DNA of 64,000 nucleotides. Source: Mizuhopecten yessoensis. Taxonomy: Eukaryota. How positions within the stretch are numbered: the first letter of the stretch is position 1; each line of letters starts with the position of its first letter. The translations under genes and the position numbers were made by a program. Under the pieces are notes generated by a model that was not told the origin of the DNA, did not search any database, and saw only the letters and a list, made by a program, of their open reading frames with translations. This document shows, piece after piece, positions 1-64,000 of this stretch. The stretch is taken from NCBI RefSeq assembly GCF_002113885.1, contig NW_018405126.1, positions 146,867 to 210,866 on the forward strand, in the 5' to 3' direction.

Positions 1-3000
1 GATTCTGTTTTACACATTTACGTTGTATATTGCAGTTCCGGTCTGTGTGGTATGAACACGATACTAATTGTGTTTCGTGGTGCATGACATTTAAAGTCCC
101 ATCAACGACACAGCTTTCAAATAGATTATATAGTGACAATGCCATGCACATGTAAATATTGTGTTTAAATGGCACATGATTATCACCAGTTTGTAAAAGC
201 TGTAAGTGTGTATAGTATTCAAAATGTCACTCGATTGATGTGTTTCATAACCCAAACTTCCTTATAGAACGTAATAGAGCCTATCACAACATAACAGTAA
301 ACAATACAACAAACTATGTTTAAGTGGGTGCATCCACGTTTACATGAATCTCTTTTCTATGGGTCGGTTAAACAGTCAGTATTTGTAGTCACATATCCCC
401 ATGTTTTAGTAAATGCCTATAGACCTTTTGTCCGTTGGTTCGTGGAATCACTAACGTGGACTTCCACGAAAAATGATAAACGATCGCACATGAAGTTTGC
501 TAAAGCAAAGTATTGACATACTGATAATAGTATGATTTAAAGTAGGTTTGGTAATATTTCATGTTCTGTGGTAGGTAATTATCTGCATGTATACACACAT
601 ACTAGTAGTTTACGATATAAAGTATATAATTGTCTATTTTAAGTGGTCGTAGATAAATATCTGTATTAAAAGAATCGATATATAATTGTAGTTTTAATAG
701 TAAAATTATTGAATGTATTTTTAGTATCATAAGATCGAAAGATCCCGTATATGGAAAGCTTGGGCTATTTAAGTACAATAAATATCTAGTAATCCTCTCG
801 TAATTCAACTCTAAATCAAGGTTACTGTAAGGACTAGCTATCTCAGGTTTTAAAATAAAATAAGACGATATATAGATGTGGGTTAAAATCATTTTATTCT
901 ATTGAGGTCAACAGTTGTGCTATACTTTGATTCTATTGTGAGAGACTCATGCTAACTTACACGACGAAGCTGGTGTCTGAATGTAGCATATTATGTACGA
1001 GCAGGTAAACACTCTTTAAGATGTCCTGGCTAACTAACAGCCTACTTAAAAAGAGGGTTTTTCCTCCTCTACAGTTGCAATAGGCCATCTTTGACCACCG
1101 TACAACCTTCGTAGTTCAAGAATAGTTAATTCCAATAAATAAATTTAAAATTTGTCCGTATTGAAACATTTCCCGACGTATCAGGCCCTTACAAAATTGT
1201 CTTCAATCTTTTTTCTCACGGCTCTAGTCGCCGACCATATATATTTATTTCGTAAGCGTGAAACAGTCTGACATTACCTATTGTTTCGATGTGCAGATAA
1301 ACTATTGACAACATTTTTGTTTTAAGTATATAGCTCAATGTATCGAAAAAGGGAGATTACTCGCTTACTTTTTGTTATATCAACCATGCAACAAAAATGC
1401 AAATTGTTGTGTCCCCTTTATTGCTATTGTCGATAGTAAAAATACACATGTAAGTAATTGCGATTTTTTTGTGTACTGTGTATATTTATTATCATATGCA
1501 ACATTTCCCTTCAAAAAGTGTTTATGGAATGTCTGCAAATCCTAACATGATACGATGTATATAAATGTTATACTGGGTTGTGTATTTGACCTCACAGCTC
1601 TGTATATGTGTTTTTAAACTAGGTAATCCCTTTTGAGCTCGTACTATGATCCTCTTATCGATATCGACTCGCACAAGGGTCAGACACAGCGAGCATTATA
1701 TAAATATAAATACATATTGTATAGTACCAAACACACACATCGTATAGTATTAAAACACATATTGATATTGTGGTATAACACATCAGAAAGATGATTGACA
1801 ATTTTGTTTTCATCAGGCGCATGTGTTCAACTAGTTAACGACCACCTAAATGTGATTTTTTCCCACAAAGCATCACTTTGTTGACACACACGATGTCGCC
1901 TAGTTGGTGTGTTGGTTGCACACTTGTGTTTTATCAGTAGGTTTCAGTATTAATAACCTGATTTATGATGGTGATCAATACTTCTACGGTAGATTAGATT
2001 GATATATTATACACTATCATAACTCCAGACCACATCAAGTGTCAGAGCATATACCAGGAAAAGAAAGTAGTTACAATGTCTGAGAATGCATGTCTAGCTG
2101 ATACCTGAACAGTTATATTGTATACTTATTTCATATCACGTTTTCACAAATTAAGTAGACCGATAAATGACTGTGTTATTATACAGATCGACGATGTGCG
2201 AACGGGTAAACCCAACGTCACATTCCTATTCAATCTGATTGATTAATGTATAAATGTGCTGTTCAACTATTTGATCATGTCCCAAACAAAGTTGAGCAGT
2301 CAGTGGGTGAATAAAACACCGTATACACCTTATCGGTAGATACCAGTACAGTACATGTATAAAACGAAAAGCTTAGTTTCTGTGAAAACGTTGTAACGTG
2401 TGCCAACGACTGTTGATAAGTCATTTTGCACATTAAACGAAACGCTGGGCAAAACTTTCACCTCCGAATGATACTCCATACGTTTTGGAAAGGTGGCTGT
2501 CGTTTTGTCGAATATTTTACAATTTCCTACCAGAAAGTCGAAAACTGTTGCCAAATTCAAGAAAGACATTAAAACTCACTTAGTGACATCTGCATTTTAG
2601 ACTTTAACCCAAGCGTCCTGTAACTACCAGGCCCGCCTATATACATAAAGAGTTAAACGAACTGCATTCTAAATGAATAATGTCGTTTTGTATGATTTAT
2701 ACTTATATATATGGGTATGTGCTTCTCTGACCCTACGACCACCTTAAAATGTACTGTTGAATGAGCAATGAAGAGTAAATATTACATATCAGATAGTGAC
2801 GACATAATTATTGCATATTAGTACTGCTTCTTTCAAACTGTGTCAAGCTTCTATTCACCCTTTTCATGTACGTTGTCATGTTAAAACGAGTTATCTCCCT
2901 TCTACAATAACGAAAAAATCTATCTAAATGCTGGTGTCTGTATGACTGCTAATCTTTATTTATCTTTTTTTTCTTTCCGATCTGGACCCTTGATAATGAA

Positions 3001-3506
3001 TGTTGTATAATGGTGATATACATTTGTTAATCGGTCACGACAGAGTTGACTCGGAAAATAATCCTGCACTACAATACACTTGTAGTTTTCAGTTTGAGGT
3101 CAGCGGATTAAGTCGAATCTTAAAAATAAGATTAAGAGATTAGAGAAACGTTCAATAAAATTATATCTATATACATATTATGTGTTTAAGGGACATTCAA
3201 ATTCACCGGAATATGTCGTGTGTGTACGATTACTATTGCTGTGAAATGACGACTGTGTCCACAAACTAAAGGATATATATCGGTGATGCAGGGATCTTTG
3301 TATATGATTCATTAACGGTGTGTTTCTCAATGCATCTTTACGTACGTAAACGGATTTATCTGAACGACGTATTATAAAATGAACCGTTGTGTACTTGATG
3401 ACATTTTAAACATCTAACAGCGAAAGTCAAATGGGAAGATCTTCAATTAATCCGAAATACCCAAAAATATTGCTGGCGCATTGACGGACAAACGAAGCAC
3501 CTCACA

Positions 3507-5174
3507 ATGAGTTCCAACATAGGAACCTCCATTGGGGGAGCGTTCATTAATTGGTTTTCGAAGGACGTTATGCCGAAGTTTGCGGCAGCGGTCGACTTAA
3601 CGATACTTCTCGTAAGTATTATCCTCAACATATTACTGATAGTCATGTTCAAAAAGAAACGTTTGCTCCTGGATCCTGCCAATAGACTCGTGTTCCAGTT
3701 GATTATTGTCGATATCCTGGCATGGCTGTTCATTCTCATCCCCGGCGCGGTGGTTGCCTTAAGGGGACAATGGGACCTCACCATGCCCGTATGTTACGCA
3801 CAGGCCATCCTAGTGAACTGGATATACCTGGTTATGTTCGGGTTTATCATCACGTTGTTCATAGAGAGGACAGTCTTAGTGAAGAATCCGAAACTACACG
3901 GAAAAGTGTTTGGAAAAGTTTCTAAAGTTACCGTAGTTTCACTTCTAATATGGGGAGTCGATCTGGGAATCGCTGCCATTCCTATGTCCGGATGGAGTCC
4001 TATAGACTACGACTTCTATCATGGAAGTTGTATTGTCTATCATGAATCAAACATTTATTATGTGATTATATTGTTTATGTCCGGGATAGGAGCTGCCATT
4101 TTGTCTGGTGTCATCTGCATTCCGATCATTTTAAAATCACGCAAGGCAAAAATCCACAAGGAAAATACAGAAGCAGCTAAAATAGAGGCAGAGCTCCGCC
4201 GTAAGAGACGACTGGAAGCCATCGCAGAGGAGAAAAAAGAAATGGAAGCCGAAAACATCAATCTGGAAAAGAAATCGGAGAAATCAAAACTGTCGGCTCC
4301 TGTTGCAAAACACGGATGGACAGACAGTAAGCAACCATCTGGAAAAGCAGACAAAAAACCGAAGAACAAGCAGATGAAAAACAGAAAACGACGTGCTAGA
4401 ACGCCGAAACGGAGAGACAAGCGTCTACTTGAAGACGATTACGAGGATCCCGATTTCCACCTGACAGTCACGTACATGATCATGGGGGTTGTTCTATTGC
4501 TGCTGTGGTTGCCCTACTTCATTGTCCTGTTTAGACACGCGGGGGTCAACGACTCAGAATTCTGGAGGGGCTACTACTCCGTCACGGTCATTGTCGCCCT
4601 CTTCAGTTTCTGTATAAAGCCGATTATATATCTGTCCCATAATAGGCATATGCAAGAGAAAACAAAGAATACGTTGCCAGAAAATGTTGTCGAAAGAGCA
4701 TCGGCGCTTCGGATGTCTTTCAGTGACGTTGTTGACAAGCTGGATAAAATAGTGTTTAAATCCCCAAGGTCTCAGCCGTCCATCCAAACGACAGTCAAAG
4801 CCCACTCAATAGCCATGAAATGGATGAAGAAAGGGAAAGGAGAATTAGTCAAACCAGAGGTCAATGTTGTATCAGACAGTACCAATGATACCAACGACCC
4901 TGACAAATCAAAACTGTTGACCCATGGTGACAAAACGGTAAAAAGTGAAATGCTAAACAATTCTAAAGTGAATTCATCTAAATCGCCTGTACCAGCAGCT
5001 GTGTCACCGAATGTGGCTACAGTAACCTCACTAACACCACATGTTAACCAGGGAATGGACACTGCCACGGAGAACGTGGAATCAACATTGGTCGATATAG
5101 AGGAGAACGAACAGGTAACAGAAAGCGATCCAGTGATTCATTCACGATCGCCAGAATATATAACACGAATGTGA
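3507..5174 (+). CDS. Intronless class A (rhodopsin-like) orphan GPCR, GPR161/GPR101-like, 555 aa
   Basis: Seven hydrophobic segments with class A landmarks: TM1 Asn (SIILNILL), TM2 Asp (LIIVDIL), ECL1 Trp plus TM3 Cys (GQWDLTMPVC), DRY variant ERT, TM4 Trp (LLIWGV), ECL2 GWSPIDYDFYHGSC, TM6 WLPY, TM7 NPxxY variant KPIIY. Long charged ICL3 and long low-complexity C-tail. The subfamily call is from remembered motif similarity only. Confidence 0.9.
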   Translation: MSSNIGTSIGGAFINWFSKDVMPKFAAAVDLTILLVSIILNILLIVMFKKKRLLLDPANRLVFQLIIVDILAWLFILIPGAVVALRGQWDLTMPVCYAQAILVNWIYLVMFGFIITLFIERTVLVKNPKLHGKVFGKVSKVTVVSLLIWGVDLGIAAIPMSGWSPIDYDFYHGSCIVYHESNIYYVIILFMSGIGAAILSGVICIPIILKSRKAKIHKENTEAAKIEAELRRKRRLEAIAEEKKEMEAENINLEKKSEKSKLSAPVAKHGWTDSKQPSGKADKKPKNKQMKNRKRRARTPKRRDKRLLEDDYEDPDFHLTVTYMIMGVVLLLLWLPYFIVLFRHAGVNDSEFWRGYYSVTVIVALFSFCIKPIIYLSHNRHMQEKTKNTLPENVVERASALRMSFSDVVDKLDKIVFKSPRSQPSIQTTVKAHSIAMKWMKKGKGELVKPEVNVVSDSTNDTNDPDKSKLLTHGDKTVKSEMLNNSKVNSSKSPVPAAVSPNVATVTSLTPHVNQGMDTATENVESTLVDIEENEQVTESDPVIHSRSPEYITRM

Positions 5175-8100
5175 AAACTTTCAATCCAGTTGTATGTAGT
5201 GTTATTGCATTTTTGATGAAAAAAAAGGTGCGTTGTGTAAAACAGCCACTATGGATTAAGAAGTATTATTGCTTTTCGCAACTGCAAAAAGCTCACGACC
5301 TTATGATAAACGTCATTTCTCTTTTAGTAAAGATGTAAACACATTGGACATTGCCCGACCCTTTGTATTTCAATTCCAGTGGTTACCTTATCAAATGTTG
5401 TGTTGCTGCTAAAGCGGTATATATAAATAGCTAAGGTATGATCATGGGGAGATGCTGATTTCGTGATGTTATTTATATATTGTATCCTTAGTAGAGGTAC
5501 AGCAAAAACATTTCGAACACTTTATTTATTAATGGGATACAATTAGAAAACACTGATAAAGTATGAACTTTCATCACGTCTTACTCTTGTGTGTCGTGTC
5601 AATCTAACTATAATAAATTAAATTTCAGCATTTACAAAGAAACATTTTTTTTATGAGATGTTCTTTTAAGGTTCAAAAATAAAATCTAATAAAATTTCGA
5701 TAACATGATTAACATTGATCCCGAAAGGTGGGACTTCTTTCTTCCATAATATTAATGACATTGACGAGTGATCGATATTGCTTGTTTTATAGACTAAGAA
5801 TCAGGATGCTTGAGGATTTGCTCTAGATGGTGTTGATAAAAATAACTCGCAGTTATACTTTCAGCTCTATACCTTAATCTTTCAGCTCAATACCTTTTTT
5901 TTTTTTTTTACACGGAACTTAACATCTTTTGAAACTGTACAATTTAAATGAACATGAATTCTGAAGTGCCCTAGGCCTCGTAAAGATAACCAATTGTTAA
6001 CGCTAGATATCCATCACTGAACTACATACATTACGAAGGAATGGCCTTAATGCAGGAGGAAGAATTCAAAAGGCGATATTCACAAAACAAAGGTATGCTG
6101 CTCCTTGATAAATACTATATATAGTATATACATGTAGGCTACATTTCCCATTTTTTATGGAATAGGCTTATATGTAGTGTATTTTTGTTTTTCTATATTA
6201 TAAAGATTCGCAGCATAAATTATCAGTAATACATCTGTATGCATTTTTCATGTTGTTTATCAATTGACTAAACAGAAATACACATTTTAGTTACCATTTT
6301 CAATACTCCGAGTGTTGTTTCTCACTCTAAATGTTAAAACATTGTTTTTCACGGGATTTATATTATATTTTATACAGCAAATTTAATACAAATGTAAACA
6401 ACACATGCAAAGTGGAGCAAACAGCCTTAAAAGCCAACCACTAGGAACACTGTATTATGTGTATTACGTTACAGTATGATGAAATGGTCACCTAGCTATC
6501 AAACTGTACGACAACCTTCATGACTTTAACTCACGACTTTTAACTTTCTTTTTCTCAGCAGTAACACACCAGTCATTTGATATACAACTCTAGAATCTGT
6601 GCAAGATAAATCTATATTTTATAGTTAGATGCGTTGTCATATTTACCTATAAATTATATAGATAGATATTGCTATCTTAGATGGTTTAATCAATATTACG
6701 GAAATATTTGTGATGCAAAATTATTGAACATCCAACTTAGCAATCAATATTGATTCATTAATAGTCGGTTATCTACTTATTATACTGGTTATCGAAAACA
6801 TTAGGAAAATACCAAAAACCAGTACAATTTAGGAAGAACTGGTTTCAATCTTGTTTTTGTCGAAGTTCATAATTCTCTATTTGTTTGCTTCCTGTTTGTG
6901 TATTGGATCTGTGGTATATCTTTCTGTTATAGTTTATATAAATGATTAATAAAAGAAACGATGAATACATATTTGTATAGTATTTACAACAGGTATATAT
7001 ATACTTTTAGTGTACTTATGTTGCAGTATATCCAATATATGCCCCTTAACGCTGCAGATTGTATATCGTAAAGTGTAATTAATATGGACCAAGCAGCCTG
7101 TCAGTCCGTCCGCTCGCCACATCCGATTTTCCTGGAATCATTTTTCGCAATAAATTATTTAAATATATGGGAACAGAATATAACTCGTCGACACCAAAAA
7201 GTTAAATGTAATTGAAATCCCACTACCATATACTTACCATAGTATTTGCTGTGTGATAACAGGATAGGAAGAGGCCAAGTTTTTATTTAATTTTAAGCAT
7301 TTTTAATTTACTATAGATCACATTACACTGGATAGATGCAGTAGCCCGTTTACAATACACATATGACAAGTTAAAACAAAGATACCTTATTGAGTTCGTT
7401 AACTTAGCAATCAATTCAACGAAAGCAACTCGGCAAATCTCATCAGATTCCCCCGCTCACTTTGTATTTCTCGTGCTGTTTTTTAATTCAAAAAAAGTTT
7501 AAGTATGCATCCATTGACGATAATGTATATGTCTTAACAGTGGCATTGGTGAACAGTTATGCATATGATGCGTGTATCAGTTTTGTAGCCTTAATGATGA
7601 CCTACATCTGTATTAAAATGGAGCCTTTGTTGATGGATGATGATGTATACAATACTAGTCACTAAAACATTGATACGGTACACACCACAAGTTTATTAAC
7701 AGTATGTAAGTATTTCTACCGCGTGAAATTATTTGTCTACAATATACCGGGTCAAAGTTTTTAAACTTGAACATCTGGATTCTTGATATTGTAAATGTTC
7801 ACTTTGACGTGAAGTTTCAATAAATATAAATGTAACACTCAAAATCAGTATAAAATATTATAGCATATTTTATTTCAATTCGGCACTTCATTAATAAATT
7901 GGCAAGCGATGACGAAAATAACTCATCATATATAAGTAGAATAGGATAGAAATGGTCAACCTTTTGGTACATAATTTGGATTCAAAATCACAAATCAGGT
8001 TATATTACAGACGAATAGATGCGGTAACATGTGGCTAATTCATATTTTAATTTTTTCTCTTGAAGTTCTTTGGAAAATAAAACAGTAAGATTTCATTTAA

Positions 8101-9024
8101 AACACTAAGTATTAAACAATTGATGCAACTTGAGCAAAACTTAATAGACAGATACCTACACTCCTATATTATATTTCTCGTGATATGTTTGATAAAATCA
8201 TGATTTTTTTTCGAAATCATTCCTTGAAGAAAAGCAGAGGTTAAAACAATGGAATTAAGGTGGAGTGATGCACACAATATTAGTTACGAGTTAAAAGAAG
8301 TATGGACATAACGAACTGTTGGTGACCTACAACTGTGTAGACAATTCTAAAAGTTGAATCTCTGTAGATGATTTACAGTGTAAACTTTTATAGTGTATAT
8401 AATTAGACATACTTATTACTCATTAGACAAAGACATTTTAAGTTAAAAGTTCATAGCTTAAACCATCGGATTAAAATACACTAATGTATACGATACATTA
8501 TTTATTAATTGGATAAATAATAGAAATACAAGTGACTAAAGACACTAACTTTAAAGACCTGTGCACTGTCAGGACCTCATATGCATGACCTATGACACCT
8601 AACGGGTCGGGGTGATGTAACGGTAGGCGCTTTGGATATTTCAAGGGTTTGGTGATGTAGTTAATGAATTCGAGACCCAGAAAGGGACTGTATGTAAATG
8701 TCTCCCTTTGTCACCTGCTTTTCTATGTTATAGGAAGACTATGATATACATGTAACACTCAACACAGCTCTAACCTTAGTCCTGTAAAATTGATGACGAG
8801 TGCTACCCCGAGAACATTTATGTAATGACCATTTGTCTACAATCCATGGCCGATTTAAAAAACTGAACTTTATTTTTTCATTATTAACGAAAATCATTTG
8901 TTTTTTTATAATGTCTGTTAATTTTGACGTGATGTTAGAATAAATAAAACTCTCAGAAACAATAAGGGACAACACTAGACTACAACACATTTTAGCTAAA
9001 TATTGAACCCTATAATTCACATTA

Positions 9025-12000
9025 TCACCCAAGAAAATTGAGGTAAGCTACTCTTTCCTCAGCCGAATCTCTGTCCTTGACCTGGACTTCTATCTCCGCG
9101 CCACCGAATGTAAACTGGGCGTCTGCTCCTCTATTCAGCCCTTTGCTGGTGTCGGGCATTTCAATTACAAGTGAACCAATACACTCACAACCCTCGTCAG
9201 TAACATACTTGGGCGATGGGTGGGGCGAAATGTAGATATTAAACCGCATCACTGTTTGAAAGGCGTGTACGACATAATAATGTTTGGTTTCTAAACTGTT
9301 CCATACAGGAAGAGACTGTCCTTTCTGTGCATGTACACTGAATATATCACCTATTAATTCTGTGCCATATGTAAACCTACTGATCCTTTCCGTGATCGTG
9401 TCTAGCTCATGACCGTTGATGACGGCACCTTTCAGCACAGCAAGGCCAGCCTCGTGTGGAATGACGAGACGCTTGTCCGGGAACTTGGCGGAAATTTCCG
9501 TCTGTAGTAGAAGACATTCCGAGTATCCGCCGACGAGGAGGATGGCCTGAGCCTGTTCTACCTCTGGGTGTTTCATCAGCTCTACCACGTGGTCAATAAT
9601 CTTCTGGACGGATTGTCGGAACATCGTTTGAGCTAGCTCAGACTTGACTCGCAGTCTATCCATCTTCCATGTGAGGTTATTTGAATACTTCTTGTTAGAG
9701 GATATACTTTCCTCGACGGTTTTATTTGGATGAATATCGGCAAAAGTGTCCATCAGACTGATTGGGAGAGTAAACGTAATTTTTGCATCAGTCGCTGATG
9801 AGATTGATCTTTTCTTAGTTTCAAAAGACCTTTGTAGCTCCAGGTAGTCTGCAACATGTTTTTGCTTGAAGTCGTTAAACACATCAGCTCCCAAGATTTC
9901 AGAAAGAAGCATTTCAAACTCCTTGTCTACCATGGTCCCGCCCCAGTCCCCTCCATTTGCCATGTACACCTCTTTCAGCTTCAGACCTGGCAGCACCTCG
10001 TGTACAGTGATATCAACGGTTCCTCCTGTAGTGTAAACAAGTAGAGTTCAATATATCACAGTAACAACTCGTAAGAATAAATCAAAAGAAACTCAATGTC
10101 AATATGATAAAAAAATCAATGCATAGTTCAATTGTCTGATAAAGCGCATCCAAGTCAATCAAATTGATTGAGATAAGAAGTCATTCATTTTGAATTCACC
10201 CATTTGATATCAAAATTATAAGTAAAATAAAAAATTGTTCAAAAGTACTCAATACTTTTTATCCCTGTCCAACCGCGGGCAAGGGTTAGTTAGCTCGCGG
10301 TACAATGATATAAACTACAGGGTTCAAATCCGTTGTATTGATAGTCTAACCGGTTTGGCAGTGGTTAGGGATCCCTAGTGGATTGTAACAATTCCTGTTT
10401 TTATCATGCTGGGTATTGATATATATTAAAATTTCACACTCGGTAAAAAGTGAATTTAAAAAGATTTTTAGATATTCGGGAAATGGTTTGTAAGCGAATA
10501 AATAATAGGATGTCATTATTGCACAATACAGCCGTATGTGACGAAAACAACGCCAATGGAATACATATATGGCAACAACGGTCAATATACACCATAACTC
10601 TAGTCTGTTATGCATTAATACATCGTTTAGGATAACACAATGGATCATCATATGAAAAATGAAATCAGAAAAGTCAAACGGCTGAGAAAATAAGCAAATC
10701 GTGCCTGACCAATCGGATTTCATCATCTCCATGAAATATTTTTTTTCTCTTTTCTAACTTTTCGTGACCTTAACTATTGGCCTTTGTGTTGAGCGTGCGT
10801 CAAGGCGAACAAAAGGAGTTCTGTCCGTTCCTATTCCGGTAATGCTGGTTATCGTTTCTATAGATACGGTATAACAACATAATTTAACCTTCATCTCCAT
10901 TAACTCTTACCACCAACATCCACTACCATGTATCGCGACCCAGGTCGAAACACCACCAGGTTGTCTCCCCCTTTTCCAACAGACATGTCTTTCAGCGGTA
11001 GGTATTTACAGAACATAGCAGCTGCCTCGGCTTCCAACGACAGAACGAGTTGATAGCCTGGGATACCAGCCTAAACAACGATATTATTATTGTTTTTGAA
11101 ATTTATAAATGCTCAAAACTCAATTTTAAATGCTTTTTATATAATTTTAAGGAGCTTTCAAATACATATGTTTACCATAACAACGAAAATGATATCACCT
11201 TAACGTTGACATGTTACATTTTTTAAGGGTGCATGTGACACGAGTCAGAAAATAATGTTGTGATATGTAAGAAGTGAAATACTTAATGTAGTGAAAGATT
11301 GTTGTAATGACGATAATTATACACATAAGATAGTAAATGTACTCGAAAAAAAGGTTATTGGTGATTACCTGCTGAGCGCATTCCCTCATGAATTGTTTTG
11401 CCCGGTCATTCCAAATAGCGGGCACTGTCAGGACCCATCTGACGTCAGACATCAGCAATTCTAGCCCCCTCTTCTCACAGGTACCAAGGAGATGGTCCTT
11501 CAGGTACTTTACTGCCTCCGCAAACACTTTCATTGCCAGCATTGGTTTCTGATTTTGTGCGTACAATTTCATGGATCTGGTGATATCCTAAAACATACGT
11601 TTTAACATATCTAATTAACATATCTAATTAACATATATAGTTAAGAGTTAATTAGGTTCAGTTGGATGGTTAATGTATCTTTGTTACTATCATGTATACA
11701 ACCAATGTAAATAAAGTACTTATTTACCTTTTGCTCATAAAGTGACATCTTAAAGCGTCTAAAAAAGAACCAGTCATGGTGCTTATCGTCGTCTATCAGC
11801 TTGGCGTACTTGTCTTCGGCTTCAAAACCAAACGTGTCGAAACTTTCGTCTGGTTTAAACAGAACGCACGTAGAGGTCTTTAGGGAAGCGAGATTTCCGG
11901 ATCCTGCTTGCCATACAAGTGTACTGATATTCAATGGATTTTTGGTATACTCCAGCCGTGATGAGAATGCGTACCCCGAGTAGGTTGTGCCGAAGTCCAA

Positions 12001-12401
12001 TTCTGCCACCAAAATGTATGGACTGTTCTTCAGGTCTCTTTTCTGTAATACATAACAACTTAACAACTTGATGGCTGTCAGCATAATATTTTTATTATAG
12101 TATGTTGGGTTTGAATATCAATCGGAATGTTTTATTGATGAAATATCTTTTAAAATAAAAATAACCGAGAACAACAACAACAAAAGTACTGAAGCGTTAA
12201 CTGTGTTCGTATGTCTCAATATCATAAATAGGATATTCTCCCCTTAAAATAGAAATGTAAGAACTGACACTTTCTCAGCGTTTTATGGATAGTTATATAT
12301 GTGTTAACTATCGAACCAGGTATCGGTAATGATAAAAGCAAGTTTATAGCATGACTCACCAGTATCCTTGGCTGTGTCTGCTGACGAACTTGTGACTCCA
12401 T
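9025..12401 (-). CDS. HSPA12: HSPA12-like atypical Hsp70, copy A (predicted 578 aa, 5 coding exons)
   Basis: Exons 12401-12360 (MESQVRQQTQPRIL), 12042-11728, 11587-11369, 11070-10911, 10025-9025. All introns GT-AG, phases consistent, total 1737 nt. Motifs LDFGTTYSGYAFS, WVLTVPAIW, DVGGGTVD, GGDWGG, LVGGYSE. Ends FLG* with no EEVD and no helical lid, as in HSPA12. Confidence 0.88.
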
Positions 12402-13478
12402 CTGAAGCAATGGATTAGTAGGTATATTTAATATCTTCACAACATGACGGCTGCCTCGATTCACTCACATGCTTTATTCAACTTCCGGTCAAGAGTATTA
12501 CAAAAAATAGATCCGGAATCCGGGTATAAATTTCAGGAATTTACTAAAACATTTTAGTATCTATGTACCTTTGTAACGATCAATTATGTGACCGCATTAA
12601 TGTCAGTATCGGCATCATGAGTGGATGAGATGTGTCTTTCTTTAGAAAAATGGGGAAATATTTCAATGGACGATTCAAATGTACCGGGAATGACAATCTA
12701 TATAGCAAAGGATTTAATATTCATATATTTATAAAACTATAAACAATCTTTAGTCTTCATGTTTTTATATTATATATATATATATATAAAGGTATAAACA
12801 ATTAAACTAATTGGTCAAAATGAACGAAATTCTACCTAGAAACAAACCGATTCGTGTTTGGAAATATTGTTGGTTATTTGTTTATCGTTTGCGAACATAA
12901 GGGCCCTATACGAATATTTTGTAATTACTACTTATTTTCGATTGAGCTAAACTCTTAAAGAAGACAGTTTGAATAAAAGTATATTGAAGATAATGAAGCT
13001 GAGAGAATATTTGTTTACAACCTAACTCTTATAACAAAAAGTTGTATTATTGATTTGTTTGGCGCAATCAGCCACACGCACCACATCTAGAAAAGGTTAA
13101 ATGGTAAGATATTTTGTATACTTTTCCGATAAACAAGCATAATAAATGTGAAGCACTCGCCATTGTTTTTCCAGTTAAGACCCATGCAAATGGCAACTGA
13201 TCATAAACAGATGCACTCTTTGTTAGCATAATCTATGTTAGGTAATATAGGGCATGTAAACGGTTAGATGGCTACATATTCCGCACACGTACATTACTTG
13301 TTTGGCAAGTCGTGTTGGCACACACATTTCTTACAAAGTCTACCCGCCCTTGCTTATAATGTGATACACTTTTTGTGAGAGTAAAATGATTCAAAAATTA
13401 AAAAAATCACAAGATGATCGATTCTCCGGACCTTCCGCTGCTGTGAGGATGATAATCATTATATAAATCGATACTCAC

Positions 13479-13530
13479 CGCAGTGGTTATCAGCCGACAA
13501 CTCTACCGAACGTTCTGCCAGGTCATGCTG
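13479..13530 (-). other. Putative 5' leader exon 1 of copy A (homologues at about 25698-25750 in B, 35644-35700 in C, 49862-49920 in D)
   Basis: The first coding exon begins CAG|ATG, which implies an upstream exon. A GTGAGT donor lies at the equivalent position in A, C and D (GTGTGT in pseudogene B). Transcription start not determinable. Confidence 0.6.
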
Positions 13531-13567
13531 AGGTAAGGATACAATATAAACGTTGTGTGTGTTAATA

Positions 13568-13685
13568 AATACTACCTTAATAAGGAAGTAAAAACCCAGC
13601 TTGTTTAAAGCAATTTTATCAATGGTAATACTACCTTAACAAGGAAGTAAAAACCCAGCTTGTTTAAAGCAATTTTATCAATGGT
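13568..13685. promoter_or_regulatory. 59-bp tandem unit x2 in the putative promoter of copy A, each with an ETS-like GGAAGTAAAA core
   Basis: Direct repeat aatactaccttaa(t/c)aaggaagtaaaaacccagcttgtttaaagcaattttatcaatggt. GGAAGTAAAA also occurs at the equivalent place upstream of C (about 35781) and D (about 50004). Confidence 0.5.
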
Positions 13686-14090
13686 CTTAAATCATTCGGT
13701 TTTCAGACCTTCGTACTCAACCCTACCTTTTTTACGAAATAGGTACATTCAATAGTAAACGTTGTAACTAGTTTATCTGTTAAACAGACGTATACATAAT
13801 AAAATGTAACATTTAATCAATTTATATTCTATAAGACGGTGAACCTTTATTAACAGTATTTACAATACGTATAAAACACTTAATTTAAAAAGAAATGTTA
13901 CTTTAAAGTGGCAGGTTTTTCATTACTGTTGGGAGTAAATGAAATAATTTTCGATTTGGGCCTTTATCAAGACAAACTTTTATTCAAATACATCTCAGAA
14001 CAAAGTATCGAGATACACTTTTATCAAAACAAGGATCTGAATAAAATATCGAGAGACACTGTTATTCAATCATGGCTCAGAACAAAACAT

Positions 14091-17000
14091 GCCATGTAAC
14101 ACCCGTCATAATGTCACCATTACAAAGAGTAACACCCGTCATGCTGTCCTTATTACAACATGTAACACCCGTCATGATGTCCCCATTACAATATGTAACA
14201 TCCGTCATGATGTCCTTATTACAACATGTAACACCCGTCATTATGTCCCCATTACAATATGTATCACCCATCATGATTGCCCCATCACAACATGTATCAG
14301 CCGTCATGATGTCTCCATCACAACATGTAATACCCGTCATGATGTCCCCATCACAACATGTATCACCCGTCATGATGTCCCCATCACAACATGTATCAGC
14401 CGTCATGATGTCTCCATCACAACATTTAATACCCGTCATGATGTACCCATTACAACATGTAACACCCGTCATGATGTCCCCATCACAACATGTATCACCC
14501 GTAATGATGTCCCCATCACAACATGTATCACCCGTCATGATGTCCCCATCACATGGAACACCCGTCATACTGTCCCTATTACAACATGTAACACCCGTCA
14601 TGATGTCCCTATCACAACATGACATGTAATACCCGTCATGATGTCCCCATTACAACATGTTACACCTGTCATAATGTCCTCATCACAACATGTAACACCC
14701 GTCATAATGTCCCCATCAAAACATGTAACACGCGTCATGATGTCCCCGTCACAACATGTAACACCCGTCATGATGTCCCCATCACAACATGTATCACCCG
14801 TCATGATGTCCCAATTACAATATGTATCACCCGTCATAACTGCCTCATCACAACATGTATCACCCGTCATGATGTCCCAATTACAACATGTATCACCCGT
14901 CATGATGTCCCCATCACAACATGACATGTAACACCCGTCATGACGTCCCCATCACAACATGTAACACCCGTCATGATGTCCCTATTACAACATGTAACAC
15001 CCGTCATGATGTCCCTATCACAACATGACATGTAACACACGTCATGACTGCCCCATCACAACATGTATCACCCGTCATGATGTCCCAATTACAACATGTA
15101 ACACCCGTCATAATGTCCCCATCACAACATGTAAATAATGTCCCTATCACAACATGACATGTAACACCCGTCATGACCTCCCCATTACAACATGTAACAT
15201 CCGTCATGATTTCCCCATTACAACATTTAACATTTGTCATGACGTCTCCATTACAACATTTAACACCCGCCATAATGTCCCCATCACAACATGTTACACC
15301 CGTCGTAATGTCCCAATCACAACATGTAACACCCGTCATGATGTCCCCATTACAACATATGTCCCAATCACAACATGTAACATCTGTCATGATGTCCCCA
15401 TTACAATATGTATAACCCGTCATGATGTCCCAATTACAACATGTAACACCCGTCATGATGTCCCCATTACAACATGTAACACCCGTCATAATGTCCCTAT
15501 CACAACATGACATGTAACACCCGTCATGACGTCCCCATTACAACATGTAACATCCGTCATGATGTCCCCATTACAACATGTAACATTTGTCATGACGTCT
15601 CCATTACAACATTTAACACCCGCCATAATGTCCCCATCACAACATGTTACACTCGTCATAATGTCCCAATCACAACATGTAACACCCGTCATAATGTCCC
15701 CATCACAACATATATCATCACAACATGTAACACCAGTCATGATGTACCCATTACAACATGTAACATCCGTCATGATGTCCCCGTTACAACATGTAACATT
15801 TGTCATGACGTCTCCATTACAACATGTAACATTTGTCATGACGTCTCCATTACAACATGATGATGTCCCCATCACAACAAACACCAGTCATGATGTCCCC
15901 ATTTCAACATGTAACACCGGTCATGATGTCCCCATTTCAACATGTAACACCGGTCATGATGTCCCCATTTCAACATTTAACACCAGTAATAATGTCCCCA
16001 TCACAACAAACACCAGTCATGATGTCCCCATTTCAACATGTAACACCGGTCATGATGTCCCCATTTCAACATGTAACACCGGTCATGATGTCCCCATTTC
16101 AACATGTAACACAAGTCATAATGTCCCCATCACAGCATGTAATACCCGTCATAACGCCCCATCTCAACATGTAACACCCGTCAAGATGTTTCCGTCACCA
16201 CATAACACCAGTCATGATGTCCCCATTTCAACATGTAACACAAGTCATAATGTCCCCATTACAATTTGTATCACCCGTCATGATGTCCCCATTACAACAT
16301 GCATCACCCGTTATGATGTCCCCATCACAACATATATCAACCGTCATGATGTTCCCATCACACCATGTAACACCCGTCATGATGTCCCCATTACAACATG
16401 TAACACCAGTCATGATGTCCCCATTACAACATGTAACACCCGTCATAATGTCCCCATCACAACATGTAACACCCGTCATGATGTCCCCATCACAACATGT
16501 AACACCCGTCATGACTGCCCCATCACAACATGTATCACCCGTCATGATGTCCCCATTTCAACATGCATCACCCGTTATGATGTCCCCATCACAACATGTA
16601 TCAACCGTCATGGTGTCCCCATTACAACATGTAACACCAGTCATGATGTCCCCATTACAACATGTAATACCCGTCATGATGTACCCATTACAACATGTAA
16701 CACCCGTCATAATGTCCCCATTACAACATGTAACACACGTCATGATGTTAGCATCAAAACATGTAACATCTGTTACGAGGTCTACGTACCGCATCGAACA
16801 CTTGTTATGATGAATCAAACACATGGAACCCCCGTCATGATGTCCCCATTACAACATGTAACACACGTCATAATGTCCCCATTACAACATGTAACACCCG
16901 TCATGATGTCCCCATCACAACATGTAACCCCCGTCATGACTGCCCCATCACAACATGTATCACCCGTCATGATGTCCCCATTACAACATGCATCCCCCGT

Positions 17001-18890
17001 CATGATGTCCCCATCACAACATGTATCCCCCGTCATGATGTCCCCATTACAACATGTAACACACGTCATAATGTCCCCACTACAACATGTAACCCCCGTC
17101 ATAATGTCCCCATTACAACATGTAACACCAGTCATGATGTCCCCATTACAACATGTAACACCAGTCATGATGTCCCCATTACAACTTGTAACACCCGTCA
17201 TGATATCCCCATTACAACATGTAACACACGTCATAATGTCCCCATTACAACATGTAACACCCGTCATAATGTCCCCATTACAACATGTAACACCCGTCAT
17301 GATGTCCCCATTACAACATGTAACACCCGTCATAATGTCCCCATTACAACATGTAACACCCGTCATGATGTCCCCATTTCAACATGTAACACCAGTCATA
17401 ATGTCCCCATCACAACATGTAACACCCGTCATAACGCCCCATCACAACATGTAACACCCGTCATAATGTCCCCATCACAACATGTAACACACGTCATAAT
17501 ATCCCCATTACAACATGTAACATCTGCCATGATGTCCCCATCACAACATGTAACACCCGTCATAATGTCCCCATCACAACATGTAACCCCCGTCATAATG
17601 TCCCAATCACAACATGTAACACCAGTCATAATGCCCCCATCACAACATGTAACCCCCGTCATAACGCCCCATCACAACATGTAACACCCGTCATCATGTC
17701 CCCATCACAACATGTAACACACGTCATAATGTCCCCATTACAACATGTAACACCCGTCATAATGCCCCCATTACAACATGTAACACCCGTCATGATGTCC
17801 CCATCACAACATGTATCACCCGTCATGATGTCCCCATTACAACATGTAACACACGTCATAATATCCCCATTACAACATGTAACATCTGCCATGATGTTCC
17901 CATTACAACATGTAACACCCGTCATAATGTCCCCATTACAACATGTAACACACGTCATGATGTGAGCATCAAAACATGTAACATCTGTTACGAGGTCTAC
18001 GTACCCCATCGAACACATGGAACACCCGTCATAATGTCCCCATCACAACATGTAACATCTGATATGATGTCCCCATCACAGCATGTATCACCCGTCATGA
18101 TGTCCCCATTACAACATGTCAAATCCGTCATGATATCTCCGTCATAATATGAACATCCATCATGATATCTCCGTCATAATATGAACATCCATCATGACGT
18201 CTCCGTAACAACATGTTACACCCGTCATGATTTCTCTGTCACCATATATAACATCGTTATGATGTCTTCGTCACTACATTACAACACTCGTCATGTTGTC
18301 CCCTTCACAACATGTAACACCCTGCATAATGTCTCGATCATCATGAGTAACACTCGTTACGATGTCTCCGCCACAACATCCGCACCCATAAAAAATCTGC
18401 TGTCACAACATTTCATATCCGTCAAGATGTCTCCCCAACCATGCATAACAACGTAATGATGTAGTCCGTTACAACATGTAACATCCGTCAAGATGTTTCC
18501 GTCACCACATATAACACCCGTCATGATGTCTCCGTCACCATATATAACATCGTCATGATGTCTCTCGTCACTACATGTAACACCCATCATGATGTCTCCG
18601 TCAATACATGTAACACCCGTCATGATGTCTCCGTCACTACATGTAACACACCTCATGATGTCTCCATCACAACATGTAACACCCGTCATGATGTCTCCGT
18701 CAATACATGTAACACCCGTCATGATGTCTCTCGTCACTACATGTAACACCCGTCATGATGTCTACCGTCACTACATGTAACACCCGTCATGATGTCTCTC
18801 GTCACTACATGTAACACCCGTCATGATGTCTCTCGTCACTACATATAACACCCGTCATGATGTCTCTCGTCACCATATGTCATATTCGTC
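14091..18890. repeat. 33-bp tandem satellite array 1 (about 4.8 kb), consensus ACAACATGTAACACCCGTCATGATGTCCCCAT(C/T)
   Basis: Visible 33-bp period giving 11-aa pseudo-ORF repeats (TTCNTRHDVPI, QHVTPVMMSPS, TCCDGDIMTGV), with frequent frame-breaking indels. Confidence 0.97.
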
Positions 18891-19947
18891 ATGCTGTCTG
18901 GGGTGAAATATGATAAACTCGTCACTGATCTAAAATATCGAGCAATGACTTTAATCTTTGTGATGAGTTCGTCCAACAGATCGAAATCTTTTGTGTAGAT
19001 AAACCTGACTTGTAACCAATAAGTTGCCACGGCAATGCTAATTGGTTGATGTTACCTGTTATAGTCATAAATCCATGTACTAGCGGGGCACAATACTGTA
19101 AAAACTGTCCATAGTGTTAGAGGAAAGGCTGTCGTATTTAACATTAATCTCTAAAAATACAAGCTTTTTTTGCATATAACCAGTATTACACAAACGTTTG
19201 GAAATCATACATTTGGTAACATAAATGTATCGTAACAAAATATTATCATATGACATCAAAAGAATAAAGTTAAGTACAGTTTAATCATGACATACCTGTC
19301 ACGGATTTCACCGAGTAATCAGAGAACAACAGAGACACATTAATTGTTTTTTGAACTTTAAACGATATCCTATAGCTCTGACCTTATACTACATGTACTA
19401 CTTAAGAACAGACTAATAATACGTGTTAAATGCTTTTACTGTCTCCTTAATGTTATTTAGCCAATAAAAACAAAGATACTTGATTGATGAATATCAGAAT
19501 ATATTTTATTAGAGTAGACAATTTGTACAATTACATTAGACATTTCATGAGGATAACTGGGAAACAATTACTTACTTTCTAATGTATAGTCTTTCCATTC
19601 CGTACTTAATGCACTAGTCTATGACAAAACCAATACAGACATTTCGCTTCCAGTGATGTATGAAACGTACATTCCTGTTCACCAGACCGAAATATCCGCC
19701 TTTCCGGCGGTGCTGGAAAGTTCTATCCAACCCACGGGTCTGGATCACTAGCACGCGCAGACTGGCGGGGGAATTAAAGTCAAGCTATTGTTCGTGACGT
19801 CATTTTCTGACGTTTTGGGGTCAGTCAGGGTCATTGACGTCATTAACATTGCCATCATGTCTTCATATGCAAATGAAAAATGTGCGGACAGTTTACAACT
19901 TTACTAGAAGAGCAGCTGTTTTTACGAGTTTTAGGTAACAAGCAAGA

Positions 19948-20098
19948 AATAGAATCCATCTCGTATGTGAAGTAAGGATAAGGTAATTCAAACCATCGTG
20001 ATTAAATATTGAGCAAAGCCTCGGGTCTCCTTCTCAATATTTTATCCCTTGCGGTTGAATTACATTATCCATACCTCACATCTGGAATGGATTATATT
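19948..20098. repeat. About 150-bp imperfect palindrome downstream of copy B (probable non-autonomous transposon end)
   Basis: Left arm aatagaatccat...gtaattcaa pairs with ttgaattac...atggatt(a)tatt. Inner aaatattgag pairs with ctcaatattt. Paralogous copy at 27987-28138. Confidence 0.7.
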
Positions 20099-20411
20099 AT
20101 TACGGGGCAAAAGAGGCATTGACATGATTAAGCACTACTGACAAACATGTCTGGTAAACTATTGATAAATCTGAAAGTCAAGTCTCTGTTTATGGTATAT
20201 ATATATAATATTTTTACAGAGACCTTGCCATTGTATATACAACAAAGCATTGTCCCTAGTCCTATATGTGTTAACCTTGCAGACACTTGCTACTACAAAT
20301 CATCTAACATTTAATGTACCTTCACAAGTTATTGTCTGCTATTTTGAATATACTCACTATTGATACAAGTAGCTTCATATTATACGATATCATTCGACTT
20401 TAACGTTGCCG

Positions 20412-23400
20412 TCAACCAAGAAAATTGAGATAAGTTACTCTTTCCTCAGCTGAGTCGCTGTCCGTAACATGGACTTCTATCTCCGCACCACCGAATGTAA
20501 ACTGGACGTCTGCTCCTCTATTAAGCCCTTTGCTGGTGTCAGTCATTTCGATTACATGTGAACCAATACACTCACAACCCTCGTCTGTAACATACTCGGG
20601 TGAAGGGTTGGGCGAAATGTAGATATCGAACAATAGCTTTGTTTGAAACGGTTCTGTGACAGAATAATGGCGGGGTTTTAAACTCTGCCACATAGGAATA
20701 GACTGTCCTTTCTGTGTATATACACTGAATATATCATGACAACGTGCCACACCTCCAATCACAACATACTTTTCCCTTGGATGTTTCCCCGGAATAAATA
20801 CTTTCGCAACATTTGTACCATATGTATATCTACTGATCCTTTCCGTGATTGTGTCTAGCTCATGACCGTTGATGACGGCACCTTTCAGCACGGCCAAACC
20901 AGCCTCGTGTGGAATGACGAGACGCTTGTCCGGGAACTTGGCGGAAATTTCCGTCTGTAGTAGAGGACATTCCGAGTATCCGCCGACGAGGATGATGGCA
21001 TGGGCCTGTTCTACCTCTGGGTGTTCCATCAACTCTACCACGTGATCTATAATCTTCTGGACGGATTGTCGGAACATCGTTTGAGCTAGCTCAGACTTGA
21101 TTCGCAGTCTATCCATCTTCCATGTGAGGTTATTTGCATACTTCTTGTTAGAGGATATACTTTCCTCGACGGTTTTATTTGGATGCATGTCGGCAAATGT
21201 GTCCATCAGACTGATTGGGAGAGTGAACGTAATTTTTGCATCAGTCGCTGATGAGATTGATCTTTTCTTAGTTTCAAACGACCTTTGTAGCTCCAGGTAG
21301 TCAGCAACATGTGTTAGCTTAAACTCGTTAAATACATCAGCTCCCAAGATTTCAGAAAGAAGCATTTCAAACTCCTTGTCGACCATGGTCCCGCCCCAGT
21401 CCCCTCCATTTGCCATGTAAACCTCTTTCAGCTTCAGACCTTCCAGCACTCCGTGTACCGTGATATCAACGGTTCCTCCTGTAGAGTAAATCAGTAGAGC
21501 TCAATATACAACAGTAACAACTCCAAAGAATAAATCAAAACAACTAAATGACAATATGATTAAGAAAAACTAAAACAAAAACATAGTTCGATTGTGTGAT
21601 AAAGAACACCTAATTCAATGCTATTGCCTATCCGAGGCAATAGCATTGAAGAAGCCAGTCCTTTTAAATTTATCCATTTGATATCAAAACTATCAATAAA
21701 ACATGATAATAATTATGCATAAGTACTAAATACGTTTTATCCCTGTCCAAGCGCGGTCAAAACACCAGAAAAATTCACGACGGTTTTTTGTTCCTTCTTT
21801 CCCTTAATTTAATTTATGGTTTAAATGTAGCGCGACCTGACCAGAATACTTCTGTTGAGGTACATCTGGTTGGTTAGCTCAGTTGGTTAGCTCGCGGTAC
21901 AATGATCTAACCTGCACGGTTCAAATCATGCGCTTCCCCGTTGTATTTTTTTTTTTAAATTTTATCTCTTTTGTTTTTTCATTAAAGTCCCGCAATGTAT
22001 CGGTTTCTTTTCAGAAAGTGTTTTCTGAGCTATAGTTGTGTCCAATTAAAAAATCCAATTAACAGGTCAACGAGTGACAGGGTTTGACAGCGGTTAGGGG
22101 ATCCTTTAGGTGATTGTGAGATAACGATACCTGTTGTTATAATACTAGATATTGATATGTATTCAAATTTCACACCCAGTGCAAAGTAAAGTTGTTGTTT
22201 TATTTTAGATATTCGAGAAACGGTTTGTAAGCAAAGGATAAATTATAGAATGGCATAAGTGCACAATACAGACTTATGTGACCACAATAAATCAAATTGA
22301 ATTAATGGTGAATATATACTCCACAACAATAGTCTTTTATGCGTTAATCTTTGTAAAGTCATAACATCATAACATTATAACATTAGCTATAGTACCTGAT
22401 CAATAGGACTTCTATATAACCATGATATTTTTTCTCTCTTTTCTAATTCTTGGTGGTTTCGTAACATCTCACTTGGCGAAACCTCACCTTTCGGCCTTGG
22501 TGATGAATGTGCGCCAGGGCCAGCAAAAGGAGTTCTGTTCCAATACCCACCGCGACAAAGCTCTAAAATTGCTACTTGTTCACACGTACCTATACTAGTA
22601 ATGCGGGTTATCGTATTGATAGACACGGTATAACAATATAATTTAATAATTCAACCGTTATCTCCATTAACCCTTACCACCAACATCCACCACCATGTAA
22701 CGGGACCTAGGTCGAAACACCACCAGGTTGTCTCCCCCTTTTCCAACAGGCATGTCTTTCAGCGGTAGGTATTTACAGAACATAGTAGCCGCCTCGGCTT
22801 CTAACGACAGGACGAGTTGATAGCCTGGGATACCAGCCTTAACAAAGATATTATTAATTTTCATTGAAATTTAGACTTGCTCAGAATTCGGTCTTAAATA
22901 CATTTCATCTAATTTAGAGGAGTTCTCATATACATATGTTTACCATAACAACGAAAATGGTATCACCTTAACGTTGACATGTTGCGTTTCCTCAGGGTTC
23001 ATGTGACACGTGTCAGAAAACATTATTGTGATATGTAAGAAGTGAAATACATAATGTATTATATATATGACTTTTATTGTTTTATTATGACAATATACAT
23101 ATGAGATAATAAAAGTACTCGAAGAAAAGCCATTGTCGATAACATGCTGAGCGCATTTCATCCGGGTTCATTTGACAAAAGTCAGAAAATAACACTTTGA
23201 TATGTAAAAAAATATCTTCTAATTGTAGTGACAGATTCTTGTAATGACGATATACACATTAGATTATAAATGTACTCGAAGAAAGGGCATTGTTGACTAC
23301 CTGCTGAGCGCATTCCCTCATGAATTGCTTTGCTCGGTCATTTCAAATAGCAGGCACTGTCAGGACCCATCTGACGTCAGACATCAGCAATTCTAACCTC

Positions 23401-23523
23401 CTTTTCTTACAAGTACCAAGGCGATAGATGGTCCTTCAGATACTTTACTGCTTCTGCAAACACTTTCATTGCCAGCATTGGTTTCTGATTTTGTGCATAC
23501 AATTTCATGGATCTGGTGATATC
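20412..23523 (-). pseudogene. HSPA12: HSPA12-like copy B, pseudogene (exons 4-6 only; terminal exon ORF intact)
   Basis: Exons 23523-23301, 22837-22678, 21478-20412. Exon 4 is 223 nt versus 219 nt in paralogs (4-nt insertion near 23422) and has TGG>TGA at 23343-23345. The ATG exon and exon 3 are absent, replaced by a LINE fragment. Confidence 0.92.
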
Positions 23524-24229
23524 CTAAAACAAACATCTGGTAATTGCTAATTTTGCATCACAGAACAAAATCCCACTCATAGAGTTCATAAATGTCTTAT
23601 CAAACAACCTTTTCTGTTTTAAATTTTCAATCCAGGCCTTTTTCAAAATTCTATCTCCATGTTGTGTCCTTTACTCAGTTAAAATGTACAGTTGTCTGTG
23701 GACCTATGACGTCATCTGTCCTTGTGAAGTCATTGTAATTATGACGTCTCTGTTACAATTGTTATATATATATTATACACAGAGAAACAGCCAGAACATG
23801 TTTTACATCATTATCCCTGTCCACAATTTGTAGCCAGCTCAGAGTAAGTGATACTATAGAGATTTGTTTTTAAACACAATCATGACAGAGTTTTTAAATC
23901 CTCATCATAAAGATTGCCCTCCTCAAAGTGCCTTCTTATTGTTTTTTATTTCTCCTTTAAGAAACACAACACAGATGTTCGCTGAATTTCTTTCTTTCTT
24001 TCAAACAAGTGTTTCTGTCTCTCCTACATCTAAAGTGAAAACAGTGTTCTTACATTACTCCGGTTGAAGTTCACATGTATCTTTGGTAAATGAAAGGTTT
24101 ATAGGTCTTCGATAGATCGTGAAAGCCGACCAATAGCCCCTTCCGAAACCGGGACAAAAAACCTGGTAAGATCCATACACTTTTTAACAGTGGAATCGTG
24201 TATAGATTTCAAAATTTCTACTAAAATTT

Positions 24230-25575
24230 GATGATACCTCCTTATATGGTCTCATTGAGGGAGACAGGCAAGAATGTGCTAATATATTAAATGATGATCT
24301 AAGGAAAATTTTAATCTGGGCTAGACAATGGGGAATTATCTTTAATCCAGATAAAACTGTAGCCCTGCTCTTCTCGAGGCGGGTTGACTCTGAGACACTG
24401 CATCCTAACCTATGTTTTGATGAATCACCAATTATTAATGTTTCTAATCATAAACACTTAGGTTTGTTTTTCAACAGCAAGGCTATTTGGTCTTACCACA
24501 TAAACTATATATACGAAAAAGCTTATAAAAGAATTAATATACTTAGAATGTTGAAATACAAAATTGATAGAAAATCCCTTGAAACTATATATATCACATT
24601 TATACATCCAATTCTGAAAAATGCAAATATTATATTGGCAAACTGCACGCAGCATGAATGCAGCGTCTTGGAGTCTATCCAACTAGAAGCAGCACGTATT
24701 ATTTCAGGGTTAAGACGTGGAACAAGTCATTTGCATCAAAATATTACTTTTTATAAAATATATAATAAGAACATGTCTATGATATAATTCAACCGTTCAT
24801 TAATAATAATGTTGAATATTATCATCTTCGCCACAATATAATTTTTGATGTTCCTATACCAAGAACTCAGTTATATAATGCCAGTTTTTTCCCGAAACTG
24901 ATGTCTGAATGGAATATTCCAACTTGCCTGTATCCCACAATGACATCCATTGGAGCTATAAAAAGAGATTTTTTACACTCAGATGAAATGGATTCTCAAC
25001 CCCAATGTACTAATGTAAAATGTACTTAAATACAATGGTGATCGAACATTTTATGTTACCTTTTGTCAACTTAGAAACTGTGCCAGAAACCTGAATTCAG
25101 ATCTATTTGAATCTCACCTAATTGATACCCCAGCCTGCTTATGTAGTTCTCCTGTTGATAATTGTGATCACTTCTTCTTCCATTGTACTCTGTATTCTAA
25201 TCAAAGGCAAATTCTCCTGAACTCCATTTCTGCTCTTAATGACATTATTCCATTAAATACTCAGACTTTTCTTTATGGATGTCGAAGACTCGATATCAAT
25301 ATGAATATAAGGATTTTGGAGATGGTTCAGAGATTCATTAAATATACTAGACGCTTTTACTAGATTACACTTACTCATTTATCTTTTTTCACATGACTTT
25401 GTTGTGTGGAATGATACCAGTACATTATTATACTATGTGTTATCCACCAGCAACATTTTAGTTGCCATTTTATAATGCCATAAATATTCTGAAATGAAAA
25501 ATGAATACATGTAAAATTTGACTGAAACAAATATGGTGGAGGTCATATATATAATTTAAAATATACATTATGTAA
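24230..25575 (+). mobile_element. 5'-truncated, degenerate non-LTR retrotransposon (CR1/L2-group reverse transcriptase C-terminal part plus 3' UTR)
   Basis: Translation DDTSLY...LNDDLRKILIWARQWGIIFNPDKT...HKHLGL...W..HI...KRINILR...Y..FI.P.L...LESIQLEAARIISG, later CLCSSPVDNCDHFFFHC and TRRFY* at about 25363. Stops and frameshifts present. 3' boundary approximate. Confidence 0.88.
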
Positions 25576-25794
25576 AAAAACAAATTGAAATTTGAGTGGG
25601 AAGAAATTGAAACAAAAATTTAAAATCACATGATGACCGATATTCTATACCTTTTGCTGCTCTGATCATGATAATCATTATATATATCGATACACACCGC
25701 AGTGTTTAACAGCCGACAACTCTACCTAACGTTCTGCCAGGTTATGCTGATTGCCAGAGGTAAGGATACAATATACACGTGGTGTGCGTTAATA

Positions 25795-25971
25795 AATACT
25801 ACCTTAACAAATAAGTAAAAACCCAGCTTGTTTAAAGCAAGTTTATCAATGGTAATACTACCTTAACAAATAAGTAAAAACCCAGCTTGTTTAAAGCAAT
25901 TTTATCAATGGTAATACTACCTTAACAAGGAAGTAAAAACCCAGCTTGTTTAAAGCAATTTTATCAATGGT
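25795..25971. promoter_or_regulatory. 59-bp tandem unit x3 in the relic promoter of copy B
   Basis: Same unit as 13568-13685. Two copies read AAATAAGT (core lost) and one keeps AAGGAAGT. Confidence 0.5.
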
Positions 25972-26344
25972 CTTAAATCATTCGGTTTTCAGACCTTCGT
26001 ACTTAACCCAATTTTTTTTACGTAATATGTACATACAAAATAATCTTGCAATAGTAAACGTTGTAACTAGTTTATCTGTTAAACAGACGTATACATAATG
26101 AAATGTAACATTTACAGATTTTATATTCTATTAGACGGTGAACCTTTATAAACAGTATTTACAATACGGATAAAACACTTAATTAAAAAAATAAATGGTA
26201 CTTAAAAGTGGCAGGTTTTTCATGACTGTTGGGAGTAAATGTCATAATTTTCGATTTGGGCCTTTATCAAGACAAACTTTTATTCAAATACATCTCAGAA
26301 CAATGTATCGAGATACACTGTTATTCAATCATGGCTCAGAAGAA

Positions 26345-26910
26345 AACATGTAACATCTGTTACGATGTCTCCGTACCGCATCGAACACTTGTAATGATGA
26401 ATCTAACTCATGCAAACTTGATGTAAACTCACAACATGTATCACCCGTCATGATGTCAACTCACAACATGTATCACCCGTCATGATGTCAACTCACAGCA
26501 TGTGTCACCCGTCATGATGTCAACTCACAACATGTATCACCTGTCATGATGTCCCCATCACAACATGTATCACCTGTCATGATGTCCCCATCACAACATG
26601 TTTCACCCGTCATGATGTTCCCATTACAACATGTAACAACCGTCATGATGTTTCCGTCAGTACTTGTAACATCCGTCAAGATGTTTCCGTCACTACATAA
26701 AACACCCGTCATGATGTCTCCGTCACCATATATAACATCGTCATGATGTCTATCGTCACAACATGTAACACACGTCATGATGTCTCCGTCACCACATATA
26801 ACACCCGTCATGATGTCTCCGTCACCATTTATAACACCGTCATGATGTCTCCGTCACAACATGTAACACCCGTCATGATGTCTCTCGTCACCATATGTCA
26901 TATTCGTCAT
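26345..26910. repeat. 33-bp satellite array 2 (about 0.55 kb)
   Basis: Same monomer and same left (atggctcagaa) and right (gtctggggtg...ataaactcgtcactgatc) flanks as array 1. Confidence 0.95.
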
Positions 26911-27986
26911 GCTGTCTGGGGTGTAATATGATAAACTCGTCACTGATCTAAAATATCGAGCGATGACTTTAATCTTTGTGATGAGTTCATCCAACAGATC
27001 GAAATCTTTTGTGTAGATAAACCTGACTTGTGCTAATTGGTTGATGTAACCTGTTATAGTCATAAATCCATGTACTAGCAGGGCACAATACTGTTATAAC
27101 GTTGCTTACTTCCATAGTGTTAGAGGAATGGCTGTCGTATTTTACATTAATCTCTAAAATCCAAGCTTTTTTGCATATAAATAGTAATACACAAACGTTT
27201 GGAAATCATACATTTGAAAACACAAATGTATCGTAACAAAATATTGTCATATGACATCAAAAGATTAAAGTTAAGTAAAGTCTAACAATGACATACTTGT
27301 CACGGATTTCACCGAGTAATCAGAGAACAACAGAGACACATTAATTGTTTTTTGAACTTTAAACGATATCCTATAGCTCTGACCTTATAATACATGTACT
27401 ACTTTAAGAACAGACTAATAATACGTGTTAAATTCCTTTACTGTCTCCTTAATGTTATTTAGCCAATAAAAACAAAGATACTTGATTGATGAATATCAGA
27501 ATATATTTTATTAGAGTAGACAATTTGTACAATTACATTAGACATTTCATGGGGATAACTGGGAAACAATTACTTACTTTCTAATGTATAGTCTTTCCAA
27601 TCCGTACTTAATGCACTAGTCACTGACAAAACCAATACAGTTTCAATTACAAGGAAACACTGAATAAATCTTAACAGACATTCCGTTTCCAGTGATGTAT
27701 GAAACGTACATTCTTGTTCACCAGACCGAGATATCCGCCTTTCCGGCGGTGCTGGAAAGTTCTATCCGACCCACGGGTCTGGATCACTAGCACGCGCAGA
27801 CTGGCGGGGGAATTAAAGTCAAGCTATTGTTCGTGACGTCATTTTCTGACGTTTTGGGGTCAGTCAGGGTCATTGACGTCATTTACATTGCCATCATGTC
27901 TTCATATGCAAATGAAAAATGGGCGGACAGTTTACAACTTTATTAGAAGAGCAGCTGTTTTTACGGGTTTTAGGTAACAAGCAAGA

Positions 27987-28138
27987 AATAGAATCCATCC
28001 CGGATGTGAAGTATGGATAAGGTAATTCAAACCCTCGTGATTAAATATTGAGCAAAGCCTCGGGTCTCCTTCTCAATATTTTTTCCCCTTGCGGTTGAAT
28101 TACATTATCCATACCTCACATCAGGAATGGATTCTATT
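27987..28138. repeat. About 150-bp imperfect palindrome downstream of copy C
   Basis: 44-bp arms with about 4 mismatches (aatagaatccatcccggatgtgaagtatggataaggtaattcaa / ttgaattacattatccatacctcacatcaggaatggattctatt) plus an inner 10-bp stem. Confidence 0.75.
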
Positions 28139-28457
28139 ATTACGGGGTAAAAGAGGCATTGACATGATTAAGCACTACTGACAAACATGTCTGGTAAACT
28201 ATTGATAAATCTGAAAGTCCAGTCTCTGTTGATGATTTATGGTATATTCATAATATTTTTCACAGAGACCTTGCTATTGTATATACAACAAAGCATTGTC
28301 CCTAGTCCTATATGTGTTAACCTTGCAGACACTTGCTACTACAAATCATCTAACATTCAATGTACCTTAACAAGTTATCGTCTGCTATTTTGAATATACT
28401 CACTATTGATACAAGTAGCTTCATATTATACGATATCATTCGACTTTAACGTTGTTG

Positions 28458-31400
28458 TCAACCAAGAAAATTGAGATAAGATACTCTTTCCTCAGCTGAG
28501 TCGCTGTCCGTCACATGGACTTCTATCTCCGCGCCACCGAATGTAAACTGGACGTCTGCTCCTCTATTCAGTCCTTTGCTAGTGTCGGGTATTTCAATTA
28601 CAAGTGAACCAATACATTCACAACCCTCGTCTGTAACATACTCAGGTGATGGGTAGGGCGAAATGTAGATATCGAAAAATAGCTTTGTTTGAAACGGTTC
28701 TGTGACAGTATAATGGTGGGGTTTTAAACTCTGCCACACAGGAATTGACTGTCCTTTTTGTGCATGTACGCTGAATATATCATGACAACGTGCCAAACCT
28801 CCACCCATAAAATACTTCTCCCTTGGATGTTTCCCCGGAATAAATACTACCGACGTTTCTGTACCATATGTATACCTACTGATCCTTTCCGTGATTATGT
28901 CTAGCTCATGACCGTTGATTACGGCACCTTTCAAGACGGCAAGGCCAGCCTCGTTTGGAATGACAAGACGCTTGTCCGGGAACTTGGCGGAAATTTCCGT
29001 CTGTAGTAGAGGACATTCCGAGTATCCGCCGACGAGAAGGATGGCCTGAGTCTGTTCTACCTCTGTGTGTTCCATCAGCTCTACCACGTGATCTATTATC
29101 TTCTGGACAGATTGTCGGAACATCGTTTGAGCTAGCTCAGACTTGATTCGCAGTCTATCCATCTTCCACGTGAGGTTATTTGCATACTTCTTGTTAGAGG
29201 ATATGCTTTCCTCGACGGTTTTATTTGGATGCATATCGGCGAAAGTGTCCATCAGACTGATTGGGAGAGTAAACGTAATTTTTGCGTCAGTCGCTGATGA
29301 GATTGATCTTTTCTTAGTTTCAAACGACCTTTGTAGCTCTAGGTAGTCAGCAACATGTTTTTGCTTAAACTCGTTAAAAACATCAGCTCCCAAGATTTCA
29401 GAAAGAAGCATTTCAAACTCCTTGTCGACCATGGTCCCGCCCCAGTCCCCTCCATTTGCCATGTAAACCTCTTTCAGCTTCAGACCTTCCAGCACCTCGT
29501 GTACCGTGATATCAACGGTTCCTCCTGTAGAGTAAATCAGTAGAGCTCAATATACAACAGTAACAACTCGTAAGAATAAATCAAAACAACTAAATGACAG
29601 TATGATTAAAAAAAACTAAAACAAAAACATAGTTTGATTGTGTGATAAAGCGCACCTAACTCAATGATAGTGCCTCGGATTAGAAGCCAGTCCTTTTGAA
29701 TTTATCCATTTGATATCAAAACTATCAGTAAAACATCATAATAATTATTCATAAGTACTAAATACGTTTTATTCCTGTCCAAGAGCGGTCAAAACACCAG
29801 AAAAATCCACGACGGTTTTTTTGTTCCTTCCTTCCCTTAAATTAATTTATGGTTTAAATGTAGCGCGACCTGGCCAGAATACTTCTGTTGAGGTACACTA
29901 GATTGGTTAGCTCAGTTGGTAAGCTGGTAAGCTCGCGGTACAATGATCTAAACTGCACGGTTCAAATCCTGCACTACCCCGTTGTATTATTTTTTATTAT
30001 TTTATCTCTATTGTTTTTGCATAAAAGTCCCGCAATGTATCGGTTTCTTTTCAGAAAGTTTTTTCTAAGCTATAGTCGTGTCCAATTAAAAAATCCAATT
30101 AACAGGTCAACGAGTGACAGGGTTTGGCAGCGGTTAGGGGGCCTTTAGGTGATTGTGAGATAACGATACCTGTTGTTATCACTAGATATTGATATGTATT
30201 CAAATTGCACACCCAGTGCAAAGTAAAGTTGTTGTTTTATTTTTAGATATTCGAGAAACGGTTTGTAAGCAAAGGATAAATTATAGAATGTCATAAGTGC
30301 ACAATACAGACTTATGTGACCACAATAAAGCAAATGGAAATAATGGTGAATATATACTCCACAACAATTGTCTGTTATGCGTTAAACTTTGTAAAGTCAT
30401 AACATCATAACATTAGCCAATGGTACCTGATCAATAGGACTTCTATATTACCATGATATTTTTTCTCTCTTTTCTAATTCTTGGTGGTTTCGTAACATCT
30501 CACTTGGCGACACCTCACCTTTCGGCCTTGGTGTTGAATGTTCGCCAGGGCCAGCAAAAGGAGTTCTGTTCCAATACCCACCGCGACAAAGCTCTAAAAT
30601 TGCTACTTGTTCACACGTACCTATACTAGTAATGTGGGTTATCGTATTGATAGACACGGTCTAACAATATAATTTAATAATTCAACCTTTATCTCCATTA
30701 ACTCTTACCACCAACATCCACCACCATATATCGCGACCCAGGTCGAAACACCACCAGGTTGTCTCCCACTTTTCCAACAGACATGTCTTTCAGCGGTAGG
30801 TATTTACAGAACATAGCAGCCGCCTCGGCTTCTAACGACAGGACGAGTTGATATCCTGGGATTCCAGCCTGAACGAAGATATTATTAATGTCATTGAAAT
30901 TTAAACTTGCTCAGAATTCGGTCTTAAATACATTTCATCTAATTTAGAGGAGCTCTCATATACATATGTTTACCATAACAACGATAATGGTATCACCTTA
31001 ACGTTGACATGTTGCGTTTCCTCAGGGTTCATGTGACACGTGTCAGAAAACATTATTGTGATATGTAAGAAGTGAAATACATAATGTATTATATATATGA
31101 CTTTTGTTGTTTTATTATGACGATATACATATGAGATAATAAAAGTACTCGAAGAAAATCCATTGTCGATAACATGCTGAGCGCATTTCATCTGGGTTCA
31201 TGTGGCAAAAGTCAGAAAATAACACTTTGATATGTAAAAAAATATCTTCTTATTGTAGTGACAGATTCTTGTAATGACGATATACACATTAGATTATAAA
31301 TGTACTCGAAAAAAGGGCATTGTTGACTACCTGCTGAGCGCATTCCCTCATGAATTGCTTTGCTCGGTCATTCCAAATAGCAGGCACTGTCAGGACCCAT

Positions 31401-33091
31401 CTGACGTCAGACATCAGCAATTCTAACCTCCTTTTCTTACAAGTATCAAGGAGATGGTCCTTCAGATACTTTACTGCTTCTGCAAACACTTTCATTGCCA
31501 GCATTGGTTTCTGATTTTGTGCATACAATTTCATGGATCTGGTGATATCCTAAAACAAACATTTGGTAATTGCTAATTTTGCATCACAGAACAAAATCCC
31601 ACTCATAGAGTTCATATATGTCTTATCAAACAACCTTTTCCGTCTTAAATTTTCAATCCAGGCCTTTTTCAAGTACCTAGGAAAAATTCTATCTCCATGT
31701 TGTGTCCTTTACTCAGTAAAAATGTACAGTTGTCTGTGGACCTATGACGTCATCTATCCTTGTGAAGTCATTGTAATTATGACGTCTCTGTTACAATTGT
31801 TATATATATATTATACACAGAGAAACAGCTAGAACATGCTTTACATCACTTTCCCTGTCCACAATTTGTAGCCAGCTCTGAGTTAGCGGTACTATAGAGA
31901 TTTGTTTTAAAACTCAATCATGACAGAGTTTTTAAATCCTCATCATAAAGATTGCCCTCCCCAAAATGCCTTCTTATTGTTTTTTATTTCTCTCTTAAGA
32001 AACACTACACAGATGTTCGCTGAATTTCTTTCTTTCAAATAAAGTGTTTCTGTCTCTCCTACATCTAAAGTGAAAACAGTGTTCTTACATTACTCCGGTT
32101 GAAGTTCACATGTATCTTTGGTAGTTGAAAGGTTTATAGGTCATCGATAAATCGTGAAAGCCGACCAATAGCCCCTTCCGAAACCGGGACAAAAAAACCT
32201 GGTCAGATCCATACAATTTTTAACAGTGGAATCGTGTATAAATTTCAAAATTTTCTGCTAAAATTTGTAAAAATTGTTTTCTTAATTTTACATTTAGAAT
32301 GGCATCATAATTTAATCCTTAGCAAATTGGAATCCAGAATAATGTATATATGAAGGTGGTAAAACAACAGTGAATCACTGTGTGGAATTATATAAATCAT
32401 TATACATTTCGACCTCTTTAACATCTAATTAACTTAGTTATGATTGCTGGCGAAGAGCGCGGGTCTTTTGTTTATTCCCGTGCTGTTAAAACATGTGGCT
32501 AGGAGGCCATGTATATCAGTAATGTGAATTATTTACCTTTTGCTCATAAAGTGACATCTTAAAGCGTCTAAAAAAGAACCAGTCATGGTGCTTATCGTCG
32601 TTTATCAGCTTGGCGTACTTGTCTTCGGCTTCAAAACCAAACGTGTCAAAACTTTCGTCTGGTTTAAACAGAACGCACGTAGAAGTCTTTAGGGAAGCGA
32701 GATTTCCGGATCCTGCTTGCCATACAAGTGTATTGATATTCAATGGGTTTTTGGTATACTCCAGCCGTGATGAGAATGCGTACCCCGAGTAGGTTGTGCC
32801 GAAGTCCAATGCTGCCACTAAAATGTATGGACTGTTCTTCAGGTCTCTTTTCTGTAATACATAACAACTTAACAATTACCTGATGGCTGTCAGCATTTTA
32901 TTTTCATGATAGTATGTTGGGGTTGAATATCAATCGGAATGTTTTATTGATGAAATATCTTTTAAAATAAAAATAACCGAGAACAACAACAACAAAAGTA
33001 CTGAAGCGTTAACTGTGCTCGTATGTCTCAATATTATATCATGACTCACCAGTATCCTAGGCTGTGTCTGCTGTCGAACTTGTGACTCCAT
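28458..33091 (-). CDS. HSPA12: HSPA12-like atypical Hsp70, copy C (predicted 600 aa)
   Basis: Exons 33091-33050, 32851-32537, 31549-31331, 30868-30709, 29524-28458 (42+315+219+160+1067=1803 nt). GT-AG introns, no disruption seen. Confidence 0.9.
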
Positions 33092-33847
33092 CTGAAGCAA
33101 TGGATAAGTAGGTCTCTATGTACCTCTGTAACGATGACTTATGTGACTGCATTAATGTTTCAGTATCGGCATAATGAGTGGATGAGATGTGGATATTTTC
33201 AGAAAAATGGGAAAATATTACAACGAATATTTTAAAATGACAAACTATATAGCAATGGATTGAGCACATATATAGAGGTAAAACGTTTTAAACGTAATGT
33301 GACGGTAACAATAAATATTAAACAAACAACGAATACTAAATTTCGCTAGCACTTTCACCCATCTTGGGGCTCATCAGACAAAAGTGCTAGCGAAATTGTG
33401 TCTTCATGTTTTGTTATATATAAGAAATGAAACTAATTGGTCAAAATGAACGAAATTCTACATAGAAACAAACCAATTCGTGTTTGAAAAGATTGTCGGT
33501 AAAGTGTTTATCGCTCCGAGGTCACTATTCAAAAACTATAAACTATAAAAGTAGACATTTTGAAAAAAAAGGATTGAAGGATATGACGCTGTGAGAATAT
33601 TTGTATAAACCTAACATTTATAACAAAAAGTAATATTATTGATTTGTTTGACGTAATCAGTAACATTTATGAAGCCACACGCAACAAATGTAGAAAAGTT
33701 AATTGGCAAGATATTTTGTATACGTTTCCGATAAGCAAGTACAATAATTGTGAAGCATGCGCACTCATTTCGCCATTAAAGACCCCTGCTAATGGCAACC
33801 GATCATAACACGACGCCCTATTTGTTAGCTAAACTGTTAGGTTATAT

Positions 33848-35360
33848 TGTAAAAATGTGGTATTTTACTGGATTGTTTGTCATGAAGTATGATATTTCCC
33901 TGAATTGTTCAATAATAGTGTGACAGTAGTGTGACAGTAGTTTAAATGTTGTAAATAAACATGTTTTTAAACACAATGTCCATTCAAACGGTATTTACTC
34001 TTATTTAAGTGTTTTCCAGTGTTCAGTATGGTTATTATTCAGATGTAAATACCTTGATTATCTTGGTTAATCGTTAGTCCAGGGTAAGAACCGTCTGGAG
34101 AGAGTGAGAAATGTAATGTTTTTGCAGAGAACGTATACCCTGCTAGTGTGTATGGACGTCGCCATTTTGTGAACTCTCGTGACCTCTTGAACTGTGTCAG
34201 TCGGGGTCACTTGAGTGTTTATTCCGTTGTGTATTGAAAGTATTGGATATATGGGATTCGATGGAAATATGGGATGCGTTGGAAGTATTGGATTGCGAGT
34301 CAGAGAGTGAATAACGGTACGAAAGAGTTGTAGATGTGGATACTATGAAATACTATATATTAATGTTGATTTGTGAAGTATTTTTCATACAAGTGCCAAT
34401 GTAGATCGTCGTATTTTATTTGGGTTCAACGGGTACTACGTTGCGAGCAACGGGTGTGGCGCCGTTACCTCTTCGGAGTCCGCTGGGGAACGGGTGTTGC
34501 CCCGTTGAGCTCGTGCGTTGCCCCGTTGATGTTAGCGTTCTTACCAGGGGCGTAGAGATTCCTTGGGGCGTTGGGAAATCAGTTGCGATCGTATATTCTG
34601 AGGGGAAGGTTGGTTTTGAGCTGCTGGCGGCTACTACACTTTTGGATCGTTCCAAAACCGTGGAGCTGTCAGTATGCTTGGTTTGTAGGATAAGGGAAGC
34701 AACTCGTAGAATAGAATATGGGGATGGACGGGAGATTTTAGTAATATTAACATTTATGGAAGATAATTTAACTTTGTCTTTCTAGCGTACTTTTGGTGGT
34801 ACTTTTGGTGTTTCAGACAATAGAGTTTGACTTTAGAATCATTGATTCATAGAGCCTAGTGATCAGAATAATTCTAGATCTATATTTTATCCATTTGCTA
34901 ATCCTATATTAATTCATATAGAGTTGGGATTTTATAGTATTCATTCATTGGCACTTGGTTCATTTCTGTTATTAGCTAAACTACAGTAGGGATAAATAGA
35001 CTTGTTTTGTCCCCTACATATATCAGAAAGTTCTGGTATCCAGGGTTCAGACATAGTTCTACCTTTATTGTACATCATATTTATGAGAGAATTTGGAGAG
35101 AGTCTGTAGAATTGTTGTATCTGCATGTATCTGTGTAATTTGATATTGGGTTCCTTAATAAACGGTAACCGTAAAGGTGTGCGTAAACTTATCTTATGCT
35201 TTCTGGTTCTTCTTTAGTTACTTAGAACTAGTCAGTCATTAGGTACTTGGTTTGGAAATACCATATAATTTCCTGGGGGCTTGTCATAAGCATTTAGTGA
35301 CAGTTTAGAATAGTCGTGCTCTCCATGTAAAGGGTTGAGCCAGGGGCGAAGACCGTTACA
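33848..35360. mobile_element. Solo LTR (1513 bp, probably Gypsy-type) inserted in intron 1 of copy C
   Basis: Starts TGTAA and ends TTACA, flanked by the 4-bp direct repeat ATAT (33844-33847 and 35361-35364). The paralogous site in copy A (about 13240, gttaggtaatatagggc) is empty. AATAAA about 200 bp before the right end. No gag/pol. Confidence 0.85.
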
Positions 35361-36373
35361 ATATAGGGTATTTAAAAAGTTAAATTTATCCATGATGGGT
35401 ATATATTCCACACACGTAAATGGCTTGTTACGTTTATTGTGTGGGCAAAAACTTGTGTTACAAAAGTCTACCTGCCCTTGTCAACAGTGTAATGTTCTGT
35501 ACTAAATACACTACAAATACAAAAATAATATTTGAAATTTTGTGTGGAAAGATGATACAATAAAATAAAAATCTCATGATGACCGATATTCTATATCTTT
35601 CGCTGGTGTGATGATGATGATCATTATATATATCGATACTCACCGCAGTGGTTATCAGCCGACAACTCCACCAAACGTTCTGCCAGGTCATGCTGTTTGC
35701 CAGAGGTAACGATACAATATAAAAGTTGTCTACGTTGATAAACACGAATCCCTCCAAGGCCGACGCTAATGACTTAACCAGGAAGTAAAAACCAAGCTTG
35801 TTTAAAGAAATGTTATACCTGGTCTTCAATCATTCGGTTTTCAGACCTTCGTACTCAAACCTATATTTTTACCGAATAGGTACATGTACATACAAATAAC
35901 CTCTCGATTACATAAATGCGTACTTATTAGTTATATCTGTTCAACAGACGTATATACATAATCAGATTCTATTCGTCCTCGAGGAGTTGTATAGATGGTA
36001 TAGACGTTGCATGCACGACGAACCTTTATAAACATTATTTACATTTCGGATAAAAGGACTTTAGAAATTTTAAAAACTTTCCACTAAAACATGGCATGTA
36101 TATCATGCCTATTGAGAGTCAATAAAATGGTTTTCGAACTAGGCCAACATCCAGACAAACTATCATTCAGACACTATTATTCAAACATGGCTCAGAACAA
36201 AACATTGAGACACGCTATGATTCAAACGTATTAAAAAAATACGCATCTATTGAATGGTGTATGTTTATATATGTCAATAACGGATTATCTAAAACTTTAA
36301 AGTATCTCGTTCCCCGTACTTTCACAGCACAACATAAGTTTGAGTGAAAACACCTCCCTCTAAGATAAAGTAA

Positions 36374-39300
36374 TGTAACACGTAACAACCGTCATTGTTT
36401 CTCCTTCACAACATGAAATATGCTGTGAAGGAGACAATGGGACGGGTTTTACATGCTGTGACGGAGACAATGGGACGGGTTTTACATGCTGTGACGGAGA
36501 CAATGGGACGGGTTTTACATGCTGTGACGGAGACAATGGGACGGGTGTTACATGCTGTGACGGAGACAATGGGACGGGTGTTACATGCTGTGACGGAGAC
36601 AATGGGACGGGTGGTAAATGTTGTGACTGGAGACAACGTGAGGGGTGGTAAATGATGTGACTGGAGATAACGTGACGGGTGTTAAATGTTGTGACTGGAG
36701 ACAACGTGACGGGTGTTAAATGTTGTGACTGGAGACAACGTGACGGGTGTTAAATGTTGTGACTGGAGACAACGTGACGGGTGTTAAATGTTGTGACTGG
36801 AGACAACGTGACGGGTGTTAAATGTTGTGACTGGAGACAACGTGACGGGTGTTAAATGTTGTGACTGGAGACAACGTGACGGGTGTTAAATGTTGTGACT
36901 GGAGACAACGTGACGGGTGTTAAATGTTGTGACTGGAGATAACGTGACGGGTGTTAAATGTTGTGACTGGAGACAACGTGACGGGTGTTAAATGTTGTGA
37001 CTGGAGACAACGTGACGGGTGTTAAATGTTGTGACTGGAGACAACGTGACGGGTGTTAAATGTTGTGACTGGAGACAACGTGACGGGTGTTAAATGTTGT
37101 GACTGGAGACAACGTGACGGGTGTTAAATGTTGTGACTGGAGACAACGTGACGGGTGTTAAATGTTGTGACTGGAGACAACGTGACGGGTGTTAAATGTT
37201 GTGACTGGAGACAACGTGACGGGTGTTAAATGTTGTGACTGGAGACAACGTGACGGGTGTTAAATGTTGTGACTGGAGACAACGTGACGGGTGTTAAATG
37301 TTGTGACTGGAGACAACGTGACGGGTGTTAAATGTTGTGACTGGAGACAACGTGACGGGTGTTAAATGTTGTGACTGGAGACAACGTGACGGGTGTTAAA
37401 TGTTGTGACTGGAGACAACGTGACGGGTGTTAAATGTTGTGACTGGAGACAACGTGACGGGTGTTAAATGTTGTGACTGGAGACAACGTGACGGGTGTTA
37501 AATGTTGTGACTGGAGACAACGTGACGGGTGTTAAATGTTGTGACTGGAGACAACGTGACGGGTGTTAAATGTTGTGACTGGAGACAACGTGACGGGTGT
37601 TAAATGTTGTGACTGGAGACAACGTGACGGGTGTTAAATGTTGTGACTGGAGACAACGTGACGGGTGTTAAATGTTGTGACTGGAGACAACGTGACGGGT
37701 GTTAAATGTTGTGACTGGAGACAACGTGACGGGTGTTAAATGTTGTGACTGGAGACAACGTGACGGGTGTTAAATGTTGTGACTGGAGACAACGTGACGG
37801 GTGTTAAATGTTGTGACTGGAGACAACGTGACGGGTGTTAAATGTTGTGACTGGAGACAACGTGACGGGTGTTAAATGTTGTGACTGGAGACAACGTGAC
37901 GGGTGTTAAATGTTGTGACTGGAGATAACGTGACGGGTGTTAAATGTTGTGACTGGAGACAACGTGACGGGTGTTAAATGTTGTGACTGGAGACAACGTG
38001 ACGGGTGTTAAATGTTGTGACTGGAGACAACGTGACGGGTGTTAAATGTTGTGACTGGAGACAACGTGACGGGTGTTAAATGTTGTGACTGGAGACAACG
38101 TGACGGGTGTTAAATGTTGTGACTGGAGATAACGTGACGGGTGTTAAATGTTGTGACTGGAGATAACGTGACGGGTGTTAAATGTTGTGACTGGAGATAA
38201 CGTGACGGGTGTTAAATGTTGTGACTGGAGACACCATGTAACAACCGTGTTGATGTCTCCCTCACCACATATAACATTCGTCATTATGTCTCCAATCAAA
38301 ATAACATTTAATACCATTCATCATGTCTCCCGTCAAAACATGGACAACCCGTCATGATATCTCTCGTAGAAACCCCATATAACACCCTTCATGACGTCTC
38401 CATTACAACATGTAACACTCGTCATGATGTCTCCCGTACCAACATGTAATACCCGTCATGACGTCTCCGTCAAAACATATAACATCTGTCACGATGTCTC
38501 CGTCAAAACATATAACATCTGTCAGGACGTCTACCGTCAACAACATGTAACACCCGTCATGATGTCTCCCGTCAACACCATGTAACACCCGTCATGATGT
38601 CTCCCGTCACAACATGTAACATCCGTCACGATGTCTCCGTCACAATAAAGTACATCCGTCATGATGTCTCCGTCACAACATGTAACACCCGTCATGATGT
38701 CTTCCGTTACAACATGTAACACACGTCATGATGTCTCCCGTTACAACATGCAACACACGTCATGATGTCTCCCGTTACAACATGTAATACACGTCATGAT
38801 GTCTCCCGTTACAACATGTAACACCCGTCATTATATGTCTCCCGTTACAACATGTAACACCCGTCATGATGTCTCCCGTTACAACATGTAACACCCGTCA
38901 CGATGTCTCCGTCACAATAAAGTACATCCGTCATGATGTCTCCGTCACAACATGTAACACCCGTCATGATGTCTCCCGTTCCAACATGTAACACCCGTCA
39001 TTATATGTCTCCCGTTACAACATGTAACACCCGTCATGATGTCTCCCGTTACAACATGTAGCACCCGTCATGATGTCTCCCGTTACAACATGTAACACCC
39101 GTCACGATGTCTCCGTCACAACAAATTACATCCGTCATGATATCTTCGTCACAACATGAAGCACCCTTCATGAAGTCTGCTTCACTACATGAAATACCCG
39201 TCATGCTGTATCTCGTTAACAACATGTTACATCCGTCATGATGTCTCCGTCACAACATGTAACTCCCGTCCTGATGTTTCCGTCACAACATGTAACTCCC

Positions 39301-40490
39301 GTCCTGATGTTTCCATCACAACATGAAACACCCGTCATGATGTCTCTGTCACAACAGGTAACACCCGTCACGATGTCTTCGTCACCACATGTGACACTCG
39401 CCATGATATCTCCCGTCACTACTTGAACTCCCGTCATGATGTCTACGTCACAACATATAACATCCGTCATAATGTCTCCGTCACAACATGAAACACCCGT
39501 CATGATTTCTCCGTCACAACATGTAATACCGGTCATGATGCCCCTGTAAAAACATGTAACATCCATCATGATGTCTACGTCACAACATGTAACACCCGTT
39601 ATGAATTCTCCGTCAAAACATGTAACAACCGTCATAATGTTCCCGTAACAACGTATAACATCCGTCATGATGTCTACGTCACTACACGTTATACCCGTCA
39701 TGATGTTCCCGTCACAACAAATAACATCAGTCATGATGTCTACGTCACTACATGTAAAACTCGTCATCAATGTCTTCCGTTACAACTTATAACATCCGTC
39801 ATGATGTCTCCGACAAAACATGTGACACTTGTAACGGTGTCAACCGTCACAACATGTGACTCTCGTCATGATTTCTCCGTCACAACATGTGACATCCGTC
39901 ATGATGTCTCCGTCACAACATGTGACTCTCGTCATGATTTCTCCGCCACAACATGTGACACTCCTCATGGTGTCAACCGTCACTACAGGTAAAACTCGTC
40001 ATCAATGTCCCCCTTTACAACATATAACATCCGTCATGATATTGCCGTCACAACATGAGACTTCCGTCATGATGTCTCTGTCACAACATGTGACACTCGT
40101 CATGGTGTCAACCGTCACTACATGTAACACTCGTCATGACTTCTCTCGTGACAACATATAACATTCGTCATGATCTCTCCGTCACAACATGTAATACCCG
40201 TCATGATTTCTCCGTCACAACATAAAACATCCGTCATGATGTCTTCGTCGCAACATTTAACACCAACCATGATGTCTCCGTCACAACATATAACATCCGT
40301 CATTCTGTCTCCGTCACCACATGTTACACCCGTCATGATGTCTCCCTCACAACAATTACCACTCGTTATGATGTCTCCCTTATCACATGTAACACTCGTT
40401 ATGATGTCTCCGTCACAACATTTAACACCCGTCATGATGTTTCCGTCACAACAGGTAACACCCGTCATCATATCTCCCGTTACAACATGT
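36374..40490. repeat. 33/34-bp satellite array 3 (about 4.1 kb) with an internal inverted block
   Basis: 38235-40490 consists of diverged forward monomers related to arrays 1 and 2. 36420-38232 is the reverse complement of the monomer. Confidence 0.95.
36420..38232 (-). repeat. Inverted homogeneous block: about 6 x 33 bp (gtgacggagacaatgggacgggtgttacatgct) then about 47 x 34 bp (gtgacgggtgttaaatgttgtgactggagacaac)
   Basis: Near-identical monomers with only occasional C>T in gagacaac. The reverse complement tcacaacatttaacacccgtcac matches the 33-bp family. Confidence 0.95.
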
Positions 40491-40882
40491 ACGATCAAAT
40501 GCGTGATGCACAAGTCTTTATTCGTAGAGATGTCGATCATGCAAGGCCCTACAACAAATCGAAATCTGAGATGTACTATATCCTTACATGTAGCTTACTT
40601 GTAGCTTTAAATATTTTTTTTCGTGTTCACCTGACAGGGTCGTAACTTCTTTTATCATATGAATACCGTGTTATGCAATGTCAAAACCATCACATAAATA
40701 ATGTTTATGTAACCTGTGTAATATCACTCCGGAAATGACGTCACAATCGAATAGAAACAATCAATGTGATGTCACGTCATTGTGAAGCGGACACAGTATT
40801 CATCGTTTCAGACGCGGCCAAGTGCAAAATATTCGTTTCAGATCACAATTATACAGTTTACTTTGTATCACATGATACAAAT

Positions 40883-41022
40883 AATCTGTCATTAGTTTTC
40901 CTTCATACTAGATTTTTAATACTTGTTTCGGATATTTCATATTTGATCGCCAGAGGCTCGCAAACATGAAAAATCCAAAACTTGTATCATCAATCTAATA
41001 TGAAGGGAAACTTATAACAGAT
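40883..41022. repeat. About 140-bp imperfect palindrome
   Basis: atctgtcattagttttccttcatactagatt pairs with aatctaatatgaagggaaacttataacagat. Confidence 0.65.
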
Positions 41023-41045
41023 CCTCTATGTATGAGCCTATCAAA

Positions 41046-41567
41046 TTTTCTTTATTTTGATTATTGCCTAAAGACTTAATACGAAACTATGTGTGCGGTG
41101 TTCTTACCCTATGGAATTATGGAAGCCATACTTTGAATATTTGTGGGCACAAACTATTTTTCTATGGCATTTAAAATCGGAATGTAATTGAATTCCACAA
41201 TGATATACCTACCGTTGATTTCACTTCGTCAGTCGAGAATAGACAAAGAAATTTGTATTTAGGTGACACTTTTAAAAACAAAGCTATGTTACAAGGTAAC
41301 ATATTTCTCAGTTTTTCTTTACTTTGATTATTGCCTAAAGACTTAATACGAAACTATGTGTGCGGTGTTCTTACCCTATGGAATTATGGAAGCCATACTT
41401 TGAATATTTGTGGGCACAAACTATTTTTCTATGGCATTTAAAACCGGAATGTAATTGAATTCCACAATGATATACCTACCGTTGATTTCACTTAGACAAA
41501 GACATTATATTTAGGTCACACCTTTGACAACAAAGGTATGTTACACTGTACAATGATAACATATTCC
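41046..41567. repeat. Tandem duplication, 2 x about 267 bp
   Basis: ttattgcctaaagacttaatacgaaactatgtgtgcgg... begins at both 41061 and 41328. Confidence 0.85.
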
Positions 41568-42333
41568 ACAGAAGTGAAAGCAGTGACATGTGTTGAATAT
41601 ATGTTTATCTGTCCCCTTGATATATGAAAGAAAAAATAATTGATTAAATTCATATTTTATATTTTATTATCAATACATTTTAATTTACACTGTTACAACA
41701 GACAACTTACGCTCTGACTTTGTATTTCTCTCGATATTTTTATAATATGACAAAAACTTAAGTAAACATTCATTGATGAGAGTTCTCAACAATGGAATCG
41801 GGTACAGTAACGGGTTCAATGTGTGCAGATTTTGAAAAATGTGTAGAAATATTTTGCATTCATGACCTACATCTGTATATAAACCGTGTAGAAATTGGAA
41901 TCTTTGTTGATGATTTATGATGCATAAAGTATTGGTCATCGCTACTTTTATATTGTATCCAACACAAGCTTTATCACCGGTCTTATAACTCTGCAGACGA
42001 ATGCTACAACAAGTTATTGGTATTTTCCCAAACAGCACAGGCTGAATTATTTTGAAAATAGGTTGACTGTTGAATACTGTAAATATTGTTAAAATTGAAA
42101 TTCAATAAAATGATGAAGTCAGCAACAATCACTGAACTTTGCTACACCACGACAGAGTTGTGTTGAGTGATATTCTATGCTAATACAATAGGAGGCCAGA
42201 CAAGATACGCAAATATTTCCGTTTATTAAAAACACCTTTGTGGATTTTTGTCCGCTAAACGTCTATCATTTGAAAAAATACAATTGATGCATGTGCAAAA
42301 TATTAAACGATTCATTCGGTTTTACTGTTTCTG

Positions 42334-42828
42334 TCAACCAAGAAAATTGAGGTAAGCGATTTGTTCTTCAGCTGACTCTCTGTCCTTGACCTGGACTTCT
42401 ATCTCCGCACCACCGAATGTAAACTGAGCGTCTATCCCTCTATCCATTCCTTTGCTGGTGTCGGGCATTTCAATTTCAAGTGAACCAATACATTCACAAC
42501 CTTCGTCTGTCACATACTCGGGCGATGAGTTGGTCGAAATATAGATTTCGACATTCGTACTTGTTTGAGACGGTGATGTGACGTTGTACTTAATAGATTC
42601 TAAACTCTCCCATACAGCTATAGCCTCTCCTTTCGTTGCATGTACACTGAATATATCACCACAATACGCTTTACCGTTTCCTTGTATTTTACGTTTTTCC
42701 ATTGGATGTATTTCATGAATAAAGTCTGTCACACATTTTGTGCCATATGTAAACCTACTGATCCTTTCCGTGATTGTGTCTAGCTCATGTCCATTGATGA
42801 CGGCACCTTTCAGCACGGCCAAACCAGC
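42334..42828 (-). pseudogene. HSPA12: HSPA12 fragment E: isolated 3' part of the terminal exon (164 aa, essentially the substrate-binding domain), frame open
   Basis: AGLAVLKGAVING...YLNFLG*. Its upstream sequence (42830-43330) is the 3' flank of copy D, which is repeated again downstream at about 41872-42333. Confidence 0.85.
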
Positions 42829-43330
42829 CTGTATTAAACCGTGTAGAAAATTCTGAAATTGGAATCTTTGTTGATGATTTATGATGCATAAAGTATTGGT
42901 CATCGCTACTTTTATATTGTATCCAACACAAGCTTTATCACGGGTCTTATAACTCTGCAGACGAATGCTACAACAAGTTATTGGTATTGTCCTAAACAGC
43001 ACAAGCTGATATATTTTGAAAAAAAATTGAATGTTAAATACGTCAAATCCTGGTAACATTGAAATTAAATAAAATGATATAGTCTGCAACAGTCACCAAA
43101 CGTTGCTACACCACGACAGAGTTGTGTTGAGTAATATTCTATGCTAATACAATAGGAGGCCAGACAAGAGGGAAGTTTCACAAAAATACCGGAAAATCAG
43201 ATACGCAAATATTTCCGTTTATGAGAGCACCTTTGTTGATTTTTGTTCGCTAAACGTTTATCTATTTGATAAAATACAATTGACGCATGTGCAAAATATT
43301 AAACGATTTCATTCGGTTTTACTGTTGCTG

Positions 43331-46300
43331 TCAACCAAGAAAATTAAGGTAGGCGATTTGTTCTTCAGCTGAATCTCTGTCCTTGACCTGGACTTCTATC
43401 TCCGCGCCACCGAATGTAAACTGGACGTCTGCTCCTCTGTTCAGTCCTTTGCTGGTGTCGGGCATTTCAATTACAAGTGAACCAATACATTCACAACCCT
43501 CGTCTGTCACAAACTCGGGTGAAGAGTTGGTCGAAATGTAGATTTCGACATGCGCACTTGTTTGAGACGGAAATGCGACATTGTACTGAATAGATTCTAA
43601 ACTCTCCCATACAGCTATAGCCTCTCCTTTCGTTGCATGTACACTGAATACATCATCACAATAATCTTTACCGTTCCTTTTCATTATACTTTTTTTTTCA
43701 ACTGGATGTATTTCAGGAATAAAGGGTGTACTACATTTCGTGCCATATGTAAACCTACTGATCCTTTCCGTGATTGTGTCTAGCTCATGTCCATTGATGA
43801 CGGCACCTTTCAGCACAGCAAGGCCAGCCTCGTGTGGAATAATGAGACGTTTGTCCGGGAACTTGGCGGAAATGTCTGTCTGTAGTAGAGGACATTCCGA
43901 GTATCCGCCGACGAGAAGGATTGCCTGAGCCTGTTCTACCTCTGGGTGTTTCATCAGCTCCACCACGTGGTCTATTATCCTCTGGACGGATTGTCGGAAC
44001 ATCGTTTGAGCTAGCTCAGACTTGATTCGCAGCCTATCCATCTTCCACGTGAGGTTATTTGCATACTTCTTGTTAGAGGATATTTTTTCCGCCACGGTTT
44101 TATTTGGAAGAATCTCATCAAAAGTTTCCATCAGACTTATTGGGAGAGTAAACGTAATTTTTGCATCGGTCGAGGACGAAATTGATCTTTTCTTAGTCTC
44201 AAAAGACCTTTGTAGCTCTAGGTAGTCTGCAACATGTTTTTGCTTAAACTTATTAAATACATCAACTCCCAAAATCTCGGAAAGAAGCATTTCAAACTCC
44301 TTGTCTACAGTGGTCCCGCCCCAGTCCCCTCCATTTGCCATGTGAACTTCCTTCAGCTTCAGACTCGGCAGCACCTCGTGTACAGTGATGTCAACAGTAC
44401 CCCCTACAATGTGAACAATTATAATAAAAACAAATATAAAAACGAATGAGACTAAAAGCAGAATAACTAATTGGCAACGCGATTAAACAAGAAAGTCTAA
44501 CTAAAGCATAGCTTGATACAGCACCAACCATAGTTGTTTATATTTGTCCCAAATATTTGTGAGCCAAGCAACTGAAATATTAACGCGAAACTCAAAAAAT
44601 ATGATTTAATCCTGAAACCAAGATCCCTGCAAAATATTCAAGAAATGTAACAAGACATGAGCAAGGAAAAAAATGTTAAAAAATAAACGAATCTGTACGT
44701 CTTACACCGAGGATTAATAGGTGTTTTTATTTATCTTAAGTACCCACAAATGGACATATACTATGTATAACTATAACTATAAATGTATATGTTACTATCA
44801 AAAAAACTAAGCTCAGTGGTTATCTATCTAGCTTGTTTTAAAAAAAATGTTTTTTTGTAAGTAGCTGACAAAAAACAAATTTCCATGTGTCCTGTTATTT
44901 TTACCCAAACAAAGAAGTTGCATTTGGCCCCATATTAGTAACATGACGTCGGTATAGAAATTAAAATCGACAATAAACTACATGTATTTCATTTCATATC
45001 AAAACAACAAATAAACATGATAATATTTCAAAAAGTACTAAAATCCATGTTCATTTTTTTTCTCTTAGTAGAATGGCTCACATTAGTGTTTTTTATTTAA
45101 AAATAGTCAGTCTAACTTTCTGAAGATCGGTGTCAAGCTCGGCCAGGGAATTCTATTTAAAAAAAGGAAAAGGGATTTAAAAAACTGAACTGCTATTGAA
45201 TTTCATTAAACACTATAAACGAATTTAGTGTATCATCGTGCCATAGTTTTTGTTTTGCAATAATTATTTGGTGCTGCAATGGAGAGTACATTATTTTGAC
45301 AAATATCGAATCATAGATAAAACTTGAATAGTGCTTGACATTGCAGTGGAAAACTTACCTCAGTGACATAAAGTTCTTACGAGGTTAAAACATTTTTACA
45401 TGTAAACGAAATGAAGTGCATCGCATAGCATCACATGCGGAGATTTTAAGGTTCAAAAGGCCCCTAAAAGATGCTGTAGTCACCTATAATTTCAACCGTC
45501 TGAAAAGTCATGTTCAAAGACATCAACTCAAAATCGGAACTTATATATGTTATTTGTACAAAAAATACATAGCCAGGTTAACGTAGTCAAAAATTAGGCA
45601 TTAAGGCTGATGTCTTCATAAAAATAGCTCATTGGACTTATAACATGTCAACATATTTTGCGATCAAACTGAGAGCTGAGAAACGACCTATAATTTAGGG
45701 TTTATGTATATACCTAGGTCATGCGGAGCTTTATTTCTCTTCTACTAGCTGTTGAGAGGAATTTCGACCTCAAATAAAGGTAGATGTTGCAGTGCAAAAT
45801 CACTAAAATCATAGTAAAATCGCCTAGTAATACATTTTAACAATTTATAAATAAGAAAAAAAATGCTAAGTAACCTTGATCGATAAATGAACTTTAGATG
45901 ATGTGCCATTTGATAACATTCTGTGATTATATGAATGCGCTAGATATGTTATAAACATTGAAGCTGAAAAATACAATAATGTTTATAACAAGTCTAGCTC
46001 GTTTATAAAAACATTCAATGTTAAAAAAGGACATTTTATATGAAGTTTAAGTAGTGTTTATGGTCAAACGTTTTACACGGTAAAATATGTTACGTGGACG
46101 TTTTACTATGATTTTGTACTTTCCCATAGCAACAATCATCTTCTTGTGAGGCCGGTATACCTCTCCACACACAGTTAATTGAGGCTTATGTACATAAGCC
46201 AGGTTTAAATGGACAAATAATGTTTCTATTAATACTAGTCAAGCCTCGATGGACTAGTCTGCAACATTAACCTAAACATCGTGTATATATATGTATGTCA

Positions 46301-49300
46301 GTGACAATCATGATCAGTAGGTTTTTCATATAGGAACATCGACCGTATACATAACCAGGGCCTGAGCGGTCAATGAAGAGAGTGACCGGTCATGTGTTAG
46401 CTAATCGCTGTCTGATTGGCTTAGAGGATTCCTGATAGCTAGCTGGTCACTTTTTCCCCAGCGTCCGGAGCTAAAAGACCAATCTCATAAGTTTTATATT
46501 TCGGGTTTACCACCACCACCCCAGTCACCTACCTGTAAATATGAACGACAGCGGTTTTTAATTAAGATAGTAAATTTATATGAGTTTAATGTACGATATC
46601 ATATAATGATATCAGGTGTGAAACAACAAATACTTGGGCAATCTCAGTTGATACATATGAAGTATAGTTGATAGCCTTGTTTTCCCCAAAAATTGGATGA
46701 TATATTTATTTCACAATATTCAGATATTAATGGAAATTATTCTATTACATAATATTGGGATACAACAACACAGGCGGGAGCAATGTATCCCAAGAGTTAC
46801 AGCCAGTCTAAGTTGTCCCATTTAATGCTATAACCTTTATATAAGTTACCCCAACATCAGACTGGAGCAATGTAACCAAAGAGTTACAGCCAGTCAGACT
46901 GGAGCAATGACTGGAGCAATGTAGCCAAAGAGTTACAACCAGTCTGGGTAAAACATAAGATTATATAAAGTTAAACATATAAGACGCTATTCCTCTTCGG
47001 GTCTGGCCTGCAATGCACCCAAAGAAGTAGATAAGGTGGAAACGGCTCCACCACTACTTATTACATCCTCGCACTCTATTTAGTGTAACAGCAAAGCCTG
47101 CACACAAATAGAGAACCATGTAATTGCCAGCTTAGTCGAGGAATAGCGTCGACATTCTATACCGTCACTGAGTTTGCCCCAGAAATGCCAATTTAATAAA
47201 GCTCCGCGTGACCAAGGTATATAAATGATCTTCAAATAAATGGCATTTCGTAACATTCAGTTGGGTCGCTTAGGAGATTGACATGTTATAAATCTGGTGA
47301 GTAACTTTTACATTACATCAGCCTTAATGACGTATTTTTATTTCGTTATCCTGGTTATGTACGTTTTTAATAGCTCATGTACAAGTTCATTATATTTAAA
47401 TTACAAATATATATCCCGATTTTTGATAAGGGCATTTGAATATGACTTGCCAGGGGGTTGAAATTTAGGGTTGCTATTATATCTGTTAGGGGGCTTGAAC
47501 CTTAATCATGAAGGTAATACGACAGTCTAAAGAGAATGCGACTTTTTCTGCCACGTTGACCAATACACTCACCCTAGGAGACCACCTATACTAAGAACCT
47601 GCTGTGGTAATACTACCATTTTCAAAGCTCTCCGTTCTCATATAAATTAACCTGTATTTAACTTTGTTACTTATTGTGATTTATTGTGATATGTTTTGCT
47701 GTAATGTTTCATTTTGTAAAGTTAAAACAAATAAATAGTAAACAATAATAACAATGATAACAAATTGAAATGATGTTTCCTGTTATATGTTATAAACATG
47801 CTACATGTTCATTTATGGCACCATGAAAAGTCGTACGTGTATGTATGAGTGTACGCGAGACACACATATGCAGTACTTCATATAGTACGATTGATATCTT
47901 TATGTATGCGGACAACATAATTAACGCTTCGTCTCTACATGGTCTTACCCCCAACATCCACCACCATGTATCGCGACCCAGGTCGAAACACCGCTAAGTT
48001 GTCTCCCCCTTTTCCAACAGTCATGTCTTTCAGCGGTAGGTATTTACAGAACATAGCAGCAGCCTCGGCTTCTAATGACAGGACGAGTTGATATCCTGGG
48101 ATACCAGCCTGAAGAAAGATATGATTACTGTTATTGAAATTTATGATTGCTTAGACTTATGGTCAACGCGTTTGATATAACTCCATTGAACTTTCATAAT
48201 GTCATACAAACGGCACTGATTTCATCTCGATTTTGACATGTAACATTTCCTCATGGTTCACGTGACAAAAGTCAGAAATGAATATTGTAATTTTAAGAAA
48301 TGAACTTCTTATTGTAGTATAACATTGTTGTAATTACGATTCTCACATTAAATAATAAATGTTCTCGAGAAAAAGTCATTGTCGATTACCTGCTGAGCGC
48401 ATTCCCTCATGAATTGTTTTGCTCGGTCATTCCAAATAGCAGGCACTGTCAGGACCCATCTGACGTCAGACATCAGCAATTCTAGCCCCCTCTTCTCACA
48501 GGTACCAAGGAGATGGTCCTTCAGGTACTTTACTGCCTCCGCAAACACTTTCATTGCCAGCATTGGTTTCTGATTTTGTGCGTACAACTTCATGGATCTG
48601 GTGATATCCTAAAACATACATTTTAACATATCTAATTAACATATCTAATTAACATATATAGTTAATAGTTAATTTGGTTAAGTTGGATGGCTCATGTATC
48701 TTTGTTACTATCATGTATACAATGTAAATAAAGTACATATTTACCTTTTGCTCATAAAGTGACATCTTAAAGCGTCTAAAAAAGAACCAGTCATGGTGCT
48801 TATCGTCGTCTATCAGCTTGGCGTACTTGTCTTCGGCTTCAAAACCAAACGTGTCGAAACTTTCGTCTGGTTTAAACAGAACGCACGTAGAGGTCTTTAG
48901 GGAAGCGAGATTTCCGGATCCTGCTTGCCATACAAGTGTACTGATATTCAATGGGTTTTTGGTATACTCCAGCCGTGATGAGAATGCGTACCCCGAGTAG
49001 GTTGTGCCGAAGTCCAATGCTGCCACTAAAATGTATGGGCTGTTCTTCAGGTCTCTTTTCTGTAATGAACCAGTGAAAACAATTCAATATTTTTATTTTC
49101 AAATGAACATGTTATGCATGAAAATCTATCAGAGTATTTTATTTTATTGATGAAATAGGTTTTCAATCGTTATGTTTTGTACCCGTGTCACAATTGATAG
49201 AAATGCTTTCTCCTCAAGGGGTATGAGCTTAAAAACTGAAAAGAATCCATTCATCTATTCATATTAATATTAAGCTGACTACCAAACAACATGTAGAAAA

Positions 49301-49367
49301 AAACCAAGACGTTATCATGACTCACCAATATCCTAGGCTGCGTCTTCTGAGAAACTTGTAACTCCAT
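43331..49367 (-). CDS. HSPA12: HSPA12-like atypical Hsp70, copy D (predicted 602 aa)
   Basis: Exons 49367-49326 (MELQVSQKTQPRIL), 49059-48745, 48608-48390, 48108-47949, 44403-43331 (1809 nt). GT-AG introns, no disruption seen. Confidence 0.9.
45230..47830. mobile_element. Old foldback-like DNA element with long degenerate inverted arms in the last intron of copy D
   Basis: Colinear inverted matches: tcatcgtgccata (about 45233) / tatggcaccatga (about 47815); taaggttcaaaaggcccctaa (about 45447) / ttagggggcttgaacctta (about 47490); cattaaggctgatgt (about 45599) / acatcagccttaatg (about 47315); ttataacatgtcaa / ttgacatgttataa; tatacctaggtcatgcggagctttatt (about 45709) / aataaagctccgcgtgaccaaggtata (about 47195). 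No transposase ORF. Confidence 0.65.
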
Positions 49368-51387
49368 CTGAAGCAATTATTAAGAAAGATTAACAATCCT
49401 ATGTTTCGATGCACTGTATCACTATCTTAAAACTCCCATGTGTATATCGCAGCCGTCACGCGAGCGTTATCTTTACGAGAAATCCCCATAAAAGTGGCGA
49501 CAGAGAAGACAAATACTTTGTAAGCTTCACTTCGATCGATTAATATCAAGTCATCAAATGCTTAGATGAAGTCAAAAATTGATACAGATTGCTCATTCTA
49601 TGTCTTGATTTTGTGTATTTTGTAGGCACAGAATAATTATTTAAACACAATCCGCATTCCTTTGCCCATAGTGTTATGTTCAAAACGTCGCTAGATTTGC
49701 TATAAGTTTGATAATGATTTTAATTAAATTAACATGTCTATTGATAAAATAAATATATAATAAAACAATCAAATTAATTAACAGTTTCAAACCACCAGTA
49801 ACTTTGTTATAAACAAGTATGGCGAATGATTGGTTTGTTTACACTATAGTTTGATACTCACCGTCTCGTCGTTGTGTTATCCGACCATTTTTACAAAACT
49901 ATTTGGTCATACTGATTGTTAGAGGAAACACCACACTTTGGCACCTTCCTGGTGTATATAGATATACACCTATATCCCCACCAATGGTTAATAGTACTGA
50001 CCGGGAAGTAAAATTGTAACAGTAGTGCTGGTAACCAGACACCCCGTGTATTGGGCAATTATTCCTTATTCGTAGCCTATACTTTACATAAAGAGATACA
50101 GTTAACCACCTTCAGAGATACAATCTGGCTTTACCATGCCTCATACATATAATCAGATGATTCTAAATCTCATTAGACATACATGAGGACATTAGCTCCA
50201 AACTACACACATGGATTTAAATGTTACACCACTTATTTATATGTACCTCTCAGACATTGGACTGATTTTATAAGCGTCGCATAGACGGTACAATGTACGA
50301 AATCAGTAAGCATATTGACAAGTTTTTGAAATGAATTTATTGGATGAAATTTAATGAATGTTGAGAATCAATCCAATCAATTTTCAATACAGTTAGGTCC
50401 ATTAATAGAAGCCAATTTCAAGATAAACCTTTATTCATTTCAAAATGTACATAGACGTATTGGAATATTTATAGTTCAATATAACCGAAACATTGTTTTA
50501 TACAATAACTAGACTGACTATTATATGCTCTGGTTTCTTTGTGTGAAAACACCATCTCTCCAAAAATGTTTAAATCGTTCTAGGATTGATCAGTGTTGAA
50601 TCTTTCAAGCAAAGTTAAATATTTGTGATACAGAGAACTATGTAAGAGAATGAGGTCATTAATGACAATTGTATCATTTCTGATAACGTATGTCACACCA
50701 TACTCCACACAGCCAGGACGATACGTAACAGCTGATCATATGCGATTTAAAAAGAAGGCGTGAATGGACAATTTCAATTTTATTTCATTCGATTAAATTC
50801 AATTCTAGATAGATTGAACAGAGAGTAAAAATATCACAAACATATCTGCTTACAATATAAAAAATAGATAGAATGTCACAAACATATTTAATAACATTGC
50901 AATGTCTGATATAAATTGAATGTCACAAAAATACCTCATTACAACTCCTGAAATAGATCGAATGCTATTTCACTTATGGTTCCTACGTGTATTACCTAAC
51001 CGAGTTGTCTCCAGGATTCGTTGTTTGTCGATTGAAAACTGTGTGAAATTTTCTAAGAACGATTCGGCCAGAATAAGTGGGTTTGGATTGACTCGTGGAT
51101 TTCAGAGGTTTGATAAATATTCATTCCAGCAATGACCTAGAATCGAATCTACATGACTTTGACAGTAAATATGATTGCAAATGAATACAAATTCTGTAAA
51201 CAAGTTGTGTTATAGCTGCCAAGTTGAATTGTTATACTTTCCACATTTGTATATCAGTAATGGTACACATCAGCGTAAATAAAAAAAGTTAATTTATATC
51301 ATCTCGGTATTTGTTGGAACATCTCTGTCTAATTTGTGCATATTCTGTCAAAAAATATTGACTTATCAGTCTTTCAATATAGTATAG

Positions 51388-54300
51388 TTATCCTAGAAAG
51401 TTAAAATAGGCATTGGTTTCCTTCTGCGTGTGCATGTCGAACGCTGCGACTTCGATCTCCGCTCCACCAAACGTTAATACCACATCCACTCCCCTATCCA
51501 ATCCTCTTGTCGTGTCGGGCATTTCAACAATCAGCTCTCCGATACTTTCAACGCCCTCCTCCAAAACGTACATTGGATTCGTATCTTTGGTTGTGAACAA
51601 CCGCACTGGGAGCGTTTTCTGATCTCGTGAAACTACCTTATAGCGTTGTGATTCGCCTCTGAGGCCGACAGGTACTGCATTCCCAACCCTCACGTGTGTA
51701 CAGAAAGCATTGGCACAGAGTGGCATGCCATCTTCTCCTAAAACCATTAACCGCGGATCATGTAATCCAAGTACGAAAGGTACACTCGCACCAACGCCAT
51801 AGGTAAGTCTGCTGATCCTCTCGGTAACAGCTTCTAGCTCATGGCCATTGATGACAGCTCCAATGAGTACTGCAAGTCCAGCTTGGTTTGGAATTACGAG
51901 CCTTTTATTTTGAAACGTTGTTGATAATTCGTTATGAAGAATAGGACATTCGGCGAATCCACCTACTAAGATGATGGCGTCGATGTCCGCTACCTCTGGC
52001 TTCTGAAGGAGCTCCTTGACATGATCTATGATCTTGCGGACAGACGGTTCAAACAAAGTTTTAGCAATATCTGATTTAATGCGCAGCTTGTCACTTTTCC
52101 AGGTCAGATTATTTGCATAATCTTTACTGGTTGCCACTCTGTCTTCTACGGATTTTCCTGGATTTATCTCTTCAAAGATATCAAGCAAACTGCATGGGAG
52201 TGTGAAGGTTATCTTCGAGTCAGAAGAAGAATGTATGCATCTCTTTTTGGTTTCAAAACTTCTTTGAAGTTCCAATAGATCTGAAACATTCTCACGTTTG
52301 AATTTCTCAAAAACATCATGTCCCAAAAGGTTGACCAGCAACTTTTCAAATTCTGTGTCTACCATTGTTCCTCCCCAATCTCCACCATTTGCCATGTGGA
52401 TTTCCTTCAGCTGCAGCCCGTCCTCAACCTGATGGACCGTGATATCGACAGTTCCTCCTGAAGAAAACAAATAGCACATTTGAAGATGTACAGTTCATAC
52501 AACCTATTCAAACTGATAATGGAAGTGAAGTTAAGGTGCAACTGCACGCTGATTGTGGACATTTTAACAAACGTCAGGATAATCAACAAACTCCTGATAC
52601 CTCAATCAATAACAACATCGACGATGCACACAGCTACCACTCATGAACTATCTCCAGACACAAGGAGTTCAGTCATTTATGATTATTCCTAAATTTACTC
52701 AGAAAAAGTTATGCCATGTTTCAGTATCGCTAAAATACTCTAAGATACATCATAATGATTAACATGTGAACTTTCAGTAAAGATAACTTAATATACAATG
52801 TCGTTAAAATAACAAATATTGTTTTAATTAGCTATTATCCAGAATTATTCGATAGTTTATTAAAAGTGAAACATTATCTATGCGATCTTTCTGATTATTT
52901 GTGTAAGTTTTAATGATTTTAATTGAAACCTACTTTCAACAATAAAAACGTCTATTTTTATTTCAATTATGATCATTCTGCATCTGTCGACATAATAAAC
53001 GGACATCTATATGTTGATGGTAGTCAGGGAGGGATAAGTTGGCGAATTACGTGATAAACACACATATTTTAAGTAACATTCATATATGGCAAAAATAGAA
53101 ATAACAAAAATTCAGTAAAACATCTCTCTCAATCAAACTGTTGGCATTATAAAGGGGTTCGGTGATATGTTGACATATATACGAAACGAGACATTAGAAT
53201 ACATTGCATGCCGACGTTAAACGTGATTACAAATGACAATTGTCGTTATATAGATTTCTTAAAAATAATTATCGAGGTTAGTGTCTGTGTTGTATTGTTT
53301 AATCCTCGATATCCATGGGTTACGCTCACTTTCACTCTCTGCACCCCTGGAATATGTGATAGCAAAATCGAAGGGTCAGTTTGCACCGCATTGTGGATGA
53401 GACAAGAAGGCTAGTTTGATCATTTGATGTACTTTAAAAGAATCTCGTGGTCGCATAACGGTAAAACGTATTGGCTTTGAAGTCGGGAGTCGCGTCTCTG
53501 TAATCTTCAAAGGACAAGTATCAAATAGCCAGCAAAGAGCGAAAGTGAGCGTAACCCCTGGATGCCGAGGATGTTTGTTTATAATCTGTAAGTTATTTCT
53601 TTCCACACTCGGTGAAGGTGAAGATGGAGCTTCCCTTTTTGATCTTTTCTGCCCCTGTTTGTAAACAAATAGGGGATATCGAATTTAAAAATATAGACTT
53701 TATTAATTTTACAAAAATTATGAAATAAATAAATTTCAACTCATATGAATCACTTTTCTTGGCCCAAATGTTAGCGCGCGGGAGTCTTTATGTGGGAGGA
53801 AACCGGAGTACCTGGAAAACCCCACGTAGGGTATATCTGATTACGTCTATAACGAATACCAGTAACACGTACCACCGACATCCAGCACCATGTATTTGGC
53901 CCCCGGTTTGAAGATAGAGATGTTGCCAGCTTTGCCGACAGTCATATCACTGACTGGGAGGTATTTGCAGTAGAGAGCGGCAGCTTCAGCCTCAAGCGAC
54001 ATTACCAGTTGTGGACCTGGTATCCCAGCCTGTCAAAAAATAATAATCAAAAGATACATAAAAAATAAATATCATTACTCAAACAAACCAACATTGACAA
54101 CGTCAACTTAGAGGTTATAAAATACATTCATAAATGCAAAACTAAGATTTTATTTGTATTTATAAAAGACATTGATTTCGTTCCAGTAACGCCTTGCTTA
54201 CAAGGTGACGTCATACCAACATACTCCTACGCTAATTGTAACTACTATTGTACAACTTTATATCAATGTATACAAAAAGTTTGTTAGTGTATTACAGGTA

Positions 54301-56893
54301 TGTATTTGTATCTATAATTATCGCACGAACGTTTGAGTTGATATACAAACGTGTGTGTTTAATTGATTGCTTTATTATTTTAAAACACGGTCAGGAACTG
54401 TATCAATATCTGTCATCTGTCATTCTGACAAACTTGGCTCCATCGGGCAAAGTTGACGATGATTTCTAATAAGTACTATTGCAAATAATCATAGTACAAG
54501 TGGTATTGATAAACATATTTCATTTGATGTAAAGTGGGTAAGATATATGTTCTTTGTTTAACATATTCAGCACAAGTCGTTGGACAATTCACCTTTTCAG
54601 CACACTCTCTCATGAACTGCTTTGCCTTGTCGCTCCAGATAGCCGGCATAGTCAGAACCCATCGTATGTCTGACATCAGGACCTCTGTGCCTCTCTCCTG
54701 GCATTTTGCCAGTAAATGCTCCTTCAGAAATCGGATCGAGCTTGAAAACACATTCATTGCCAGCATATCCCTTCCATTCTGATCGCTTATCTTCATTGTC
54801 CTTGTAATATCCTTCAGAAGAAAATTAGCATATTTCTGATATTGGTTTGGTGTATGACTTCACAATCACTACTTAATTAATGTAAAGACTCATACGGGAT
54901 TTATGTACATACACATTTAATGATGCTATTTTTTTTTAGCAATTTCAGTGGTGAAAATTATGAAATATTTAACTGGAACATTGAGCCGAACGTTAAGTAA
55001 TAGGAGCCGAGGAGATACCACAACAGTAGGAAACACCACAATAAATAAATAAACAAATAAGAAACTTGAGCCAACACCAGGTGTTCTGAATGAGTCGCTC
55101 CTGTTACAAAGACGGTCCCTGTGCTATAGCTTTGGTATGAATAATTTGTCTGTTATAGATAGTTTGTGAAAACCACAAAGCTAAAGCCCTGATCAAAGAT
55201 ACGTATTAAGGTTTTTGCTCCTTTTTACCTTTCTTATATATTGAGAACAATATACATATATCCCTATGAGTGTCATTACCTGTTCGTATAGGCTCATTTT
55301 GAATCGTCGAAAAAAGTACCAGGACTGATGTTTCTGTTGGTCGAGCAGGTCAGCGTACTTATCTTCTGCATCGAATCCAAAAGAATGGAAACTGCCATCT
55401 GGTTTGAACAAAATGCACGTGGAAGTCTTCAAAGACAAAAGGTTGCCTGATGCTGCAGTCCAATTCATGTTTGACACCTTTAACGGTGACCGTTTATACT
55501 CGTACTGTGTCGAAAAGGCGTAACCAGAGAAAGTTGTTCCAAAGTCGATAGCAGCTACCAGGATATATGGTGTATCTTTCATATGTTTCTTCTGAAAGCA
55601 AATTGAGAACATTTCTTTAGCTACCGTGTGTTCAATTTCTGTGCTCCAGGACCTGCTGCGATATTTTAAATGAGCAAGACAGACACAATCTAACAAAAAG
55701 CGTCACACACAAGAATAATTCACAGTTTGTTATTGGTACAAAACAATCGAAAACATGTAATACCATCGTTACAGAATTTGTATAATCCTGAGACATACAC
55801 GATAACTGTATATGTTATTCTACCACGTCTCCGACGTAACGACACTTTTCATTTATTAATAACTATAGAATGTGTGTGCATCGCTCCCCCAAAAAACTCC
55901 CCCGCAAATGCAAACAAGCGAGCCACGGGACTGGTTTCTTTTGTCGATTGAGGGTACACACATTTAATTTCGTATGTATTTGAAGATTTGCTAGCAGGAA
56001 ACAAAACAGTTCCTATTTCACCTCTATTTGAAACTTTGAAGCTCATGGTCAGAATGTTTCGTCGAACTTTCCGCGAAGGTGACTTCAAACAATATTTGTT
56101 AATCTGTCAAACGCTGATTTCACGCGTTTGAAAGCGATGTGGGTATATTGGTCATTTTGATAGATTCAAATAAACATCCGGTATAATGCACGCCGTCGGT
56201 GCTTATTGTTCATCGCCTGTCGACCGAATGGACACTGAAAATGCAAAATATTCCCCAAATATATAACCAGGTGTAGGATCCCTGTCCCATTGCACTGTGG
56301 TTTATTCTATATATAGTAACTTCCCCTCGTTTTGGATAAAATTGTAGCACAGTTGCGCATCGACTCTTCAATTGGCCAGTTAGCTCAGTCGGTTAGAGCG
56401 AAAGTATAACAATTTGAAGTCAATGCATTGATACCATTTCTGGCAGCCTCACAGGGATCTTAAAATCGACAAACTAGGTCACTGTCCACTGAGTCAGAAA
56501 TGATGAAAATGCACAGCTTGTTGTGAAATGAAGACATAAAAACATCCCGTTTACACGCGCAAAATACAGCTTAATTTTGATTTTTGGATTATCCAGATAA
56601 ATTTGCTTATTAAAGGGTGTATGGAAACTGAGGTAGACACGAAAAAGACTTCCATTACATTGAATGTGGTAGAATAGATATAGTCAAAATATGTTTGTAT
56701 ATTATGGTGGAAAATAGGTCCCGGAATTCCAAAATTGTCAGGCCAGGTTGTAGATTCAAAACGTAATACACACATACTCTCAAATAAGGTACTTTACCTG
56801 GATGCCAAGCCGTGTCGCGTCTATGCACCCGGGTGGTTTGTATTTAATCTTCGGATCCGTCTTTAGTTTAGGTAATGTCTTCTTGCTCGCCAT
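51388..56893 (-). CDS. HSPA12: HSPA12-like atypical Hsp70, divergent copy F (predicted 617 aa)
   Basis: Exons 56893-56798 (MASKKTLPKL...RLGIQ, less certain), 55591-55280, 54811-54593, 54029-53873, 52457-51388 (1854 nt). Motifs AAIDFGTTFSGYAFS, WVLTMPAIW, LDVGGGTVD, LVGGFAE. Same intron positions as A, C and D. Confidence 0.87.
53301..53573. mobile_element. MITE (about 270 bp) with about 40-bp terminal inverted repeats
   Basis: atcctcgatatccatgggttacgctcactttcactct / agagcgaaagtgagcgtaacccctggatgccgaggat. Flanks attgttt and tttgttt resemble a 7-bp TSD with one mismatch. Confidence 0.75.
53790..53828 (-). mobile_element. SINE central-domain relic
   Basis: tgtgggaggaaaccggagtacctggaaaaccccac is the reverse complement of the GTGGGTTTTCTCCGGGTACTCCGGTTTCCTCC-type conserved core of metazoan tRNA-derived SINEs. 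Confidence 0.55.
56373..56422 (+). pseudogene. tRNA-derived 5' half (tRNA pseudogene or SINE head)
   Basis: ggccagttagctcagtcggttagagcg matches a tRNA acceptor/D-arm (A box). The 3' half is decayed. Similar relics near 21868 and 29904. Confidence 0.45.
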
Positions 56894-57482
56894 TTCTCCC
56901 TGCTTACTGCAATGCAAATCTAACATTATACATACACATAGTTGAAAAAAGAAGCTATACATAGGTAAACGAGCATCAAATTAAATTGAATTTGAATCTA
57001 AGATATACACTTACGACTTGTGTATTATCAGGTAATATTTTGGTCTATTAGAGCTGATCCTGGTAGATTTATAGTAACATGGTAGGCCAGAGCTTCATGC
57101 ACCCTGAATGATTTGTATCAATTTCAAAAAAAAAAAAAAAAATGTTTTGAGAACTGATTGGGGTTATACTTCCTGCTTCGGTTCCCGGTATTTAAAGCCC
57201 TAGATTATATACACCTAATGATTGCTTAAAAAAACCCAGAACACAGTGTTTGTGTATAGACTATATTGCATAAACAGCAGGAGTCTATAGGTAATCATAA
57301 AGACCAAAGTACAAAACAGCATGGGCCTGTCAGTACTAATCGGCATACCTCGGTAGCTAAATGCTGTTAGTCAAAATAAATGCTTGTTATGCTGATAAAG
57401 TTACGATAAGAGTGAGTATTAATTACAACATGAGCAGGTACTGAAATTATATATGAACTGATACTAAATTAAATATCAGAGG

Positions 57483-59460
57483 GTACTGGCTTCAATACGA
57501 GTTCGTACTGGCTTCAACATGAGTTCGTACTGACTTCAACATGAGCTCGTACTGACTTCAACATGAGTTTGTACTGACTTCAACATGAGTTCGTACTGAC
57601 TTCAATATGAGTTCGTACTGGCTTCAACATGAGTTCGTACTGACTTCAACATGAGCTCGTGCTGACTTCTACATGAGTTCGTACTGACTTCAACATGAGC
57701 TCGTACTGACTTCAACATGAGCTCGTACTGACTTCAACATGAGTTTGTACTTACTTCAACATGAGTTCGTACTGACTTCAACATGAGTTTGTACTTACTT
57801 CAACATAAGTTCGTACTGACTTTACCATGAGCTCGTACTGACTTCAACATGAGATTGTACTTACTTCAACATGAGTTCGTACTGACTTCAACATGAGTTT
57901 GTACTTACTTCAACATGAGCTCGTACTGACTTCAACATGAGTTCGTACTGACATTAAAATGAGCTTGTACTGACATGAAAATGAGCTCGTACTGACTTCA
58001 ACATAAGTTCGTACTGACATTAAAATGAGCTTGTACTGACATTAAAATGAGCTTGTACTGACTTCAACATGAGTTTGTACTGACTTCAACATGAGTTCGT
58101 ACTGACTTCAACATGAGTTCGTTTTGACTTCAACATGAGCTCGTACTGACTTCAACATGATATTGTACTGAGTTCAACATGAGTTTGTACTGACTTCAAC
58201 ATGAGCTCGGACTGACTTCAACATGAGTTCGGAGTTACTTCAACATTAGCTCTTACTGACTTAAACATTAGCTCGTACTGACTTCAACATGAGTTTGTAA
58301 TTACTTCAACATGAGCTCGTACTGACTTCAACATGATATTGTACTGAGTTCAACATGAGTTTGTACTTACTTCAACATGAGCTCGTACTGACTTCAACAT
58401 GAGTTTGTACTTCAACATGAGTTTGTACTGACTTCAACAGGAGTTTGTACTTACTTCAACATGAGTTCGTTTTGACTTCAACATGAGCTCGTACTGACTT
58501 CACCAAGAGTTTGTACTTACTTCAACATGAGTTCGTACTGACTTCAACATGAGCTCGTACTGACTTCAACATTAGCTCGTACTGACTTTAACATGAGTTT
58601 GTACTGACTTCAACATGAGTACTGATTTCAACATGAGTTCGTACTGACCTTAAAATGAGCTTGTACTGACTTCAACATTAGCTCGTACTGACTTTAACAT
58701 GAGTTTGTACTGACTTCAACATGAGTTCGTACTGACTTCAACATGAGTTCGTTTTGACTTCAACATGAGCTCGTACTGACTTCAACATGAGTTCTTACTG
58801 ACTTCAACATGAGTTCGTACTGACATTTAAATGAGCTTGTACTGACATGAAAATGAGCGCGTACTGACTTCAACATAAGTTCGTACTGCCATTAAAATGA
58901 GCTTGTACTGACCTCAACATTAGCTCGTACTGACTTCAACATGAGCTCGTACTGACTTCAACATGAGTTTGTAATTACTTCAACATGAGCTCGTACTGAC
59001 TTCAATATGAGTTCGTACTGACTTCAACATGAGTTCGTTTTGACTTCAACATGAGCTCGTACTGACTTCAACATGGGTTTGAACTGACTTCAACATGAGT
59101 ACTGATTTCAACATGAGTTCGTACTGACCTTAAAATGAGCTTGTACTGACATGAAAATGAGCGCGTACTGACTTCAACATAAGTTCGTACTGCCATTAAA
59201 ATGAGCTTGTACTGACATTAAAATGAGCTCGTATTGTTTTCAACATGAGCGCGTACTGATTTTAACATGAATTCGTAAGACTTCCTTCAACATGAGTTCG
59301 TACTGACATTAAAATGAGCTTGTACTGACATTAAAATGAGCTCGTATTGTTTTCAACATGAGCGCGTACTGATTTTAACATGAATTCGTAAGACTTCAAA
59401 ATGAGTTCGTACTGACTTCAAAATGAGTTCGTAATAAATTCAACAAGAGCTCGTAATAAC
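57483..59460. repeat. 22-bp satellite, variant 1 (TTCAACATGAGTTCGTACTGAC), about 90 copies
   Basis: Visible 22-bp period. Confidence 0.96.
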
Positions 59461-59559
59461 ATTCAAGCGAGTATTGATTTAACATTAATGAGAACTGATT
59501 TTAATATAAGTGAGAACTAGTTTGATTTTAAATAAGTACTGATTGCATCGTGAGCGAGC

Positions 59560-60459
59560 ATCATTTCATCATGAGCGAGTACATACTTCATCATGATCGA
59601 GTACTTACTTCATCATGAACGAGTACTTACTTCATCATGAGCGAGTACTTACTTCACCATGAGCGAGTACTTACTTCATCATAAGCGAGTATTTACTCCA
59701 TCATAAACGAGTACTTACTTCATCATTATCGAGTGCTTACTTCATCATGATAGAGTACTTAATTCATCATGAGGGAGTACTTACTTCATCATGATCGAAT
59801 ACTTACTTCATAATGATCGAGTACTTACTTCATAATGATCGAGTACCTACTTCATCATGAGCGAGTACTTACTTCATCATAAGCGAGTTTTTACCTCATC
59901 ATGATCGAGTACTTACTTCATCATGATAGAGTACTTAATTCATCATGAGGGAGTACTTACTTCATCATGATCGAATACTTACTTCATAATGATCGAGTAC
60001 TTACTTCATCATGATCGAGTACCTACTTCATCATGAGCGAATACTTACTTCATCATAAGCGAGTTTTTACTTCATCATGATCGAGTACTTACTTCATCAT
60101 GATCGAGTACCTACTTCATCATGATCGAGTACTTACTTCATCATGATCGAGTACCTACTTCATCATGAGCGAGTACTTACTTCATCATGAGCTAGTACTT
60201 ATATTCATCATAAGCAAGTTTTTACTTCATCATGATCGAGTACAGTACTTACTTCATTATAAACGAGTACTTACTTCATCATGATCGGGTACCTACTTCA
60301 TCATGAGGGAGTACTTACTTCATCATGATCGAGTACTTACTTCATAATGATCGAGTACTTACTTCATCATGATCGTGTACCTGCTTCATCATGAGCGAGT
60401 ACTTACTTCATCATGAGCGAGCACTTACTGCATCATTACGAGTAGTTACTTCATCATGA
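59560..60459. repeat. 22-bp satellite, variant 2 (TTCATCATGATCGAGTACTTAC), about 40 copies
   Basis: Visible 22-bp period. Aligns without gaps to variant 1. Confidence 0.95.
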
Positions 60460-63400
60460 ACTCCTGACACATAGGCGTTTTGTATATACAGTTCTTACAG
60501 GTAAAGAGAATTGCTATCTGGTGAGAAAAACAATTAATGGTTAAAGGCACAGGCGTTTAAAACCGAGTTACAGAAATGAATTGCTGTCTATTAACATTTT
60601 TTTTTATAATGATGTCAACTTCATTTGCATAAATCAGACATATGTTCAAGCGTGCACGCACCGATCAACAGCGAAATATTGACAAAAAATGGACATTAAA
60701 CTTTATATCACAGGAACAGGGTAACATGAAGGAATTACGACCTACCTATGACTTGTAACGCGAAGTAAAGAAACACATGGTTGAATATTCACGAAATCGA
60801 TCCAAAAACGCAAACATAGAAAAGGTGCTCTTAACACCAGTTATAACGTTACAAAGTAAAAACGCTTGGCTAGGACAGATACTTTATATGTCAACTAGTA
60901 CATTATGTGAAGTGTTTCAGAATAAATTTAGGTTTTGACTTAAAACTAGTCAAGACAGATCCTTAATAGCGTTCATTTGAATGATTAGGGAGTTTAATGG
61001 CGTACAGCGTATATCCCTAAACATGCAGTAACTAGTTGCTACGAAACATAACATTAAATCAATACCGTTATGGATTGATTTTAAAGTTCTTGTATGTTCA
61101 CTGCTGTGTTGTATAACACACAGGTAGATGTCGTAGGATAACTTAACACGAATAAGTCACATACGCTCGTATATTATGCCTTATATTATGAATATCTATG
61201 GACACTGTCATGTATATAAGCGTACATAAACTTAACAAATATAGATTTACCATCACCTAATACAACAATCGGGTTGTAACTTTTGTCTCAGATTCATCAT
61301 ACAAAGATTACATATATGACACTTGTCATTTACTTATGATAAAACCATACTTATTGATTGTGATATACACTAGCTTGTGTGCGAATGACAGTTCATGCTT
61401 GGTGTTAATGTCCATAATTCACAAAAACAACATGTAATAAAATCTATTACAAGCTAAAGTGTGAGGATAACGTTGCAAGTAAAATGGTAGTTGTAAAAGA
61501 GCAATAAATTCTTCGTTGAATACATTTCAGTAAATAGGCATGACATGAGTGTCTAAAAATACATATCATGAATTCATCCATATATGTATGTTACATCCCT
61601 CATCGGTGCCAATCATTTGTACCCAACCGTTGTTGTTACATATAAACAGAAGTAAATGTACTTCTGATCTATGTATTATCCAACATAACTAATATTTGAT
61701 AATACAAATTTGAACTTGTAGTGTCACAAGTTTGTACCTGTCATTAATAAATGACCATTAAACAACAATTCTATGTTCTGTTGTTTTTTGTGAAGTAGTT
61801 AATATGTACAACAAACCAAGCTGCAGTCTCTTAACATGTTACCTTGCTGACATAAAAATTAATTTTATGACTTTTATTTTGATGAATTGCTTATCAGTAA
61901 ACTCGTGAAGATGATATTTGTATGGACATCATTGCTATACTTGAAGTATTAATAGCTACCCCTATTAATGCACACAAATGAACTTACCGAAACTTACTTA
62001 TCGGAAGGAAATCAGGTCCCGTACTTTACAGACGAACGCTATCGGCTGAACGTGGCGGCATTGATATCTTAGTCAGATATATGTGCTCTATAGCACTAAC
62101 TATTTGACTTCCTGGTCTGTAGCAGACATAGCATGACCCGTGTAATCGATCTTACAGCTGAACGAAATAAGTGAGCATAGTCCTAACAGAATAATGACAC
62201 GCTAAGCGTGACTTTATGTCAACAAGGCAGTCCAAAAAAGTATGGTGCGGTCATCATCAGCGGTCTAGAACCATCTTAAATGGTATAAACGAAATAGTTA
62301 ATTGAAAGTTCAGGACGATATATACGATCGGCGTGATTAAAATTATCCGTTACTTGGCTCGTTAAAATCGAACTACGCCTGAACAGATAGTACGAAGTTA
62401 ACGGAGCCGTGTAATAGATGATTTCAATCAGATTGATACAGTTGATAAATAAAAAGTTGTGATAGAAGAATCCTTTTTTTTTTGTGGAGAGGATGCTCGG
62501 GATTTATCAAAAGATGTTTTGCTGTCTACAAAGACACCTTCTATTAGTTCAACTTCTAGGGTATAAAGTGTCACAAAAAAAAACATGTAACAAACGACCA
62601 AAAACGTTAATATCCGTTTGTTTCTTTTTCAAAGTGTTCAAAGGTATTCGACTGCAAAATATAAGTCTTTAAACTTCAAAAATATCGGCAACTTTAATTG
62701 AGGTGAATAGAAGGTACCGATCTGATAAAGCAGTAATATCGTCACTCGTGGCGATATAATATTCTGTACATCTGCCCCTGCAGAATTCATTAAATTAGTG
62801 AATGTACATGTTTCTTACTATTGTCAAATGAAATCGACTAAGCGTAATTGGCGCGAGGCGAAACTTGCTACTTTAAATAAAGCGAGTGCATGTTTGTACG
62901 GTTATTTTGTACATTTAACGTTACACTTGCAAGTTCTATATGTATGTATCAACCATAACACAGTCTTGTTCATCATATATATTTGTTATATGTATATAAT
63001 ATCTTTTTTTTCTCAAAACGTATCCGACGTGCATGTTTTCTTTAATAGGTCTCACTGTCTATGAACAATTACATTTTAAGACCAATGCCAACTATTGTTT
63101 CTAAATTCCAGGCCGTGTGTGTTATTTTATCGATTCTATCACACTAGAAAAATAATGTATACATTGTAATATTGTACTTGAATACCCCTATTATGAAACA
63201 TTAACATAAAATGTTATTTGGTCTGTATTCAATTACATGATTTGAAAGATTTCCAGACTAATTCTGTTTACATAGGGTTTTAAACATGTTTCATACTGAC
63301 TACAGGGTGCCAGATAATTATAAGTATGGCTACGTTAATCGGAGTATCATATATCACTCTACATGGAATGGTATTGGTCAATCGGCTGTTTGGGTATGAA

Positions 63401-64000
63401 TAAAAGTACGTAAACAGCATGTGTCATATACAAATATATATAGGTCTTTGTTGCTTTTGTAAAACATTCCTTAGATGCCAGATAATCAATTAATGCTACC
63501 CTGTGTAAATGTAACAAAGTACATGAAGTGAGGTATATCTTATACACTGTATGAATATGCCGAGGATATTGTTAAACAAAATCCCCATTACCGTATTTAT
63601 ATATTACACTGTATATCGTTCGAATGCATTACTTTAGCATCGCATCGCAATGAATCCAAATCATAGCAGTGCTTTTTGTTAAAATATATTTCACCTTAGA
63701 TAGAAATAAATAATTAAAAACTCTCACAACCAATTAAAATCATTGGACCACATATTCCACACGATATCGATATGAAATAATAAAAAGTCCCCCACATCAG
63801 CGAGAACCTTTTCAGTCGTGTCCACACAAAGTATTGCACAGTTGTAAGCTTGGCGGTAATTTTGATGTCCACTGTCGATTGCTGCAAATGTGTTGGTAAA
63901 TTACTATCAAAAGCAGCTGACCATGGCTAAACAAAGGGTTTATTTATAAATTAGCTGGTCAGAAATCACGAGCAAGTAGAACAAGACTGATATACCAAGT

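Follow-up and report, generated by a model that had tools for sequence, protein, structure and literature searches.

Whether a tandem array of HSPA12 genes supplies a bivalve with more of one product or with a greater breadth of recognition is the question raised by this locus. HSPA12 function is reported as unknown, and the reason for the expansion to tens of HSPA12 genes in bivalves is called unclear, in a 2026 review (PMC13580251); 89 HSPA12 genes have been reported from the oyster (PMC11268181). A genome search of Mizuhopecten yessoensis returned at least 64 HSPA12 C-terminal domains. Six HSPA12-like units lie in the 64-kb stretch analysed here (hereafter the window), in the order F, D, E, C, B and A and, as the initial annotation had it, all on one strand; this is the minus strand, to which all unit and exon coordinates below refer. 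Their best database matches carry HSPA12A/B-like names, which are the source names of bivalve homologs. Like the rest of the bivalve subfamily, with its tens of copies per genome, these units form a tandem cluster.

Alignment of the last exon bore out the description that drew attention to the array: codons 1-221 are 91-97% identical among A-D at the amino-acid level, while two segments differ radically, V1 at alignment codons 222-250, right after a TYGT motif, and V2 at codons 265-290. Units A, C and D are full five-coding-exon models, already covered by the RefSeq annotation, in which all introns are GT-AG. Unit A (9025-12401; coding exons 12401-12360, 12042-11728, 11587-11369, 11070-10911 and 10025-9025) is a complete gene whose model reproduces protein P0003 exactly; sequence alignments indicate the in-frame loss of a 66-nt loop insertion at about 9355/9354. 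Unit C (28458-33091; coding exons 33091-33050, 32851-32537, 31549-31331, 30868-30709 and 29524-28458; V1 28859-28779, V2 28736-28659) is likewise complete and reproduces P0002 exactly. Unit D (43331-49367; coding exons 49367-49326, 49059-48745, 48608-48390, 48108-47949 and 44403-43331; V1 43738-43652, V2 43609-43532) is a complete gene with a 602-aa product, the length of P0121; RNA contigs from runs X1 and X2 show its intron 4 removed by splicing (joint 44402>47948). In the analyses, P0002, P0003 and P0121, identical to or consistent with the models, stood in for spliced models, and exons were analysed separately. Transcription was seen at the RNA level for D and E; A and C are RefSeq models. 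Unit F (51388-55696) is an older paralog, about 55% identical to A-D in amino-acid sequence by tblastn, with matches to the coding exons after the first at 55591-55280, 54814-54581, 54032-53871 and 52458-51391 and a stop codon at 51390-51388.

The two remaining units are incomplete. Unit B (20412-23523) is disabled as a stand-alone gene and retains the last three exons only. Exon 3 (23523-23301) carries both a 4-nt insertion and a TGG>TGA change; exon 4 is at 22837-22678, and the last exon, open over 354 codons, at 21478-20412 (V1 20813-20733, V2 20690-20613). Unit B matches C contiguously at 93.8% identity over 4.35 kb. The expected place of its promoter and exons 1-2 is occupied by a dispersed repeat on the plus strand (24231-25471), and from position 25574 on the sequence again matches that upstream of A and C. 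The repeat gave 42 matches at 84-93% identity among the 40 scored of 494 first-look candidates; copies start at variable positions in the query and most stop at position 1241. It is thus LINE-like, its genomic copies being truncated to varying extents at one end; a Pfam search of the ORF at 24464-24787 gave no match. Unit E (42334-42828; V1 42738-42655, V2 42612-42535) consists of the last 164 codons plus a stop codon, in open frame. It is the downstream copy of a tandem duplication of about 1 kb of the D 3' end (43830-42829 against 42830-41873, 86.9% match). A 33-bp minisatellite detected by Tandem Repeats Finder lies between B and A (14093-18864, unstranded); its sister arrays at 26429-26917 and 36430-40491 flank duplicated units, as seen from upstream-region homology.

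The array is lineage-specific, since Ylistrum balloti carries a single gene at the place of Mizuhopecten A-E, between an F-like paralog, which there too lies upstream, and a GPCR gene. A single ancestral gene would have been duplicated into A, B/C and D, and a later 1-kb partial duplication would have produced E. No further close copies were found in the M. yessoensis genome, the nearest outside the window being at most 50% identical; an origin of the V1 variants from donors elsewhere in the genome was rejected on the same figure.

Two processes keep the constant part alike. In exon 2 (A 11728-12042, C 32851-32537, D 49059-48745, all minus strand), dS among paralogs is 0.046-0.063, as against 1.2-1.4 to Ylistrum, and the exon differs from the constant part of the last exon (Fisher p = 2e-5 for C-D, 4e-4 for A-D); exons 2-3 together are gene-converted, with dS of about 0.05. 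For exon 4 and codons 1-220 of the last exon, dS is 0.16-0.40 and omega 0.12-0.19; purifying selection holds them. The ATPase half had been described as homogenised: this stands for exons 2-3 but was rejected for exon 4 and the last exon, both of which show ordinary synonymous divergence. Purifying selection maintains the ATPase domain and, after it, the beta-sandwich core, with gene conversion adding the homogenisation of exons 2 and 3. The mosaic tracts noticed between copies are present in the 5' exons and absent from the variable segments.

The ATPase domain has the Hsp70/actin fold (Pfam PF00012 matches P0002 at E = 2e-11) and, as in vertebrate HSPA12A and HSPA12B and other bivalve HSPA12 proteins, is of Hsp70 type with phosphate-binding and adenosine motifs and is followed by no helical lid. 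Full-length P0002 was modelled by AlphaFold at a pLDDT of 89.9, and the best Foldseek matches are two-domain DnaK and BiP structures (about 600 aligned columns, E = 1e-24). The final 140 residues form an Hsp70 substrate-binding beta-sandwich without the alpha-helical lid, the modelled protein stopping a few residues past the last beta strand. The C-terminal domain model scores Z = 13.4 against the mortalin substrate-binding domain (SBD; rmsd 1.8 over 111 residues), 12.8 against that of hHsp70 and 10.1 against that of DnaK; across the DnaK, Hsp70, BiP and mortalin SBDs the range is 10-13.4, as compared with at most 5.7 outside the Hsp70/Hsp110 superfamily. An ATPase domain followed by an SBD-beta with no lid agrees with the definition of HSPA12 as lid-less (PMC13580251), while according to one bivalve paper (PMC10939072) HSPA12 lacks a substrate-binding domain.

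By phmmer, which matched DnaK residues 104-403, the residues around TYGT align with DnaK 394-403. Canonical Hsp70 SBDs share with the array an eight-stranded beta-sandwich after the linker, with TYGT at DnaK beta1; V1 therefore begins at loop L1,2, and V2 spans beta3-L3,4-beta4. The earlier placing of the variable segments on the Hsp70 peptide-binding loops is thus supported by the phmmer-DnaK alignment, the AlphaFold models and the structure search, residues having been assigned to the cleft from aligned sequences and the order of the strands rather than from coordinates. In canonical Hsp70 proteins, extended peptides are bound under nucleotide control in a cleft bounded by L1,2 and L3,4, and the SBDs are highly conserved, not diversifying. 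The array proteins differ from them in lacking a lid and in an L1,2 longer by about 25 residues, a structured hairpin with a conserved skeleton that was lost in A. We know of no HSPA12 protein for which peptide binding has been shown.

The loops were expected to change fast, and this was found. Pairwise Nei-Gojobori omega rises from 0.12-0.19 in the constant part to 0.85-2.3 in V1+V2. Site models rejected neutrality (LRT 40.8 for M1a/M2a, 60.9 for M7/M8 and 42.7 for M8a/M8), using our own implementation, checked by small simulation only, and resting on five paralogs and one distant outgroup with dS above 1. About 5% of codons were placed at an omega near 5-6, all inside the two segments; sites with a posterior above 0.9 (223-226, 237, 238, 242, 271, 277 and 284) all fall in V1 or V2. 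The result held across four data subsets (LRT 19.9-39.4), and the maximum in 14 null simulations was 3.7. When double and triple hits were modelled, the M1a/M2a LRT fell to 19.1 (p = 7e-5) and 10.4 (p = 0.0055): allowing multi-nucleotide changes costs about half of the likelihood gain, yet the signal persists. An omega above 1 is thus concentrated at the presumed binding surface, on few sequences and with a signal halved by multi-hits. Published Ka/Ks values for tandem pairs are whole-gene only (PMC11268181), with no finer values in the literature searched; the SBD-beta fold of the domain and the localisation of fast sites to two of its loop segments go beyond the HSPA12 papers searched.

The same data could be read as weakly constrained surface segments drifting at an omega of about 1, with multi-nucleotide mutations mimicking selection and no specificity selected. 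Region-wide omega in the segments is indeed about 1, not clearly above it, and is 0.85-1.07 in the older pairs; codon events between B and C, about 15 of them replacement and 5 silent, come near the neutral ratio; M1a allowing multi-hits equals in fit an M2a that does not; and in 64 bivalve homologs these segments rank with the most variable ones. Drift of this kind does not readily explain why M2a is preferred over M1a even with multi-hits modelled, nor why, in each of two independent young pairs, V1 has diverged at 2-3 times the rate of introns or spacer: B-C (20 of 123 positions in V1 and the middle segment, against 5.7% in introns; p = 4e-5) and D-E (21% against 10.9% in the spacer). Codons 223-226 show 2-3-nucleotide differences in both pairs, and other family-wide variable segments, such as P0002 residues 341-360, have changed far less within A-D. 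A mutational hot spot is argued against because synonymous divergence in the segments is not raised. Elsewhere in the genome, three other young HSPA12 clusters point in the same direction (omega 0.54-1.64 in the variable segments, 0.21-0.35 outside), while in an independent young cluster on contig C3762 the same site test was non-significant (LRT 5.1), its single candidate site again being codon 226. On balance, we regard neutral drift of the loops as an unlikely explanation, with perhaps one chance in a few.

The initial annotation had further suggested that B and E may be silent donor cassettes. Binding-domain variants stored in them would then pass by gene conversion to the expressed genes A, C and D, in the manner of the pseudogene donors of chicken immunoglobulin V genes, trypanosome VSG and Neisseria pilS. 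As in those systems, truncated copies adjoin expressed genes and gene conversion is active, here in exons 2-3; B and E also keep open frames with distinct versions of the variable segments. The frames are open as described, but openness alone is not significant and was rejected as evidence of selection: given the number of substitutions in B, about 0.3 of neutral histories would leave its frame open, and chance suffices for open frames at such a divergence. In the last exon, informative sites agree with the tree (25 for its grouping, against 8 scattered and 2 for alternatives), and no B- or E-type tracts were found in the variable segments of A, C and D in the one haplotype at hand. Conversion in the array homogenises the constant 5' exons rather than diversifying the variable part, donor patches are lacking, the rest of the genome contains no other close copies, and E, supposedly silent, is transcribed in RNA contigs continuous with D in four runs. 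A cassette system is accordingly very improbable.

What E and B contribute instead may lie at the level of the transcript. In four data sets continuous RNA contigs lead from D over the spacer and all through E, with similar depth in the four studies on the D last exon, spacer and E and with intron 4 empty in most bins. Within the D transcript, E is 3'UTR sequence unless it supplies an alternative terminal coding segment, the role that it has in RefSeq isoform X2 (P0001), which joins D exons 1-4, to which it fits, and the first part of the D last exon to E, its residues 437-601 matching E at 99.4%, with three splice placements that fit. One ATPase would then serve two binding domains, and B might do the same for C. 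On the B branch, changes outside the variable segments (N8:S14, p = 2e-4 against neutrality) indicate that purifying selection acted on its last exon over most of its past, although B is untranslatable from its own start. Against such alternative tails, changes on the E branch outside the segments (N8:S7, p = 0.08) do not differ from neutral, a C-B isoform is not annotated, and no D-to-E splice joint was listed among RNA contigs of the four runs. This last point is not evidence of absence, since the candidate GT-AG joints lie in the stretch shared by D and E, where contigs cannot resolve them. The implied intron is exactly one repeat period, so a deletion allele or template switching by reverse transcriptase would give the same product. 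Alternative terminal segments are possible but still rather doubtful.

The reading we prefer, at a probability of roughly 0.6, is a lineage-specific HSPA12 array in which the ATPase domain and sandwich core are constrained, exons 2-3 are converted and cleft-loop residues diversify across paralogs. Some 10-17 codons change recurrently, outpacing synonymous sites and introns, in two segments: the expanded loop arising at the DnaK L1,2 position and beta3-L3,4-beta4. These residues would line or cover the client-binding cleft, and the paralogs may therefore differ in the clients or ligands that they bind. In that case the array would amount to a germline-encoded set of chaperone-like binders with one shared engine. 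Excerpts of two papers describe bivalve C1q-domain and Toll-like families as expanding in tandem, with positive selection at the presumed binding surface (PMC6835236, PMC10279657), features that the array shares as far as those excerpts go. Members of the C1q and Toll-like families, as receptors or secreted lectin-like proteins, have ligands of known classes, whereas the array product is a predicted ATPase-driven chaperone-like protein; the likeness to immune receptors drawn in the initial annotation is a conjecture about function. That bivalve HSPA12 arrays in general are germline recognition repertoires, with a conserved ATPase, a rapidly diversifying, lid-less tip for peptides or ligands and swapped terminal segments (D/E, possibly C/B), is speculative and on present evidence improbable; were it so, the tens of HSPA12 genes kept by bivalves would be accounted for.

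In M. yessoensis, young paralogs constant in ATPase and sandwich core have been driven to diverge at loops equivalent to those of the Hsp70 client cleft. The array offers a natural experiment, with A lacking the loop insertion, D and E differing mainly in the loops, and B and C separated by 14 amino-acid changes within about 60 residues. The question of the bivalve expansion now becomes testable, as whether each paralog binds different clients, toxins or microbial products; if the paralogs do bind different ligands, the expansion would represent breadth of recognition rather than dosage.

The minus strand of the window, which comes from Mizuhopecten yessoensis, carries six HSPA12-like (lid-less Hsp70-like) units in the transcription order F, D, E, C, B, A, and the observation of six such units with two variable windows after the TYGT motif in the last coding exon (V1 and V2) was confirmed. 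Five coding exons separated by GT-AG introns make up each of the copies A, C and D. The spliced models of A and C equal proteins P0003 and P0002 exactly; the D model has the same length as P0121, and D exons 1-4 fit P0001 (D isoform X2). Searches were run with database proteins that equal the models or agree with them, and the exons were analysed singly. Between units lie 33/34-bp minisatellites, with large arrays upstream of A (14093-18864), B (26429-26917) and C (36430-40491); the unequal exchanges behind the gene array may have been mediated by them. The block at 36430-38233 is the reverse complement of 38231-40491, the two meeting head to head near 38232, and the minisatellites cause a strong GC skew and, in several frames, numerous long ORFs that are spurious. 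A 59-bp tandem repeat (97-98% matches) found upstream of A (13568-13685, two copies) and of B (25795-25971, three copies) marks the upstream edge common to the duplicated units. Upstream of F are two adjacent 22-bp tandem arrays with different units (57483-59455, 90 copies; 59565-60459, 40 copies). A short upstream coding exon (35644-35691, minus strand) occurs once in the window; it forms part of gene C's RefSeq isoform X1 (P0122) and, in the genome's original annotation, also of gene A (P0123), which lies 23 kb further downstream with C and B in between. It is a leader exon common to the two genes, or else an artefact of annotation.

The Mizuhopecten yessoensis genome contains at least 64 C-terminal domains of the HSPA12 type; a genome-wide comparison of these domains yielded no copy more than 50% identical to A-E outside the window. 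Two further domains lie just past it (C1799:212320-212814, 50% identical to C, and 223528-224022, 41% identical and in the opposite orientation), so that the HSPA12 cluster extends beyond the high end of the window. Ylistrum balloti has one gene (P0004) with an F-like gene on one side and a GPCR gene on the other, an order that matches the window if A-E are reduced to a single copy. Because this single gene occupies the same setting, A-E arose after the split of the two scallop lineages. The GPCR gene in the window (3507-5174, plus strand) is an intact, single-exon member of the rhodopsin family (Pfam 7tm_1, E 9e-22); beside the HSPA12 gene of Ylistrum balloti, the matching position is likewise taken by a 7tm_1 gene, and synteny is therefore conserved.

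The variable windows fall within an Hsp70-type substrate-binding domain (SBD). Using phmmer, P0002 aligned to DnaK through the linker, and the residues around TYGT corresponded to DnaK 394-403, SBD strand beta1. The AlphaFold model of P0002 (pLDDT 89.9, pTM 0.89) has an all-beta C-terminal domain, and its top Foldseek matches were two-domain DnaK and BiP structures over about 600 aligned columns. The C-terminal 164 residues, also modelled alone (pLDDT 88.3), matched the SBDs of mortalin (Z 13.4, rmsd 1.8 over 111 residues), human Hsp70 (Z 12.8) and DnaK (Z 10.1); matches outside the Hsp70/Hsp110 superfamily had Z of 5.7 or less. There is no lid, since the protein ends just past the last strand, in agreement with the lid-less definition of HSPA12 (PMC13580251). 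By strand order, V1 (last-exon alignment codons 222-250) begins where DnaK has L1,2, and V2 (codons 265-290) covers beta3-L3,4-beta4, a mapping inferred from alignment and secondary structure rather than coordinates. V1 is a structured insertion of about 25 residues with a conserved skeleton. An in-frame loss of 66 nt in copy A (9346-9360, minus strand) has removed the whole expanded L1,2 insertion and returns its loop to roughly canonical Hsp70 length; gene A is still intact and annotated.

Selection differed along the last exon. By pairwise Nei-Gojobori estimates, codons 1-221 had dS of 0.16-0.40 and omega (dN/dS) of 0.12-0.19, which is purifying selection, not homogenisation. In V1 and V2 combined, omega was 0.85-1.07 for older pairs, 1.5 for A-B and A-C, 2.3 for B-C and 0.9 for D-E. 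Self-written codon site models were fitted by maximum likelihood to A, B, C, D, E and the Ylistrum gene. Models with positive selection were preferred in every comparison: M1a vs M2a (LRT 40.8, p 1e-9), M8a vs M8 (LRT 42.7, p 3e-11) and M7 vs M8 (LRT 60.9, p 6e-14), the last being a check proposed in the initial annotation. Under M2a, a class with omega 6.3 held 4.8% of codons. The result was stable in four subsets (intact genes, C-terminal part, gap-free columns, paralogs only; LRT 19.9-39.4), and the largest LRT in 14 simulations under the fitted null was 3.7. All sites with posterior above 0.9 (223-226, 237, 238, 242, 271, 277 and 284) lay within the windows. At several of these codons, very young copies are two or three nucleotides apart, so the model was extended to allow double and triple changes in a single instant; the null then fitted much better, and M2a was still preferred (LRT 19.1, p 7e-5, for all six sequences; LRT 10.4, p 0.0055, for paralogs only).

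V1 also diverged faster than non-coding DNA. Between B and C, V1 and the next 14 codons differed at 20/123 positions, as compared to 5.7% in introns (p 4e-5); between D and E, V1 differences reached 21% vs 10.9% in the duplicated spacer. Synonymous divergence in the windows was not raised in pairwise Nei-Gojobori estimates, so a mutation hot spot at this place is disfavoured. Gene conversion was found in the 5' exons. Paralog dS in exon 2 was 0.046-0.063 (Fisher p 2e-5 for C-D and 4e-4 for A-D against the constant part of the last exon), with dS to Ylistrum of 1.2-1.4, like other exons; in exon 3, dS was 0.068 for A-D vs 0.23-0.26 for A-C and C-D. From these low values, conversion homogenises exons 2-3, and its tracts stop where intron homology stops. 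The proposed homogenisation of the ATPase half held for exons 2-3 only. Of the informative sites in the last exon, 25 back the tree ((A,(B,C)),(D,E)), with 8 scattered sites and 2 others backing alternatives; site patterns among A-E in the one haplotype covered revealed no tracts in the variable windows.

Unit B is a 4.35-kb duplicate of C (93.8% identity) whose homology begins in intron 2. In exon 3 of B there is an insertion of 4 nt, and a TGG has become TGA. A dispersed repeat, with genomic copies truncated variably at one end, occupies the place expected for the promoter and exons 1-2, and upstream homology to A and C resumes past it. Outside the windows, the B branch has 8 replacement changes to 14 silent ones (p 2e-4 against neutrality), so purifying selection acted on its last exon over the greater part of its history. 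Either B remained a complete gene until recently, or its last exon is used in another way. At these divergences, chance suffices to explain the open frames of B and E.

Unit E is the downstream copy of a tandem duplication of about 1 kb that starts within the last exon of D and includes the 3' flank and spacer. Replacement and silent changes on its branch (8:7) were not different from neutral (p 0.08). In RNA-derived contigs from four studies, D's last exon, spacer and E were covered unbroken at similar depth, and E is therefore part of D's transcript. With E in this position and no tracts in the windows, the suggestion that B and E are silent donor cassettes was not supported. In the same contigs, most bins of D intron 4 were empty, and the intron was spliced out in two runs. 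Within it, contigs over 46800-46999 reached a depth of 215-505 in each of the four runs, far more than over the gene exons, with loose ends and an odd joint at 46918/46871; this stretch is probably a repeat or small RNA source with abundant transcription. RefSeq isoform X2 (P0001) joins D exons 1-4 and the first part of D's last exon to E, and three splice placements fit. The D-E splice joint was not seen in the contigs of the four studies, which cannot resolve joints inside the stretch shared by D and E. The implied intron is exactly one repeat period; a deletion allele or template switching could also be its source.

Three other young clusters in the genome had omega of 0.54-1.64 in the windows vs 0.21-0.35 outside; the site test on the C3762 cluster was not significant (LRT 5.1), its sole candidate being codon 226. 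Both the genes and the expansion of their family were known and annotated before, and whole-gene Ka/Ks is the only selection measure reported in searchable papers (PMC11268181). The core inference, a constant engine with diversifying selection at the predicted binding loops of its tip, is supported with caveats. The apparent novelty lies in tracing positive selection to the SBD-beta loops and in the D/E tail duplication.

What the first reader, a model, noticed from the sequence alone, without database searches (positions are those of the whole stretch)
28650..28860. Non-synonymous mutation hot spots map to Hsp70 substrate loops L1,2 and L3,4
Seen, sequence between TYG(T/V) and the DIFSV-equivalent: B NVAKVFIPGKHPREKYVVIGGVARCH (20736-20813), C ETSVVFIPGKHPREKYFMGGGLARCH (28782-28859), E KCVTDFIHEIHPMEKRKIQGNGKAYCG (42658-42738), D KCSTPFIPEIHPVEKKSIMKRNGKDYCD (43655-43738), F GASVPFVLGLHDPRLMVLGEDGMPLCA. 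B and C differ at 8 of 12 nt in the first four codons (aat gtt gcg aaa vs gaa acg tcg gta) although their introns and spacers are obviously highly similar. A second patch reads YYVVHAFQTVMRFN (A), YSVTEPFQTKLLFD (B), YNVTSPSQTSTNVE (E), YNVAFPSQTSAHVE (D). By-eye alignment to DnaK (SLGIETMGGVM...FSTAEDNQSAVTIH) places these on the arch and pocket that clamp the peptide.
Basis: partly seen in the sequence, partly recalled or inferred. Interest (0 to 1): 0.75.

Follow-up and report, generated by a model that had tools for sequence, protein, structure and literature searches.

The report
Hypervariable substrate cleft in scallop HSPA12
In a tandem array of scallop HSPA12-type (lid-less Hsp70) genes, recent copies differ mostly in a few residues that line the predicted client-binding cleft; these residues change faster than silent sites, which suggests this hugely expanded chaperone family is diversifying what it binds.

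Summary
The window is a Mizuhopecten yessoensis array of HSPA12-like genes on the minus strand. All quoted peptides and coordinates are exact. B and C differ at 8 of 12 nt after the TYG motif, against 5.1% in their introns.

The last 149 residues fold as an Hsp70 SBD-beta with no alpha-helical lid (AF2 pLDDT 93.6; top PDB hits all Hsp70 SBDs, Z 14-16). Patch 1 is the end of beta1, a roughly 22-residue insertion in L1,2, and the start of beta2. Patch 2 is beta3-L3,4-beta4.

The hot spots are general. In 10 independent recent paralog pairs of this genome, and in 27 pairs from other bivalves, residues 212-217 (DnaK 401-406) form the most variable window. Residues 233-239 and 260-275 come next. 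The ATPase part, the SBD underside and the pocket-floor aromatic stay conserved.

A model with a locally raised rate fits as well, so selection is favoured but not proven.

Caveats:
- Copy B is a disabled gene.
- The inserted loop tip itself is not hot.
- Patch 2 is not elevated between B and C.

The parts
28458..29525 (-). Last exon of gene C (RefSeq XP_021349338.1, HSPA12A-like). It encodes lobe II of the ATPase domain plus the whole C-terminal domain. The stop codon is at 28458-28460.
   Evidence: ORF. tblastn of P0001 matches at 100%. RNA contigs from three studies splice 29523^30708 with GT..AG on the minus strand.
30707..32851 (-). Upstream coding exons of gene C: 32851-32537, 31549-31331 and 30871-30707.
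   Evidence: tblastn of P0001. The exon 3/4 junction is seen in RNA contigs.
28461..28907 (-). Lid-less Hsp70-type substrate-binding domain (SBD-beta), ORF residues 197-345. The protein ends where helix A of the lid would begin.
   Evidence: AF2 pLDDT 93.6, pTM 0.86. Foldseek. VIA-align Z up to 15.9, model 1-149 on DnaK 388-505.
28845..28862 (-). Hot spot H1, residues 212-217 (TETSVV), at the end of beta1 and base of L1,2. Equivalent to DnaK I401-G406.
   Evidence: 4-7 of 10 independent paralog pairs differ at each site. Omega 3.8 overall; omega 3.7 on codons 213-216 without B/C. Top-ranked window in 27 pairs from other bivalves.
28797..28844 (-). HSPA12-specific insertion in loop L1,2, residues 218-233, with conserved anchors F218 and H223. 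It is only moderately variable.
   Evidence: Length difference to Hsp70 SBDs. Absent in copy A. Omega 0.56.
28779..28796 (-). Residues 234-239, the return side of the L1,2 hairpin and start of beta2. C237 is conserved. This is a secondary hot spot.
   Evidence: Omega 1.45, not significantly above 1.
28671..28718 (-). Residues 260-275, beta3-L3,4-beta4. Y262 and Q269 are conserved anchors; 260, 263, 265 and 272-275 are variable.
   Evidence: Alignments to Ssb and to scallop Hsp70. Per-site counts. Omega for 260-265 is 1.9, p=0.003. Omega for 262-275 is 1.03.
20412..21479 (-). Last exon of copy B, with the ORF open. Patch 1 lies at 20736-20813.
23299..23525 (-). Disabled exon 2 of copy B. It has a 4-nt insertion at 23422-23425 (frameshift) and a TGG>TGA change at 23343. 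Homology to C stops near 24235, before the first coding exon.
   Evidence: No RefSeq protein exists for B.
43331..44404 (-). Last exon of gene D. Patch 1 lies at 43655-43738.
42334..42831 (-). Orphan SBD cassette E. Patch 1 lies at 42658-42738. It matches residues 437-601 of RefSeq isoform X2 of D.
   Evidence: (99.4% identity).
9025..10026 (-). Last exon of gene A. It lacks the L1,2 insertion (TYGTELIGDIFS), which restores the canonical Hsp70 hairpin length.
51388..52479 (-). Last exon of the more distant paralog F, used as an outgroup.

Best explanation
The finding lies in the C-terminal domain of gene C, one of a tandem array of scallop HSPA12-like genes. These are atypical Hsp70s.

Shown here:
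- The domain is an Hsp70 substrate-binding beta-sandwich with no alpha-helical lid.
- It carries an insertion of about 22 residues in loop L1,2.
- Among recently duplicated copies, amino-acid replacements concentrate on the elements that form the client cleft in canonical Hsp70. These are the 4-6 residues after the invariant TYG motif (end of beta1 and base of L1,2, including the arch position), the base of the return strand, and beta3-L3,4-beta4.
- The ATPase part, the underside of the SBD, the pocket-floor aromatic (Y262) and the scaffold anchors (F218, H223, C237, F241, Q269) stay conserved.

Inferred:
- After each duplication, selection favours copies whose cleft rim differs. The expanded family therefore covers a wider range of clients or ligands, while keeping the ATP-driven Hsp70 engine and the NBD-SBD interface.
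- The elongated L1,2 hairpin may stand in for the missing lid.
For: Fold and register. Canonical cleft residues are taken from PMC4110032. HSPA12 lacking the lid is stated in PMC13580251.

Hot spots in this genome, from ten independent recent pairs:
- pN for 212-217 is 0.36. Gene-wide pS is 0.164 and NBD pN is 0.041.
- Pooled pairwise codon ML gives omega 3.8 for 212-217 (LRT 45.5), 1.9 for 260-265 (p=0.003), 0.26 for the NBD and 0.42 for the remaining SBD positions outside the named classes.
It gives omega 3.7, p=1.3e-7.

Within the window, total nucleotide divergence of the patches exceeds 4-fold-site divergence. C/D patch 1 is 50% against 24% (P=5e-7). A/D patch 2 is 48% against 22% (P=2e-4).

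Replication: in 27 disjoint close protein pairs from other bivalves, the top two of 340 six-residue windows start at 212 and 270.

Anchor residues inside the patches are retained, as expected for diversification on a scaffold.

No donor for either patch exists in the assembly.

Gene C is spliced and expressed, and its patch is invariant in four samples, while 13 other sites in the exon show variants.
Against: - Allowing codons 213-216 their own rate multiplier gives rho 3.75 and omega 0.92 (LRT for rho 4.8). A locally raised substitution input with neutral evolution fits as well.
- 54% of changed codons in 212-217 carry two or three nucleotide changes. That is compatible with multi-nucleotide events.
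- pS is also somewhat raised across beta1-beta2.
- Omega for the rest of patch 1 (0.86) and for patch 2 as a whole (1.03) is not above 1.
- Hot-spot class boundaries were chosen from the same data.
- B, half of the headline pair, is a disabled copy with a higher lineage omega.
- No HSPA12-client complex is known.
Confidence: 0.6

Rival explanations
1. A local mutational process rather than selection. The short patches are replaced in multi-nucleotide events. These could be micro gene conversion from paralogs absent from this assembly or haplotype, template switching, or error-prone repair. The patches then evolve neutrally.
For: - The local-rate model gives rho 3.75 with omega 0.92.
- 54% of changed codons in H1 are multi-hit, against 13% in the NBD.
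- B/C shows 8 contiguous-patch changes between identical flanks.
- There are signs of reticulation and mosaicism in this array. There are 8 AB|CD against 2 AC|BD informative sites. A 90-nt SBD-underside window is nearly identical among A-D, next to windows that are 27-38% diverged. 4-fold divergence is 2.3 times intron divergence for B/C.
Against: - No sequence within 3 mismatches of either 26-nt patch occurs elsewhere in the 988-Mb assembly.
- None of 63 paralogs has a near-matching H1 patch.
- Anchor residues within the patches are preserved while neighbours turn over.
- The multi-hit excess is modest once the high rate is allowed for (about 20 observed against 15 expected; my own arithmetic from the counts).
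- No variants appear in C's patch in four samples, although 13 variant sites occur elsewhere in the exon (weak, because contigs drop rare variants).
- The same positions are hottest in 27 pairs from other bivalves. A sequence-context mutational hot spot would not obviously predict this.
Confidence: 0.25
2. Relaxed constraint or pseudogene decay. The loops are functionless surface in a degenerate SBD, and the B/C contrast reflects drift in the dead copy B.
For: - B lacks the first coding exon and has a frameshift and a nonsense codon in exon 2.
- The B lineage carries radical changes at conserved SBD sites and has a higher N/S ratio than C.
- Omega is about 0.9-1.0 for most of patch 1 and for patch 2.
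Against: - Neutral drift cannot exceed the silent rate. Codons 213-216 run at 3.7 times the gene-wide synonymous rate in nine pairs without B.
- Patch nucleotide divergence exceeds 4-fold divergence in pairs of annotated genes (A, C, D).
- The fold is predicted with very high confidence and has conserved anchors.
- C is expressed.
- The pattern replicates in other species.
Confidence: 0.1
3. An artefact of assembly or alignment in a repetitive tandem array.
For: The array is flanked by 33-bp satellites, and its copies are 92% identical.
Against: - Independent RNA contigs from four studies match C's exon, including the patch, with no differences.
- The pair alignments are ungapped between the invariant TYG and F218.
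- The same pattern appears in RefSeq proteins of other bivalves.
Confidence: 0.03

Closest known systems
HSPA12A/HSPA12B (Hsp70-12), the atypical Hsp70 subfamily, and its massive expansion in bivalves
   Same: The best database hits are all named 'heat shock 70 kDa protein 12A/12B-like'. Gene C is RefSeq XP_021349338.1. It has an Hsp70 NBD, a beta-only SBD, no lid and no EEVD. It belongs to tandem arrays: at least 80 last-exon matches in this genome. This fits the expansions reported in oyster, scallop and clam (PMC11268181, PMC10939072, PMC13580251).
   Different: The literature I could search reports gene counts, expression and whole-gene Ka/Ks. In oyster, 14 of 30 tandem pairs have Ka/Ks above 1 (PMC11268181). 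I found no paper that localises the fast sites to the substrate cleft. Function is stated to be unknown (PMC13580251).
Canonical Hsp70/DnaK substrate-binding domain (SBD-beta with peptide cleft between L1,2 and L3,4)
   Same: Same fold (Z 14-16, rmsd 1.7-2.9 A over 109-118 residues). Same strand order. Conserved equivalents of G400, F426, Q433 and the I-P of L2,3.
   Different: - No SBD-alpha lid.
- An insertion of about 22 aa in L1,2, plus 3- and 5-residue insertions elsewhere.
- Sequence identity of only 11-17%.
- In canonical Hsp70 the cleft is among the most conserved parts, whereas here it is the most variable.
Germline-diversified recognition families with hypervariable binding sites on a conserved scaffold (for example the MHC peptide-binding region, or expanded invertebrate immune lectins)
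   Same: This is a functional analogy only, drawn from general knowledge. The shared features are tandem multigene arrays, replacement rates above silent rates confined to the binding site, and homogenised or conserved remainder.
   Different: There is no evidence here of allelic hypervariability: C's patch is invariant in four samples. No ligand is known, and the protein class is different.

Membership tests
Hsp70 superfamily | Actin-like Hsp70 nucleotide-binding domain (Pfam PF00012 above the gathering score) | tested here: met
   P0001 (full gene C) scores 43.3 bits, E 2e-11, against a cut-off of 20.6, covering profile positions 94-372. The last exon alone is sub-threshold at 15.4 bits. Foldseek matches the 345-aa model to full-length DnaK, Hsc70 and BiP over about 340 columns.
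Hsp70 superfamily | SBD-beta sandwich following the NBD and linker | tested here: met
   AF2 pLDDT 93.6. The top 50 Foldseek hits are all Hsp70 SBDs. VIA-align Z is 13.8-15.9.
Canonical Hsp70 (DnaK/HSPA1/HSPA8 type) | Alpha-helical lid (SBD-alpha) and C-terminal EEVD | tested here: not met
   The model ends at the equivalent of DnaK residue 505. The protein ends ...YLNFLG.
Canonical Hsp70 (DnaK/HSPA1/HSPA8 type) | Conserved hydrophobic pocket and arch residues (DnaK I401, F426, V436, I438; M404, A429) | tested here: inconclusive
   By alignment the equivalents are T212, Y262, L272, F274, S215 and T265. Y262 is conserved. The arch and rim positions vary in 4-6 of 10 pairs. Side-chain geometry was not checked.
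HSPA12 subfamily | Closest relatives are HSPA12A/B-like, with lid-less architecture | tested here: met
   Among the 120 hits listed, those that carry a family name are all HSPA12A/B-like (a few read only 'Heat shock 70 kDa protein'), and many rows are unnamed, hypothetical or uncharacterised. Lid absence is shown. HSPA12 being lid-less is stated in PMC13580251.
Sites under positive (diversifying) selection | Non-synonymous rate significantly above synonymous rate at specified codons | tested here: inconclusive
   Omega is 3.7 (p=1.3e-7) with a gene-wide synonymous rate. It falls to 0.92 when the four codons get their own rate. Patch divergence exceeds 4-fold divergence.

The most novel reading that the evidence does not exclude
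Bivalve HSPA12 arrays are a germline-diversified recognition repertoire. Under this reading an Hsp70 engine carries a cleft rim that is diversified after each duplication, much like the variable site of an innate immune receptor. Disabled or orphan copies that keep an open binding-domain exon (B, E) would supply alternative binding domains, either by alternative 3' splicing, as RefSeq isoform X2 of gene D does with cassette E, or by conversion.
Probability: 0.2. Interest if true: 0.85.

Novelty: new variant of a known kind. Interest (0 to 1): 0.6.

Why it matters
HSPA12 is the least understood Hsp70 branch. A 2026 review states that its function is unknown and that the reason for its expansion to tens of copies per bivalve genome is unclear (PMC13580251).

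This work shows three things:
- The copies keep a confidently folded, lid-less Hsp70 substrate-binding domain.
- The fastest-changing residues are the ones that form the client cleft in canonical Hsp70.
- The same positions are hottest across bivalves.

That turns 'why so many copies' into a testable hypothesis of client-specificity diversification. It also names the few residues to swap in binding assays. If confirmed, it would be an unusual case of a core chaperone fold used as a diversified recognition module.

Tried and rejected
- Pfam on the last exon alone gave only sub-threshold HSP70 hits ending at the NBD/linker. PF27033, listed for some relatives, is not in the local Pfam copy.
- Sequence-only links of the C-terminal domain to Hsp70 SBDs are weak: E 0.43 to Ssb and hhalign probability 2.5%. 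I use them only for register, and rest the fold claim on structure.
- Gene-conversion donor search. There is no second genomic match within 3 mismatches for either 26-nt patch, and no near patch among 63 paralogs. I found no frame-shifted or inverted relation between the B and C patches by eye.
- The pseudogene-only explanation is rejected because the hot spot persists without B and in other species.
- Allelic hypervariability was looked for in RNA contigs of four runs and not seen. Contigs hide rare variants, so this is weak.
- Restricting to single-hit codons gives n1/N 0.093 against gene-wide s1/S 0.131. This is uninformative because it discards the multi-hit codons that make up most changes.
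- Two earlier-findings word searches: one returned nothing and the other only context.
The last exon was searched by reference, and the full protein used was the database entry P0001.
- No stretch of the window was N, and no contig looked human.
Full report
**What the window is**

The window is contig C1799:146867-210866 of a 988-Mb assembly. Its proteins are RefSeq entries of the scallop Mizuhopecten yessoensis, named 'heat shock 70 kDa protein 12A-like'.

Six related last exons lie on the minus strand:
- A, 9025-10026
- B, 20412-21479
- C, 28458-29525
- E, 42334-42831
- D, 43331-44404
- F, 51388-52479

Gene C (P0001, 600 aa) has coding exons at 32851-32537, 31549-31331, 30871-30707 and 29525-28461. 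RNA-derived contigs from three studies join 29523 to 30708 with GT..AG on the minus strand.

The genome holds at least 80 matches to this last exon. The last exon was used by reference, and the full-length protein was the database entry.

**Observation**

After the invariant TYGT, C reads GAA ACG TCG GTA and B reads AAT GTT GCG AAA. That is 8 of 12 nt different, between identical flanks.

The B and C units align over about 5.2 kb. Mismatch is 5.1% in introns, 4.4% downstream and 6.6% in the last exon. The 150-nt window with patch 1 is the most diverged at 14%.

The 8/12 cluster is far beyond the intron rate (P=1.9e-8) and beyond the exon's 4-fold-site rate of 12% (P=1.3e-5). Patch 2 is not elevated between B and C (2/42). 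It is elevated in C/A, A/D and C/D, at 38-48% against 4-fold rates of 19-24%. D/E shows 22% in the 60-nt L1,2 window, against 10% in both coding and downstream sequence.

**Fold**

An AF2 model of the 345-aa last exon has pLDDT 86.8. A model of residues 197-345 alone, built with 63 paralogs of this genome as the alignment, has pLDDT 93.6 and pTM 0.86.

The domain model's top 50 Foldseek hits in the PDB are all Hsp70 substrate-binding domains, including DnaK 1dkx and 1dkz, human HSP70 4po2, BiP, HscA and Kar2. TM-scores are 0.63-0.67 and rmsd about 2.7 A.

VIA-align gives Z 13.8-15.9. The model spans DnaK 388/389-505 and human HSP70 395-505. The protein therefore stops where helix A of the lid would start. 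[quoted passage not shown]

The model is about 30 residues longer than the matched SBD-beta. About 22 of these lie in L1,2, 3 lie before beta3, and 5 lie in L4,5.

**Register**

- phmmer to DnaK runs from the NBD through the linker. It pairs RISRYTYGTETS with DVTPLSLGIETM.
- The family profile to Ssb pairs the patch-2 region with FTTVADNQQTVQF.
- hhalign to the scallop's own canonical Hsp70 SBDs pairs Y262-T-V-T-E-P-F-Q269 with F-T-T-Y-S-D-N-Q, and L272/F274 with V/I of beta4.

The VIA ranges for human HSP70 (model 8 on residue 395) put G211 on human G402, which is DnaK G400.

The canonical description places the cleft between L1,2 and L3,4, with pocket residues DnaK I401, F426, V436 and I438 and arch residues M404 and A429 (PMC4110032). 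On that basis the B/C four codons 213-216 correspond to DnaK 402-405, and patch 2 corresponds to 426-439.

Copy A lacks the insertion. Its TYGTELIGDIFS lines up residue for residue with SLGIETAGGVMT.

**Generality**

From 63 open last exons of this genome I took ten phylogenetically separate recent pairs with dS 0.08-0.29.

Replacements per site peak at 212-217, where 4, 5, 4, 6, 7 and 5 of 10 pairs differ. Further peaks are at 234, 238-239, 260, 263, 265, 272-275 and 283. The NBD averages 0.8 of 10 and never exceeds 4.

By structural element, pN is:
- 0.245 in beta1
- 0.232 in beta3
- 0.141 in beta2
- 0.041 in the NBD
- 0.04-0.08 in beta5-beta8

The nucleotide view shows the same picture in most pairs. 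There is an invariant TAY GGN, then 5-6 scrambled codons, then an invariant TTY.

Thirty-six disjoint close protein pairs from many bivalves show the same profile. After removing every M. yessoensis protein, the two highest-ranked of 340 six-residue windows start at 212 (0.40 differences per site) and 270 (0.38). The NBD rate is 0.125.

**Selection or mutation**

A pooled pairwise codon likelihood with one synonymous rate per pair gives these omega values:
- 3.8 for 212-217 (LRT 45.5)
- 1.9 for 260-265 (p=0.003)
- 1.45 for 234-239 (not significant)
- 1.17 for 272-275 (not significant)
- 0.56 for the insertion tip
- 0.26 for the NBD
- 0.42 for the remaining SBD positions outside the named classes

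Those classes were chosen from the same data.
- omega 3.7 for 213-216 (p=1.3e-7)
- omega 0.86 for 217-238
- omega 1.03 for 262-275

However, giving 213-216 their own rate multiplier fits slightly better (rho 3.75, LRT 4.8) and brings omega to 0.92. In addition, 54% of changed codons there are multi-nucleotide. Positive selection therefore cannot be separated formally from a local multi-nucleotide replacement process.

Several points count against a conversion source:
- Neither 26-nt patch has a second match within 3 mismatches in the assembly.
- No paralog carries a near patch.
- Anchor residues inside the patches are retained.
- C's patch shows no variants in four samples, although 13 other sites of the exon do.

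Some points leave room for reticulation:
- There are 8 AB|CD against 2 AC|BD informative sites.
- 4-fold divergence for B/C (12%) is higher than intron divergence (5.1%).
- A 90-nt underside window is nearly identical among A-D (3-9 differences), next to windows with 24-34 differences.

**Status of the copies**

B is disabled:
- Its homology to C ends near 24235, before the first coding exon.
- Exon 2 has a 4-nt insertion at 23422-23425 and a TGG>TGA change at 23343.
- There is no RefSeq protein for it.

Polarising B/C differences with A, D and E shows both lineages changed. B has relatively more replacements, including L308H and P313T at conserved sites.

E matches residues 437-601 of RefSeq isoform X2 of D at 99.4%.

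**Literature**

Bivalve HSPA12 expansions and whole-gene Ka/Ks above 1 for some oyster tandem pairs are published (PMC11268181). Papers on Tegillarca and on non-canonical Hsp70s do not analyse the SBD sites (PMC10939072, PMC12692333). I found no report that localises fast sites to the cleft. The library lacks most subscription journals, including the original scallop Hsp70 paper.

**Limits**

Orientation of side chains toward the cleft is inferred from homology, not measured.
- The pair analyses use last exons only, and one pair includes a copy with an upstream stop.
- The read data were contigs, not raw reads.

Noticed in passing
window 14093-18864, 26429-26917, 36430-40491: 33/34-bp satellite arrays with strong GC skew separate the gene copies. 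The block at 36430-38233 is 98% homogeneous and inverted relative to its neighbour.
   Followed up: partly
window 20412-24235 (copy B): B is 5'-truncated, with a frameshift (23422-23425) and a nonsense codon (23343) in exon 2. It nevertheless keeps an open 356-codon last exon and intact exon 3/4 splice signals. It lies directly downstream of gene C on the same strand. Whether it is spliced onto C was not tested.
   Followed up: partly
window 42334-42831 and 43331-44404: RefSeq isoform X2 of gene D (XP_021349340.1) takes its last 165 residues from orphan cassette E. One gene is therefore predicted to carry two alternative substrate-binding domains.
   Followed up: partly
window 32537-32851, 11728-12042, 48745-49059: The first coding exon is 96.5-98.5% identical at DNA level among A, C and D. 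Adjacent introns are only 73-83% identical. This suggests homogenisation or very strong constraint on the N-terminal exon.
   Followed up: no
B/C last exon versus introns (28458-32267 against 20412-24230): 4-fold degenerate sites differ by 12% (17/142), while introns differ by 5.1%. Silent exon sites are more diverged than introns, which is unexplained. One possibility is small conversion tracts from other paralogs.
   Followed up: partly
last-exon codons 301-330 of A-D (C: about 28536-28625): A 90-nt stretch encoding beta5-L5,6-beta6 has only 3-9 differences among A, B, C and D, although the neighbouring 90 nt have 24-34. This is a sharp mosaic of homogenised and hypervariable segments.
   Followed up: partly
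window 30616-31191: Intron 2 of gene C contains a degenerate tandem copy of the end of exon 2 plus the start of the intron (ORF 30970-31191 resembles ...RECAQQV...). The same arrangement is present in A.
   Followed up: no
window 9349-9360 (copy A): A has an in-frame loss of the 22-residue L1,2 insertion, giving exactly the canonical Hsp70 hairpin length. A is annotated as a protein (XP_021349317.1).
   Followed up: partly
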